The notes beneath the pieces are model-generated. The model saw only the letters and a list, made by a program, of their open reading frames with translations, searched no databases and had not been told where the DNA came from. Source: Antedon mediterranea (taxonomy: Eukaryota > Animalia > Echinodermata). Taken from it: DNA of 64,000 bases. Position numbers and translations under genes: made by a program. Within the stretch, counting starts at the first letter, position 1. Every line of letters starts with the position of its first letter. Of the stretch, positions 1 to 64,000 are shown in pieces. Where the stretch lies: positions 2,076,201 through 2,140,200 of the forward strand of contig NC_092679.1 in the NCBI RefSeq assembly GCF_964355755.1, given 5' to 3'.

Positions 1-199
1 ATTCAGTCCATGTAAAGACAAAATATATAAAAATTCCTATAGCTGATGACTTTTTTGAGCGACCAATCATTTTGTGTTCGTTCAGTTGCATCACAGCGGC
101 GAATTTAGTTTCAACTTATGATATATTCAACAGCCTACCACACCTAAAATAAACTGGTCACAATAAGATATTTTGAAAACATTTTGAAAAGTAAATTAC

Positions 200-981
200 C
201 GTAGCTTTCTCTGTATCATATTCTGCATTGAGCCATTGCTGCCATTTGCTTTGATCAACATCAGGCAAGTTAGGATAGTCAAAGAATGCAGCATGGGCTA
301 ACACTTCTTCACGTTCGTTGTTCAACGTCACAGCAAGTACAGACTTTTCGCTGTGAAAACAAAAAAATTTATAGTTCAATCTTATGCACTTGTCAATTGT
401 ATGACCCACTATACGACCCCCGGGAGAGGTGCGTCATGGATGTGTCATTTACAAATACTTACTGACACAGGGGTGCGTCAAAAAACCTAGATGGTACGTC
501 ACATCAATGAACAAGGTGTGTCAATGTCCGTCACTTTACCACCCACCATATCATAAACAACATGGTCACAGTGCGTCAAAATGGGTGCGTCATGGTCACC
601 TAAAGGTAAGTCACCTTTTTGACGCACGGGTGCGTCATGGTATTCAAAAGTATGACGCACATCGGACAAATGACGCACCTCTCCCGGGGGTCATATAGTG
701 GGTCATACAATTGACAAGTGCATTATATAGTAGATAAGATTTTTTAATTGAGTGTTTAAGTTTATTGTTACTATGGACAACTTCTTTTGACCTCTGACTG
801 TTGACCCTTTGAAAAGGTTAGAGACTTACATTAAGTGAACAATGTTAACTCTGCCGAATAATTGTTCTGTAGACGGTGAAACAAGTTTAATAATGTTTGC
901 TGCATCAAGTGATTCTGTTCGTCGAGCATTTATTACTTCACCTGACCCATTGGCAGACTTCAAAACAGCCGACGCAGCCAT
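200..981 (-). CDS. CFAP61: Cilia- and flagella-associated protein 61, first two coding exons (830-981, 200-350); gene continues off the left edge
   Basis: Spliced translation MAASAVLKSANGSGEVINARRTESLDAANIIKLVSPSTEQLFGRVNIVHLI/EKSVLAVTLNNEREEVLAHAAFFDYPN matches the CFAP61 N-terminus (RRTES.D, LFG..NI..L.EK..LAVTL.N, F.DYPN). Junctions are GT-AG and in phase. A likely non-coding first exon ends at a donor near 1351. Confidence 0.9.
385..722. mobile_element. Non-autonomous DNA transposon (MITE), ~53-bp TIRs, TTA target duplication
   Basis: 385-437 is the reverse complement of 670-722 with one mismatch. TTA lies on both flanks. The interior has repeated GTGCGTCA/TGACGCAC. Confidence 0.85.
767..781. 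promoter_or_regulatory. Candidate RFX X-box in a CFAP61 intron
   Basis: GTTACTATGGACAAC fits the X-box palindrome, in a ciliary gene. Confidence 0.45.
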
Positions 982-1414
982 GTTGTTTTCTTTTTCCTGT
1001 TTGAAAAAAAAAACATAAATCACATCACATTATTAATTATTTAGTCAGAAGTACCTACTAGGCCCTAGACTAACTAAGCTTAGTGCCTAGGTAGCCTAGG
1101 ACCTATGCACAGTGTCCTGTGGCCTACTCTAGGGAGAAACGAAGCTAGCAAGCAGATGCTCAGCGGGTTGAACGGCACCAAACCACCTTTGTCAACCCTG
1201 ATTTCAGAACGCTGACCGGCCTAACATTCGTCGATTTGTGGTTATTAAATTGGTAAGTTAAGCTTACAAAGGTGAATTTAAATAACGCTATTATATCTGC
1301 ATACATGATTAGTATAAGTTGTATAACCTTATTTATTCAAACACACTTACCGTAAGGTGATTTTCGTCCTTTTAACAGTATTTGTAAAGTGGCTTTTAAA
1401 ATACAACCGCCATT

Positions 1415-1428
1415 GATTCTATGGCAAC
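1415..1428. promoter_or_regulatory. Candidate RFX X-box at the CFAP61 promoter
   Basis: GATTCTATGGCAAC has a strong GTTGCCAT half-site on the minus strand, just upstream of the putative non-coding first exon. Confidence 0.45.
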
Positions 1429-2103
1429 GATATACATTAAAGGTCACAGTTCATGTGTATCGTACGCATGAGTGATTACAACGACATTTCCAATGAAATT
1501 TAATATACGATGATAATTGATATAATATAATATTTAAGTTTAATAATTAATATTATTAAGTATTACCGTGGTGGCTAAAGGCATAGCTTACTGGTACAAT
1601 TAATACTAGCATAATTAAACAAAGTTTAAAAATAAATATTATCAAGAACTTTCTAATTTAATTATAATAGGCGACAATATTATGCATTTTCATTTCGCTT
1701 AAATTGCTGTCAAAAATCTTACAATAAACAAATAAAAGTCAAAACAACACTAAGTTCACTATGCACTGTTTATTCAGGTCCTATGATGCAAGAATGCAGA
1801 AAGCAAAAATGTATAACGATTTATAAAATCAGTGTATATTATTATTAGTATTACTAGTACAAATTCAAATATATTTACAACTTTATTGCTAGGCAGATAA
1901 CGTTCAAATTCAAGTATTTAATTTAACATTTAGCAACGAAGGCAATAATTCCACAAAGCAGGACTACCGATAGGGCCTATCTGTTTAATTGAATGTGAAC
2001 AAATTATTATTTTTTGTATGACTTCCACTTTTAGTAGCCAGACATATTCAAAATTACATTATTATTATTATAAAATGTTTGCCAATTGGATCACTAAAGC
2101 TAA

Positions 2104-2251
2104 AGCCCTGTTTACACTATCAAACTTTATGTGAAAAAAAATGACGTGCCCATATATGGACATGATGATGTCATATCACTACCATATTTGGTCACCACTA
2201 CAATATTCGGGCACATCACACGTACATTTTTTGTCAAACTAGTTTGATAAT
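2104..2251. mobile_element. MITE family A copy (right end truncated)
   Basis: AGCCCTGTTTACACTATCAAAC plus the core GTGCCCATATATGGACATGATGATGTCATATCACTACCATATTTGG shared with other copies. Confidence 0.75.
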
Positions 2252-2855
2252 AGGCTCAAATCTTGTTGAAAAATTTGTGATTTTAGAATTTAACAAATGT
2301 AGGCATATAACATCTTAAGCGGGTACGTCATACGTAATTAGTCTATACTTATTCACAGATTATTCAATCATTTTACACACATAATATCAAACACACACAA
2401 ATATGAAAATGTTCTCTACAGATTTGAAAATGTGGAGATGCATAATAGTATTGTTTTAATGTCAATTCCTTCAGAAAATCACCATCCGTAATAATACGGA
2501 TAAACATATTACAATCAAAAGTTCAAATTCAAAGTCGTTAAAATCTAATTTCTAAGCTAATAAAGTCTAGATATATTAAAACAGAGTCACGTAAAAGACA
2601 TTTGTACAAAATGTTTTTTTTATTATTTTAAAACACAGTTTCAATCTACCGGACCAAAATGACGTCAGGTCATCTGATCGGAGGCTTATTGATGACGTCA
2701 CGTACACGCCGTAAAAGTTTCCCGGCCAGCCGGCGAAACTTTAAACATACACATATTACTTTACCATTTTTCAGTCAAAATAACACTCTTAGTTAAGTTC
2801 GCTTCAATACATCATCAGAAAAATGTTCAAAATAGGCCTATAAACAATCGTCTGT

Positions 2856-5800
2856 TCAAAACATGAATAACGTCACATCACGAATAATGTCAGTTGCAGA
2901 ATTAATGACGTGCGTAATGACAGACATGTGATGCTTAACGGTGCGCCACCTTGCTGGGATGTCTTCAGCGTCCTCAATGCCTGCCAGGGCGTCTTTCAAT
3001 CCAGGAAATCCACCGTTATTTGACGTCTTACCATCGTCAGGGTAACCCAAGATCAGGTGCCTGTAACAAAAATAAAACGATTCGAAAGAACTTAAGCTCA
3101 GTCTACACTATCAAACTTTATGTGACAAAAAAAATGTGCCCATATACGGACATAAGGATGTCATATAACTACCATATTTGGATAGAACTACCATATTTAG
3201 GTATATCACTACCATATATGGGCACATCAAACTAGTTAGTGTAGACAGTTATTGTAATCAGCATTTGGCCCGTCAAGTTCAGTTAATATACCCGCTTAAT
3301 TTGGCTTCGTGGACCATGCAATTATTGATAACTTTTGTTGGGTAAATTTGACCGTCAAAATTAAAATGATGAGTAGACCCGGATGAACACTTACGTAATC
3401 TGTTCTCTCCCTGGTAACCCACGTGGATATGTCATAGCTCGTTCAAGTCCGAGTAGCTGATCGTTTATGATTCGTAATGGAATATCACTAATGCTGTAGA
3501 AAGATAAAATAAATAAATTTATTATCAAAAGGCCAACAATTGGTGTAAATGATGACCATGAAAGTGGTGGTGGTCTGACGTACTTACTTAAATGGCAGTT
3601 CTGTGATTTGTTCTTGAAACTCCGATGCTGCCTTGCTGAAATTAGCGACACTTTCCTGAAGATATTCTGAAAAAACGCAAAAAGTTTGTTTGTGTTTTAA
3701 AGAAGTAACTATCAATTGTCTGTCGGTCGAGTGTCTGTCGGTCGAGTGTCTGTCGGGCAAAAGTCTGTCGGTCAATTGTCTGTCGGCCAATTTTCTGTCG
3801 GAAAAATGTTTTTCGACAAAATGTCCTGCCGGCGAAATCACCTCCTGTCGGCGAAACGTCCTGTCGGCCTAATGACCTGTCGGTAAAATGTCCTGTCGGC
3901 GAAGTGGCGGATGTGAATGCAGCAAGGATGTGAATGTTGTCACGTATATTATTGTCTGCAGCTATTTGAATGCAAAATATTGAAGCAAACGTGTGTCATT
4001 TTTTTTTAAAGACAAACAGTGCATGGTAATCTTCCAAATAAGTACTCACCGATCTTCACGCCTTGTGCATAGAATTCCTCTCCATACCTAGATCTAAGAA
4101 TTGCCAAATTTTCTTCAATCTGTCGTGCGTATGTTGTGACGTCAAACGGAATAAGGCTGGAGTCGGCAATAACGCGTACTAGTTCACATAACGTTTCCGA
4201 TAACGTTTTATGAAGCGAAAACGTCGGGTCAATAAACTTACTGACGTAACTAAACGTGTCGTGTAACGTTCGTGAAACGGGAACCTCTGAAAACTATAAC
4301 AGAAATGTAATAGGTTTGTAATGCTGTGTTGATAACGTAACGTCACTATTTTTACGGTATACCATACGTAAAACGAAACGTGGTTTGACGGAAAATGTTG
4401 ATAATATTAACTTACATCATCATTAGCGTAAGCTACGTCCATTGACGGAATACCGAGTCGGTTTACAAATGTGTTGACGTCATTATCAGCACGCAGCGTC
4501 TTCATTCTATAGTTTAAAAAGTGTACTTATTGTGCGTATTCTAAACTAAATACTATTTCTAGTATATTCTGGCAAAATCATTCATAGATTATTATCTGTT
4601 TTTAGTGCGATTAAAGCATTTTACGTGGTTAAGCCAAGAAGGAATAAAAATAATCGCTTAAATTGTTCAACTTTTAAGTTAAAAGTCTCTAAAACTACGT
4701 ACTTAGGAAGTCCAGTTGAAGAATCAGAAAATCTATCATGCCACAGCTCGAACATGTTGTCATACAGACCGTCCGGATCTTTTATCTAAAAAATAATAAA
4801 TGAGAAATGTATAACAAAGAAACAAAATTGTTTTGAAAATATAAACAAGAAGAAGTTTTTTCTATCACGTTTTTCTATTACGTTTTTCAATACGTTTATC
4901 CTTTACGGTACGTTTCTATATCTTCTCGACAAAAGTATGTTACCTTATTCAATATTTCGTTCGAAGTAAACGGAAAACAAATAGAAGAAGAAGAACAAAT
5001 ATTACCTTTTCTGTAGAGTTAAATATGACGTCACGTAGTAAAGGAGAGGCTCTGACATCTAACGTAAAATTTCCTTTCACAGAATTGATATTAATGTACG
5101 TTACAGCTCGGTCATTCAAAACAGTCCGAAATTGCTAGAAAATAGAACAATAAAAAATGTAAGTTTTAAGAGAGAAAAAAAGTTGTCAGTTAGGACATCG
5201 AAAAGACAAATGAAGTGGGTTCTAAACTTTAAGATAAAATGTTAATGTATTTCATCAACGATTCCAATGTCATATTATTCTTTGTGAATATAAAACGTTT
5301 TTGTAGTCTTATATTATAGTCGATCTCCTGTTCAGCGGTGGAATGAGTTAATTCAATATTATGTATAGGCCTATCATCTCGGTATCTTTATTTAAAAAAA
5401 CCAATGACATATAAAAATACAAAGGGAAATTATATATATTTAACTACATGAATATGTAATTATATATGGGTGATATATATTGTAGGTTATTATAAAGTTC
5501 AAGGCAGTTTTGTTTTGAAGAAATTGTAAAACCAAATTAATTTTTTAACACTTATGAATGAAAGCTAAGCCAAGCCAAACTTGCTAGCACGTTGTCGCCC
5601 AAGACAGCAACAGACGTACGTGACCAACGCTGCTACTTTTGAGATAAGATATCGCTTGGCCAGTAAATATCACTGAATTATTAAACATACTTCGGTGAAT
5701 TCTGTAGATCCAATCTGTCCGTATATTTCAGCATCCCAGCTACAAAACACGATTGTTCTCCTCGGTCTCCAACCTAATCAAAATAGAAGACCACGTGACA

Positions 5801-8800
5801 AAACATTACATTTTAAACGGTCTAAATCCCACGTGGTTCGTCACTGAACTGTAAGCGCGCAAATCGGTCAACTGTGACCATGTACTAAATAAAGTCAAGT
5901 CGTACAAGCACGTACTCTGTCACACACCACTACGTACGCACATTCAATCGATGTGCCCTAACCTAAATTTGTAAAATGTGTTACACTTGTTCAAACATAT
6001 TTATTGAGAAACCGAATTCTTACAAATGTCAAGGTATTTTTTTTATGAATGACTTTTAGAATAGCAGTTTATCATATTTTAGTTACGTACTCAACGCCTA
6101 ATGTTGGAAAACACATGTTCTTGGTAACAATCAAGGCAAAAAGTTATTTTATAATTTCATTCTATTTTTTGTAGGCTTGAGAAAAACATGACCAACATTC
6201 ATCAGTCTGGAATAGAGACAGGACACACAATTGATGACAAATACTTTGTCGTCTGTGATTTTGCGCCATTATTCAATGGCTAGGCTTTGGTTTTACCTGT
6301 TTTCACCAAGTCTGCGAATGCTTGTGAGACTGTTAGAAGAGTTGCTGTACGGCTTCCGCTAGTCGACGCATCATTTAACCATGCGTCCCTATTTGCTCCA
6401 ATCACAACAAACCGATCTGAAGAAATTAAATTATTTGGGATTGAACATAAAAGTGTATTCAGGAATTGGAAAGTGTATTCAGGAATTGGAAAGTGTATTC
6501 AGAAATTGGAAAGTGTATTCAGGAATTGGAAAGTGTATCCAGGAATTGGAAAGTGTATCCAGGAATTGGAAAGTTTGCTCAAAATATTGATATCTTACTG
6601 AAGAAATCAAATGCAACAATTATTATTTGGAATTGAACAGCAAAGTATTCATGAATTGGAAGTTTGCTCAACATATTGATATCTTGTCTAATGAATGAAG
6701 TAGCCTCGGACACACTGCATAAATAATTAATAAAATATGTTTTAGCAGGGAAGAAGAATGATTCACTCTTCCCTGGTTTTTGCTAGATTAATCGATTGCA
6801 ACATATATATTACTCTCACCTGGTTCGATACTTCCTTTTATGGTAGCAACCACGTTTTGTATTGTAGCCACTTCTAACCTATTTCTCACTTCAAGTTTGG
6901 CAAATCTATTAAAACATGTCAGTAACAAGAGAGTTGTCAAAACGTGTAAAGTATATTAAATCCAGGTTACATAAAACACTTCCAATAATTATTAAGTTAT
7001 GCAATATAAGGCGATGTGCCCAAATATGGTAGTGATATGACATCATGTCCATATAAGGGCACATCACATTTTAAATTAATACATAGGATGAAAGTAATGG
7101 AGTGTTCCATTGACTACATTTGTCATGTTTCTAGGAGCAATCATTTTTTAAATAACAAATCATTATTTTAATTAGATAAAAATTTGTTTGAAATTAAGAA
7201 TGTCAGTAACAATGTAAGAATACATTATTTCTAGAAAAAAAGGGATTTAGTGGAGATTTTAAAATAAGATAACAATTATAAAGCTCTGTCTAAACTACCA
7301 AACTAGACAAAAAAAGTGTGATGTGCCCAAATATGGTAGTGATATGACATCATCATGTTTATATATAGGCACCTAACATTTTTTGTCACATAAAGTTTAA
7401 TAGTGTAGACAGAGCTTAAGACCCTTTAATGTGTGTTATGAATAAATTATAAAATCGTAACGGAGACATTTTTTTTTGTTAAATTTATAAGTAAAAGCTG
7501 AAACTAAATAAATTATAAAGAAGATGGTGATAAAGACACTGAAAATGGTGATAAAGATACTGAAAATGATGATATAAGTTGCTAAAGATGATGATGAAGA
7601 AGTTGATAAAGATTCTGAAAATGATGATAAAGAAGTTGATAAAAAGAAGATGAAAAATCATGAACATTAGTTTGAAAATGATGATGATGACGACGATAAA
7701 CACGTGCTGTGACGTCATGCAATACTTACAAACTACTTTCGGTAAACCCCAGACCAATACGGTACTTAACGCTCATCTCTCCTTTAAAGAACTTGGGAAC
7801 TTTTGGTCCACTTACTTGGCTATAAAATTAATAAAACTAAAACTGTTATGATCATTTTTTAAACTTAATGTTTAGTTGTCACTTTGACGCAACACACTGA
7901 CCAAATCAAAAGCGACAGTTTGGATGGTCCGTCGCGTCGTGATTGATCAAATCAATTGGGATGTGGTTACGTCAAAGTCTGAATCAAGATTGAACAAAAT
8001 TAGAAAAGTACATAAGTATTATATGCGAAGATGAAATTAAAAATCTGCAGAAAAATTACCTTAAAATATACTTTGCATCTTGTGCACTTATTATTGTTGA
8101 AGGAATTCTGGGTAATTCAATGTCCGTATTATTAATACGATATGCTCCGGCTGGATATAATAAAAATAAGGTAACAATTTATTCTACGTTTTTTAAAATA
8201 ATTGCGATTATATAAACCAATTTCGTTTTTTAGGCCTATAGATACAAACGTGTTCACTTTACCTATGGAGGGTAGTCCCGGTGTGGAGGGGTCGCCAGCG
8301 TAGTCGGGGGACAGCAACGTTTCTCTTGAGATAATCGATGGGTTAGGCCAGTAAGCATCTGGTGTATATTCTGTGTGTTCGGCATAATCTTGATACATGA
8401 TTAGACCGATACCTCGGTTCATTTCACTATTCTTCACCTGTGTTTAAGAAAAATGCTATTACTAAAAGGGTTTCACATCCATCTCTGATGAAGGATTGTG
8501 TAAAAGGAGGAGTTGCACATAATAAGGCTAGATGATTAAGAAATCTGAAGTGATCACCATTCTGACCTCTGACCCCTAAAATTGTCAGGTCGTCATAAAT
8601 GTATCATCTTCACTGAAACCATTTACCGTTTAATATCTAACTCAACCATATAGGTATTATCATAGGCCAAGAGAATCAACATAAAATTGATCCACCATGG
8701 TTGCTCTATGGACTCAACATTACCAACCTTATATCTGATAGACATTTTTTCTTTTTACACATTCCAGCCTTTATCTAACTCAACCATATATGTATTATAC

Positions 8801-11800
8801 AAACAAGAGAATCAACTCTATACAACTCAAACGTGATCCAATTTGGTTGCTCTATGGATTCAACATTACCAACCTTATCTCTGATAGATAATTTTTCTTT
8901 TCACACATTCTAGTCTTTATCTAACTCAACCATATATGTATTATACAAACAACAGAATCAACTCAAACGTGGTCCAATTTGGTTGCTCTATGGATTCAAC
9001 ATTACCAACCTTATCTCTGATAGATAATTTTTCTTTTTACACATTCTAGTCTTTATCTAACTCAACCATATATGTATTATACAAACAAGAGAATCAACTC
9101 AAAGTGATCCAATTTGGTTGCTCTATGTACTCAACACTACCAACCTTATCTCTGATAGATATTTTGCCTAATCTTGCTATAAACATCGTGTTCTCCTTTA
9201 TTCGATTTCCATATTTTCTCTGGATGTAATTAAAATCTTCCTCTCGTGCATAATTCACGTACATAATATTTCCCTGTTAATAAAGTATGTAAAACGAAAC
9301 CTGTAATTGTTGGAAATTAAACGTTCAGTTCAAATCAGTGAAGTGAATAATAGGTAGGCCTATCCGGTAATGTATTCTATCAATGTTTACTGTTTTCGAT
9401 TTAAATTTACAAAATTCCAATAATAATTGCATTAATTAATTTATTATCCAGATGTCTGTTGCAATAATTATTTAAAAAAACTAAATACATGAACAAAAGT
9501 GAAATATAAAATCTTAACCAAATCTTACGTTACGTACGGTTTACGTTACGTGTGATATTTTACAGTACTTTAGTTTTTATATCATTATAAATTACATTGG
9601 TTTTTCTATGTATCAATCAAAATAATGGACTATACATATCGGAATAGTTGATAAGACAATCTATAAAACCTATGTTCATCCTGGTAAAAACACTGTAAAA
9701 TCAGGTAACAATTTCGTGGATTATGTACAGAGTAGTAAAAGCTAAGCAAATAAAAATTATGTCCTTATATGGCATAAATGTGATTACACTTTAATAAAAT
9801 GGCGGATATTCATGGTTGGATGACATTTCAAACGGAAAAGTTGTATAATTTTAAACACATTATATAAATTGTATGAAAATTATAAATACATTACTAGGAA
9901 ACTCGTGTTTGAAAACCCATTTGATTTTATTAAAGGCAGAGGTTGAATACGATCATCATAAATTATGGCGTAGGATATTAATGTATGTGAGTGATAATGG
10001 ACTGATTTTATTTTATGGATTGTTCTTTCTGCCTCAATCTGAAAGAGATTACCACCAGGAGAAAGTTAATTATTGTTGGTGGATTAATGTTTTCGATTTG
10101 TCTTCATTTATGATGAGAATGGAAAACTAAATACCAAAACTCCAATTATACATTTTGAAGTGAATCCAGATTTGGATAATAAAGTTCGTTGAATCGATTT
10201 GAATTTTGAATTTCGAGATATTATAAATGCAAACAATTTACGACAAAATTAAATATATTTTTAAATTTAACAAATCAAAATTGTCCACAAACTAAAAACA
10301 TTTTCTCAAAACGTATTCATACCGTATTCTTAAGCTCTGTCTACACTATCAAACCTTATGTGATGTTCCCATATATGGACACGATAACATCATCACTACC
10401 ATTATTATTTGAGAAAATCCTTCATATTTTGTCAAACTAGTTTGATAGTGTAGACAGTGCTTTAGATTTTACAATGGTAATATTTCGTTCCCAGAATGCG
10501 ATCGCATCGAAAGCTCTGTCCACACTATACTGTATCAAACTAGTGATGTGCCCAAATAATATAATTCATTTATTTTGACTATTAGACTTATAGTAATCCT
10601 GTATTATTATAATTATTATTGGTATTTTCTTCTGTATTCTTACTTGTTGTGTATTTCATTGGAATTAAATAGGGCCTCTGAATATAAACTAAAGCTAGTT
10701 TGTCAAAAAAAGTGTGATGTAATCAAATATGGTAGCGATATCCTTAAATATGGTAGTGATATGACATCATCATGTCCATATATGGGCATATCACATTTTT
10801 GTCACATAAAGTTTGATAGTGTAGACAGAGGTTAAACCAGAGTAAACCAGATCTAACCTGTTTGACACCAGATACTGAGTATGCGTTAAAAGGAGGTGTA
10901 CCGCTGTTAATTGCAAGACCTGTTAAGCCGGACGGCATTGATTCTCCGCTCGACTTCCATACTTCATCATTCCCATACCAAAGGGATACCTATAATTTAT
11001 ACAAATATATATATATTAATAATTATGAAAACGGCAAACATAAGTATACATAGTAAATTGTCCCGATTCCGGTTCCCCTGTTGTCTATTTTTCTTTTTCA
11101 GTTTATGGGCTGCCTCTCAAAAGCTTTCATTTGTTGGATCTTGACTCTCTTGGTTAATCAAATTATCGTTTGTACTCTATTGTTATGAGAAATACATGTT
11201 ACTTTTGATTGATAAATTAGTGACGACGACATATTTAAACAAAATCATGACATAGCTTAACATAACCAATTTGCTCTTTGGGTAAACTATAATGCGGAAA
11301 GAACACGTGACATTCTTGACTGACCCAATCTCATTAAATTTCGGAAGAAAGCAAGAAAATAAAAGAGAAAATGAAAGCAGATTAGAAGGATTAGGAGAGG
11401 ATGTTTGGTGACTTTGTAATATTGAGAATATACTTATAGTATAAACTGATCGCGACCCCTGGGGATATTCAGATAAGGGTATAGTTTGTATATTCCTGTA
11501 TGGTACACTACACTTCAACCTGAACTCCATTTGATTATTATCATGTACAAATTTAGAAATCCTCTGCTTTTCTGAATTATACCTTTTAATTTAAAACATA
11601 TTTTTCGCTTTTATAAACACCTGATTTTTGTTTGTTTTTTTTTTCTCTCGAAGATTTTTTTTTATTTCTTTTTTAAACTCGTTCAATACTTTAAGGAATC
11701 CTAATTTCTGGAAAAATATCAGAAGCCTGGGTGCTTAGACTTGGTTCCCAATAGGATGCAACGCAAGAATCTAAGTGCGTGCAACGCAAGCGAGTTGAAT

Positions 11801-14523
11801 AATGACATGCGACGGTTCGGATAATCCATCGATTGTGATTGGTCAAATCACTTACGTTGCGCTTACGTCTTTGCGTTGCGCTCTATTGAGAACCAAGTTC
11901 TGTCTCTGTATCTGTGACGTACTACGGTACAACCATGTTGCCTATGTATGAATCTATTTAAACTTTCTTCTTCTTAATATCCTTTTTTTTGGTGATCTAT
12001 GTCATTGGTCAGATGTTTGCCCTACTCTGACGTAATTTGTACTACTTTACATACTAAGTACAATTGAGAATACACGATCTTGTGTCTTGTTATTAATTTC
12101 CAGTACAGTTGAAATAAACTTCGAAGCAGTATGTACGAACATATTTCAGTATGTATCATTGGGCGGTTTGGAATCTATCCTGTCGAATTTACAGATAATA
12201 CATATATATTTCCCCTGTCGGTAAGCTTAATTCTCTCAATATATAATAAATATTAATTACATAGTGTTACATTCCTTATCCGTATAAGCACTTGGACAAC
12301 TATTTACAGCCAAATTACATGTTTAATTAATTTTAATTAAAGACGAAATTGACTCATTTTCTTTAATTCTCTGTACTCGCGAAAAGGAGAAAACTCAATT
12401 TCAAAAATTCTCAAGAGAAATGCATTTCATAAAACAATCAAGTTTACAAAGAAATAATAAAGCTGAGTTTACTGAAGAGAAAATATTGTGCACACATTCA
12501 GTAGGCCTAACTAAAATGAATCATGTCCTGCGAGGCCCACGGGACAGCCGGTGGCGAGGTAAATACTAGGTACTTGATAAACAGTTCATGATGACAAGGC
12601 CTAGAAATTTGTGTTGCTTGGTCGTCAGGTCTGTGACGTAAAACGCCGCGCCATTATTAATCCGTGTCACCAAAATAATCAGTATTGTTGTATGCAAGGA
12701 TCAACCCAATTAGTTTAGACAGAACTAGGTTGTTCTCTTGTAACCAAACGAACTTAAAGTACATTCATTATTTCAAATTCAATAATCATAATTCGGGTGA
12801 TTGGTATGCTGTATATATAGCACGGTAAATTAAAACGTTTATTCACAATTATGCAGCAAAAAAAAAAAAATTAAATAATGTAAAACGGAAAAGAAGCAAA
12901 ATTAAGTTCGAAAGGAAAGTTTTGAGAAACAAAGCAATGAAATGCAAATAAAAAATAGTATAAATTATATAATTAGGCCCATATAATAAATCATACTAAA
13001 ATTATACATTACACGACTAGAAGGTTTATCGCCGACGTCGACCTTTGGCTTTGATATTGTGACGTCATAGGAATGAACTTTTGACGAATCAAAACCTTGG
13101 TTTTCCCAGTTATTGCGAATCCACTCGGCAATTTCTTTTCCTGTGTAAGTACCTGGATTTCTCGTTCCACTGGTTATTCGTCTAAATTAAGAAAAGATGT
13201 ACTTTTACAGATATAAAGAAAATGTACTGTTGAAAACAATGGCTACTGTGTATGTGTAAACCGAGTTAGTGACTGTAGGCCTACATAGCTAGCAATAATA
13301 TAATATCGACAAGGGTTCGAGGCTCACTCGCTTCATGGTTCTGGTGGCGGCAGAACAATTCTTCTCGGTCCGGGACTATTATAAGACTGTAGGTCTAGCG
13401 TACAAATAATTGTACACTTTAAGAAATATAGTACATTTTTTTTAACGAGTATGGTTCACACACAGCCATGTCTTCCAGTTCCATTATAACCAACATGATC
13501 ATTGTGGGAACTGTTGATGTCTAAATGGCTAAAGCTCTGTCTACACTAACAAACTTTATGTTGCAAAAAATGTGATGTGCCCATATATGGACATGATGTC
13601 ATATCACTACCGTATTTAAGAACATCCGTATTATATTTGGGTAGGCCTACATCGATTCGTAAAGTTTGATAGTGTAGACAGAGCTTTAAGTATACAATCT
13701 CATTACAGATACGCTCATAATGCAAAATGCATGTGGACAAATACTATTACGTAATCTGTCCAACTAGGTGGAACGGGGCAAAACAAGTGGATGTATAAAG
13801 TAAAAGAATGAATATATAATACATTAAGTTATTTTAAAATATTTTTTGGTTTAAAATGTTAATATTATACGCGAGCGATCTACGATAAATTCCGTCATTC
13901 GTGACAGGTATTTGATAACATTTGTTATTTTACTACGGGTATTACACATTAATTGAAAAATTGTAATTTTAAACTAAATGTGATTAACTGACCAGCGGAC
14001 TGTCTACGACTTATAGAGACTGTTGATATATCTATTGATATCATTAATGTACTTACTGAAATATATCCTTGATATTGTCTGCTTTTATTAAATCGATCAA
14101 TTCACCAGTTATATCCCTAGGCTCTTCTGTGGTTACCGGTGGTGGTGTGGTTGTCGGCGGCGGAGTCGGGGTAGTAGTAGGCGTATTTGTAGGAGTCGCC
14201 GTCTCCGCTAGTTTTGGTATCGGTGTAGGCATCATTTCTAACGTGGGACAAGGGACATTTAGATACAATGGGGGTAGCGGCTTGGGTGCAGTCACGTAGC
14301 CTAAACCAAACCCAATAACAATGCAAGTGACTCCAACGATGAACAAACCCAACAAAAAGTTAGTTGGCCGTAATCGGCAGACATTATTCGACCCATTTAG
14401 TAACTTATTTTGCTGAGTTTTCTTGTTTTTCTTGTTCTCCTTTGTAGGTAGATGCTTCACTTTCACAGTTTTCTCCGGTTTGTCCATTTTATCGTTCGCT
14501 ACGGGCACATTTTCCTTCGTCAT
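2856..14523 (-). CDS. M28B/GCPII-family type II membrane protein, predicted catalytically dead (transferrin-receptor-like pseudopeptidase), 17 exons, ~823 aa
   Basis: Exons 14057-14523, 13013-13181, 10858-10989, 9145-9273, 8263-8437, 8060-8150, 7730-7819, 6820-6905, 6297-6416, 5691-5773, 5006-5134, 4703-4785, 4416-4506, 4050-4293, 3588-3666, 3395-3493 and 2856-3060 join into an uninterrupted 2472-nt frame. It encodes a TM helix, PA domain ([26 protein letters not shown]), M28 domain ([16 protein letters not shown]) and TfR-dimer domain ([16 protein letters not shown]). Confidence 0.9.
3095..3248. mobile_element. MITE family A copy
   Basis: AGCTCAGTCTACACTATCAAAC ... AGTGTAGACAG, same core. 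Confidence 0.8.
3715..3905. repeat. Imperfect ~15-bp tandem repeat (CTGTCGG core)
   Basis: About 10 CTGTCGG units. A similar GTCGGTCGACGG array lies at ~29215-29295. Confidence 0.7.
6450..6575. repeat. 20-bp minisatellite AAAGTGTATTCAGGAATTGG x ~6
   Basis: Direct inspection. Confidence 0.9.
6746..6775. mobile_element. 30-bp CAGGG...CCCTG hairpin insertion, 7-bp target duplication (6/7)
   Basis: GTTTTAG|CAGGGAAGA...TCTTCCCTG|GTTTTTG. Confidence 0.65.
7282..7416. mobile_element. MITE family A (Tourist/PIF-Harbinger-like), TAA target duplication
   Basis: TIR AGCTCTGTCTA...TAGACAGAGCT, with TAA on both flanks. Confidence 0.85.
7520..7700. repeat. Degenerate (GAT)n / 21-bp low-complexity repeat
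   Basis: GAAAATGATGATAAAGA units. Confidence 0.7.
8625..9165. repeat. ~135-bp tandem repeat x4 that includes an exon end and splice donor
   Basis: TTATCTAACTCAACCATA...GGTTGCTCTATG...ACCAACCTTATCTCTGATAGA recurs four times. Confidence 0.9.
10333..10831. mobile_element. Two adjacent MITE family A copies (10333-10461; 10512-10831, interrupted by ~135 bp of AT-rich insert)
   Basis: Family A TIRs and core. The first copy is flanked by TTA/TTA. Confidence 0.8.
13259..13470 (+). mobile_element. Degenerate copy of the same SINE
   Basis: CAAGGGTTCGAGGCTCACTC...CATGGTTCTGGTGG...TCTTCTCGG is shared with 16353-16410. Confidence 0.7.
13533..13685. mobile_element. MITE family A copy containing a TAGGCCTA insertion
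   Basis: Full TIRs. GGGTAGGCCTACATC occurs where other copies read GGGCACATC or GGGTACATC. Confidence 0.85.
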
Positions 14524-16025
14524 TTTGTTCAGGTTTTGTAATCACCAGTAGGAAAAAGTATCAATTTTAAAACACAATTAAACACACAATTGATTATTAC
14601 AGTTTTCAGATTATAACACACAAATTAACACTACGCTAATGTCATATCTAGTAGTAGGCTACAATATACATGCTTCTCAAATGATTTAATTCTCCAATAA
14701 TACTCAGAAGAGACCAGATGAAGGGTATTTGGGAGTAGTATTTGAGCGCTCTGATTGGACGAGGACGTGTCAGGCAGACAACCGTTTTAGCAGACGATAT
14801 GATTCACTATGTCGATTGCGCTATGAGTATATATGTAGTTTTAAAAATAAACTTATCTTTCATGGCAAGACTAAAACACGTAAATTTATCGTATTTGGTG
14901 AACATAAGTGAAGTCATCCAAATGCTTGCGTTATTAATAATTGCCTCTCAATCATAGTTCAATTAATAACTTAAAATAAATTGAAATATGGCATATCGAA
15001 ATTTAATATAGGCCTAATAGGCCTAGGAAAAATTAAACAGCAAAATGACCCCCAGTGGTAACATAAAGTGAAAGTCCTTTTTATATATCCTATAATTTCC
15101 AAAACATAAAAGGTCAACACAAGTAAGAAACAGTACACACATAAAAATGAAAGAACTGACGCATCACACGGTTGTTAACGCGTTTATGATAAAGGCGACG
15201 CAAATACAAACGCATGTAATGTTATAGTCATAAACACCAATTATCGGGTTTTAAACAGTATTTTATGTTAAACCTACATGTGCTGGTCTGTAAATGTGTA
15301 CATATGCTGTATAGTTTGACCTACTTCTTTCTACGTCGTTTCAAAATGTGTTAATTCATAAAACATAAATGCACGGTTAAGTATGCTCTTTTAAAATATA
15401 ATTGGAATTAACAACTGAAGGCCGAGTGATCTCCTCAACATCAGTTGACGTATCGTTGGATCATTTAATCATTTTTTTTTTTGCGATGAGACGACTACAT
15501 TTCAATGATGACATGAAGCCTCATTGTAAGGCACGACCGACGTCGTATACTTAAGCATATAAACTTGAAAATATTGACGTAATTTGCTCTTTCTGACGCA
15601 AAATATCGATAGACCAAATACGACTTGATTGCGTCAAACACACGTCATACACGTATTTCACTTATATCCACGATATGACGTATATAACTAATATATACGT
15701 AAAACTTATATATAAAACGGAAATGTGCGAATGTTTAACCAATCACTATATAGGCCTAAGAACGGATACATTTCGAGTACTAGGTACAAATAGGGAGCGT
15801 TTGATTTAGGACGACCTAGGACATTATGAACTAGTTGCGTCATGTAATTCATTCTGAGCATGCGGGGAGGCATAAGACGACGGGCTTCCTAAAACGATTC
15901 GTCCTCGACACGGTTTTGGCGCGTGGATTATAGGCCTATATACAGACGTATGTAGACAATGCACAATGTCCTAAATGGTCGCAATCGAAAGCCCCGGATT
16001 TACTTGGATACTCAATACAATGTAT

Positions 16026-16131
16026 GTGAGTGAGTGAGTGAGTGAGTGAGTGAGTGAGTGAGTGAGTGAGTGAGTGAGTGAGTGAGTGAGTGAGTGAGTG
16101 AGTGAGTGAGTGAGTGAGTGAGTGAGTGAGT
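16026..16131. repeat. (GAGT)n microsatellite, ~26 units
   Basis: Perfect array abutting the SINE 5' end. Confidence 0.95.
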
Positions 16132-16623
16132 GGCCGAGCGGTTAAAGCGTGGTTCCCAACTAGCGACGCAACACAAGGACGTAACGAAACGCAAGTGAAT
16201 TGACCAATCACAAACGATGGCTTATTCGCTTGTGATTGCTAACTGTCTATAACTTCGCTTGTCATTGGTTAAAACGCTTGCGTTGCGTTTACGTCCTTGC
16301 GTTACGTTCTAGTGGGAACCAAGCTTTAGACAGTGGAACCGTAATTACATCGGCAAGGGTTCGAGGCTCACTCACTCCATGGTTCTGGTGGTAGAACGAG
16401 TCTTCTCGGATAAGGACTATAAACCGTAGGTCCAGTGTACACAACTAGCTCGTGTGCACTTTAAAGAACCTAGTACATCTTTCGAGACGAGTAGGGGGTA
16501 CCCCGGTGTATTGGTACATCACAGCCACTGATCCCCAACTGGGCCCTCTGGGAGACCAGTCTTTGACTGAAGAGGTTACCCAGTATAAATATATATTTCA
16601 ATCAATATTTCAATCAATCAATG
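16124..16623 (+). mobile_element. tRNA-derived SINE with a Deu/Nin-like central domain
   Basis: A-box TGGCCGAGCGG and B-box-like GGTTCGAGGC. The central GGATAAGGACTATAAACCGTAGGTCC...TAAAGAACC...CCCCGGTGT resembles the Deu/Nin domain. It ends in a (TCAA)n tail. Confidence 0.75.
16146..16325. mobile_element. MITE family B (~179 bp fold-back, TWA target), inserted in a SINE A-box
   Basis: AGCGTGGTTCCCA...TGGGAACCAAGCT, near-identical to copies at 26718, 51951, 63518 and 63829. Confidence 0.9.
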
Positions 16624-16947
16624 TAGCTCAAAGACAATAGAACATATAGGCCTAATAGAATTCCTAAGACTTTTTGGTTGGGTGTACTACTGGCGGGTGC
16701 GACCACAACAAAAAGATTAAAATACTTATATATAGATAATCGATATACAATTCATGCTATCAATGGCAATTAGCTGATTATTACTAGAAATCATATTTAC
16801 AGGTCAATCAAAATCTCCAGTAGACACAAAACATGTTATCTACAACAAATATGTTGGTTCAAAGGTTGATTTACATTGATTCATATTGACTTGCTACTGC
16901 TGCTACTGTATAACAATATAATTTAGGTAGAGCTACATTACCACAAC

Positions 16948-19900
16948 ATGTCTGAAGCTTTTGCTTCAGATTCTAACAACTCTACGGGAAAATCTCGTTA
17001 TGGCAGGCGAAATCTTTATCTTATGTTTGCATGTGTAGGACTTCTAGGCCTAGGAATTGGTTTGCTCTTTGCATTCTTAACTTTTCCTGAAACTTTACGT
17101 AGCCCAGAGTGTATCGAGTATGGCGATGGCAGTAATGGCGCTGACTGGGTCTCAGACAAGTTGATGAATTCGATAGTTGCTGAAAATATCGAAGAATATC
17201 TAAAGTAGGTTGCTTTTTTCTTTTATCGCCACTAATCGGAAGTATATTGTAATTGCAGGGAGATGTAAAACAAATATTTCATATCTCCCTGGTAATTGTA
17301 CCCCGATTCCGCAGCTTTCACTAGGTATATATTAACTGATCATTGACAGTCATCTAGATAGGAGCAGCAAAATAAAACACTGATGGATTCTTTTCCTATC
17401 GATTTTATAGATATTTTTCTTCCCGACCTCATCTTGCTGGGACACCAGCAGAGAAAGAAAATGCGCAATATGTTCGGGATAAATGGATTGAACAAGGAAT
17501 GGACAACGCCAAGCTAGTTCCTTACAATGTCTACTTGTCATACCCCGATACAGACAATCCAAATATGGTAGGTTCAAATTTGAATATTTTAATCTATTTA
17601 GTCATCGATTAATTAGATCCCTCCCTGGTTGAAGTAATACATTATTTGTGAATTTGTTAAAATCTTAGGTGTCGATTCTGGAAAATGATGTTGAGATATT
17701 CCGTACGCGAGAGCACGAGGATGTATTAAGACCTGAAGATGACAATCCTGACATAGTACCACCTTTCAACGCCTATTCTGCCCAGGGTACAGTCGAGGTT
17801 AGTATCAACCGGTTATACTTCTTTCTCGTATTACCAACAACATCATACCATTAAATCAAATCAAATCTTTATTTGTTCCATATATAGAAAATGTACATGG
17901 AAAAATTGTTTTCCTCGACAGAAAAATATGGTAAAACATTCACAATTACATCATAATAGAACAAATTTACAATTTAAAAACATTAATTAAAACATCCATC
18001 AACTGTAAAACTTAAAAATATATATTGCATGTGCGCTATTATGATCTAACAATTTTTGAGTTAAAAATATGAGTTGAATTTGGTACAAAAGACAGTCGGT
18101 TTCTTGACGTATCAGCTCTAGAAGCCCGTAACCGGCCTGACTTGTTCTTATAAAATCTCATATGTAATGGATGTTTCTTATCTTCTAAAATTTTACTTAA
18201 TTTACTTAGGCCTTGTTTTTCATAAAGATATTTTAAATCATTAACCGTACAACCAATTATATGTGATGCTATCTTAGTATTTCTAATGAGACCTTTCATA
18301 TAACACAACACATAATTTCCAATGTGAATGCACACTAGCAAACTTTCTGAGTTCGCTTGCACTGTTTCAACAAGTTTGTAGTGTCTGATCTAACACTATT
18401 TAAAATATACAGGCTTTGTTGGTGACACTGCCTACCTTTTGCAAACTAGTTTTCTGCAGTTTGAAGAAAATTGTCAACTGGTCTACACTAAACTTTTAAA
18501 AACCTTTACTGTCAAACTCAAGATTTGGTTCGTGTTTGTCATCGTAGACGTCTACAAACTAATTGTTTTATGTAGTTTTCAGATGGTTGTCAACTGCTTT
18601 ACACAAGCAAACTTTTGAAAATGTTTCTTCCTAAACTCCAAGTTTGCAAACTAAAGTTAATTTATCTAGTGTAGACATAAGAAAACACAGAATTAAACAC
18701 AAATGCATTTTCTACCTGCATATTGCAAACCTAAAGCAACGATTCTATTAAAATCTTCACAATTTATTTATGTCTTTAATGTATTATTCCATTTTTCACA
18801 GGGTGATCTCGTTTACGTAAACTACGCGAGAGCTGAAGATTTTGAATACTTGGAGAAGAATCATAGTAATATAGACCTCAAAGGCAAACTGGTAATTGCT
18901 AGATATGGAAAGATATTCAGAGGAAGCAAGGTAAACTTAATTTGTTACAAAATACACCTACTGCATATATTGTCACTAAGTCTGTTTTTGTACTTGCTAT
19001 ATAGAATAATATAATACGTTTCTTTGACCTCTGAAACGTAAACTGGTAATTTACCAAACCTAATCTATTCAACCAAAAGTCTTAAACAATTCTGAAGAAA
19101 TAATTTCTAATTGAGGTGATATATATCAACTATTTATATACATCTTCGACTCAGGTGCAGCTTGCCGAAGCGGCTGGAGCTAAAGGGGTAATTCTCTACT
19201 CTGACCCAGACGATTACGCATCAGAGGAAGCGAAGGATGTTTACCCCAACGATTGGTGGCTACCAGGATCAGGTGCACAACGTGGAAACGTGTTCGTTAG
19301 TGACGCAAAGGGTGACCCATTGACACCCGGGTTTCCAGCTAACGGTATGTTTACTAAACTACAATCAAATAACATACACATTTGTGTAATAATTATCATA
19401 TTCTGTCAGCTCTACCATAAAAAAAGAAATTTGTAATTTGTATTCTTAGATTACGCGTACCGATTATCGGACGAGAAGACCGCATTGACTAAAATACCAG
19501 TACACCCGATAGGATATGACGATGCTGAGAAACTTCTAAGGTACGTACACTTAATATTTTGTATTATGCAGTCGTACGGATTTACTGACAGCTCTGTTTA
19601 ATGTTGCAGTGTAGACTTCTGTAAACTATTGTTCTTCAGTTTGTCAAAGTTTACTCAACTCAAAATTTACTCGAGTTTACGAACAAATGTTTGCCAGTTT
19701 CGAATTCTGCAAACTTGTTTTCTTTAGTTTGCTAAAGTTTGTCAACTCCACTCTTCTAAGATTTTCTTTTTTTTACAGGGAACTTGATGGGGAAGATGTT
19801 CCCGAAGAATGGAGAGGGAAATTAAATGTTACCTACAAGTTTGGGCAAACTTTCAAAAATCCAAATAGGTAAATTTCGAGTAGATTCATAAAGATACATT

Positions 19901-22900
19901 AAAAATTCAGTTTACCTTGTTTGCATGCTAAAGTAATATTTTTTGTTTAAATTCTATGACAGAAAAATTAAATTGAAAGTGTTATCAAAGAAGGAAGTTC
20001 GAACGGTGTACAATGTTGTCGGCATGATCAAAGGAAGCGTTGAACCAGGTAAACGTTAGGGGAATTAAGATTAACACTATTATACAAATTAGATTATGCT
20101 AACATTTACATGTCACTGATCTATGAAACATATTATGAATAAATAAGATGAAACGATTCTACTAATGCTTCTCAAACACATCCATCTATCTATTAAAATT
20201 AAATAAGTAAATATGTTGTAAAGCTCTGTCTACACTATCAAACTTTGTGTGACAACAAAATGTGATGTGCCCATATATAGAAATAATGATGTCATATCAC
20301 TTCCATATTTGGGCATATCACTACCATATTTGGACACATCACACTTTCTTTGTTAAACTAGTTTGATAGTGTAGACAGAGCCTAAGCATGTTGTTGTTTC
20401 TTGTTTTAAGATCGTTACGTCATCCTCGGAAACCATCGGGACGCATGGGTTTATGGAGCGATCGATCCATCGAGTGGCAGCGCAGCTATGATGGAGGTCA
20501 CCAGTGCTTTTGGGAACCTTCTTAAAACTGGTGGTTAGTATAATATTATAGTTTATTGATTCATAGCACACGTCGGCCAGTGGTTATGGTGCTCTAGATG
20601 TGGATTGGCAGGATAATAGACGACCACAAAGACATCTCAATTCATGACAAAGTCACCAAAACTGTGGAAAAGTCCAAAGATACGACATTGTTCTCTCCCG
20701 CTGTGCTAGTTATGTATTATCTTATTTACACCTGAAGTGATTTAATAGGTTAATAAGAGGATCTCATTGTTGTTATGTTTCAGATTGGCGACCAAGACGC
20801 TCCATACTTTTCTGCAGTTGGGCCGCGGAAGAATACGGCCTACTTGGCTCAACTGAATATGTAGAGGTATATAATATTCGATCGATCATCATCATTCCAT
20901 AAACGATAGGCCTACAGTATCGCCAGTATTAAATACATCAACTCAACACTGTGGTCAATTGCCATTAGACAATAATTGTTGTTTTAAATTTCTTTTTTGT
21001 TTGTTTTTAGGACTTTCAGCGAGTGTTATCCGAAAGAGGTGTGGTCTACATCAACGTTGATTCAGCAGTAACTGGTAACTACACACTCCAAATGAAATCA
21101 AGCCCATCACTCAAGAAAGCACTGTTTAATGCTGCAAAGAAGGTACTACTACTTACTATCCGTTTATATTTGACAAAACGCGTTACTTCAAACGCAAAAG
21201 AAAGAAAGAACATAAATAACTATGTTGATGATGCGTTAAACAATTTATTTTTCCAAATCTACATAGGTACCATCGCCAGACGATGGTTTTTCGTCAACAT
21301 TTGATCTCTGGCTAAAACGCAATGCAGATTACGATGAACCAACGCTTCCATAGTAAGTAGGCCTACAGGGTATATAAGAGGACAACTTCGGGGGGCATAG
21401 CAGGGATTTCCATAGAAAGGTCTTTATTCTAGTGTTAAAACCATGTAGGGGCATTTTAAAGGAGAAGTTTCACAGTATGAAGTTAGTACATGTGGTTGGC
21501 ACATTAATCTACCAAATTACGTCATCTATTCATGTCATTTCTTGTTTTATTCTTGATCACAGTATAGGTTATTTGGGTTCTGGAAGCGATTTTGCTCCTT
21601 TTATGTACCGGATTGGAATTCCTGGAACCGATATTTTGTGGACATTTGATCCCGTATGTATATGTATCTGTTTTTTTTTCCTGATTTGTTTGTATTTAAG
21701 ACAGGACCACAATGCAAAACAGGTTTCTTTTACCTGATTGTGTAATCCTGTATAAATAAATAAAAAGTATCTATAAGCCTAATCATTGTTCAAGTATATA
21801 TTCAATTGTTTCCAGCTTTAATATCATATAATCTGTTGTTTTTATATTTAAAAGAGGCTGTCATTATCGTCGTATCCAGTGTATCATTCAGTCTACGAAA
21901 CGTTTTATCTCGTCAAATCGTTTCTCGACTGGGACTTCAAGCGTCACCAGGCAGTAGCCCGTGTGTGGACAGAAGTTGCGCGCGATTTCGCAGACACCAC
22001 TATCTTGCCAATTGACTGTGTGGATTATGTTAAAGAAATTCGTAGATCAATCAATTCTATTCAAAGTTTGTACGGAGATAACATTAATGAGCATGGAATT
22101 ACATTTGGTAAGAAAAAAAGAACATACGCTAGAATATTTTCATAAATTCAAGCTCGAATAAAATCTTAATTAAAAAATATGCTCTGCTATTCTTTTTTTT
22201 GTATAGATGCCATGTTTTCAGCAGTCGATAATCTGACAAATGTAGCCACAGATTTCCACGCAAACGTTAAGGACATGGACTTGTCTGAGTGAGTATTTAA
22301 GTACAACTCAAGTTTTTGTTGAATTATCGAGGAGACAAATATATATGATGAAACATTTTGTAATGCCATTTTTTAAAGAAAGAAAGGAGGTATTTCAGAT
22401 TGTCTGGCTATCAGTAAGTCCATTCAACCAACAAGGAACGCAAAGGTTATTATCAACGTTTGCAACTAGACTTAGATACAAGAAGAAGTACCGATCTAAT
22501 ATACCCTTTCTCAACTGACATTTCGAATATTTCACAACAGATTGAATTACATTTTGAGTGAACTTTCATCAATTTATACTTTCACAGTATTCTTGCAGTT
22601 CGAAAGGTGAATGATCAACTGATGTTATTCGAGAGGGCGTTCATAGACCCACTTGGTTTACCTGATCGAAAGTTTCTCAAGTAAGTTTTTCCAAACGTAA
22701 ACGACGTTTTACGCTGACAAATTACGGTACTAAACAATGTATAGTTTGATTATATTTCATTTTTTTCTAGGCACGTTGTCTTTGCTCCGAGTAGCAAGAA
22801 CTACTACGCAGGCGACGCGTTCCCGGGCCTCCTTGACGGTCTTTACCGCATCGACGAAGATCCAGATCAAGATGGCAGATGGGACGCAGTACGTGAACAT

Positions 22901-22966
22901 ATGGCAGTCGTAGCCTTTATGATCCAATCAGCTGCCAGTACTCTTAAAGACGTCACTGAATACTAG
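16948..22966 (+). CDS. Glutamate carboxypeptidase II / NAALADase-family peptidase (M28B), 17 exons, intact active site
   Basis: Exons approx. 16948-17204, 17411-17567, 17669-17797, 18802-18930, 19155-19344, 19450-19540, 19779-19868, 19963-20048, 20411-20533, 20784-20866, 21011-21142, 21267-21352, 21563-21653, 21855-22107, 22208-22287, 22588-22680, 22771-22966. Motifs: [70 protein letters not shown]. Confidence 0.93.
17256..17291. mobile_element. 36-bp CAGGG...CCCTG hairpin insertion, perfect 7-bp target duplication
   Basis: GTAATTG|CAGGGAGAT...ATCTCCCTG|GTAATTG. Confidence 0.8.
17853..18310 (-). mobile_element. 5'-truncated non-LTR retrotransposon (Rex1/Babar-like ORF2 C-terminus)
   Basis: [11 protein letters not shown]...SGRLR...[10 protein letters not shown]...FN* followed by AATAAA and a (GATTT)n tail. 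Confidence 0.7.
20222..20382. mobile_element. MITE family A copy
   Basis: Full TIRs and core. Confidence 0.85.
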
Positions 22967-23490
22967 GATCGATTGCTCAGTTGTAATTAATAACGTAGAT
23001 TTTGCCAAAACATATCAAACATTGAAATATACTGGTATAAGTGCGCCCATAAATGTGTACTATCTAACATTTTTATCGCAACAGCGATGCGATAACTTAG
23101 GATTAAGATATATGTTGGTATATTATAATTATGGATTCCAGGATACTGAAATAAAAGTCGGCAACTTCAATCACAATATCTGGTCTTAAACATCGACCTT
23201 ACACCTATTAATGTCGTACTAAATCAATTTTATATTAGGCCTATGTATAGTGTATATAACCTACCATCATGGTAATACTAAAAAAAAACTTGATTCTGAT
23301 TGGCTACAAGATAGTAAAATAAACGTCATGATATTTTCGCGCCTAATCGACGGGGTACCGCTTATTGGTATAGCAGAGTAGCAGTAGAGTATGACCTGGG
23401 TCTACACAGGGTCAAATACTGTGGTTTAGATAATCTGAGTTAACAAACGAAATAGGTATAAAAGGCCTACGCGTAAACGAAGATTTCAAC

Positions 23491-26400
23491 ATGAAAGACG
23501 ACTTTGACGGCGTTGCCATTGTTGATGGCAACAACAAGAACACGAACTTTGTTACGCGGCATTTCGTTATTTTTACCGTCTGCCTGGGAGTGGTTTGTGT
23601 AGGTATCGGGCTTCTTATCGGGTACCTTACGTTTCCTGAAACACTACGAAGTGCATCAGACCCTCAGGTAGGCGACCAGACAGATCATGAATGGGTATCA
23701 AAAACGTTGATGGATAATATTGACGCTGCCAAAATCGAAGAAAATCTGAAGTAGGTTCTAAATTTAAGTTTGTATTTGAGGATATTGTAGGCCTATTGCT
23801 ACTAATACTAGAGTGAAACCCTTCTATTCAGGGGTAATTAAGGTTATAACTTGATAGTCACTCCTAGTATCATTATAAAGGGTACATTGTTTTGGGTCCT
23901 CCCAAAAGTGTTCTATTGTCCCTATTGCTCCTTCTAATAAAGGTTCTATTGAATTTTGCAATCGTAAAAAAGCTAAATTTGTTTTTAGATATTTTTCAAA
24001 ACGTCCACATGTTGGTGGCACATTAGCTGAAAAAGAAAACGCCGAATACATCAAGAGTGTATGGCTGCAGCAAGGCCTAGACGATGTTCAAATACATTCA
24101 TACACCCCGTATCTAGCCTATCCTGACATCAATAACCCCAACAAGGTAGTCAACCAATTATGTTATATCTCTTGTACAAACAGCATAAATAACAAACATA
24201 CTAAATAGTCGTGGAAAATACGAAATATAAAACGTATAACCATCTAGAAGTACAGTAGTACTGGAAGAGTTTCTAGAATCTTGAAGTTGTTCAAGAATTA
24301 ATCTATAATTTAGAAAGTAAAAATAGTGGGACTATCTCTCTTTAACTTTTAGTAAATTTACATTTCTGATTTCATCTATATGGGCTTGTAGGCTAAGTAT
24401 GATTAGGCTACCTATGAACTCTGGTTTCGATTATGTAGGTAACAATACAATACGTACGGTATTTACTCTTCATGTTATCGATGGTTGTATAAATACACTG
24501 AATGTCAACCAAGGGATTAGCTATATTGTAAAATGTCCTCCGAAAAATTTAAAATAGGTCCTTGAGCGTAAATAAGCACAGAGAGAGGTAGGCATAACAC
24601 TATTTCCTCAACGCACAAAAACGAGTGTAAAGCTTACTTTCACTATAGGACGTAACGCAAGCGATTTGAATCACAAATAATGGATTATTCGTCGCTTGTC
24701 ATTGGTCAATTCGCTTGCGTTGCGTCTGTGTGATTGTGCCAAGCTTTAGTTGTGCGAGTGCGGACTGCATCGGTGCGCATTCGGGGTTGCGATGCGTGCA
24801 GTCTACATTTTAACGTAGGTTACATTTGATGAGACTACGTTTACATGGAACGCATGCGGAGTTGTGATGCATGCGTATGTGTCAACGTCTGTGGCTTTTT
24901 CTATACACTACATGCATGACACATAGGCGTTTAGCTAACGATGACAAACATATAGCGTAATCATTACCGCAGAAAAGGCATGTTGTGTCTCAACATTGTA
25001 GTAATTTTGAAATAAGAATGTGTTCTTTTGAAGGTACACATCTTAGAAGACAACACGGTGATCTTCAGTACACGAGATCATGAAGATGTTTTAAGGCCAG
25101 AAGATGAAAACTCCGAAGTGCTCCCACCCTTTAATGCGTATTGTGCAAGTGGAAATGTTGAGGTACAGTATGACGTCATTGACGAGAAATGAAACAATAT
25201 AACTCGCTCAAATTAAAAAATGCTTTCCGAAAACGTCGCAAAAATAATACAATTTGTCGACTGATTATGATTATTTAAGACATTGTTTTCTTGTTAAATT
25301 AACAGGGCGAATTAGTGTACGTGAATTTTGGCCGTGAGGAGGACTTCATTTATCTGGCGGATAATAAGCCAGAAATCAATATCACAGGAAAAATTGTCAT
25401 CGCTAAATTCGCAAAAGGTTTTCGAGGAACAAAGGTAATGTACACTGCGTAGAGAGGAATTTGGAAGATGGAAACATGAATGAATGAATACGCGTAGGCC
25501 TATAAGCTGACGCTTTCGATTCGCGCGAACAAATTCGCCTAGTTATTAGTAGAAAACCGGCTTTATGAAGTGGAAGCGGTGAGGGCAAATCGTCAAATTG
25601 TACTTTTTATTTATATAAGTACGGTACACATTATTCGGGTATTTACTAATGTTTCTTCTTAATAACAGGTGAAAAATGCCGAAAAGGCTGGTGCAATTGG
25701 GGTCATTCTCTTTTCTGATCCCGACAACTATTCACCAGGCGACACATTAGGGGGTTACCCTAATTCATGGTGGTTACCCCGGACGGGTGCTCAACGAGGC
25801 AACGTGTGGGTTAGCGATGCAAAGGGTGATCCGTTGACACCTGGATTTCCCGCCAACGGTAAGCTAATGTACACTATATAAATCACCAATAATTGTAGGC
25901 CTATACTATTATGTGTTTTCCAAATCTTTATAATGTTATATTACATATAGATTACGCTTATCGACAAACGGAAAAACACGCAGAATTACCCACAATCCCC
26001 GTCCATCCGATATGCGCAGACGACGCAGAAATGTTATTAAGGTAATTGCATAAACATAATAAAAACAAAATATAACATATAATAAATTCGGTAATTGTTG
26101 ATGAAGTAGTTTGGCGTAAAATAAACTTATAAAGACACAAGTATTAGTATGATGGTGATCCGTTCTCAGGTTGCCAAGTTAAATTTACATATGTAATTTA
26201 AATATGAATACATCCATGCATGTAATTTATTTATTTAAAATGACATTGACGGTTACAAAATGTCGTAATAGAGAAATGGACGGAGACGAAGTTCCTGACA
26301 GTTGGAAAGGAGCACTAAATGTTACGTACCGATTTGGTCCAACTCTTAAAAAAGTAAATAGGTAAGATTTTTTTTAATCCATTCTGAAAAGAAGTAATTT

Positions 26401-29400
26401 TATTACCGACTTCCAAAATAGTGACGTCAGCCTTAGAATAAAAAGGGTACATTAGAACATATATTAAGGGGGCACATTCGGGAAAAAAATGGTCGTCTCT
26501 GAATAGGGGGTTAACTGTAAAACATACTGCTCTTCGTTCACTTTACAGATAGGCCTAAGTGTCCTTTAGTAGGGATGTCCCCTTAGTAGGGGTTCCCTCT
26601 GAATAGACTGTGTAGACCGTAGTGTTAAACTTCTATTGCCTCTTGTTTGTCTCACAGAAAAATGTCCCTTTAATAGGGTTTCTATTGTATTCAGGCTGCT
26701 ATACATGTTGCGCTTTAAGCGTGGTTCCCACTAGCGACGCAACGCAAGGACGTAACGCAACGCAAGTGAATTGACAAATCACAAGCGATGGCTTATTCGC
26801 TTGTGATTGCTAACTGTCTATAAGTTCGCTTGTCATTGGTTAAAACGCTTGCGTTGCGTTTACGTCCTTGCGTTACGTTATAGTGGGAACCAAGCTTTAG
26901 TTTTGACAATGTTGTTCCTAAATAGTCCTATTTTATACGATTAAGTTTGAGCTTATAATCTTGCAGGAAAATTAAATTAGAGGTTATTGCAATTAAAGAG
27001 AATCGACCCGTGTACAATGTCATCGGCATGATCAAAGGAAATGTCGAACCAGGTGAGTATTACTGTGATCACATGATACTTAAAAATAAGCAACTAACAT
27101 GACACATGACAATGCATAAAATAATGTTAATATTTGCTAATTAGACAGGTATGTGCTTATGGGAAACCATCGTGATGCCTGGGTGTTTGGCGCCATTGAT
27201 CCATCCAGTGGAACGTCTGCTTTGCTAGAAATGACAAGATCTTTTGGAAACTTGCACAAGAAACATGGTATGGTTACGGTGACAATGCCTAAAGCTTGGT
27301 TCCCACTAGCGACGTAAGCAAATGCCCTTCTAACAATTGTGCTTGCCCCCGCCTGCGTGAAATCAAACCTGATGTGCTTGCAGCAGTATTGCGTCGTCGG
27401 TTCCCACTTTGTGTTGCGTTCTAGTGGGAACCACGTTTTAACTAGACCTAGTTACAGGCATAATGGTGGTTTAAGGGTGGTGGTGTAAGTGAAGAGATTA
27501 GATTTAAATGTACTAAACATCACGCTGACAAGACAGACATTTTAGAAATAAAATAGGCTGACGGACTTTTACAACAACATTCTTGAGACAGAGAAGCAAA
27601 CCAACAACACAAATGTATATTTGCTGTTACTTTTATTTAATTTCAGGCTGGATACCACGAAGAACAATCATCTTTTGCAGTTGGGCAGCAGAAGAACCTG
27701 GTCTACTTGGTTCCACCGAGTTTCTAGAGGTCAGTTTGGACTGTTATTCTTCCAAAGCCAGGCCAAATTTGACTAGACAATCCTCGCTTGTAGGACCCAT
27801 GCACGACACAGCAACCGAAAGTCATACATACATTATGTTTATTTTACAGGATTTCCAGAAAATCTTAGCCGACAGGACGGTGGTGTATTTCAATGTTGAT
27901 TCTGCTGTAACGGGAAACTACACGTTTCAAGGAAAAACAACTCCATCTCTAAAGAAAGCAATAATTGCTGCCACTAAGAAGGTAGGCCTACATTGTATCT
28001 ATTGATTTTTTTTAATAGTCATTGTAAGTAGTACGAGTATCCTTTAACAAGTAGATAGCGGTATTGTAGTGCAGAGTCGCGCTCATCCTAATAACGTGCA
28101 CCACATTTGCAACATATCGAGGGTATCCTGTTCTGTCGAATAGTAGATTTTTTTTACGACCTTATGTGGTTTAACGTCCCATTTAAAGACGAGGCAACGA
28201 GAGTAAAGAACATTGCTCCAGTACAATCACGACCGTAATAATCCTTGTTTACTTTTGTGATATTATTTCTCCTAAAAAGGTCCCATCCCCTGATCCAGAA
28301 TACGATACAACGTACGACCACTGGCTTGCAAAAGATGAAAGCTCCACATACGACAACGAACCATAGTAAGAAATATCCTAATTATGGTTTTAGCTTTTAT
28401 GTGTCAATATTGTTTGATTTGGTTACTTAATGTTTGTTTTCTTACGTTTTCCTTAGTGTACGAAACCTTGGTTCTGGCAGCGATTACAAACCGTATACAT
28501 ATCGTTTAGGAATACCTGCGGCAGACGTCCGTTGGCGATATCCTACTGTGAGTAACCATGTATTCGCACCTCATGTTCACACTAATGTTATACCTCTTGC
28601 ACATTTGAATCAGACTATCACTACAACATTAGTAGCAAACTTTAGTAGTGGTAGTGCTTTGAAATCTTTGGTGCTACCCAGATGTGCGATTGGCGATTGG
28701 AAACTTAATATTTTTGTGGCAAGCACACGTCCCGTAGCAGTGATCTCTTTATTGTTTTCGCAACCTTCTGTGCACACGATTTAACGTCCCGTTCGACGTA
28801 GTCACTCTTTGGCTTGTGTCAAACAATAGATAAGAAACTGTTGAATAACAGAACTTATTTTTGTCAAGATTACTTACTCTATACGATATTCTCTTTAGGA
28901 TCTTGGTCTTTCTTCACATCCCGTATATCACTCCGCCTACTCTACGTTTTATTACGTTAAAACGTTTCTCGACTGGGACTTTAAGCGTCACCAAGCCGTA
29001 GCGCGTGTATGGACGGAGCTGGGACGGGAGTTCGCAGACTCGGCAATAGTGCCATTCGATGGTGTGTACTACGCGGACAAAATACTGAGGGGCATGGAGG
29101 CAGTTAGGGAGCTCTATGAAACCGAGATGAACAAGAATGGAATTACATTTGGTAAATTACTGTATTACTGATTATCGTCCACCTACTACTACTAGAATTT
29201 AACTTACTGTAGGTCAGTCGCTGTCCGTCGACGGCTGTCGGTCGACGGCTATCGGTCGACGGTTATCGGTCGATGGAGGTCGACAGCTGTCGTGAATCGA
29301 AAGCTCCTGATATGACTTAGGCCCTATACGCACATTTTACAATATGAAATAAAAATCAATCAAAATAATTATGTAATTTTTAATTGTTTTATTTTTAATT

Positions 29401-30515
29401 GTAGACGCTATTATGTCGGCCATAAACAATTTGACGGTAATCGCAGCAACTTTTGAAGATAAAACACAAAATATGGACACATCGGAGTGAGTTTTCCTGT
29501 ATCAATATAAAAAAACGCAAGATTTGTTTCATAACAAACAAAACAATACATCTTCAATCTGCTTCATAATCCTATAAACATTTTTCACAAGTACGTAAAT
29601 GTCAAGGCAGTTTTATGACACCGATTCACGGAGTTTATTTTAAATAATTAAAATATGTTCATATTTATGCTTTTCAGTTTACTTGCTATCCGTAAAGTCA
29701 ATGACCAAATTATGTTGTTTGAGAGGTCGTTCATCGACCCACTTGGCTTGCCCGGACGCAAATTTATGAGGTAAAACTATTATTGTATGACTGTGTACGC
29801 CATTTGGAACAATAAATATTATCGTCGAAAAATTGTTGTTACAATTGTTTTCACTATTGTGAGGCATTTGATAAATAGGCAAACTGCCTTAAAATGTCTT
29901 GACATGTTTCGAGAAACTATTTTCACAATCGTTATTTTAATCATACATCATTTTTGTTTATATTAAACACTATTATTATTAAACTCTGTACTCTTTTGGT
30001 TTGATATTTTGTAATACAATGCTACAGCACAAATTATCATTTATCAAATTATCATTTATGGTGAACAATATTAACGGCAGTGGGAAATCCAGAAACACAT
30101 AATTTATTTTATTTCAAAACCCAACCATCAACAACAAGAAATTCGACGCTAGTATTAAACAAGAGGGTTAACCAGTGAGGTAAAGCCTTCGGCTTTGGTT
30201 TTATCAAATCATGATGACCACGCACACTTCAATATTACCTTTTTCAGGGTGGCATATCCGCCATAGGATCGTAACAGGTTAAATTAAACTACATGTATTT
30301 CTATAATATTGTTCTTTTTATTTCATAGACATGTCGTATTCTCGCCTGCGTTACACGGTGGCACGCCTTTCCCGGGGATTCGTGACAGCATGTACCGCAT
30401 TGATTTTGACCCCAACAAGGAACAGAGATGGGAAGGTGTCAAAGAGCACATGGCCACTGTGGCATTCATGATCCAATCTGCAGCAAGCACACTCAAAGAT
30501 GTCACAGAATTTTAG
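23491..30515 (+). CDS. Second GCPII/NAALADase-family peptidase paralog, 17 exons, zinc ligands intact, altered S1' loop
   Basis: Exons approx. 23491-23750, 23989-24145, 25034-25162, 25306-25434, 25669-25858, 25951-26041, 26273-26362, 26967-27052, 27145-27268, 27647-27729, 27851-27982, 28280-28365, 28457-28547, 28899-29151, 29405-29486, 29678-29770, 30329-30515. Motifs: [34 protein letters not shown]. Same exon layout as the upstream paralog. Confidence 0.92.
26718..26896. mobile_element. MITE family B copy, TTA target duplication
   Basis: Full-length, TTA/TTA flanks. A related variant lies at ~27293-27440 and a degenerate one at ~24630-24747. Confidence 0.9.
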
Positions 30516-30527
30516 AAAATTCTTGAA

Positions 30528-30653
30528 AGCTCTGTCTACACTATCAATGTGTGATGTGCCCAAATATGGTAGTGATATGATATTATCATCATGTCCATAT
30601 ATAGGCACTTTACATTTTTCTGTCACATAAAGTTTGATAGTGTAGACAGAGCT
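30528..30653. mobile_element. MITE family A copy 12 bp after a stop codon (3' UTR)
   Basis: Full TIRs. A further solo left end lies at ~30712. Confidence 0.85.
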
Positions 30654-31168
30654 TAAGTATATGGTACAGATGGAATAAAAACAAACTACAAAAGAATGCT
30701 TCACTGTATAAAGCTCTGTCTACACTGTCAAATTAAAAAAAGATTTTGCGATTTACCCTTCTAATAATTTGTGCATGTTTAAGGCCTATTTTGGGAGATA
30801 CAATATTAACCTCAGACCAGCTCCTTTTCCGTATCTCAGCCGTCAAAACTGAAGAGACGTTTTAAAACAAAACTCTGGTGTTAGTTAATCACTTTTACAA
30901 TTATAATATTAAGATAGTAGAAATTTAGGAAATAAAATCAGATTTTTGTTGTACAGTATATTGTCTTGGAATTGTTTGTACAGCATGTAATACCACAAAG
31001 AGGTTATATAATTAACTATAGAGTGAACTAGACGAGAGCGAAGTCTCCACAAAATGGTTGTTGTTTATTATACAACCTCTTTGGGCATATCACCTTATCT
31101 TGTTGCAATGTCTATAAAACAGATATTTGAAATAGCAATTTTAGTGTTTTTAACTCACAACAATGTCA

Positions 31169-32473
31169 TTATGTATCTGTTGTAGATAAGTGTTCTCTGT
31201 TTCGTATGACAAGCTCCTTGTATCCAGAATTCGAGTCAAATTCTCTTGTAAATTTCAGGCTGTTGAGTTCACCAATCACGAGCTCTATAGTTGTATACGT
31301 CTCCATGACTTCCATCACGTGACCTCCAAATACCTATCATCAATTAAAACCAAATTAAACAAAGAGTTGATGATCTTTTGTTTATAAAATTACTATTCAA
31401 CTAGGACTATATAGGAAAAAGTTTTATTTCAATAGTGTCTTTGGCGTACCATAGAATTTTCATCTGATATAGAAGCATGAAGATGGAATCCATCTTGCGA
31501 AAGAGTTCCTGACAATGACACAATCTCATGAGGTTTGGAAAAGGTCTTCACCTGAAAAGGAAAAATAATGATAAAACACAAATCAAATAGTACCATATTA
31601 AAAGTATAAATATAAAAAAGAAATCAATTATTAGTTAATTGTTTTGTTGTTTTGTTTTGGGGATGAGGATGTGGAACTTGTTTTATTTGGCTAGTAGTCT
31701 AACCTCTATCTACTGTCAAACAAGTTTGACAAAAAAGTCTGATATGCCCATATATGGTAGTGATATGACGTCATCGTATCCATATATGGGCACATCACAT
31801 TTTTGTTGTCAGATAAAGTTTGATAGTGTAGACAGAACTTTATGATAAATAATGCCCTTTCATACTCACAGTCGTAGAATTAGCAGTGCGTAGCTTTGTG
31901 AATTTGGTACTTCCTACACAAGAAACTATAAAGGCGGCCTTCAGGTTATTTTCAGTTAAGAACAACTTGAGCCGTTTTATAATGTCCTCGCCTGGTACCA
32001 GTCTCAGGGCATAGCACGTAAGCTTAGGAATATTAAAGATGAACAAAATTAATTATTAGAACTTCACCACGAACTCAACTCTTGCAATAATGGTGTCACA
32101 CGTCACTATAATTTAAATCTAGGCCCACCTAGTCGATATAAAAATGTTAAAAATTGCATAGGCCTAGGCCTATATGCAATTAATGATTAAACATGTGATA
32201 CTATCTAGCAAATAACATGTACCGTATTATTTTTATACCATTAGAAGCACCCCCCACCCCACACCACACCCAGTCACTACTTTACTTACACTAAAGCAGG
32301 GAGATGTAAAATAATTATTTTACATCTCCCTGCACTAAGCTAGGCCTATCTTATTCTTAGTCAGGTATCTAATAATCTAGCCTAGGGGCGGCTAGACTGG
32401 CGCTAGTACTGGCCTGTAAAACGTGTTCTACAAAACAAAATTATTTTCCTTTACTTACAGCAGAAGAATTCAT
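31169..32473 (-). CDS. Stand-alone PPC (DUF296) domain protein, 144 aa, 4 coding exons
   Basis: Exons 32459-32473, 31870-32022, 31450-31551 and 31169-31333, all phase 0. Motifs YALRLVPGEDI, AAFIVSCVGS, EIVSLSGTL, HLHASISD, VFGGH, TTIELVI and REFDSNSGYKEL are typical of DUF296/AF0104-like proteins. Confidence 0.88.
31702..31839. mobile_element. MITE family A copy (degenerate)
   Basis: Core and right TIR. Confidence 0.75.
32297..32332. mobile_element. 36-bp perfect palindrome CAGGG...CCCTG with target duplication
   Basis: CACTAAAG|CAGGGAGATGTAAAATAATTATTTTACATCTCCCTG|CACTAAG. Confidence 0.8.
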
Positions 32474-33472
32474 ATTTATGGTCTTGAAATATTTCAACTT
32501 TTGCCGCTGCTAAAATCAATGTTACGTAAGACGTTGTCAGTAGATCGGTAAAGTTGTGTTGAAATAGCCGTTTTGGAACCTCACAATGTTCTTTTTTCTA
32601 AAAGTATGGCGCGCGGAAGCCATTTTGCAATTTTGTATAATAAACACAAAATTTGCCAAAACAAAGAGTGTACATATAATATTAGAAATTTGATAATTGT
32701 ATATATTTTTCTTCAGTAGGTGTTAGTAGTTATAATAATCTACCAAGAAATTACTAATGTCAACATAATGTCTGGCTGATGACGTTATCTGCGCCCCATA
32801 GATAAATAAAAAAGAGAACATTTCAAAAGTTTGAAAACGGCTATCCATATATACCTCCAGCTTGGGGATGTCCCTTGTTTAATCACGTGCCTTACATGTA
32901 TCAGGTGATCAAAACGGGTACCATCAAAACAAATTCACTGTTGTTTTTTTTTGTGCGAGCGATCGGGACTTCCAAAAACAGCCACTCACTGAATGGTGGA
33001 AATCTCTGTGTTTGTGATTTGTTTACTTTAACTTAGGCGTATAGGTAAGGTCTTTGTTAGCCTAGGCCTAAGTCATTACTACGCTAGAATAGAAAGAATA
33101 AAAACGGGCTTAGCCACAAGGCCTACCTAGTCTACTACTACTACTAACTAGGCCTAGTAGTAGTACTGACTAGGCCTAGTACTGACTGTAGTCGTATATA
33201 GTACTTACTATACCCACACTGCCTGGGCCTACACACACAGTTTCAGTAAGCTGCACGTAGCCTGTAGGCTTGTTTATGTTATAGCAGTGTGGGTCACTGT
33301 TTTTTTACATTTATTCAAATTGTTTTGAATTTCTTTTGTGAAAACCTGGATTGGACTAAATAATAATTAAAATATATTTAAAAAATATATTAGAATACTG
33401 TTAGTGTTATTTATGACATTTTATTTACATGTTTTATAATAATTTAGATTGGTGTGCTGCGAATCTAAAATA

Positions 33473-36400
33473 ATGGAAGTATTAAATGGTTTGCTCCTCC
33501 CCATCCTTCTTAGTTGTACTGTTTGTTATAGTTCTGATGTTCATCACATTCAATTGCAACCTGAACAAATACACTTATCTGCTACAGGTGTGTTTTAAGC
33601 TCTGTTTACACTATCAAAAAGAGTGTGATGTTCCCAAATATGGTAGTGAATATGTCCAAATATCAAGTCCATATATGGAAACATCACATTTTGTTGTCAC
33701 ATTAATTTGTAGACAGAGCTTCATTTATTTATCTATACACTCCTTGTTTTTAGAATTTATTTTTAAATAGAAACAAATAAATAAATATAGTTTTAAGCAC
33801 TAATCAGTTGTTTTGTAATTCCTCTATTGTTTCAAGATTTACATTTATTTAAAAAAAATATATCAATAATCATAAATTATGTTTATTATAAATTAATTCA
33901 ATATTGCGTGACCTCTCTTAATCATGTACCAAAGTGTGATTTATAAATTAATAATTTTGAATTACAAATCGAAATGAAATCAATTTAAACGCTAGACAGA
34001 TAGCTATCAGTATAAATATGCATAACTATAATAAGAATTTGCAGAAAAAAATTAAGTTTTATTTTATTAATTAAAAAAAATTGTTACTAGGAAATGCGGG
34101 TGAGATGATGGTTACGTGGAGCACAGTCAACGATACAAAGGCATCGCTGGTAAGGTTCGGCAAAAATATCACACTGAATTTAGTTGCCAAGGGAACTAGT
34201 AGTATATTCGTCGACGGTGGACCTGAGAAAAGGTCACAGTTCATCCACAGGGTCAAGCTAACTGGACTGAGCCCTGCACAAATGTATTGTAAGTATTTTA
34301 GTTTTATTTTTACACACAATATCATCGCACATTAAATTCAAATCATTTATACAGTATTTTTAAAAAATATATTTAATATTCATGATATAAAATTGAATGT
34401 AATTATGAATAAATGAATATGTAATTATGAATAAATGAATATGTAATTATGAATAAATGAATATGTAATTATGAATAAATGAATATGTAATTTGATAATT
34501 TTATAATAACTCACAAATGCTTAAGGTTTCAATAATAGATTTTTAGTGATAAAAAAATATTTAAAAAATAAATATTATTTTTATAATTTCAATTTATGAA
34601 ATAATATTTATTATTATTATTCAAAATTATTAATAAACAAATTTACAAATTCCAGATTATCATTGCGGAAGTGAAGACGGATGGAGTCCTCTATTCTTTT
34701 TTAAGGCTTTTCCAAATACCACAGACTGGAGTCCTCGATTCGCTATGTATGGCGACTTGGGAAACGAGAATGCACAGTCACTGAGTCGACTACAAGAGGA
34801 AGTACAGAAAGGAATGTATGACACTGTATTTCATATTGGTAAGTAATAAAAAAAATTGACAAAAGGAATGTCAGAAGAGCAACAAAACACACAAAGATTA
34901 ATAATAATAATAAGTATTTGCTTAGAATGTTTATAAATTGATTTGATGACTTTTGAATATATTTTGTTATTTAAGGCGACTTTGCATATGAATTGGAGGA
35001 GGATAATGGGCGAGTTGGAGACATGTTTATGCGTCAAATAGAATCAGTAGCAGCGTATGTACCGTACATGACGGCGGTAGGCAATCATGAAGCATCTTAG
35101 TGAGTCTCTCTTTGCAGTTTTAATTTAAAACTAAAAAAAAACAATGAGGAATGTTAAGTAATACCATATCCACCTACTAGAACACAAAATTGTGACAACT
35201 TTGGGGGTAGAACTATACCCGGGGAAAAAATTATTGGTAAAGCATTTCTTGTAAAAGCTGATATGAACTGGATAGAGAGAGAGAGAGGCCTACATCCAGA
35301 CCAAAAGTAAATACTGGTACTATATCCCCAGGGATATGCCAGTCTTAAAGTAGGGGGTGGGATTAAACCCGAAGTGGGATTATACCCAAGGATATAATGT
35401 GAGCTTTTTTTGCACCGTGAATGGGTTAGTTATTTTAGTTGGTACATACAATATTGTATCACATATATATGGGGTTTTTTTTCAGCAACTTTTCACATTA
35501 CAAAAATCGATTCACAATGCCAAATTTTGCAGAAACAGCGAATCTATGGTACAGGTACTGTAAACTCAGTTATTAATTGTTTTATCTACTTCCATCCGAT
35601 TGTCTGTTAATCATTCCCTTCATTCATTGATCAATACCAATCAATAATATTAATATTAATATTAATATGTCTTTGTGTTTTATATTATAATTAGTTGGGA
35701 TATTGGTCCAGCACATATCATTGTTTTCTCAACTGAGGTTTACTACTACTTTCAATACGGACTGTTTTTAATCACACATCAATTGAACTGGCTCAAACAA
35801 GACCTTAAAGCAGCCAATAAGAATCGAGCTGAACGACCCTGGGTCATCACGATGGCTCATCGGCCAATGTACTGCACCGACACTGATGGGGATGATTGTT
35901 CGAAACGTTACAACATTGTTAGTACAGTTTCATTTATTTTCTTTCATTAGCAATGCATGCATAAGTAAAATATTATTTTTATGACACTATTGTGATATCA
36001 TGAAATATTTTGGTCTGTCTACAAAGTCTCCAATAATCAAATTAATCTAAACAAAAGATTCAATTATTTGCATTGAAATATTCCTGTTTCAGTTTTAATT
36101 TGAATTTGTTTTTACAGATAAGGGATCAGTTTGAGGAACTGTTTTATGACAGTGGTATGTATGTCAATATTATGCGAACATAAAAGATTGTGAAGATCGC
36201 TTTCTGTATTGAACACCAAAGCTGTCCTGTTAGGCCACACCCCTTACATGGTAATACTGTATTATTGATTGCAAGAGTATAAAACTGAACTTATATTTCA
36301 ACCCTTATATTTTAATTTCTTCAGGTGTGGATATTGAGTTCTGGGCACATGAACACACCTATGAGAGGCTTTTACCTGTATACAAAGGAAAGGTATGATA

Positions 36401-37058
36401 GATAGAATCCCCATTAATATTCTTTGGCGTACAATTATAATAGATGTTTTGGTAAAGTATGTTTGTTTTGTTCCTGTATGTCAACAGTTGCATGTGAACA
36501 CAGAAAGTCAGATTACATTCAAAGTTAATATTTACATTTACAGGTGTTCAACGGTAGTGCTAGCGCCCCCTATACAAACCCCAACGCACCCGTGCACGTA
36601 GTAGCTGGTTCTGCGGTAAGTATATTGTTTCCATTCACCAAGTTACAATACAATCTCAAAGTCGCAAAGTTATTTAAAAAAGTTAACCCCTGCCCCATTT
36701 AATAGAAATAACTTGATTTTCAGGGTTGTAGAGAATTGCCCGATAAATTCACTCCAGTACCAGCTCCATGGGATGGGTTTCGTTCCCGAGATTATGGCTA
36801 TTTGACAATGACCGTGACGAACAAGACGCATGCTCACTTCCAGCAAATATCAGATGATCAGGTATGAATCCGTAAAAATTATTTCTGAAATTTTGACCTA
36901 AAAAATAGTTTTTGTCTAGAAAAAAAAATTGTGTTGTTTTTTTATAAATGTTATTATTATTTATACCTTTGAATTTCGTTTTCTAATTACAGGGCGGGAA
37001 GGTGATTGATGACTTCTGGGTAATAAAGCACAAACATGGACCTTACGGCTCGGATTAA
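33473..37058 (+). CDS. ACP7: Acid phosphatase type 7 (purple acid phosphatase), paralog a, 11 coding exons
   Basis: Signal peptide, then QPEQIHLS, VTWST, FIHRVKL, YHCG, GDLG, GDFAY, GNHE, AHRPMYC, AHEHTYER and DYGY. Exons approx. 33473-33587, 34091-34288, 34654-34838, 34976-35098, 35485-35553, 35695-35918, 36118-36154, 36324-36392, 36544-36615, 36724-36861, 36993-37058. Confidence 0.92.
33598..33720. mobile_element. MITE family A copy 10 bp inside an ACP7a intron donor
   Basis: TIRs and core. Confidence 0.8.
34397..34491. repeat. 22-bp minisatellite x4
   Basis: ATGTAATTATGAATAAATGAAT. Confidence 0.9.
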
Positions 37059-37194
37059 TTATGTTTTTTTTAATGACAATTTTATACAATAAATTATCAA
37101 AATTGATAATTGTATTTTTAGAATTTTTTTTAATGCAGCAGCTGAGGAGTAGAAGGGTGGATAATGTTAATATTTTTATTAACAATTTATCAAA

Positions 37195-37510
37195 TTCTGT
37201 AATTAAATAAATGTTTCGTAACTACTAATACTGAAATAGCGATAGAATAATGGGTGAAAAAATAAATAAAATCTTTTTAAAATATTAATTAAGAATCTAA
37301 ATCAACTGAAATATCTTTTTTATATAATATTACCGTTTTACGTCAATGTATGAATTGTATAAAGGAAATTTAAGAATTTAATAAAATAATTGTTGTAATT
37401 ACTAATACTGAAATGGTGATAATAGTAGTTTTAATTATTATTAATCAAGAATCTAAATCAACTGAAATACTTATAATTGCAATGTTACGTCAATGTATGC
37501 ACTGTATAAT
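37195..37510. repeat. Imperfect tandem duplication downstream of ACP7a
   Basis: TACTAATACTGAAAT, AAGAATCTAAATCAACTGAAATA and TTACGTCAATGTATG each occur twice in the same order. Confidence 0.75.
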
Positions 37511-38275
37511 GTAATAGTACTGTACGTACATTTTAATGTAAATAGTGTAATCAAATATGATTCAGATTCAGTTTATGTATAAATAATTGCCAATTAACTG
37601 TTTTAAAAGTTTTTTTAATGCAATGTTATAATATGCAGGAAATACAGTATATGTATCATTTGTAAGTTTTACTAATTATTAAATATTGTAAATGAAAGCA
37701 ATACAGGTAGTGTACTAACAAATGCCAAATAAATTATAGAGAAACAATTGTCTTTCTACATATTATTTTATATAGTAACACTAACTAATGCAGCAAAAAT
37801 ATATTTTTTGTTACACAATAAGAGATTTCAAAACTTCTTGGTACTAAACATTTAAAACAAATGACAACACCTTTCAGATGTTCTCACTTCATATTTCAGA
37901 TGACTCAGAAAAAAAATTTTCAAATTATACTCGCCCACACCGATAACTGTATTGCAAAGGCGAAAAAATTAAAATTAACTTTAATATAAAGCAATTTACA
38001 CAAATTTTGGAAGTACTGTGGCTCAGTGGGCACTATTTTTCATATTGCCCTGGCAGCTGCTATTAGAAGAGGCCTATTTCAATTAGTGCCTTTTATATTT
38101 AAAAAGTATGGTGACAGGATATAAACTAACAAACATATACTATTGCATTGTATCTTGCTTAAAATAGACAATTTCAGTCGTTAAATTCCCTGAAATATAG
38201 TAAGGTTAAAATATTTTCTGTGTATATAAAAAATATATATATTATATACATTTCCTATTAAAATGTATACATATA

Positions 38276-38977
38276 AAGTACCTATAAATATAATACTAGT
38301 AGTAGAAGTACCTATTAATATAATACTAGTAGTAGAAGTACCTATAAATATAATACTAGTAGTAGAAGTACCTATTAATATAATACTAGTAGTAGAAGTA
38401 CCTATTAATATAATACTAGTAGTAGAAGTACCTATTAATATAATACTAGTAGTAGAAGCACCTATTAATATAATACTAGTAGTAGAAGTACCTATTAATA
38501 TAATACTAGTAGTAGAAGTACCTATTAATATAATACTAGTAGTAGAAGTACCTATTAATATAATACTAGTAGTAGAAGTACCTATAAATATAATACTAGT
38601 AGTAGAAGTACCTATTAATATAATACTAGTAGTAGAAGTACCTATTAATATAATACTAGTAGTAGAAGTACCTATTAATATAATACTAGTAGTAGAAGCA
38701 CCTATTAATATAATACTAGTAGTAGAAGCACCTATTAATATAATACTAGTAGTAGAAGTACCTATTAATATAATACTAGTAGTAGAAGTACCTATTAATA
38801 TAATACTAGTAGTAGAAGTACCTATTAATATAATACTAGTAGTAGAAGTACCTATTAATATAATACTAGTAGTAGAAGTACCTATTAATATAATACTAGT
38901 AGTAGAAGTACCTATTAATATAATACTAGTAGTAGAAGTACCTATTAATATAATACTAGTAGTAGAAGTACCTATAA
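38276..38977. repeat. 30-bp minisatellite x ~23
   Basis: AAGTACCTATTAATATAATACTAGTAGTAG, near-perfect, no spacers. Confidence 0.97.
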
Positions 38978-39152
38978 CCTCAAAAAGCTGCCTGTGGATT
39001 CCTTTATAACACCAAGACCATTGGCTTATTTTGAAAAGAGAAGATAAAATATGGAAGACTAAAGTACTACAATAATACTCCCACTGCAGATCTGAAAGGC
39101 AGAAAAATGACCTGATTTGACCCTGGCAGCCTGATAATGACCCCTGAACTTA

Positions 39153-42100
39153 TTATTCGTATAATCCATGTCTGTCTTTGACTATCATCATGTTATCTAT
39201 AACTTTTCCATCCTAAAATACAACAAAAAATAAAAAACATATTCATTAACTTATATATTTGTCATTATATATCTAGTTTTTAGTACCTAATTATTTCCAA
39301 GCAGAAGTACTACGATCTTCCTCCTCCCCCTCCCCAATTTTTCTCAAACCCCCCGCCCCATTGCTTTATTTACCTGATTATCCGATACTTGCTCAAAGTA
39401 AAGGTGCGTTTCGTTGATGACATGCATTCTGCTGTAACCATAGTCCCTTGATCGGAAAGCATCCCAGTCCATCTTGCGTATTTTAAGCGGTGTTATTAGT
39501 TCCCGGTTTCCCTACAAAAAACACAAAACATTACAGCCCTTATGCTAATTGTGGATTTAAATATGCAATTCATTTCCTTTGTAAGATGATACTTACAGGT
39601 GAACCGGTTATTATATGAACAGGTGCGCCAGGGTTAGTATATGGATTTTCGTAGCTTCCATTGTACACCTAAACAAATGCAAAGACTGACTGGTAAGAGA
39701 AGACTAGCAAAACTTGTTAAGACACTATTTCAAATTCAAATATATACAAATACAAAGATGGAATAAAACTAATATGACTGTAGTTTAAAATAAAGTTAGT
39801 TATTTCAATGGGAGGTGAGCAAAATATTCCATGTCTAAAGCTACTCTCACTAAGAAAGTAGCAATACCGTTGCAAAGTGACTGGTGAGAAAAGACTAGCA
39901 GAGCTTTCAAACACTACAATTGACTTGTATTAATACACTCACTGTATTATTATAGACTGGATACATTCGTTCATATGCATGTTCATGGCCATATATCTCA
40001 AGATCAACTCCTAGAATAAGGAAAAAAATGTGAAAACTGCAACATTATTGTGTTTTATTATGTAAAAAGATTACATCATATCTTTACTTACAATAAGCAT
40101 ATACAGTAATATTACTTAATTTTTTTCTTATGAAAATTAAATTAAGAAATTAAATTGTCTACTTACCATACTTGTAAAATAGATCTTCAAAAGCTCCTCT
40201 TATCTAAAAATAATCAAATTCAGATTTATAGAAACAGAGCACGAAGAAAATTCACATAAAACTTAACTTTTAGAAATTAGGTCTTTAAAAATGTTCGTCT
40301 AAATATACTAAAACATAACCAAATATACTAAAAAAATATATACTAAACATAACAAAATATATTACCAAGGTTTCTCTTTTGTGACAATCCAGACCATAAC
40401 CTGAACAATACATTGGCCTATGACCTATTGTGATGATCCATGGCTGGTTCTTGCGATTCTTATTAGCTTCCTGTTTGGGGGAATAAAAAACAAACTATTA
40501 AAAGTCTAAATAAATATAGTATTACCAAATAAAGGTCTTTTCTTGTTATTATTATCATATACTGTACATTATTTTCAGTTTTGTTATTTCTTTTACTATG
40601 CATTGTTTAAGTATCCTGTACTTTTTTAATCACTGATTAAATTGTTTTCATGACAACATTTTAGTTTTGTTTCTGAATTTTTTTTAAATTTATCATTATT
40701 CTTGAATAACATTCAGATTATGGCGGACAAGTTGAGCATAAACTAATCACCTTTAGGTCTTGTTCAAGCCATTGAAACTGTTCATCAATGAGAAATTCAC
40801 CATAATCTTGGTAGAAGATTACCTCAGTGGAGAACGATATAATATGAGCAGGACCTATGTTCCAACTACAACAAATAATTGATAGCACATTAACCACATG
40901 TTTTAACAAAACAACAAGATTTTGAAATAGGGATGTGGCAAGCCTAATAATTGTTAAACAAAGCACTAAACTTAAACTCATTTTCTTTTGCATTGTATTT
41001 TCCAAGATTTAAACCGATGTATGAAATAATTGTTTTAAAACTGAATTGAAGATGTAAAGTACCTTACCTAAACCACAAGTTCTCAGTTTTTTCGTACATT
41101 GGCATAGTAAAACGATTCTTGTAATTGGAAAAATTACTGCAAATAAATCAAAATATACAAATTAATTAAGTGGGTTGAGCATTCATTGTACAGGTGTTAG
41201 TTCATAGGTCATTCATAGGTTCATATGTCAGAGGTGGACAACTTACTATTTTTGTTCATGGTTCCCAACACACGTCATGTACGGAACATAAGCGGCAATA
41301 GCTTCTATCTGACGCATAAAATCATTTCCTACCTTCCCGTTCCGGGAATCTAAGTCATATGCAATATCACCTAATTTAAGGAAAAGAAATAAATACAAAA
41401 AATCACATTGAATTTCAAGGATATATTCAACATAAAATATTCAAATCAATATAAAGCTCTGTCTACACTATCACTAGTTTGACAAAAAAAATGTGATGTC
41501 ATATCACTTCCATATTTAAGGATATCACTATCATATTTTGTCAAACTAGTTTGATAGTGTAGACAGAGCTTAAGAGTAACTAATAGTTATTATTTTCAAC
41601 ATCATTATTTACCTACCCACATGGAGCACAGCATCATAGAGTCCACTCTGTGTCTCACGTTGAAGCCTCATCATTGACCGGGCATTAGCGTTTCCTAAAT
41701 CACCATAAACTGCAAATTTTGGACTCCAACTTTTGATAGGTTGGCTGTGAAACCAAAATATTTGACTCCATCCTGATGGTCCTCCACAATGGTAAACTAA
41801 AAATAAATAAATTTGTTTGTAGTGTGTAGCAAAAATCAGAAATTATACTAGATATTTCAAAATAGAAAACAATTGTCACATACAGTATGCTTTATCTGGT
41901 TCAAGCGCAGTCAATTTGACCCGATGTATATATTGCACTCTTTTCATTATTCCTCCGTCTACAAATGTTGTAGTCATTCCTGTTGCGTTTTTGTTTAGCT
42001 TTAAATCTTGGCCATACTCGACTACTGGTATCGTATCTATCATGGTACTCCATGTCACCATCATCTCGTTAACTTTATCTATAAAAAAAGGTTTTCATTA

Positions 42101-43269
42101 TTAATAATAATAATAGTTCATTCTTATATAGCGCATATAAGCAAGTTCTCAATGCGCTGCACATTATTACCCTGGTCATTTTTTAGATCAAACACGTATG
42201 GAAACATATACTCCTACAATAATGCAGCTAGTAATCAGCGCAAAGTTGTGTCTTGGTTTTACTAAAATAGTAATGAACGCAAATAATTTGACTAATCACT
42301 AGTGTAGTAGCAGATCTTCCAAAATATGTGATTGATGTCGCTAGTATTATGCAACACGCGCATTGTAGGCCTACTGAGAAACTTTAGATGGGGTCCACTA
42401 CTGGACCAATGGAAAAGAATAGAGCGCAGCAATAATAGGCTATGTAAAATATGTAATATAAATGAAGTTGAAGATGAATATCATTTTGTTACGGTTTGCT
42501 CTCGTTACAAGGAAATCAGAAAAAAATTTATACCTTCTTTATTTTTTGAAAATCCAAATTCTGTCGTTTAATGTCATCACAGGATCCAAAAATTATTGAT
42601 AATCTATCCGAATTTATCATGTAAGTTAAGATATATGTTTTGCTTAGAGAACGAAATTAATTAATTCATTTATCTTGTGACCATAAATTGCTTTATTTTT
42701 CAATATAATTATTAGTTTGTTAATTACTAGGGACCAGAGGCCTAAACTTAAAGTAAATAAAGTCAGGCGATAAGCCTGAATGAATAAATAAACTGGCAAC
42801 CTCTACAACCAACAACCACTGAAAAAGGTATCTGAGGCTCTTCTTTGTAAAAAGATAGACTAACAAATTTAAAAACTAAATTAATTTATTACATTAATTA
42901 TTATTAAATCAAAATTGATGAAGACTGATCCATTTAAAGAATTAATATGACACGAAAATTGCAGTGCCTTGTTTTTTACTGTATTATGGAATTAACCTTT
43001 CCTTTTTACCCTTCACAAATCCTTCCGGTCGATTTTATAGGAGGCGGAATGGGTGAAAATGAGTCACAACCCTCCCTACCTTAGTACCTAGGCCTTTCTT
43101 AGGCTCATCACACATAACGGTGCCTATATTAATAATTATGCCTTGCCTTTCCTCCCGTGGAAAATTACTTACTTGTAAAAGACAGGTGAATTTGTTCAGG
43201 ATAAACATCATCTGCTTTGCAATCAGATAAAATAAAATAATTTACAAAAACAAGCAGTATTATCAACAT
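39153..43269 (-). CDS. ACP7: Acid phosphatase type 7, paralog b, 12 coding exons
   Basis: MLIILLVFVNYFILSDCKA signal peptide, then YPEQIHLS, GDLG, GDIAYD, GNHE, GHRPMYC and GHEHAYER. Exons approx. 43173-43269, 41884-42078, 41618-41797, 41247-41371, 41068-41137, 40751-40866, 40366-40470, 40168-40204, 39942-40011, 39597-39668, 39375-39512, 39153-39212. Confidence 0.92.
41455..41570. mobile_element. MITE family A copy, TAA target duplication
   Basis: Full TIRs, TAA/TAA flanks. Confidence 0.85.
42100..42260 (-). mobile_element. SINE/L2-type 3' tail fragment
   Basis: Minus strand AGCGCATTGAG...GCGCTATATAAGAATGAAC(TAT)n. A similar tail lies at ~63460-63515. Confidence 0.5.
42370..42792 (+). mobile_element. 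LINE 3' fragment with C-terminal CCHC finger (RTE-X-like)
   Basis: RLCKICNINEVEDEYHFVTVCSRYKEIRKKF, ending in AATAAATAAA. Confidence 0.65.
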
Positions 43270-43420
43270 GTTACTTTTTACTACAAACAAAATGTAAAGA
43301 AACGCCCTCAAACAAGTACACGTTCTCGTCTCGCTTGATTGAGTTTGTTTTGGTTTTTAAAAATGTTCAATGATCGCGGCACACAAAATTTGTGAAATTT
43401 AAAATTAATACAAGATTTAA

Positions 43421-45910
43421 ATGAGTAATCCCAACATTAATGGGATTTCTCCAACCCGTGTTAATCAAGAACAACTCCACTTGTTGAAACAGGTCAGTAA
43501 ATAGTTCACAATTGAAGCTAGGCCCTCTCCTGGCCTAGGGCTAGGGCCTAGGCCTAACTAAATAGCGTTCGGACCATCTTATAACTTTAAGTAAGGCCGG
43601 TAGTGCCTAGTTATTAAGCCTACTCTAACTAATGCGAATGGATATATAAAAATAGACTGTACCTCATTGTGGTAGGGAAACAACCTAGCCACGTTTGTTT
43701 TTGAAATGCTAATGCTAAAAATATATTTTAAATATTTATAATAATACTGTACACCATAAATAGGCAAAGCAAAGTTATAATGAATAGTAGGCCTATAGGC
43801 CTAGTCTATCTTTCAACACAACCGACCGCCGATATATTTATTAGTTAATTTAGCGCCCTCTAAAACTAAATTAGTGCCCTCTAAAATTAGCATACCTTTA
43901 GTAGCCAAAGTAATGGATATAATTATTAAAAAACCAATTGACATGTATTTTTGTATTAAACATAGGTGTTCTTTGAATCTGATGACAGCCAAAAAGGGTT
44001 TCTTGATCGCCAGGATGTCAAAGTTGCCGTTTTATCACTTCTTGGTTATAAACCCTCAAAGGTATAACAAAAATCCATTTTAGCTACTAACATAGCTACC
44101 TTAAAATTGACATTACAAATGTAACTGTCCTTGCAGTTAAAATATAAAGTTCTTGTAATTGTATATATATAGGATAAGACTGGTTGATTATGAAAAGACA
44201 AAAAAAACCACCAATAATATTTTTAATATATTTTAATGTTAATTTTGTATTTTTTATTAGTTTGAAGTTGATGAAATCCTTGGCTGCAACAAAGGTAATC
44301 AGATCAACTGATAATAGGGAGCTTTCGAAATAGCATCGCGCCAGTCAGAGACATCCACCCTACGATGCTTAAATCAACCAAATCTTGTTGCCTGTTTAAC
44401 AACGGTCCGCAGAATTTTCTTGTATGCATGTGGACGGTGAATTGCATACTCGGTTGCGCGTCGCATACTTCCACGTTGTCTGTTTCAATATCTCAATATT
44501 TCCCACATTGATCAAATCTCTATCTACCTATCTATTTTTCTTTGGAAAATATTCTATGCTAGTTTTAATTGCCCGAGGAGTACAGTCTGATTCTCTGATA
44601 ATACCTTGTTATTAATAATCGATAGTAATAATTTTGGATTAATATCTTTCTGAATGCATAATAAAAATTATTATTATACTAGTTGAAACCATCAGTCTCT
44701 TTCTCTCAATTAATTTGAAATGCCCACACACAGCATTATTAAATTAAAAATCAATTTACATTCGAGTAACACATACTGTCCTAACAATGAAACAACATTT
44801 TTTTTTCAGGTTTTTACCCTACATTTTATTCATTTATCTTGCCTCGTAAATGCTGTCGTAAACAGAACATAAATTTCGAAATTTCTATTTAAACAAAAGC
44901 TCTATATCAGGTTATGCGAACAAACCGCTCTGAATAAATTACATATATTTAATAAATTAATTATACCTTATTGTATTTTAAATTAAATTTAAGCAGTACA
45001 CTATAAGTACAGTATTACTGTATGAATAGTGTAATGACTTTAGCTTTGGTCAAACGTACATTTAATCTACTCGATGTCTTGTAGGGATAACTTTACAAGG
45101 CTTTATTGAGATCATGCTACCTAAGCTGCAAGACAGAGATAACGATGACGAGATACGCCAGATTTTTATGACCTTTGATATGCAGTGTAAGTACACTTAA
45201 TATTTAAAATAATGTTTTCACTTTGTATAAAGCTCTGTCTACACTATCAAACTAGTTTGACAAAAAAAGTGTGATGTGTACAAATATGGTAGTGATATGC
45301 TTAAATATGGTAGTGATATGACATGTCCATAATCTTTAATCACCACATTTTTTTGTCACATAAAGTTTGATAGTGTAGACAGAGCTTTACACTTGTTAAA
45401 TTCTACTGGTAATATATTGAGATTGTGTAATTTAGCCATTGGCGGCTACTTGTATTTTGTTATGCCCAATTAAAACAAAATTAAAATGAATGTAGCTACT
45501 CTCAGTCATCAAGTTTAATTATTTTGCTATTTAATATCATTGTTATAATAATAATTGTTTTTATTATTAGGTAAAGGTTTTATCAATGCCGTGGATCTCC
45601 AAAGAGTATTTTCAGAAGTGGCTCCACACATTCCAACTCATCGAATACATTCGGTTTTCAGGTATGTTGTGTTACTTGTATTTTGCATTCAATTTATGCG
45701 ACAAAAAAGACATTTTCTCTTTTTCACAACATAACATAGTAGTCGTTGAATACTGAATAAAATACCATTGACAAATTGCCATATTTCTTAGCTTTTTTTC
45801 AAAATTTATAAATGACAACTCGTTTTTTTAGTGAGATTGACCGAGATGGCGATGGAAGGGTCAGCTACAAAGATTTTGAATTTATGATGCAATTTCATGT
45901 TGGCGACTGA
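43421..45910 (+). CDS. EFCAB11: EF-hand calcium-binding domain-containing protein 11
   Basis: Exons 43421-43492, 43966-44061, 44261-44294, 45085-45186, 45571-45661, 45832-45910. They encode VFFESDDSQKGFLDRQDVKVAVLSLLGYKPSKFEVD, EIRQIFMTFDMQCKGFI, VAPHIP and VFSEIDRDGDGRVSYKDFE, matching EFCAB11. Confidence 0.88.
45231..45386. mobile_element. MITE family A copy
   Basis: Perfect TIR AGCTCTGTCTACACTATCAAACT. A partial copy also lies at ~45960-46042 in the EFCAB11 3' UTR. Confidence 0.88.
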
Positions 45911-46412
45911 AATGGTCATTTGTAAAACTGAAAGACGAATCTTGCCGATGAACTGTAGTAGTCCAAATATGTCATCAACATGTCCATATATGGGCACATC
46001 ACATTTTGTTGTCACATAAAGTTTGATAGTGTGGACAGAGCTTTAGAATGGTTTCTATTATCAGTTTTTACATGCTGTACTTTATTTTACTACTGAAAAT
46101 TAGTCATGTGGACACAAGTATTAAAGACATGAACCCTTTCTAAAACTAGTGACTAGAATCTTGTATTTATGGGAAAAAAAAGGGTGAACACCACCTTCCC
46201 TTCCCTACAAAGTGAACAGCGTAGGTTCAACCAAATGGTTGGTGTATTTTTAGTGTACTGTATATATAATATAATGTATTCAATAAATAAAGAAAATGTC
46301 ATTTTCAGTATGTTTACTATGACTTAAATTTAAACAAGGAGAGCTTGAAACGGATGGCATTGATTAAAATTATTTATAATCGGCTGGTTCTATTTATTTC
46401 TAGCCCTGCTTA

Positions 46413-46487
46413 ATAGGTTAAGCCCCGCCTTATAGGTTAAGCCCCGCCTTATAGGTTAAGCCCCGCCTTATAGGTTAAGCCCCGCCT
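46413..46487. repeat. 19-bp repeat x4 containing GC-boxes
   Basis: ATAGGTTAAGCCCCGCCTT. Confidence 0.9.
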
Positions 46488-47173
46488 ACTTTCATACTAA
46501 AATACACAGACAGTAACAGAATACATGTATTATATTTATTCTCTGTTCAATAATTGACAATATAAACATACTTTACATTTTCGTAACGTGTGTAATAAAC
46601 CGTACAGTAATACTTAACATATAAACCCGCTTTGCAACCACCAATTACAAACGACTGATCGTCCTAACTGTCGCCTGTGATTGGTCAAAATTATTGCGTC
46701 GCGTGTACGTCCATACTATAATAACTTATATAATTTAGAAGCACAAACGAAATTCCAAATCACAACTTGAAACTTTGATAATTTTAAATCAACTTAAAAA
46801 CTGTGTTTAATTTCCGAGAGCGTATAATAATGGTGCTGGAATGGAATAATACGAGACAGATAAATAAGAAAAATATACATAAAACAATTAAGTTCTAGTT
46901 TAAAAAAAGCTAATACATAAGAATACATATTATTTTTGTATATTTTCAGACTCTTATGGGCATTTATGCTTTATTTATGTGATTTGTTTTGTCACACAGA
47001 TATAGTCCGATGAATCACATGATTGTTTATATTTTTCATCTGATATTTTGAATCGCACATATTTCGGTTTCTTCTGACGTCATTTTCATCTGTTTAATGA
47101 TATTGTCCGTTTATTTTTATTTTAAGTCACTTGATGACGTCACTTGTATGCATTCTCATTTCAGTAGGCCTCT

Positions 47174-50100
47174 CTAAGTTTGTGTTTTTTTCATTGACAA
47201 CTTCTTGAGTGCGTCCACTATCATCTTCTTGGATTCCTGGTTATTTCCACTCCGAAGGCCCTTCAATTCATTTACGACCGTGTCCTGTAACATAGCAATA
47301 AAGCAACAGTAAATCAACCAATGACAGTCTCTTAATTCTTGCTATGATAAATCAGATAATCTTTCAAAAAGTCAATCCGATCTTACAATAAACCAATGAG
47401 GCTGACTGAATCAATCACTTGCCCAGTCAATCTTGAAGTCAAATCTCTGTATAGAGGCCCTATCGCCAGATATAAATTTAAAGCTTAGGTACAGGCATGA
47501 ATTTTAAATTTAATATTTGGTTAATTGTACATAAATCAAATATTTGTAACAGAAATCGAGACGAAAAAACATGAATTTCACTTAATATGGTCAAATACAA
47601 ACTTTGGCAAAATTCTTCCATAAAAACCAGGAAGACTTTTTTTCAGTAGTTAGGTAGTTAACCTAATGTATAACATGTCTGGTGACTCCCTAGACGGTGA
47701 AAAAAGATGTGGATAATTTTGCTATAGCATGAAAATAAATTTTGAAGTTTTTACCACACCGTTTATTTTTCATAGCTTTTTAAAATGCCTCTCTATTTAC
47801 AAAATGTGTGTACACAAACGAATAGATATTTTACTGTGTAATTTGAACTATCCCCCCACTGATAAGAAAGTGCTTATTTTCAACAAACTCGTGTAACACA
47901 AATAAAATCCCAAAAATTATGAAGCATAGGGGAAACTATAGATCGATAATTATTGGAATGTATGATCAATAGAAATTTTTTGCCCGCACCTGGCCTTTAA
48001 AAGCATTGTACAGGCAGGGAAGATAATGCAATTTCACTTTTCCCTGGTATAGGCCTAGCCTCCTCAATCCACGCATACAAAATGAAACAAATATTATATG
48101 TTTCTTTAAATTAATTTGTATTATGTTTAATATCTTGATGTTTTGTAAATTCAAAAATATATTTATAAATATGTTATTTACAAGTAATATTAATTATTAC
48201 AAAGGAGCAGTTTAATTTGAAATATCAAGTTTCGTTGCCATTTAGAAATGTCCGATGCAAAGAACATTGCCCGACATTCGATCCGACAATCGACAGAACC
48301 AATTTGGCGATTCACAGTTTGTTTTTTTTTTGCAAAATTGCAAATTTTCTATTATCAAGAAAACGGCTCAATTACAGTATAATAACATGTGTACATTGTT
48401 ACACGCCTTAGGTGTCTATTTCATGCGTCAAGTTCAATATTTATTTTTAGTATATTAAGTTCTATCGGTCACCGAAAGTTTAGCTATATTAATTAGAAAA
48501 TAATATTGTTAAAAATAGCTGATAGTGTACCCATCTACGAAATGGTAATAATACCGGAAATATCTTGGGAGCTTGGCTCACACTTTGGAGACGCAACGCA
48601 ATGACGTAAGCGCAAGGTAAGCTATTTGACCAATCGCAATCAATATATTATATTCAACCTGTCGCTTGAAATTGTTCCTCGCTTGAGTTGCGCTTACGAA
48701 CCAAGCCTAATCCTTCGGAACGCGGTTTGAAACCACCAGCACACAGTTAATTGAAGAATTTTACATTAAAGATGTATTGTCTCCACAAAAACATGAAAAA
48801 TGAAGATTATTAAAATCAAACCTCGAATATGCCATTTTGTAATTTTAACAAAGTTAATTACTTCCGTAGAAAAATATCCAGAAAAAATAATGTTTTCACT
48901 TATAAAATGACAAAATAAACAGTTAAATTCAATCAAAAACCCATTGGCTGGCAGCCAATTTGACTATTTTTTGCTCCAAATTACAGTTTTTTCAGGTAAA
49001 TAATTTTTTTTCTCGATTTTTGGTGAAAGTGAATAACTATTATGTGACATTAAAATGGCATATTCAACAAACAAATTGTAAAAATTTATTTTTTCAGGGG
49101 GACAATACATCTTTAAAGTAAGATTGTACCGATTATCTATTTAACGCATGCGCAGTACTGCAAACTGTTCAATCTGATTGGTCGATTGCTGCAGCCATAT
49201 TGAACGGTTTCTCTCCATGGTTACTATAGCTTTTGAGCTTTTGTATTGTTTGGCCGTCAAGCTCCTTTGATATCATCACTACGATTTGTATTAATACTTA
49301 ATCTTACCTTTATGTTTTCATTACTTCCCGAAAGATCTTGTTCGTTTTCTTCTTCGTTGTCAGATGAAAATGATGACGAATCTTGGTTGTCGTCTACTTG
49401 TTCGTCTTTAAGTACAACCTCAGGTTGTCTTTTTACATCATCGTAAAATTCATTGTTCTCATTACCTTCTCGTATTAAATTATCACCAGTCTTTTCAAAA
49501 TTATTATTTTCTTTTATTTTTTGGTTTGTTTGAAAGTTATTGCTGATTCTATTAGATCTTCCTTTACTTCCAAAGTTATGTGTATTCATTGCCATATGCT
49601 TTTCTTCTGCTGGTATTTCACTCGCAGAATCATTCCCATTTTCCTCTGCTGGTGTTTCGCTGGCAGAGTCTTCTCCATTTTCCTCTCCTGGTATTTCGCT
49701 GGCAGAATCTTCTTCATTCTCCTCTGCTGGTGTTTCGCTGGCAGATTCTTCTCTATTTTTTTCTGCTGGTATTTCACTCGCAGAATCTTCGCCATTTTCC
49801 TCTGCTGATGTTTCGCTGGCAGAGTCTTCTACATTTTCCTCTGCTGGTGTTTCGCTGGCAGAGTCTTCTCCACTTTCCTCTGCTGGGATTTCACTCGCAG
49901 AATCACCTTCATTTTGTTCTGCTGGTGTTTCGCTGGCAGAATCTTCTCCATTTTCCTCTGCTGGTATTTCACTCGCAGAATCTTCTCCATTTTCCTCTGC
50001 TGGTGTTTCACTCGCAGAATCGTCCCTATCAATTCCATCTTCTGTATTCTCACTGTCGTCAACTTCTTCGGTGTCTTCTGCAGGCGTTTCACTGGCGGAA

Positions 50101-53100
50101 TCTTCTGCAGGCGTTTCACTGGCGGAATCTTCTCCATCAGTTTCCTCTCCTTGTAATTTATTTTGTTCTGCCGGTGTTTCACTTGCGGAATCTTCTATGT
50201 TAGCGTCATCGGTATCTTCTGCCGGTGTTTCACTTGCTGAATCTTCTATGTTAGCGTCATCGGTAGGCCTATCTTCTGCCGGTGTTTCACTTGCGGAGTC
50301 TTCTAAGTTAGCATCATCGGTATCTTCTGCAGGAATCTCACTGGCTGATTCTTCATCATATTCCTCGTCACTTGCTGAATCTCCATTTATAAGCTCTTGT
50401 TTATTATTCCACGTAAATGATGAGGGTTTGTTTTTCAGTCCACGAAATTCACCCGGTTTTAACTCGTTGTAAAAGTCCTTCACTGAAATATATAGCAATA
50501 TAAATTTAGGTTACAAGACCAGTTATATTTTTCCATAAGTGATGTAATACATAAGACAGATGCAATATGGCCAAAGCAATCGGGAATAAGATGACTAACT
50601 TGTTAACTTACTTCGATCAGCTGGAGTTTTTTCTTGTCCTCTATTATTTTGTTTCGTGACGTCATTTTGTTCCAACATTTCACCAGGTATCAGATCTTTA
50701 CCTGTAGAAAATTTGAGACATTGAGACAAATAATAAATAAGTTCCCTTTTTATAATTGTTGTTTGAATCAACATTTTACTGTTAAATAAGATTGTTGCTG
50801 ATATGACTCGCTGCATAGTTCATAGTTCATCAGTCATGCGTTATTACAATTGATATTTTACCATTATTTACTTTATTCTTATGTAAGGCATACGTGTAAT
50901 TTAAATGTATCTATAATAAAGGTATCTATAATAATATACAGAATACAAATTATATTTTCATCCAATCACCTTTGGCCAACTGATTCTGGTTGTTTTGAAG
51001 TTCTGCGACCCATTTCAAAGTTTTCTGAAGCTTCTGATGTTCAAACTCCAAAGCTTTTAATAGATGATACAGGACATTATCTACAGTGTTCTTCCATTCG
51101 CCCGAATCTGGTAGCCATCCACTAACACTGCTCTCTCCTTCTGCAAGAGCACCGTCTCCACTACCTTCATCCTTATTCCTTTTGCTCTGAACGACGGAAG
51201 GCGAACTATCGCCCAATTCTTTTACGTATTTCATTGCTGCAAAGAAAGTGCCGTAACATCATTAACAAATAATAAGAAAATATCTTATAGGTGTTCCAGT
51301 TTGCTGACATTGTGGTCCTGCTGACTTTGCCCAAAATACGTTTACAAATTGTGAAGTGAATTGACTAGAGAACAATTTTTGATTAATTTTTGAAGACTAT
51401 AAATTAATAATACGCCGCTAAATTATATTCTGAATCTGAAACAAACATTTGTAAACCGTTTTATAAGAGCTGTTATAAAATGTTATGTAATATTGATTTT
51501 ATTTTCATTGTTATGTTACATTCCTGATTGAAATAGCTTTTAGAATTCAACATGATACTGGTTTAGATGAAACTCTAATCCTTATGGCATATCGATTGCA
51601 GTGATGTTAAAGCCAACTGTCAAATGTGCACATACTTATGCAACAGAAATATGATGTATTACAAGAATGGTTTTGATAATGTAGGAGGCTTAACACCAGT
51701 GTTGAGAAACACGGCGGTAGTAAAAATAAAGCTTGGTTCCAACTAGGACGTAACGCAAACGTAAGCAATTTGATAAATGACAAGCGATAGATTGTTTTGA
51801 ACTATCAGGGTCAACTCGCTTGCGTTGCTCTTACGTCCCTGCGTTGCGTGGTTGTAGGAAACAAGCGTACGTCAACGACTGCGTGACGAATAAGCGTAGT
51901 TCACCGACCACCATGCTTCAACAACGCCAGAGCCATATATATGGCTCTAAAGCGTGGTTCCCACTAGCGACGCAACACAAGGACGTAACGCAACGCAAGT
52001 GAATTGACCAATCACAAGCGATGGCTTATTCGCTTGTGATTGCTAACTGTCTATAACTTCGCTTGTCATTGGTTGAAACGCTTGCGTTGCGTTTACGTCC
52101 TTGCGTTACGTTCTAGTGGGAACCAAGCTTTAACAACGCAACGCAAGGACGCCGCGTAACGTAGGATTGGACCTATCAAAAGACGGTTCGGATAATAACT
52201 ATTATTTGGAATTTCTGATGATTATTGATGACAACACGGATCCATGATAACAGAATGCAAAGGATGCAGATGATGATGATAATGGTACCGTATTTCGATA
52301 ATTTAATTCATTTCAAAATCTTACCTCCGTTTACCATTTCAAGACACTCTTCACTTACACCCGAGAGGTCCATTTGGTGTGATTTTTCCTGCTGTGCTAT
52401 CAATCTTATGACATCAGCAGCGCAATTGTTCAATTTCTAAAAGAAGAAAATGTAATAATAATGTCAATTATTTCTTACTTTCTTCTTTAGGCCTATTGTA
52501 TTTAGAACATTTTAGCAGGGAAAACAATTTTATTTTAAACTAAAATAAATCCTACTCCAAAAATAAATTGCAATATCGCGAAAAAAGGAACAAATACATT
52601 TATTTTTGTTTTCTGTGCTTCCATGATATTAATAGTCTTTTTATGCTTTGCTTGTTTGTTTTCTTGTCTGTCTGTCTGTTTTGTTTTGTTTCTGTACGTT
52701 AAATTAAACATCAATATGATGTTTTTCTTAAAGATTCAAGATTCAAACTTTAATCTAATCCATTTCTGGAAATTCCATTGCTTGCATTAAAAATTACAGA
52801 ACAGCAATTACAATACAATTGAAATTACAATAAAACTTATTGGATATATGTATATCACCGGGCGGTTTCGAATTAATGTTCATTGCCTAATGTGTTTTTA
52901 TATATATAATATGTATAAATCCAAAGGCAAATTACTGAAAAAAATGACAATGCTGTGGGTATTAGTGGCCGGATCTCAATGAAGATACAAAAAAAAGAAG
53001 CGAAAAGCTAAATCAAAACGATAAAGTAAAACAGCCAGAAAAGTTAGCAGAGCTATATTCAATAAACATAATAGCTATAATAAATTTTAGCTATATAAAC

Positions 53101-56100
53101 AATAAAATGCAAACTATTTACAGTATATTTCTCATAATTATCATCGTTTGTAATTGTTGTTAAAAAGTGTAATGGCTTGTGGAGAAGGAAGGAGAGAAGA
53201 TATCGTTCAGTGCGGGAGGCCGGCAGACGATATCTCAGTAGGAGAAAGGAAGGAGAGAAGATATCGTTCAGTGCGGGAGGCCGGCAGACGATATCTCAGT
53301 AGGAGAAAGGAAGGAGAGCAGAATCGTTCAGTGCGGGAGGCCGGCAGACGATATCTCAGTAGGAGACCTTCAAATTGTATTGCTTTGCTTTGCGTCTTTA
53401 TTATATATGTCAACATTTTTATTTTTGTTACCTTGAAAAAGAAAAAGAAATAAATGTTATTGATTAATTGATTGATTGATTTATTGATTGATTTATTGAT
53501 TGATTTATTGAGTGAGAATATTTTGTTTTTTCATTTTATATGTAATATTACTTTCATACTATAAATTCTACTTTAATAATAGACATAAATCGTGTATCAC
53601 GTTACTTATAGATGAAAGCTTCTAGCTAGCTTTTAGGCCTCTAATATGTTTTCCAAATGTCTCGTCAGCTTATCAATTAGTCGCGATGACTGGTTCTGCT
53701 GCCACATCCAGTCATTCACTACATTAGCTGATGTTTTGACATTGGCCTAGAAAACTGTCATGGTTTTTTCTTGATGAGCCATTGGTCATAATTGTTGACA
53801 ATGTTGTATATTAGACGCATCTATCACTCAGTCGTTGCCTTTTCTTCATTTAATTAATTGTTTTAGTATTCATAATCATGATTCACTCACTCATTAAAAT
53901 GTTGTTATTCAGAACTAGCCTATTTTACCATTCAATATGCACAGTATTATATTTATTGATTTATATATAAACAGAATCATACAATAAGATGCGTTATAAT
54001 AAAATGTATCCTAATTTATGTTCCGTTTTCTATGATGTATTCGGTTGTTAACTGTACTTTTATTGTACGGCCTGTACAGCGTTCTTTTGCTACACATTTT
54101 GACTTTAATGGCCGCCCATAATATTCGTTATATTAGGCATAATAATTTCATACTATATATGTTGATATGCTTAATCCCATTCTTTATCACTATGTGAGGT
54201 GTCATCTTCGTGAATATAACCTATTTCTTTGCATAGATTAATCATTACTTGTTCTTTGTATGAATATCCTAATGTAATGAAAGCTCTGTCTACACTGTCA
54301 AATTTTATTTGAAAATATATGAAATGATAGTGATTATATGTTATATGTGATGTGCCCATATATGGACACGATGATGTCATATCCCACTACCATATTAAAG
54401 CATACCACTACCATATTTGGGCACATCATATTTTCCCTTTGGTCAAATTAGTATGATAGTGTAGAGAGAGCTTAAAACTAGATTTAAACTCGCCATTTGG
54501 GACGAGTTAAGTTATCAACGCAAACGCAAAAGCAAAATGCACTGCGTCCAACGCTAAAAAAATGCGCACAGAAATTAATTATGCCATCCTATGACCTTAA
54601 GTAAATATATTCTTAAATTATTCTGGTTTTCCATTTGACAACAATAAATAGTAATCACATCCAACGTATAAGAATATATGACAGACAGGCCGACGATCGA
54701 CACAAGTTTAATAAAACATAATACTGTATTGATAAATAAAAAACGCAACTGACCAATAATTTCCAAGGGATAACAATGAATGGGAGGGGTTGGGTGTGTT
54801 TAGTTGGCACGGCAAAACCTGGCTTTTTTAAATCTCTCATTAACTTATTGATGATATCCTCGTGCATTTTCAAGGGGGTTGTCCTCGTTTATCCACCAAA
54901 CGTCTCCTTTTCTGCTTCTTCTTCTTTCGAAAATATCATAAATCGATATAAAACATATTCTAACCAGGAATTCTGTTAAGCGTTCCATCCTTGGAAAATA
55001 AGTAATTTATGTATGTATTATTCAGAATCAGTTTCCCGCTAATTCGTACAATTTTCTCGAGTAATTGAGTGTCTTTTCTAACACCGCTGTTACTTAATAA
55101 TAACTGTAAATGTATATGAATCAGCAGCGTTTTAGTGATTTTGTGCTAAAAAAGAACAATAACCCTTTCATTTACCATGGCTTATTCATGAATTGTAAAA
55201 ATATTCTATTAATATATATATATGTTATATAATATTATAATACCGCTGTTTTCGCAGGGAAAATGTTTCAGCGTGTAATTTCTTGCTATTTTCTGCCAAT
55301 ATAGCAGTTGAAGAATAATATATAGGCCTAAGGTTTATTCTTTTATATTAACCATAATAATTTCATATAATCAGATTTAAAAGTAGGCAGAATGTATTTA
55401 AATGGTAGGAAACCTCAACAATTATAATATTATACACCACTGTTTTCTCGGGGAAAATGTTTTAACATATACGCTAATTTTTTCTGCCAATAACAGTGAA
55501 AGAATAAAGGTTTATTCTTTTTCTTTTTAAACATAATAATTGCAGGTTAAAAAGTAAGCAGAATGTATTTAAATGATAGGAGGCCTGAATAATTAGAGTA
55601 TAAATCGCTCGAAGTCTATCTACTTAGAATCGTAAACCACTTTTTAACGATGTTATGAGTAATAATGAAGATAATCAGTCGTCGGATTATGATAGGAATT
55701 ATTCAAGTAGAATTTTTATTGTAATAATTAAAATGCATTAGGCCTACTCGAGCGGTATCTAGACTTGCCCCAAGTCTGTATTTATTGTCTTTTTTATTTT
55801 AGTCCACCAGTCGACGTTTCGATTTTTGTCTGAAAATACAACCTCAAGTATAGTATACGTATGTGCCAAAATATTTATATTTTTACTAATATTAGGTCCG
55901 TCTGGAACCCAGACTATAGAGCGGTATGTTGATTGTGCTCTTTCTTACAACAATCTTCATCCCATGGGGTACTGTGGGCTAGTCAGTTTTATAGTGAGAG
56001 TATTACTTAGTATAGGGCCTAAGCCTGTTTCCGTCAGAAGACACGATACTGCAGAATGATTATTTTCACTAGATATGATACTCGAATCGACTGGATTCAG

Positions 56101-57203
56101 GCAAGTATAAAAACCCCCTTCTATTCGTATTCTGACTCGAGTTTCAGAAATAATATTTCTATATCGTGGTTTTTAAGCACTTATTAGATTGCGAAAACCC
56201 ATGATCAATCCTATGCAATTAATGTAACTTGTCAGATCCTAGTCATATAAGGGTCCGTTACTGTTGAGAAATTGCTGTAAGAGGAATTTTATGCAAAGCC
56301 TTCTCTACAAACATAAATCCTTGTCACATAAAGGCAAGACGTATAATGTATTGATAGGCCTACAACGCAGCTGACGATTTGAACTAGAACCTTTTAAAAT
56401 GTAGGCAACACAGAAACGAAACCATAAAGAGCAGTTTTGTAGCATAATGTCCCTTCCTTAAACTCATAAATACCAATTTCTACCCCACTCCAAGCTTACC
56501 ATCAGACGTTATAATAAATGTACAAAACACTCTGATTTGAGTTTAATATGCTGGAGTTCAGGATAGAGAGAAGAGAAGTGGGCGGAGCTCAATTTATCTC
56601 AAACACAGAGTACTGTTCTACGTTAAAACAATAGTTCATGTTTAGCATTTGAATAGCTAACAATAGCCTTATACACTCGGAATCTTGCAATTAAATTCTT
56701 CAAATGTTAACTCCGACATTCGGAAAATTAGGCCCAATACATACATTAATCAATTGTTGAGATACAATAGTCACGATATATTGCACAACGTACATTGTGT
56801 ACTGAAGTCACCAATTCATTAATTTGTAATATAAACAGATGGCTTTCCTTTAATTAATAACCTTTTTATATGATATAATAACCCTTTTATATAATATAAT
56901 TATGCTCCCCTTTTAAGTTAAAAATTACATTAGGCTGTCACGCATGATTGATTAACAACATAAAGAATTCGTCACAAATTTATCAAACTTTCTATGTTAT
57001 TATGCATATCTACGGTAATTCGTTAAATGCTTTTAAGGCTATAGTATGTACATTTATCGTGTAACGTGAACTGAACTTAGATGGCCCTAGAAATCCTCAA
57101 TTATGAGTAATGTATAATGAAAAACATGAAACATAGCTTACCGCATCTGTCGTGTCAGTGCCTTCCGCAACTCCTTCCGGTTCAGATACTGGTTTCCCAT
57201 ATC
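47174..57203 (-). CDS. Acidic secretory-type protein, candidate chromogranin A/B (granin)-like; signal-peptide exon not found in the window
   Basis: In-phase exons 57142-57203 (phase 1-0), 52325-52436 (0-1), 50970-51236 (1-1), 50612-50701 (1-1), 49308-50482 (1-0) and 47174-47284 (0-stop) give ~605 aa. There are exactly two Cys (CAADVI...VSEECLE), a very acidic central repeat and KR/KK sites. The gene model is well supported; the family call is inference. Confidence 0.7.
48015..48046. mobile_element. 32-bp CAGGG...CCCTG insertion, 7-bp target duplication (6/7)
   Basis: GTACAGG|CAGGGAA...TTCCCTG|GTATAGG. Confidence 0.65.
48770..49112. mobile_element. Non-autonomous DNA transposon with TTAA target duplication (Kolobok-like)
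   Basis: TTAA|AGATGTATTGTCTCC ... GGGGACAATACATCT|TTAA, a 14/15 TIR, plus an inner inverted GAATATGCCATTTT/AAAATGGCATATTC. Confidence 0.8.
51951..52129. mobile_element. MITE family B copy
   Basis: Full-length 179 bp. Older degenerate relatives lie at ~51730-51866, ~48570-48709 and ~11737-11899. Confidence 0.9.
53181..53365. repeat. ~61-bp GC-rich tandem repeat x3 with internal hairpin
   Basis: GGAGAAAGGAAGGAGAGAAGATATCGTTCAGTGCGGGAGGCCGGCAGACGATATCTCAGTA. An (ATTG)n tract follows at ~53459-53510. Confidence 0.9.
54282..54472. mobile_element. MITE family A copy
   Basis: TIRs and core, with an extra AT-rich internal segment. Confidence 0.8.
55225..55595. repeat. Imperfect ~190-bp tandem duplication
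   Basis: CTGTTTT...GGGAAAATGTTT...TTTCTGCCAATA...AGGTTTATTCTTTT...GCAGAATGTATTTAAATG occurs twice. Confidence 0.8.
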
Positions 57204-57668
57204 CTAAAAAAACAAATCATTATTAAATTTCATTTCAATCATAAAATACGATAAGTATAAAACAAAATGTAATGTACTGTACTGTATACACAGACTAAAC
57301 GTCAGGCTGTTGTAGTGGTACCCGAAGCTAAGTTCACTTTTATTTTTTGTTAATAAATTTATGAACCTATACATTAGATAGGCTCATGATTTTACCAAAT
57401 ACCCGAGACAACATTGTTGAGATGAAATTGTTTTCACATTAATTTATATTTATACTTTGTATTTAATTTTGTCAGATTATAATATAATTTGTCATTGTGT
57501 AGGCATACAAAAGATCACCACATTTGGAAACAACGATACCGATTAATTTTATATCTCAATTCTTCATTGTGTTATAACAAAAATGTTCTCGGCAACAATA
57601 CAACTTTGATCTGCTACCAGGAATGGTACCAGGATTTTTTTTAATGTTTTAATTTAACAAAGTTGTTG

Positions 57669-57881
57669 AGCTCTGTCTACACTATCAGGCCAGGGAGTTG
57701 TTACTAATAACAACTCCCTGATCAGGCTTTATGTGACAAAAATGTGATGTACAAGTCAAATATCAAATTATGGTAGTAATACGTCAGTATGCTTAAATAT
57801 GGTAGTGATATGATATCATCATGTCCATATTTGGGTACATCACATTTTTTTGTCACATAAAGTTTGATAGTAGACAGAGCT
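57669..57881. mobile_element. MITE family A copy carrying a nested 30-bp hairpin element
   Basis: The left TIR is interrupted at ATCAGGC by 57691-57720. Confidence 0.8.
57691..57720. mobile_element. 30-bp CAGGG...CCCTG hairpin, perfect 7-bp target duplication, nested in MITE A
   Basis: ATCAGGC|CAGGGAGTTGTTA-CTAA-TAACAACTCCCTG|ATCAGGC. Confidence 0.85.
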
Positions 57882-58950
57882 GTAGTTTATATCGTCAAAA
57901 TTATGCGCTATTATGATCATACTTTAAATACAGTCTGATCTTCAAGTAAAGCTTTCAGCGTATAATAAGACAAACGTGGCGTATAAATACATATCCGGTA
58001 ATATGTGCATTTTCAATAAACACTAATATAATTCGAAGGTCTACCACATATGGTTTCCACAATTAGAAAATCCATTCAACGGTAGTATTGTAATCAACGT
58101 AGCTATAATTAATCGTGCTCTCCTCCTCAATCATGCCTTCGTCGAAGGTGGTATGCCTAAACTTATCAATATATTAGATGTTAATTGTTAAAACGAGAAA
58201 ATGCAAATCATGTAACTGTGAGTATTTCTCACAGACATATTTTGTGATACAGTGTAAGATGTGTCCCTAAATGACACAGGAAAATACTGCCAAATGCCAT
58301 AGTCAGTTGAAATTTAAAAATGTTGTTATGCTTTTTATATAACTGTATAATGTAAATTTGGCGCAATTCAGATTATTCTGCAAATAATAAACCATAATTG
58401 AATTGAATAACCGCTAATAGTAAATATGCGTGGAGTGTGTTATTTCTGTTGTAGCTTACCCAACCTTTGTTAATCTCATAATCTCATATTTTTTTTATCA
58501 TTAATCCTTTGTTATAATCTGCCATTATTATAATAAACCTCAATATTGAGCGCGCGCCTTAAGAACAGCCACCTGAATTCCCCACTGTATAATTAATCAA
58601 TTGTATATGGTCAACGTTGTACAGTTATCACAGCGTCAGCGTTTGTGCGTAGCACACATTTTGTCGAAAACCATGAGTAATAATTACTACTCGTCTCAGG
58701 TGTTAAACTATAACAAAAGTATTTATAATTTGGTGCATTGACCACGCAAATATTGCACCAGGGATAATAGTCTGAATTGTTTTAATTGCTTTTGTTTCCA
58801 AGAACGGACATGTATTTATTTATCGCATACATTGACATATAAGATAAGTACGTGAAATAATGATAAACTAAGTATAACCATCCAGACTCTTAACAAGGCC
58901 CAAGAGATACTATTGTAACACTCGCATGTCTACCTGCGTATGCTTAGGCG

Positions 58951-58983
58951 CAGGGAGAGCGAAATTACTTAATTAATTCTCTG
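58951..58983. mobile_element. Degenerate 33-bp member of the CAGGG hairpin family
   Basis: TTAGGCG|CAGGGAG...TTCTCTG|CTAGGCG. Confidence 0.5.
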
Positions 58984-61190
58984 CTAGGCGTTAGTCTAGG
59001 TTCTAGGCGGAGTGTTTACTTAATTTTAACAGTAAAAAGATAGGCCCTCATGATGATTCTGCACATATGGCGTTTCATACGTATACAACTTGAGCTCGTA
59101 ACCTTAGTATTTTCAGACAAATATCGACTAACATAAAAAGCAATAACTAAATACTTAAGGCAAGTCTACCTAGGCCTAACAAAAACCCACCTCATTGCAT
59201 TTTTCTTTCAAAAGCACACCTTAATGTGACGACAATAATGCTGGCTTCTTAGTAGGCTTACGCTTCAGTCGGAATCTTATTAGGCCTACCACCTCCCTGT
59301 AATAGCTGTTTGCTTACATGAGACTGTTTACTTGAGATAACAAAAGTAAATGGGTAACACAAAAAACGTTGAATAATCGCATACCCAGGTGCAATCCCGT
59401 ATTTGCATTTGATTATGCAATTAATTCGACCAATCACAAGCGACAATTCGGATTGGCCGCCACTTGCTCGTAATCATTGTGTAATGTCAGTGAATTGAGG
59501 CTTAAGTGGGGGACGGGATGAGTTTAGATTTGAACTTGAGATTGAATTCATTTCATACATTTTTAGTATGATATAGTATACCTATGTACAAAATTTATTA
59601 GAAAATGATTTAAAAATAAATAAATAAACAAGATCTGTGAGGGGAGTGAGGTTCAGCCAATAATTTGACGTCTTTGAAGATGACGAAATGGCGCGTATTT
59701 AATAGGCATATTAACCATGTACAACCATGAGAAGCCAATGTCTTAGAGTAAACTTTCCTTTTTTATGTAGATTGGGTCGATATCTATACAGTATACAGAT
59801 CTGATGTATAATAAAGAATTAACCTTCGCCATGTACAACGAAGTAACGCCTTATATTCGGCTTGTGTTTAAATAACATCGATCGTGCTAGTGGCAACTTG
59901 CGGACGCCTGTTGCATACTCGATTGGTTATAAACACACTTTGATTGTTAACATACAATTCTTGGATATATCGTCTAGATAGGGTAACGACATACAATGCT
60001 TGGATACAATCTAGAAGGGACAATTATACAGACATTACCTGCCTATGGGTGAAATATAATATTAGACATCTCCGAGAGAATTTTATTTTTATCAACGGAA
60101 ATAATATATATCGAGGGAAAATATAATCCTAAGATAATGCTTATCTTGTGACGTCAGACGCGATATATCAATTTTGATCCTCTCGGATCAGTGGTCACCA
60201 TTTCGTCCAATCACGTTCCTGTGTTCGGCACAGACTATGTTATAATATAATATCATATTTATGATCATTGTATTGCATTGTATCCTTCCTTATTATGTGC
60301 CCATGCCATTAAAAAAATCGTAATATTTTTGATGATTTTACAGTTTAGATAAAAACGTCTTTATGTCGAGCTTTAACGAATTGACCATTGTAACCATTTT
60401 TTATTTGAAATGTATATTAATAATGTAAGCCTAGATGATGGATGTACACCTGGCATTACGTACGTTCACAAATACAAATCAACGTATATATTTCCTCTCC
60501 GTATTTTGATATACATTAAAACATATTCTCATCATCAGTCGAATGTAGTCGTAGAATGCATGATGAAGAATATTATAGGTATAAAAAACATAGCATTATC
60601 AGTATATATTACATAGTTGTAAGCACGGCGTTGTTAAACTGACTTAATGCACTGTATATAAGATGAATCGAAATGTCACAGAGACTTATCGCAAAGCCGA
60701 ACATGTAGTACATCTTGTTTAACTAAGACCAAAAGCAGGTTGAATACGCTGATGTGCCTACGTACAGTTGCCTAGAGCATTGAAGGGTCACTTTAAGGCC
60801 ATGTCGTCAGTTTATACAATTATTACGCATAGTACACCACGTTTACGTCGGCGCGATTTACTGTTACGGATACCATACCGTATACGTTCCGTGTATGTAA
60901 GTATAGTTTAAGGGTCGCACAATCTATTTGCGGGAGCACACAGATGCCTTGGTCACACATACACACGTACCACTGTATATAATAATACTGTCTACGAAGA
61001 CTAGACTAGTTTTGCCTGTAGCACACTGAGTTTACGTGCGGGCACACTTTCGTGTAGAAGGTTGATGACTTAGTAGCACACGATGTTTACGTCATGGGAC
61101 ATGCGCATTCCCGGTCTACTAAGTACGAGGATCAGGCTACTATAATATAGCTATTAAAAATAAAATATTGTTTTATCTGTACCACATGAC

Positions 61191-61950
61191 TACGTGTAGC
61201 ACACTAATACTTACGTGTAGCACACTAATTATTACGTGTAGCACACTAATACTTACGTGTAGAACACTAATACTCACGTGTAGCACACTAATACTTACGT
61301 GTAGCACACTAATACTTACGTGTAGCTCACTAATACTTACGTGTAGCACACTAATACTTACGTGTAGCACACTAATACTTACGTGTAGCACACTAATACT
61401 TACGTGTAGCTCACTAATACTTACGTGTAGCACACAATGTTTTCTACACAAATGGCCATATGCACACTACCGTACTAAGACATGCTACATTTACGAGAAA
61501 CAGACCCTAGACGTGTAGCATACGTTTACGTGTGGCACATATATTTACATGTAGCACACCATGTTTCATACAAACATTATTATGCACACTACGTACTAAG
61601 ACATGCTACATTTACGAGAAGCAGACGTGTAGCATACGTTCACGTGTGGCACATTATATTTACGCAATGTAGCAAGTTAATTTTACATGTAGCACACAAA
61701 TCTAAGTACAGTCCAGGTTAGTTAAGGTTATCCTGAAATAGACTGTTATTCAAGAATACACAATAATGTCATAGACATGCTACATTTGCGAGAAGCAGAC
61801 CCTAGACGTGTAGCATACGTTTACGTGTAGCACATTATATTTACGTAGTAGCAAGTTAATTTACACAACTTTAAGCTACGGTTTAGGTTATTTAAGGTTA
61901 TCATGAGAATAGACTATTATTCAAAAAGCACAATAATGTTATAGTACGCT
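61191..61950. repeat. 21-bp minisatellite x ~11 (61191-61435) followed by longer related duplications
   Basis: ACGTGTAGCACACTAATACTT array, then three AGACATGCTACATTT...AGACGTGTAGCATACGTT blocks. Confidence 0.88.
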
Positions 61951-62551
61951 TATTTTTAATTACACTTAATATTGATTGTGACCGGTGATAAATTAGGCGA
62001 TAGACTTGAACAAGTATATTAGAAAATGTTGTTAAATATTGCTAATGCCGGAGGAGCAACGTTAAGTCATAGGATTATATTACTTCATATACACATACAA
62101 ATCCAATGTTCAATTATTCGAGCACGAACCGGGTGGTAATAAAATAATTTGACGGCGTAATTAATATTTTCAATCAACACGTCTGTATTGGATTATGTAC
62201 GATGAATGGCAAACATGAATAACAAGCGTACAGACCGAAGGTTGGTTAGTAGAAATAAAAATGTTGACATTAAGTCGTCAACAAGCCTATTAAAAACAAC
62301 AATATATAGATATTTAAACTAGCAATATATCTTTAGCGTTAGAGTTGCATACATATGTCAATATATACACTGTAAGTATATTAAACAAGGCCATATACAT
62401 GGCTGCAGTCGATCGCGTGCGCAAATTTGAGTTAGTGTTTACCAACCGACCAACCGACCGACTAAAAACAAGACCACTCCGATGGCCAAGGTTCCAGTTT
62501 CTTTATAATAAGAAAAGTGCTCTTTCCTTTTTTTTTATGTTATTATTCTAA

Positions 62552-62673
62552 AGCTCTGTCTACACTATCAAACAAAAAAAGTGTAATGTGCCTAAATATG
62601 GTAGTGATATGACAACATCTATCCTGTCCATATATGGGCACATCACATAAAATTTGATAGTGCAGACAGAGCT
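62552..62673. mobile_element. MITE family A copy, TAA target duplication
   Basis: Full TIRs, TAA/TAA flanks. Confidence 0.85.
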
Positions 62674-63131
62674 TAATAATACTCTTCTTCAAATTAAAGA
62701 TAAAAGGTTAGTAATAATTCGTCATTTGGTATGACAAATTTGTAGTGCGCCGTGACTCATCGAGCACGTGATCAAACTACTTAATTACGTGAAATTATGT
62801 GGAATGAGTTCTTTGCATTCAGTACATCTTATATGAATGTTTGTAAGGAACAGGATTGGGGATAGGAAAACGAATACGATAGATTAAGTGAATTGATAAT
62901 TTTATACTTAAAGGTTGTTTAATTTGGATAACCGCGCAGCAATCTCTAGCTTTCAGAAATTGGGCAATGTCTCTGGTTAGAGACCCTACACCTTTACCCA
63001 GTGTGACGTGTATTCGAAAAGTCATTATCCAATATTCTAAGACTCACGCTTTCTTGTGGAAATTGCATTACATAATAAAATTACATAATTTTACCATGCA
63101 TGGGCTAAATTACACAATAGACGTCATTATA

Positions 63132-63168
<37 letters not shown>

Positions 63169-63517
63169 TATTTTTAGGAGCTACCTTACAATGCCAATTG
63201 ATAATTGCAAAATATCTTCTTTTCTGTTACCATTCCCTTTGTAAAATTAGGCATTACTGGTCTCTGTGTTATGCTGTTGTGCTGAAAATGGACCTGTCAT
63301 ATATTAGCTTCCACTAGAACCCTAAATTCATTACGCATCCTCCCCCCCCCCCACCCACCCCACCCCACTCCCTCAAATCCGTCGTCCCCTAAACACCAGC
63401 TTTCAAATATTTCAAACGATATTTGAAATAACAAATTGAAATTGAAGCTATAAAAATCATTATTATTAATAATAATTGTCCTTTTTATAGCGCCTAATCA
63501 AATTAAATTGTCTCTTA

Positions 63518-63697
63518 AGCGTGGTTCCCACTAGCGACGCAACACAAGGACGTAACGCAACGCAAGTGAATTGACCAAATCACAAGCGATGGCTTATTCG
63601 CTTGTGATTGCTAACTGTCTATAACTTCACTTGTCATTGGTTAAAACGCTTGCGTTGCGTTTACGTCCTTGCGTTACGTTCTGGTGGGAACGAGGCT
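63518..63697. mobile_element. MITE family B copy, TTA target duplication
   Basis: Full-length, TTA/TTA flanks. Confidence 0.9.
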
Positions 63698-63828
63698 TTA
63701 ACGCGCTACGAACTAGATGGAAATTACGTCATTTCATATGCTATGCGAAAGAGATGGGTTTTCAGCAACTGTTTGAAGATGTTAATATAATTGGCATTCT
63801 TGAATGATTGTGAAAGAGTATTTCATAA

Positions 63829-64000
63829 AGCGTGGTTCCCACTAGCGACGCAACACAAGGACGTAACGCAACGCAAGTGAATTGACCAATCACAAGCGAT
63901 GGCTTATTCGCTTGTGATTGCTAACTGTCTATAACTTCGCTTGTCATTGGTTAAAACGCTTGCGTTGCGTTTACGTCCTTGCGTTACGTTCTAGTGGGAA
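63829..64000. mobile_element. MITE family B copy (cut by the window edge)
   Basis: Essentially identical to the 51951 copy. Confidence 0.9.

Follow-up and report, generated by a model that had tools for sequence, protein, structure and literature searches.

A feather star GCPII-family protein with none of its five zinc ligands left, likely lost independently of the transferrin receptors

NAALADL2, a vertebrate type II M28B protein with a long tail, is thought to be inactive, and to our knowledge yeast Tre1 and Tre2 are without peptidase activity as well. TfR1 and TfR2 are non-enzymatic according to excerpts of PMC10794815 and PMC9768917, the first of which also names the five zinc ligands and E424 as proton shuttle. 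Parts of PMC3338440 give YTRF as the AP-2 sorting signal of human TfR, and parts of PMC12045970 describe an RGD element, the YQRV motif of TfR2 and the fact that TfR2, too, is without an IRE. Tre1 and Tre2, non-vertebrate members of the same structural family, appear in an excerpt of PMC8050425 as adaptors rather than iron receptors, with PPxY motifs that involve Bsd2 and Rsp5. In invertebrates, a sponge and a clam paper take intact-type NAALAD2 as a stand-in for the transferrin receptor (excerpts of PMC7034838 and PMC12896564). Our literature search, whose scope took in few subscription papers, found no paper on the gene described here or on echinoderm M28B proteins with a YTRF tail; Lambert and Mitchell 2007, the principal phylogeny of this family, may cover such sequences.

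In this study we analysed a window of 64,000 nucleotides from the feather star Antedon mediterranea (NC_092679.1, positions 2,076,201 to 2,140,200 of the forward strand) and characterized one of its genes, called T below. Residues are numbered as in human GCPII, by alignment to a 750-aa mammalian FOLH1 that follows this numbering. The features of the gene are the following (X1 is the run with expression evidence discussed below):

2856..14523, minus strand: T, whole gene; 17 coding exons; 823-aa type II membrane M28B pseudopeptidase, XP_071962159.1
14057..14523, minus strand: exon 1; cytoplasmic tail, membrane helix, stalk and ectodomain start; boundary 14057 matched by an X1 contig piece
14368..14523, minus strand: cytoplasmic tail, aa 1-52; 14 K/R, no tyrosine and no acidic dileucine motif
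14290..14367, minus strand: predicted membrane helix, aa 53-78; aa 49-78 equal the Anneissia ortholog at 25 of 30 positions
14119..14229, minus strand: Pro/Thr-rich mucin-like stalk, aa 99-135; 27 of 37 residues P/T/S; low pLDDT; present in the ortholog, absent from neighbours A and B
13013..13181, minus strand: exon 2; corresponding stretch mostly absent from the Anneissia protein model
10858..10989, minus strand: exon 3
9145..9273, minus strand: exon 4; R210I
8263..8437, minus strand: exon 5; N257T and the retained T269 of the presumed calcium site
8060..8150, minus strand: exon 6
7730..7819, minus strand: exon 7
6820..6905, minus strand: exon 8
6297..6416, minus strand: exon 9; H377N (codon 6391-6393) and D387T (codon 6361-6363), both ligands intact in Anneissia
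5691..5773, minus strand: exon 10; E424 retained (5727-5729), E425I (5724-5726; L in Anneissia), E433/E436 retained
5006..5134, minus strand: exon 11; D453N (5084-5086) and an adjacent one-residue deletion, both also in Anneissia
4703..4785, minus strand: exon 12
4416..4506, minus strand: exon 13; G516R and G518D, both also in Anneissia
4050..4293, minus strand: exon 14; Y552S and H553R (4270-4272; H in Anneissia); an X1 contig piece matches both ends
3588..3666, minus strand: exon 15
3395..3493, minus strand: exon 16; helical dimerisation domain
2856..3060, minus strand: exon 17, coding part with stop; an X1 contig continues into the 3' UTR beyond 2600

Splice sites were chosen from the letters of the window and the exons joined by script, giving 16 introns, all GT-AG, and 2472 nt that encode 823 aa and a single terminal stop. 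Every residue of the product matches XP_071962159.1 of Antedon mediterranea (P0004 in our set), which bears out the earlier note's reading of a frame intact over 17 exons. A search with exon 14 returned two hits among 52 candidates, this protein and XP_033104028.1 of Anneissia japonica, both annotated in the database as putative dipeptidases. Two X1 contigs have listed pieces that end at exon boundaries, with gaps of 179 and 432 nt, which the model gives exactly as the lengths of the exons passed over. The expression asked about in the earlier note was thus seen as spliced T contigs in one run, X1, which is RNA by guess and shows presence only. Assembly error is excluded at four of the five ligand sites by contig pieces: those of X2 and X3, a single sample and possibly the assembly's own, cover the codons of H377, D387, D453 and H553 with no difference there, and X1 covers H553. 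The E425 codon lies outside the listed contig pieces, and for it and for the junctions from exon 9 to exon 14 the basis is the assembly, the NCBI model and contig-length arithmetic. Seven coding differences were mapped in T from 40 listed rows (36 others lie outside the listing), and five of them are synonymous (binomial p 0.013 if a quarter is expected).

None of the five zinc ligands is left in T (H377N, D387T, E425I, D453N and H553R); this loss had been claimed from the sequence before, and the FOLH1 alignment and the codon positions confirm it. The catalytic E424 (E502 of T) and D379 are retained both in T and in its Anneissia ortholog. All five ligands are present in the two neighbouring genes:

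16948..22966, plus strand: neighbour A; intact M28B, 754 aa; 35% identical to T; same 16 intron phases
23491..30515, plus strand: neighbour B; intact zinc ligands, 753 aa; 60% identical to A and 32% to T; same 16 intron phases

A further claim, that the substrate-binding residues had gone too, stood in part. R210I and Y552S are specific, being states found in one of 216 and in none of 229 intact-ligand homologs, respectively; N257T occurs in 74 of 220 intact homologs and K699/Y700 vary freely among intact invertebrate homologs, so that these last changes carry no weight. Three features of T, namely G376A, G518D and the polar character of residue 428, recur in several other degenerate members, which may reflect convergence or old kinship. 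We also looked for a newly selected pocket by comparing the conservation of replaced residues with background, and found no sign of one, since the replaced pocket residues are conserved at 12 of 21 positions against 233 of 394 in the background. The Antedon protein very probably has no peptidase activity. The spliced model, the ligand states and the conserved ortholog thus support the view that T is an intact M28B protein without a di-zinc site and probably non-enzymatic.

Ligand loss of this sort is widespread. In the homolog alignment 30 of 259 scored proteins differ at one or more of the sites (7 of 266 rows were gapped at the sites and excluded), and in a 250-row tree they sit on many separate branches, including molluscs, ticks, horseshoe crab, a hemichordate and starfish. 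Since inactive M28B proteins are a known kind and the loss recurs across animals, T by itself is a modest find.

The Anneissia ortholog, XP_033104028.1, is 67% identical to T (175 of 231 positions in the main protease segment) and reads H, D, L, N, H at the ligand sites, so that H377, D387 and H553 are kept. Both proteins show the loss of E425, D453 and Y552, R210I, G518D and a one-residue deletion beside 453. It follows that the ligands were lost stepwise and that three of the five changes are recent; by this comparison of two sequences, the state with all five lost is recent and specific to Antedon. We infer that the common ancestor of Antedon and Anneissia had already lost E425, D453, R210 and Y552, which would have ended catalysis, and that H377, D387 and H553 later decayed in Antedon because they were no longer needed. 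T would then be a clean two-species case of stepwise active-site decay under continued selection, in a protein still annotated as a dipeptidase. The Anneissia protein is the one near relative of T detected among 1.84 billion representatives (1070 bits, the next match having 396), and among the best 150 matches no ortholog was found outside the two feather stars.

T is predicted to be anchored as a type II membrane protein by a single hydrophobic helix that follows a basic tail. Like GCPII and GCPIII (FOLH1, NAALAD2; MEROPS M28B) it combines this topology with protease-like, apical and helical domains, at 33-35% identity and 388-423 bits, and it retains E424 and T269, E433 and E436, which we take to be the calcium site. 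It differs from them in the replacement of the five ligands, R210 and Y552, in the extra Pro/Thr stalk and in giving no hit to the Pfam PA domain; PF04389 and PF04253 are both above cut-off, the TFR_dimer domain with 71.5 bits. An AlphaFold2 model (mean pLDDT 85, pTM 0.82) was built from a 78-sequence alignment rich in GCPII-like rows, which favours a GCPII-like outcome. It aligns to GCPII with a TM of 0.92-0.93 (Z about 47, rmsd 1.9, about 673 aligned residues) and to TfR1 with 0.84-0.85 (Z 43, rmsd 3.0, 620 aligned); for the GCPII-like fold family, Z is 47-54 and rmsd 1.6-2.0, with about 672 residues aligned. The predicted structure alone, one of the checks proposed in the earlier note, is nearer GCPII. 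The likeness to NAALADL2 lies in its being a long-tailed type II M28B protein taken to be inactive. T has one motif of the PPxY type seen in Tre1 and Tre2, PPLY; it was rejected as a ubiquitin-ligase signal, as it follows the membrane helix and is predicted to be extracellular. The tails of T and of its ortholog are both without an acidic dileucine sorting motif, and that of the ortholog has no Yxx-hydrophobic motif. The stalk cysteine C92 is conserved in the two.

With TfR1 and TfR2, T shares the fold, the lost zinc site and a stalk cysteine; the lost site does not mark out a receptor, as 30 of 259 scored homologs are without one or more ligands. The closeness to TfR1 claimed earlier for several segments does not extend to whole-protein scores, which against solved structures are 423 bits for GCPIII, 388 for GCPII, 322 for NAALADL1 and 160 for TfR1. 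The last value, at 23-25% identity, is below the 194 bits of an intact Antedon paralog (693 with GCPII), and the starfish protein Patiria P0194, which is as distant from GCPII as T is, reaches 198. The TfR1 alignment to T begins only at residue 219, and the T ectodomain is of GCPII length. At three diagnostic columns, T has a residue other than that of the GCPII group, and the Atlas returned only GCPII and TfR2 clusters, with equal scores. A motif of the YTRF or YQRV type (as in the excerpts of PMC3338440 and PMC12045970) is absent, as no tyrosine occurs in aa 1-52 of the tail. RGD is absent from T and from its ortholog, a weak test considering that at least three intact homologs carry it. For the IRE, Rfam gave no hit in window positions 1-33000 and no pattern match lay downstream of the T stop, where the end of the UTR is unmapped; pattern matches numbered 20 against 19.7 expected, none of them in the T 3' UTR. 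Very likely, T is not the TfR ortholog.

The placement of T was studied with quick trees and with regrafting on a fixed backbone, in which the subfamily with YTRF tails described below served as proxy for TfR, no TfR sequence being included. For the regrafting of the T pair (28 rows, 671 columns), AU tests covered 49 positions under LG and 19 under each of two PMSF fits. All three models rank a position sister to the GCPII-like group first. A place as sister to the crinoid YTRF pair is rejected in all three (p 0.002, 6e-5, 2e-4), and two of the models also reject T as sister of the echinoderm YTRF clade (0.079, 0.006, 0.005). The earlier note had asked whether T groups with its two neighbours, and this placement is rejected as well (AU p 0.038, 0.004, 0.008). 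T beside A, B and two hemichordate genes (0.19, 0.23, 0.53) and T as sister to the whole YTRF-side subfamily (0.28, 0.13, 0.11) are rejected in none. The stem branch of T is long (1.0-1.5), and its position shifts between trees, from a mollusc inactive clade (93, unstarred) to two long branches or the base of the GCPII-like group. T may have arisen by an older duplication without losing its linkage to A and B, or it may be a fast-evolving duplicate drawn toward the root. As the grouping with A and B is rejected, we argue for independent ligand loss from the Anneissia ortholog and from the other Antedon gene described below, and not from a recent tandem duplication; on that footing the loss is likely independent of the transferrin receptors.

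Two observations on the neighbours were not used as evidence of kinship. All 16 intron phases are equal between T and A/B, 14 introns lying in the same column and 2 shifted by 3, but as proof of a recent duplication of T this was set aside, since the argument depends on the ancestral layout. Neighbour A is also the best match in a search with T (441 vs 405 bits), which was dropped because A tops the searches of two unrelated long-branch proteins, too.

The 250-row tree places Patiria P0194 in a second bilaterian subfamily of 26 rows with support 86, and a search with it led to distinct genes in the two feather stars, Antedon P0358 and Anneissia P0385. P0358 lies outside the window, on a different contig from T. 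It has glycine at E424 and E425, D387S and H553N, and its tail, like that of P0385, carries YTRF; it groups with starfish and urchin genes with support 99. In this analysis we define a Y[TS]R[FW]-tailed invertebrate M28B subfamily whose members include, besides these two, Patiria XP_038077674.1 and proteins of urchins, Glandiceps, Branchiostoma and molluscs. YTRF or YSRF occurs in all ten echinoderm members compared. Zinc-site degeneration in many members is common ground with T, as is L428Q in both crinoid pairs; the tail motif and the glycine at E424 of the echinoderm members are differences, and T is just 25-26% identical to the crinoid pair.

On the profile of this subfamily human TfR1 reaches 441 bits, vs 316 on the GCPII-like invertebrate profile (+125), with the caution that the subfamily profile is more diverse and TfR1 more divergent than any control. 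The same difference is +25.5 for T and +7.2 for its Anneissia ortholog. Among 373 full-length proteins, all 35 motif carriers score at least 129, and of the 102 divergent proteins held out, the 20 with the motif likewise score at least 129 and the 82 without it -70 to +85. Full-length TfR1 aligns to the profile of the ten echinoderm members from residue 19, which we take to be the place of the tail motif. As a single sequence P0358 does not stand out, scoring 260/143 bits vs 294/148 for a tick control. Considering the diversity of the profile, the divergence of TfR1 and these unremarkable scores, the link between subfamily and TfR is a lead, not a result. It is a strong one, and by sequence P0358 would be a likelier relative of the human transferrin receptor than T, which makes this gene outside the window the stronger lead of the two. 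Echinoderms have a zinc-degenerate subfamily with YTRF or YSRF tails that human TfR1 resembles more than it does intact-type NAALAD2. Should an adequate phylogeny bear this out, sea urchin or starfish would offer a direct test of whether invertebrates have a transferrin receptor.

What could T do? On balance we favour the explanation that it is an intact, spliced GCPII-family protein whose ligands were likely lost independently of the transferrin receptors and which likely serves for binding without catalysis, as a predicted dimer borne on a mucin-like stalk. The ectodomain would be folded, probably dimeric and glycosylated, and raised on the stalk; the protein would remain at the cell surface, without the cycling of a receptor for nutrient uptake, and would be kept by selection for a binding or adhesion role. 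For the specific role of a surface-resident binder we see slightly better than even chances. A bolder version, which we regard as rather unlikely, is that feather stars made a GCPII-type enzyme into a receptor twice, the YTRF gene being the counterpart of TfR and T a second conversion, caught midway, that binds a protein ligand while on the surface of the cell. If true, the two genes would illustrate the way in which an enzyme becomes a receptor, the switch behind vertebrate iron uptake, and would date the TfR lineage to early bilaterians.

It is doubtful that T serves instead as a non-catalytic heterodimer partner of the active A or B, adjusting how they traffic or how active they are. T and A lie head to head with their start codons 2.4 kb apart, the dimerisation domain of T is retained, and family members act as dimers (an excerpt of PMC10794815), but T is just 35% and 32% identical to A and B, and a stalk about 35 residues longer would offset the ectodomains. 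We consider it improbable that hydrolase activity persists in the T lineage, at least in Anneissia, in an altered form with one metal or none. The retained E424 and D379 of both species and the H377, D387 and H553 of Anneissia would fit such an activity, but both species lack a carboxylate in each zinc site as well as R210 and Y552, and Antedon is left without any ligand.

One of the two origins proposed in the earlier note, that T is a pre-vertebrate transferrin-receptor relative, here with uptake of an iron carrier as its function, appears very improbable. In its favour, T has lost all five ligands, the AU tests leave standing a place as sister to the whole YTRF-side subfamily, with which T has a few degenerate-type residues in common, and the stalk cysteine is conserved in both T orthologs. 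However, the Anneissia ortholog still has three ligands, T is without a tyrosine motif, RGD or a detected IRE, its TfR1 score is below that of an intact paralog, and the YTRF tail in Antedon belongs to another gene, which clusters with those of starfish and urchins (support 99) in a subfamily whose profile TfR1 prefers and to which it aligns from residue 19. The preferred reading of T as a non-catalytic surface binder meets its last rival in the idea of a decaying duplicate with no selected role, which we hold to be the least probable: the long stem branch (1.0-1.5), the conserved residues still being lost in Antedon and the restriction of orthologs to two feather stars among the best 150 matches of 1.84 billion representatives are set against a frame open over 17 exons in a gene common to another feather-star genus, a spliced transcript, mostly synonymous variation and a slower change of T than of the YTRF gene between the same two species, the tree path of the T orthologs being 0.55 vs 0.83 for the YTRF pair.

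Outside the window we found a group of zinc-degenerate M28B proteins in echinoderms that carry a glycine at the position of the catalytic E424 (human GCPII numbering, as throughout) and a tail with YTRF, the sorting signal of TfR1, or YSRF. It comprises P0358 of Antedon (781 aa), P0385 of Anneissia, P0194 (XP_038077674.1) of Patiria and the further echinoderm proteins P0299-P0303, P0202 and P0227. Relatives in hemichordates and amphioxus have YSRW at this site, those in molluscs VSRW. When profiles were compared, human TfR1 favoured that of the YTRF-tailed group by a margin of 125 bits, with its alignment starting at residue 19. Judged from their sequences, these echinoderm genes are likely to represent the transferrin receptor's counterpart in invertebrates.

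Degeneration of the zinc site was also seen elsewhere in the family. A pan-mollusc M28B clade, with members in Solemya, Liolophura, Littorina, Dreissena and Magallana (P0064, P0175, P0183, P0199 and P0217), lacks E424 and the ligands E425 and H553. Its database label is NAALAD2-like, and the clade is relevant to the proposal that NAALAD2 takes the role of TfR in molluscs. Additional M28B proteins with one to five altered ligands (P0188, P0189, P0229 and P0239; P0246 and P0266 of ticks; and P0094 of a horseshoe crab cluster) are scattered over separate branches of the tree.

Within the window, which contains the pseudopeptidase gene T and its neighbours A and B, the following further features were noted:

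3100-3250, 7000-7400, 10330-10830, 13540-13690 and elsewhere: short interspersed element with inverted ends, very high copy
8634-9165: tandem repeat in intron 4 of T, 136-bp unit, 3.8 copies
16026-16132: (GTGA)27 microsatellite in the stretch separating the starts of the divergent genes T and A
about 31170-32500, minus strand: small spliced gene, presumably resembling a PPC/DUF296-domain protein
about 33460-37000, plus strand, and about 39300-43300, minus strand: two convergent genes with open frames, which we take to resemble purple acid phosphatases of the ACP7 type
38230-39006: long tandem array of the 30-bp type, containing open frames
49260-50510, minus strand: long open frame, acidic and repeat-rich

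The 136-bp repeat carries copies of the 3' end of exon 4, together with its donor site, into the intron, and these might serve as alternative donors. In P0005, the Anneissia ortholog of T, most of the stretch equivalent to exon 2 is missing, which is probably a gap in the gene model or a splice variant. Gene B (23491-30515) has kept its zinc ligands, yet its K699/Y700 loop is shorter and altered compared with A, which suggests, from sequence comparison, that its substrate preference may differ. Copies of the interspersed element lie in several introns, and its contig depth exceeds background thousands of times over. In Rfam the element produces weak miRNA-like matches that fall far short of the cut-off.

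What the first reader, a model, noticed from the sequence alone, without database searches (positions are those of the whole stretch)
6746..58983. Family of ultra-short (30-36 bp) hairpin insertions with CAGGG...CCCTG ends and 7-bp target duplications
Seen: six loci (6746-6775, 17256-17291, 32297-32332, 48015-48046, 57691-57720, 58951-58983). Each has CAGGGA termini (one degenerate) and a different flanking ~7-bp direct repeat; two duplications are perfect. One locus is a perfect 36-bp palindrome. One interrupts a MITE A TIR whose empty state is visible in other copies, showing it is an insertion. The arms differ between copies (GAGATGTAAAA, GAGTTGTTA, GAAGA), yet the better-preserved copies remain self-complementary. 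Established: 7-bp duplications are uncommon (some P-element and atypical hAT lineages), and MITEs are normally much longer. Inference: either minimal TIR-only mobile units or stereotyped abortive gap-repair scars of a larger element. Standard repeat finders would miss them.
Basis: partly seen in the sequence, partly recalled or inferred. Interest (0 to 1): 0.72.

Follow-up and report, generated by a model that had tools for sequence, protein, structure and literature searches.

The report
P-type transposon excision scars
This animal DNA carries tiny 30-36-letter hairpins, each between two copies of a 7-letter word, which are most likely scars left when jumping genes of the fruit-fly P-element type cut themselves out, although the jumping gene itself was not found.

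Summary
Five CAGGGA...TCCCTG hairpins of 30-36 bp lie in the window (0 in 100 shuffles), with a sixth, decayed one. Flank identity peaks at 7 bp (83%, against 35% or less at other lengths). One copy interrupts a MITE end whose empty state is seen in other copies. The six fall into three arm types, not one family. Best reading (0.7): excision footprints of P-superfamily transposons. P transposase cuts 17 nt inside each end, so the donor site keeps two stubs that end joining fuses between the two target copies. In a Drosophila assay 25 of 66 such junctions were 30-36 bp, and Galileo (P superfamily) makes 7-bp duplications. Contigs of one sample pile up on the 32297 hairpin and show a variant at its centre, as a repair junction would. 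Not found: a parent element or a transposase, so P membership is inferred, and a 7-bp hAT lineage or a minimal mobile unit is not excluded. No whole genome was held. This scan noted the same kind of scar before in another genome (e1-9385215). A known outcome seen in natural DNA; modest interest.

The parts
6746..6775 (+). 30-bp hairpin, arm type B (unequal arms), between GTTTTAG (6739-6745) and GTTTTTG (6776-6782)
   Evidence: (z -4.2)
17256..17291 (+). 36-bp hairpin, arm type A, between two perfect GTAATTG copies (17249-17255, 17292-17298); about 50 bases after a reading frame that looks like the first exon of a peptidase M28 (GCPII-like) gene (inferred)
   Evidence: (z -4.1); spanned without gaps by one listed contig in each of 4 runs
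32297..32332 (.). perfect 36-bp palindrome, arm type A, between CACTAAAG (32289-32296, one extra A) and CACTAAG (32333-32339)
   Evidence: z -10.5; contig pile-up and a 2-base insertion variant at its centre
48015..48046 (+). 32-bp hairpin, arm type B, between GTACAGG (48008-48014) and GTATAGG (48047-48053); fits two 17-nt stubs joined over a 2-base overlap
   Evidence: (z -1.9)
57691..57720 (.). 30-bp hairpin, arm type C, between two perfect ATCAGGC copies (57684-57690, 57721-57727), inside the end of a MITE A copy
   Evidence: (z -8.5)
57669..57881 (.). host MITE A copy (ends approximate) that gives the empty-site comparison
58951..58983 (-). 33-bp decayed copy; one arm resembles the type B right arm in reverse orientation; between TTAGGCG and CTAGGCG; weakest member
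   Evidence: (z -0.3)

Best explanation
The hairpins are likely excision footprints of P-superfamily cut-and-paste transposons that make 7-bp target duplications. Steps: (1) an element inserts and duplicates 7 bp (shown: duplications, and the empty site in MITE A). (2) On leaving, the transposase would cut one strand at each tip and the other about 17-19 nt inside, so each chromosome end keeps a single-stranded stub of the element's end (inferred from Drosophila P). (3) End joining would fuse the stubs at a short A/T overlap, bluntly or with a few added bases, giving duplication + 15-18 bases + 15-18 bases + duplication (length and layout shown; the joining inferred). (4) The stubs come from inverted ends, so the product is a palindrome; type B has unequal arms, which would come from a parent whose inverted repeat is shorter than the stub. 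(5) The scars would be immobile, would pile up over time, and would record at least three parent families.
For: Lengths 30, 30, 32, 33, 36, 36 in three different arm types, where the pattern allowed 26-42. No long CAGGG...CCCTG element with a 6-9-bp duplication among 29 left and 25 right motifs in the window. P transposase cuts 17 bp inside the inverted repeat (PMC7776569, passages). Drosophila P donor-site junctions have the same layout: 25 of 66 isolates listed in Table 1 of PMC2895639 are 30-36 bp between the duplications (25 of the 45 that keep letters of both stubs); 14 are 30 bp and 5 are 32 bp (section 7 read; lengths counted). Galileo, of the P superfamily, makes 7-bp duplications (PMC2775673 and PMC4168063, passages). 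hAT excision forms hairpins on the flanking DNA and leaves no such stub (PMC3878927, passages). 6746 and 48015 share both arms and differ mainly at the centre. In one search, summed contig depth at 32314 is about 30-60 times that of single-copy contigs in all 4 runs, and 2 contigs per run carry two added bases at that central position (7-13% of the depth). Control: of 25 similar hairpins in viral contigs, 1 has a 7-bp flank repeat with one mismatch and none a perfect one.
Against: No parent element and no transposase: 0 of 134 reading frames of 70 aa or more hit a transposase family in Pfam, and no genome was held. With 17-nt stubs the two 36-bp type A copies each need 2 added bases; the perfect palindrome and its symmetric 38-bp variant fit stubs of 18-19 nt or more better, which is not the Drosophila value. 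Most contig depth at 32314 lacks the listed variant, so many type A copies may be nearly identical, as a mobile unit would also give. The four runs are one sample, and summed contig depth is no copy number. Repbase holds hAT families with 7-bp duplications (PMC4455052, passage), and CAGGG also opens some hAT ends (recalled). The match of the target words to Galileo's GTA half-site is weak (15 of 36, expected 9.9, p 0.045, n = 6). The Drosophila figures come from Rad51 mutants.
Confidence: 0.7

Rival explanations
1. Minimal mobile units: the 30-36-bp hairpins are themselves moved by a transposase supplied from elsewhere, as very short MITEs.
For: Two type A copies have the same 36-bp length at unrelated sites; type B occurs two or three times; many near-identical contigs pile up on 32297.
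Against: Three unrelated arm types share one length range, which a fixed cut explains and independent MITE families do not (inference). Same-type copies differ at the centre. Drosophila P needs transposase sites inside the inverted repeats (PMC7776569), which these units would lack. Identical junctions also recur in true P footprints (14 of 66 identical).
Confidence: 0.13
2. Internal-deletion remnants of a hAT lineage with 7-bp duplications, formed by aborted gap repair or collapse of a long inverted-repeat element.
For: hAT families with 7-bp duplications exist in Repbase; the name hATw for such a group and the likeness of CAGGG to Ac-type ends are recalled, not from a call.
Against: hAT excision leaves flank hairpins, not element stubs. 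Aborted repair should give a wide spread of lengths, yet no longer remnant with these ends and a duplication is in the window.
Confidence: 0.12
3. Chance hairpins or local fold-back duplications with no transposon behind them.
For: 58951 folds no better than shuffles and lies among local repeats of its 7-mer; a loose scan (CA ends, 5-bp arms, 7-bp repeat) gives 0.57 hits per block shuffle, at most 3, against 4 observed.
Against: Shared CAGGGA ends at five unrelated sites with 0 in 100 shuffles; the 7-bp peak; the empty site in MITE A.
Confidence: 0.03

Closest known systems
Drosophila melanogaster P-element donor-site end-joining junctions (PMC2895639, passages and section 7 with Table 1 read; PMC7776569, passages)
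   Same: Target duplication + stub + short junction + inverted stub + target duplication; commonest products 30 and 32 bp, also 35-37 bp; ends CA...TG; A/T-rich centre.
   Different: 7-bp not 8-bp duplication; other arm sequences; natural loci, not a laboratory assay; type A fits a stub of 18-19 nt or more; type B has unequal arms; no parent found.
Galileo, P superfamily (PMC2775673, PMC4168063, passages)
   Same: 7-bp duplication; weak likeness of the target words to its GTANTAC consensus.
   Different: Galileo has very long inverted repeats and is known from flies; the word 'footprint' did not occur in either paper; no sequence comparison of the ends was made.
Zebrafish P-like (THAP9) transposon (PMC7776569, passage)
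   Same: Its 13-bp inverted repeat is shorter than 17 nt, so its scars would have unequal arms like type B (inference).
   Different: 8-bp duplication; its cut position was not given in the passages read.
hAT families with 7-bp duplications (PMC4455052, passage; 'hATw' recalled) and MITEs
   Same: 7-bp duplication and short inverted ends.
   Different: [quoted passage not shown]

Membership tests
P-superfamily excision footprint | Both target copies kept, 7 or 8 bp | tested here: met
   7-bp peak at 83%; two perfect, three with one mismatch, one with an indel
P-superfamily excision footprint | Two inverted stubs of about 15-18 bases, total near 30-36 bp | tested here: met
   lengths 30-36 against 25 of 66 Drosophila junctions in that range
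P-superfamily excision footprint | Stubs no longer than 17 nt | tested here: inconclusive
   types B and C fit 17 nt; type A needs added bases or stubs of 18-19 nt or more
P-superfamily excision footprint | Variation concentrated at the central junction | tested here: inconclusive
   6746 against 48015 and one variant at 32314; few copies, and 17256 also differs from 32297 within an arm
P superfamily | A parent element with these ends that encodes a THAP/P-type transposase | not testable with these tools
   no genome held; none in the window; outside scans gave no parent
P superfamily | Palindromic target motif like GTANTAC | tested here: inconclusive
   15 of 36 half-site letters, expected 9.9, p 0.045, n = 6
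hAT (7-bp lineages) | Excision leaves inverted copies of flanking DNA, not of the element's ends | tested here: not met
   the palindromes are made of shared element-like ends; no flank matches its insert; mechanism. This does not exclude hAT internal deletions.
hAT (7-bp lineages) | Parent with a hAT transposase | not testable with these tools
   no genome held; no hAT domain in 134 frames
MITE | Many copies of uniform size and sequence | tested here: inconclusive
   three arm types in six loci; contig pile-up on type A
MITE | The short unit itself moves to new sites | not testable with these tools
   needs population or assay data

The most novel reading that the evidence does not exclude
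A non-insect animal lineage of 7-bp-duplicating P-like transposons uses the long staggered cut known from Drosophila P, with a family-specific stagger (17 nt in types B and C, 19 nt or more in type A), and its scars are so dense (5-6 in 64 kb) that stagger length and germline end-joining habits can be read straight from the genome; at the boldest, the 36-bp type A palindrome is itself re-mobilised as a minimal transposon.
Probability: 0.2. Interest if true: 0.6.

Novelty: new member of a known kind. Interest (0 to 1): 0.33.

Why it matters
The 17-nt staggered cut is the hallmark of Drosophila P chemistry. Whether P-like elements of other animals cut the same way was not stated in the passages read. 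If these are footprints, they give a natural readout of cut position and of germline end joining, and they count past excisions that repeat finders miss. They would also be a source of 37-43-bp insertion polymorphisms. The mechanism itself is known, and this scan has met the same kind of scar in another genome, so the gain is one more case, not a new system.

Tried and rejected
No whole genome is held, so the genome-wide count, length distribution and parent search could not be run. A generic scan for short inverted repeats with duplications (4172 candidate hairpins) showed no second family with shared ends; CA-ended hairpins with 5-, 6-, 8- or 9-bp duplications: 0. A scan for long CA-ended elements gave 14 pairs with unrelated, mostly A/T-rich ends and none with CAGGG; taken as chance. 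No lone type A or B end lies in the window; a few loose matches to the type C arm (2-3 mismatches) have no partner. The 19-base type A end gave 1 metagenome match (L001, 47% GC, no partner end; chance); the 17-base end gave 4 viral matches with no partner end. An 8-bp duplication, as for typical hAT or Drosophila P, was rejected (35% identity). Loci 34248 and 51806 have CAGGG...CCCTG but no duplication and were left out; 51806 lies in MITE B sequence. Paralogous genes in the window give no empty site for the other five loci. In one search the tables were swamped by MITEs (15 of 1132 joints, 12 of 46 indels and 24 of 5357 loose ends shown), so empty or filled alleles and parent interiors could not be read; a close view of the 32297 hairpin in these runs was not obtained, which leaves that question open. 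Papers: ten searches listed no report of natural genome-wide P-type footprints; the library lacks most subscription papers, so this is no proof of absence. Staveley 1995, Beall and Rio 1997, Min 2004, Sekelsky 2017, Majumdar and Rio 2015, Feschotte and Pritham 2007, Yuan and Wessler 2011 and Ghanim 2019 were not held. PMC12905397 names hATw but gives no ends or duplication length (passages). PMC3408717 (passages) gave only the general footprint rule. No supplements were opened.

Full report
Setting. The window is A/T-rich (34% G+C) eukaryotic DNA with split genes: CFAP61, several peptidase M28 / PA / transferrin-receptor-dimer exons (GCPII-like), two purple acid phosphatases and a PCC-domain exon. 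It is read as an animal genome (inference). It is rich in MITEs and tandem repeats. No whole genome is held.

The observation. All six loci are present, 30, 36, 36, 32, 30 and 33 bp long. CAGGGA N14-30 TCCCTG matches five times, against none in 100 shuffles. Of 7 looser CAGGG...CCCTG matches, 4 have a 7-bp flank repeat with at most one mismatch, against none in 300 shuffles. Flank identity over the six loci is 83% at 7 bp and at most 35% at any other length from 2 to 12. Two duplications are perfect, three have one mismatch and 32297 has one extra base on the left. As an outside control, 25 similar hairpins from viral contigs include one 7-bp repeat with one mismatch and no perfect one. A looser scan (CA ends, 5-bp arms) gives 4 hits against a mean of 0.57 and a maximum of 3 in 30 block shuffles, so the shared longer ends carry the signal. 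Four hairpins fold far better than shuffles, 48015 weakly, 58951 not at all; 58951 is doubtful.

Insertion origin. At 57691 the hairpin sits in the end of a MITE A copy, and the MITE sequence resumes after one copy of the 7-mer. Fifteen other ends read ATCAAAC where this one has ATCAGGC twice, so the target had two changes, most simply before the insertion.

Anatomy. The arms fall into three types. Type A (17256, 32297) is 36 bp; 32297 is a perfect 18 + 18 palindrome. Type B (6746, 48015, probably 58951 reversed) has unequal arms after the first 9 bases, and 6746 and 48015 differ mainly at the centre; 48015 fits two 17-base stubs joined over a 2-base overlap. Type C (57691) is 30 bp with one mismatch and a central TA. 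No long element with these ends and a 6-9-bp duplication lies in the window, and none of 134 reading frames of 70 aa or more hits a transposase family.

Other copies. Four public runs, all of one sample, hold the region. Their contigs were laid on 16900-33000. At 32314, the centre of the perfect palindrome, summed depth is 630, 17257, 1194 and 1334, about 30-60 times that of the long single-copy contigs, so contigs from elsewhere lie on it. Two contigs per run carry two added bases there (7-13% of the depth), which would make a 38-bp perfect palindrome. Summed depth is no copy number, and the tables showed only a small part of the joints and loose ends. One listed contig per run spans 17256 without a gap. 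Empty alleles and parent interiors could not be read.

Mechanism. P transposase cuts at the 3' end of the element and, on the other strand, 17 bp inside the inverted repeat (PMC7776569, passages). The donor ends keep 17-nt single-stranded tails (PMC2895639, passages). Table 1 of that paper lists 66 repair isolates from Rad51 mutants (the figure legend says 68). Twenty-one had lost most or all of the tails through long microhomology or deletion and were not measured. Of the other 45, 25 are 30-36 bp between the duplications; 14 are the same 30-bp palindrome and 5 the same 32-bp palindrome. That is the layout and size seen here. Galileo, of the P superfamily, makes 7-bp duplications. hAT elements instead form hairpins on the flanking DNA. 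A fixed cut explains why three unrelated arm types share one length range; independent MITE families or aborted gap repair do not (inference). I put this reading at 0.7. Shown: duplications, empty site, lengths, palindromes, three arm types, one central variant. Inferred: the parent, its superfamily, the cut and the joining.

Against it. No parent or transposase was found, in the window or in three outside scans. Type A needs two added bases under a 17-nt cut; its 36- and 38-bp perfect palindromes fit tails of 18-19 nt or more. Many type A copies may be nearly identical, which a mobile unit would also give, though true P footprints recur identically too. Repbase holds hAT families with 7-bp duplications. 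The target words match Galileo's GTA half-site only weakly (15 of 36, p 0.045).

Rivals. Minimal mobile unit 0.13; internal-deletion remnants of a 7-bp hAT lineage 0.12; chance 0.03.

Known and new. It works like a P-element excision footprint. Membership of the P superfamily is not shown, since the defining transposase could not be tested. Ten paper searches listed no survey of such natural footprints, but several key papers were not held. Earlier notes of this scan hold nothing for this genome or this sequence and one unrelated hit. One note, e1-9385215, reads tiny inserts with 7-bp duplications in another genome as P/Galileo-type footprints and cites the same paper. I had written my reading and read that paper before seeing it; it is an AI note, not independent support.

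Verdict. A real feature, most likely a natural record of P-type excisions at 5-6 per 64 kb. New member of a known kind; interest 0.33.

Noticed in passing
window, 27 end matches from 2105 to 62672: MITE A: abundant short inverted-repeat family with ends AGCTCTGTCTACAC..., mostly flanked by TAA/TTA; a 3-bp TWA duplication would point to PIF/Harbinger (recalled, not tested).
   Followed up: partly
window 16144-16328, 26715-26899, 51948-52132, 63516-63700, 63826-64000: MITE B: about 180-bp family, 72-99% alike, with internal inverted repeats and ends similar in start to MITE A.
   Followed up: no
window 362-745 and 48757-49125: Two further inverted-repeat elements, with 76-base and 41-base arms; the second appears bounded by TTAA-like words.
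   Followed up: no
window about 2900-30500: Cluster of several peptidase M28 / PA / transferrin-receptor-dimer (GCPII-like) genes on both strands.
   Followed up: partly
window 34075-35950 (+) and 40720-42100 (-): Two purple acid phosphatase paralogues facing each other, with a 30-bp tandem array between them (38126-39115).
   Followed up: no
window 49257-50510 (-): 417-aa acidic reading frame built from 39-bp coding repeats (EDSASETPAE-like), no Pfam hit.
   Followed up: no
flanks of the six loci: The four bases after the right-hand duplication are CTAG, TACC, CTAG, CCTA, TTTA and TTAG; a target preference beyond the 7-mer is possible.
   Followed up: no
window 59966-59993 and 35310-35346: Two other short imperfect hairpins between direct repeats (11 bp with one mismatch; 6 bp), with ends unlike CAGGG.
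   Followed up: no
L010, L012, L015, L020, L023 (viral contigs): A related 33-bp imperfect hairpin with the same flanks recurs in five viral contigs; no duplication; unrelated to this finding.
   Followed up: no

What the first reader, a model, noticed from the sequence alone, without database searches (positions are those of the whole stretch)
47174..57203. Candidate invertebrate chromogranin A/B (granin) gene hidden across small exons
Seen: six in-phase exons encode GYGKPVSEPEG..TDA | KLNNCAADVIRLIAQQEKSHQMDLSGVSEECLEMVNG | AMKYVKELGD..SKR.. | a short exon | a 391-codon highly acidic exon with VKR | a short helical last exon DTVVNELKGL..ESKKMIVDALKKL. The only two Cys in ~605 aa sit together in one phase 0-to-1 exon. 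Established (from memory): vertebrate CHGA and CHGB have a small phase 1-to-0 exon 2 holding the mature start (LPV/MPV; here KPV). Their phase 0-to-1 exon 3 carries the single disulfide loop (CHGA VMKCIVEVI..VSQECFETLRG), followed in CHGA by LLKELQD. Then come phase-1 internal exons, a large acidic exon ending in phase 0, and a short conserved last exon. Inference: this is a divergent CHGA/CHGB homolog, a family generally regarded as vertebrate-restricted at gene level. That would push dense-core-granule granins further back in evolution. Caveats: the loop has 25 residues between Cys versus 20, the C-terminal granin signature is not matched, and the signal-peptide exon is not in the window.
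Basis: partly seen in the sequence, partly recalled or inferred. Interest (0 to 1): 0.9.

Follow-up and report, generated by a model that had tools for sequence, protein, structure and literature searches.

The report
Feather-star candidate ancestral chromogranin gene
This is a real, spliced feather-star gene for a strongly acidic protein with a predicted signal peptide and one cysteine pair, and its exon layout and gene neighbours suggest it is likely the invertebrate counterpart of the vertebrate chromogranins, the proteins that pack hormones into secretory granules.

Summary
The gene is real. Six GT-AG exons give an open 605-codon frame identical to an Antedon mediterranea RefSeq protein. 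RNA contigs join the exons and add an upstream signal-peptide-like exon. An Anneissia orthologue keeps both cysteines, two KR sites and a 42-residue helix.

Homology to chromogranins is likely but not shown by any database search. Pfam, a 1.84-billion-protein HMM search, the ESM Atlas, PDB and Foldseek gave no granin hit, and no relative outside crinoids appeared.

The case rests on three converging lines:
(1) Both cysteines lie in one small third coding exon, as in CgA and CgB.
(2) By eye, 8 of 21 residues around the cysteines match published CgA; only 5 of 21 do in Anneissia.
(3) New here: the gene's neighbours are ACP7 and CFAP61. In mammals these lie beside RINL and RIN2, paralogues of RIN3, which is a neighbour of CHGA; ACP7 is four genes from CCER2, recalled as a third chromogranin.

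Against: a loop of 25 rather than 20 residues, no contiguous C-terminal granin motif, a KELGD match not kept in Anneissia, and no expression data. Homology about 0.75; homology plus granule role about 0.62.

The parts
57142..57203 (-). Coding exon 2 (62 nt, phase 1 to 0): end of the predicted signal peptide and predicted mature start K-P-V (K-P-L in Anneissia; CgA starts L-P-V)
   Evidence: cleavage site inferred by eye and hydropathy, SignalP not available
52325..52436 (-). Coding exon 3 (112 nt, phase 0 to 1): the only two cysteines (C45 at 52424, C71 at 52346); predicted helix-loop-helix with an inferred disulfide; 25 of 37 residues identical in Anneissia
50970..51236 (-). Coding exon 4 (267 nt, phase 1 to 1): conserved KR site (K96-R97) and the best-conserved segment, a 42-residue predicted amphipathic helix at 51096-50971 (33 of 42 identical in Anneissia)
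50612..50701 (-). Coding exon 5 (90 nt, phase 1 to 1), poorly conserved linker (8 of 30 identical)
49308..50482 (-). Coding exon 6 (1175 nt, phase 1 to 0): acidic low-complexity region with 17 [DE]-S-A-S-E units (39-nt tandem array at 49600-50021) and a second conserved KR site (K547-R548)
47174..47284 (-). Last coding exon (111 nt, phase 0): short basic-amphipathic C-terminal segment and stop
46694..47173 (-). 3' untranslated region covered by the spliced RNA contig; AATAAA at 47121, 47115 and 46975
39353..43284 (-). Neighbour used for synteny: acid phosphatase type 7 (ACP7)-like gene, the nearest identified gene downstream
34090..36861 (+). Neighbour: second, divergent ACP7-like copy
158..1026 (-). 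Neighbour used for synteny: 5' exons of CFAP61
   Evidence: PF16092, E 5e-14 and 2e-05

Best explanation
This is a spliced crinoid gene for a strongly acidic protein with a predicted signal peptide and a single cysteine pair, likely descended from the same ancestral gene as vertebrate chromogranin A and B, and it would likely act as a matrix and sorting protein of dense-core secretory granules. Shown: the gene structure, the splicing, the crinoid orthologue, the conserved blocks and the neighbouring genes. Inferred steps, by analogy with CgB (PMC2132667): (1) the signal peptide routes it into the ER and is cut before K-P-V; (2) C45 and C71 form a disulfide that staples two amphipathic helices into a loop that serves as the granule-sorting signal at the trans-Golgi; (3) the acidic repeat region, probably phosphorylated or O-glycosylated, binds calcium and condenses at low pH, with the conserved 42-residue helix aiding self-association and carrying peptide or amine cargo along; (4) prohormone convertases cut at the two conserved KR sites and release an N-terminal fragment of about 73 residues (K23-S95) comparable in size and content to vasostatin-I (CgA 1-76), and a C-terminal fragment of about 76 residues. 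I put homology at about 0.75, and a granule role given homology at about 0.8.
For: Architecture: both Cys lie in one small separate exon, the third coding exon if the upstream coding part is one exon. In CgA and CgB the loop is encoded by a separate exon 3 (PMC2132667). In CHGA exon I carries most of the signal peptide, exon VII is peptide-rich and exon VIII carries the C-terminus (PMC12074958). Sequence, counted by eye against CgA 8-47 and 1-76 as printed in PMC8131715 and PMC9452953: 8 of 21 non-Cys positions in the two Cys half-sites are identical in Antedon (binomial 2e-5 to 3e-4, windows chosen after looking) and 5 of 21 in Anneissia (0.007-0.035). The mature start has x-P-V, and the conserved exon-4 helix holds H-Q-x-L-x-K-x-L, matching CgA 54-61 at 5 of 8. 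A first KR falls 73 residues after the predicted mature start, where CgA yields a 1-76 fragment. Conservation is concentrated in the Cys exon and the helix, not in the acidic middle. The AlphaFold model gives helix 35-59, loop, helix 69-86, the helix-loop-helix shape also modelled for CgA 8-47. Synteny: the window reads CFAP61, three GCPII/NAALADase-like genes, a PCC gene, two ACP7-like genes, then this gene. The Anneissia ACP7-like protein and the orthologue both list a longest contig of 1,043,403 bases. In mammals RIN3 neighbours LGMN, GOLGA5 and CHGA; Rin2 lies with Naa20, Crnkl1 and Cfap61; and sheep chr14 lists RINL, SIRT2, NFKBIB, CCER2, SARS2, MRPS12, FBXO17, ACP7. A rough chance for two such neighbours is 2e-4 to 5e-4 genome-wide.
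Against: No granin family in Pfam at E up to 10, for the six exons or for both whole proteins. The HMM search of 1.84 billion representatives returned 3 proteins: the two crinoid ones and one unrelated-looking repeat protein. Both word-based searches with this gene returned only the same two. No usable Atlas feature hit in 2 of 2 searches; no granin chain among the PDB sequence rows of 3 of 3 searches; no Foldseek match at E 0.001. No orthologue was found in sea stars, urchins, hemichordates or amphioxus. The loop has 25 residues between the Cys, against 20 in a 22-residue loop described as highly conserved. Three of the 8 Antedon identities are absent in Anneissia, and one of them (V67) is read as Leu in run X1 (C>A at 52358). 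The helix 8-mer match is weak once look-elsewhere is allowed (0.07-0.23) and has two possible registers. About 50 extra residues separate loop and helix. The last exon matches CgA's C-terminal E-L-x-x-L only with a long insertion, there are only 2 KR/RR sites against 8-10 dibasic sites in CgA, and the serine-acidic repeats look as much like a mineral-matrix protein. If the neighbours merely stayed on one ancestral linkage group, the synteny chance rises to 0.10-0.19. The model is low confidence (mean pLDDT 45.8). Vertebrate intron phases and the CCER2-chromogranin paralogy are recalled, not tested; by that recall the 5' edge of the Cys exon is one codon off.
Confidence: 0.62

Rival explanations
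1. An unrelated, crinoid-specific secreted acidic phosphoprotein of the calcite skeleton or an adhesive matrix; the resemblance to chromogranins is convergent, because signal peptide, small phase-1/0 exons, amphipathic helices and acidic tracts are common in secreted proteins.
For: Only crinoid relatives were found. 17 [DE]-S-A-S-E repeats, with 103 acidic residues in a 265-residue stretch, resemble mineral-binding proteins (recalled). No family or fold hit.
Against: It does not explain the joint occurrence of the sole-Cys exon, the identities at both Cys half-sites, and ACP7 and CFAP61 as neighbours. Two KR sites are kept in both crinoids.
Confidence: 0.2
2. A true chromogranin homologue by descent that has been repurposed in crinoids as a released extracellular effector, for example in skeleton or in the mutable collagenous ligaments, rather than acting as a general granule-matrix protein.
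For: Same homology evidence as the best explanation. The repeat expansion, the longer loop and the few dibasic sites depart from CgA.
Against: The best-conserved parts are the loop and helix that in CgB and CgA are tied to sorting and peptide release. No expression data either way.
Confidence: 0.13
3. A conventional neuropeptide or hormone precursor unrelated to granins, whose active product is the disulfide-bridged N-terminal or the helical fragment, with the acidic part as a spacer.
For: Signal-peptide-like N-terminus, conserved KR sites and conserved short blocks.
Against: No conserved Gly-Lys-Arg amidation site at either KR (contexts), very long spacer, and it is not found among the crinoid precursors of PMC9793003 (no 'granin' in the text; no GYGKP or XP_033104016 in 7 supplementary files).
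Confidence: 0.05

Closest known systems
Chromogranin A (CHGA)
   Same: Signal peptide mostly in exon 1, x-P-V mature start, a single Cys pair in its own exon 3, D/C..[ED]VI and [VM]S.EC half-sites, amphipathic helix in the next exon, large acidic penultimate exon, short last exon, about 75-residue N-terminal fragment before a dibasic site.
   Different: 7 coding exons against 8; loop of 25 against 20 residues; about 50 extra residues before the helix; 2 KR/RR sites against 8-10 dibasic sites; tandem serine-acidic repeats; no contiguous C-terminal motif; no profile-level match.
Chromogranin B (CHGB, secretogranin I)
   Same: Loop in a separate exon 3; similar length (624 aa here; CgB peptides are numbered to at least 653); one very large acidic exon before a short last exon (recalled).
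   Different: Two extra internal exons here (CHGB's five exons recalled). No CgB loop sequence was available from a call (0 papers held the motif), so it was not compared.
[quoted passage not shown]
   Same: Lies four genes from ACP7 in the sheep gene list, as this gene lies next to ACP7; used as a marker of neuroendocrine Merkel cell carcinoma.
   Different: Its kinship to chromogranins is recalled and echoed by an unchecked earlier AI finding; no sequence was available, so nothing was compared.
Secretogranin V (7B2), the granin already known in echinoderms
   Same: Secretory-granule protein reported in sea urchin neurons (PMC6209648).
   Different: A convertase chaperone of a separate family (recalled); no Pfam match to it here.

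Membership tests
Chromogranin A/B | N-terminal signal peptide | tested here: met
   Hydrophobic core at residues 8-19 (Kyte-Doolittle 11-mer 2.68) in P0003 and 2.62 in P0002; supported by the RNA contig. Hydropathy only, no SignalP.
Chromogranin A/B | Acidic, hydrophilic, largely disordered chain | tested here: met
   D+E 26-27% in both proteins; Atlas model mean pLDDT 0.35-0.38.
Chromogranin A/B | Single N-terminal Cys pair encoded by its own exon 3 | tested here: met
   2 Cys, both in the 112-nt exon, kept in Anneissia; vertebrate state.
Chromogranin A/B | 22-residue loop (20 residues between the Cys) | tested here: not met
   25 residues between the Cys in both crinoids against Cys16-Cys37 and Cys17-Cys38.
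Chromogranin A/B | Sequence similarity in the loop | tested here: inconclusive
   8 of 21 (Antedon) and 5 of 21 (Anneissia) identities by eye against CgA printed in papers; no vertebrate sequence could be aligned with a tool.
Chromogranin A/B | Match to the Pfam Granin model | tested here: not met
   No granin family listed at E up to 10 for the six exons or two whole proteins; HMMER filters drop most matches above about 0.1.
Chromogranin A/B | Contiguous C-terminal granin motif | tested here: not met
   Against the CgA C-terminal peptide, only E-L-x-x-L matches by eye and the second half follows an insertion of about 10-15 residues.
Chromogranin A/B | Multiple dibasic processing sites | tested here: inconclusive
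   2 KR sites in Antedon, both aligned to KR in Anneissia, which has 6 KR/RR matches; CgA has 8-10.
Chromogranin A/B | Same intron phases and positions | not testable with these tools
   Crinoid phases 1,0,1,1,1,0 are shown; vertebrate phases are recalled only.
Chromogranin A/B | Position in the conserved RIN paralogous segment | tested here: met
   ACP7 and CFAP61 are neighbours; mammalian lists. One side of the gene only; RIN paralogy taken from the names and recall.
Chromogranin A/B | Storage in dense-core granules of neurons and endocrine cells; calcium- and pH-dependent aggregation | not testable with these tools
   The one RNA-like run is coded and held as contigs.

The most novel reading that the evidence does not exclude
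The chromogranin A/B gene predates vertebrates: a single ancestral deuterostome chromogranin survives in crinoids, still next to ACP7 and CFAP61, and vertebrate CHGA, CHGB and CCER2 are its duplicated descendants. Granin-based packing of dense-core granules would then be older than chordates, and synteny gives a way to find the gene across invertebrates where sequence searches fail.
Probability: 0.65. Interest if true: 0.85.

Novelty: new variant of a known kind. Interest (0 to 1): 0.74.

Why it matters
Chromogranins are central to hormone storage and are clinical markers, yet invertebrate CHGA/CHGB genes are generally not recognised (recalled; my searches listed no paper whose title or abstract start reports one). 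A gene-level homologue in the sister group of all other echinoderms would date the family to the deuterostome ancestor. It would show which residues of the sorting loop have lasted, give a marker for echinoderm neurosecretory cells, and supply a synteny handle (ACP7, CFAP61, RIN) for finding the gene in amphioxus, hemichordates and beyond. RefSeq calls the two proteins 'uncharacterized' and 'enolase-phosphatase E1-like', so the link is hidden in current annotation.

Tried and rejected

Searches without a granin or non-crinoid hit: Pfam on exons and whole proteins; word-based homologue searches with exon 4 and with residues 18-165 (2 hits of 85 and of 250 candidates); HMM search of 1.84 billion representatives, whose third hit P0004 is a repeat protein matching only the low-complexity stretch 101-130 and was rejected; ESM Atlas twice; PDB by sequence three times; Foldseek on a low-confidence model, uninformative; metagenome scan, 0 of 130 stretches confirmed. 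A listing of weak hits above E 10 was not possible.

Rejected: the KELGD = LLKELQD match (absent in Anneissia); the 'enolase-phosphatase E1-like' name (no such Pfam domain); RefSeq isoform X2, which lacks the hydrophobic N-terminus, as the main form (the RNA contig matches X1; no X2 first exon found in the window).

No listed run is on record as RNA, so tissue and level could not be read. No complex prediction was run.

Papers: passages only were seen for PMC6209648, PMC9793003 (plus a term search of 7 supplements), PMC4992253 (plus supplements; one PDF not readable), PMC12074958, PMC11591336, PMC2132667, PMC6238609, PMC12623243, PMC7207206, PMC8131715, PMC9452953, PMC3661923, PMC4063697, PMC6386750 and PMC12511514. 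PMC3591675 and PMID 27717682 were not held. PMC5787515 (amphioxus, one mention of chromogranin) was seen only as a search listing and may bear on novelty. The classic granin evolution reviews are in journals not searched. None of the three papers read for CCER2 described its sequence family.
Full report
Observation. They give 605 open codons with two cysteines, 25 residues apart, both in the 112-nt exon, and 26.6% Asp+Glu. The model equals the last 604 residues of RefSeq XP_071962719.1 of the feather star Antedon mediterranea, named 'uncharacterized protein'.

Transcript. Of five listed runs, X1 holds 0.34 of the words of 47000-52600, about the exonic share. Its contigs skip the introns: a 961-nt record carries 57142-57204, 50968-51236 and 50213-50482, with spacers that fit the 112-nt and 90-nt exons, and an 873-nt record joins 49307 to 47283 and runs on to 46694. 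The loose end at 57142 is the start of the Cys exon. The loose end beyond 57204 translates to the hydrophobic stretch found in RefSeq isoform X1 and is absent from the window. This is one run of one study, and the repeat region is not bridged by a single contig.

Relatives. Only one orthologue was found, XP_033104016.1 of Anneissia japonica (644 aa, 48% identity). Conservation is concentrated in the Cys exon (25 of 37), a helix at residues 125-166 (33 of 42), residues 197-225 (17 of 29) and the signal region (12 of 19); both KR sites are kept. A second word search and an HMM search of 1.84 billion representatives added no credible relative. Pfam, the ESM Atlas, PDB sequence search and Foldseek gave no granin match. 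With two sequences and a 37-residue diagnostic region, these searches need about 35 bits and could miss a true distant homologue, but they give no support.

Comparison with chromogranin A. No vertebrate granin could be brought into the tools, so I compared by eye with CgA 8-47 and 1-76 as printed in PMC8131715 and PMC9452953. Anchored on the cysteines, Antedon matches D at -6, V at +4 and I at +5 of the first Cys, and V at -4, S at -3, E at -1, E at +2 and G at +6 of the second: 8 of 21, binomial 2e-5 to 3e-4 before any correction for windows chosen after looking. Anneissia keeps five of these (0.007-0.035), and run X1 reads Leu at the -4 position. A better candidate for the helix that follows the CgA loop is H-Q-x-L-x-K-x-L in the conserved exon-4 helix (5 of 8), but this is weak after look-elsewhere (0.07-0.23). 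The loop is five residues longer than the 22-residue vertebrate loop. The last exon matches the CgA C-terminal peptide only in E-L-x-x-L, then an insertion. AlphaFold gives helix-loop-helix over the Cys exon and a long helix at 124-166, at low confidence (mean pLDDT 45.8).

Gene structure. Papers confirm that the loop of both CgA and CgB is encoded by a separate exon 3, and that CHGA has the signal peptide mostly in exon I and the C-terminus in exon VIII. The crinoid gene has the same order, with seven coding exons if the upstream coding part is a single exon. From memory, not from a call, CHGA phases are 1,0,1,1,1,1,0 and CHGB 1,0,1,0, with the third intron six codons plus one base after the second Cys, exactly as here, and the second intron one codon nearer to the first Cys than here. 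With assumed phase frequencies the shared 1,0,1...0 pattern has a chance of 0.02-0.03.

Downstream of the gene lie two ACP7-like genes (34.1-36.9 kb plus strand, 39.4-43.3 kb minus strand), a PCC-domain gene, three GCPII/NAALADase-like genes and the 5' end of CFAP61. The Anneissia ACP7-like protein lists the same longest contig length as the orthologue, 1,043,403, so the linkage is probably shared. In mammals, RIN3 has the neighbours SLC24A4, LGMN, GOLGA5, CHGA and ITPK1 (PMC4063697). Slc24a3, Rin2, Naa20, Crnkl1 and Cfap61 were assayed as genes of the mouse Insm1 region (PMC6386750; a primer list, not an ordered map). Sheep chromosome 14 lists RINL, SIRT2, NFKBIB, CCER2, SARS2, MRPS12, FBXO17, ACP7 (PMC11591336). 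So two of the three neighbouring families with mammalian orthologues sit beside RIN paralogues, and CHGA sits beside a third. I recalled CCER2 as a chromogranin-like gene before the look-up (note); an earlier unchecked AI finding says the same; I could not test it. A rough chance for two such neighbours is 2e-4 to 5e-4 genome-wide, or 0.10-0.19 if they are assumed to share one ancestral linkage group. These are order-of-magnitude figures with assumed inputs, and only one side of the gene could be read.

How it most likely works. By analogy with CgB, whose loop is required for sorting into secretory granules, the protein would enter the secretory pathway, form the C45-C71 loop, condense through its acidic region with calcium at low pH, and be cut at the two conserved KR sites. 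The first cut would free a 73-residue disulfide fragment comparable to vasostatin-I. All of these steps are inferred. The main rival is a convergent crinoid acidic matrix protein (0.20); a repurposed homologue (0.13) and an unrelated peptide precursor (0.05) follow.

Membership and novelty. Three defining features were tested and not met: loop length, the Pfam model and the contiguous C-terminal motif. I therefore do not file it as a member, but as a likely divergent homologue. Searches for chromogranin with echinoderm, amphioxus, lamprey, invertebrate and CCER2 listed no report of such a gene, judged from titles and abstract starts of the rows shown (25 of 66, 15 of 15, 13 of 14, 20 of 23, 40 of 532, 40 of 95). 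The crinoid neuropeptide survey does not contain it by term search. Subscription reviews were not searchable, so absence from print is not proven.

Verdict. Observation confirmed; interpretation partly supported and strengthened by synteny; homology about 0.75, homology with granule function about 0.62; interest 0.74.

Noticed in passing
window 2859-14541 (-), 16927-22966 (+), 23434-30515 (+): Three tandem glutamate carboxypeptidase II / NAALADase-like genes (PA, M28 and transferrin-receptor-like dimerisation domain hits); the minus-strand copy has a Thr/Pro-rich stalk after its hydrophobic segment.
   Followed up: partly
window 31429-32052 (-): A PCC (PF03479, 'plants and prokaryotes conserved') domain gene split by introns in an animal.
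   Followed up: no
window 34090-36861 (+) and 39353-43284 (-): Two ACP7-like genes facing each other, about 55-70% identical over exons, with a 30-bp tandem array of 23 copies (38276-38975) between them.
   Followed up: partly
upstream of window 64000: RefSeq lists an isoform X2 with a short first exon and no hydrophobic N-terminus; neither first exon was found in the window, so intron 1 exceeds 6.8 kb. X2 had no support in the RNA contig.
   Followed up: partly
window 52358: Run X1 reads C>A on the plus strand, turning Val67 in the Cys loop into Leu; one contig, depth 55.7.
   Followed up: partly
PMC4992253 supplement 1: In the cichlid Astatotilapia burtoni CHGA and CHGB are both listed on scaffold_19, about 1.9 Mb apart, which bears on how the two genes duplicated.
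   Followed up: no
window 51727-52132, 63516-64000, 57795-57871, 62546-62648: High-copy dispersed repeats with inverted-repeat-like ends in the introns (depth in the tens of thousands in both runs), probably miniature transposons.
   Followed up: no
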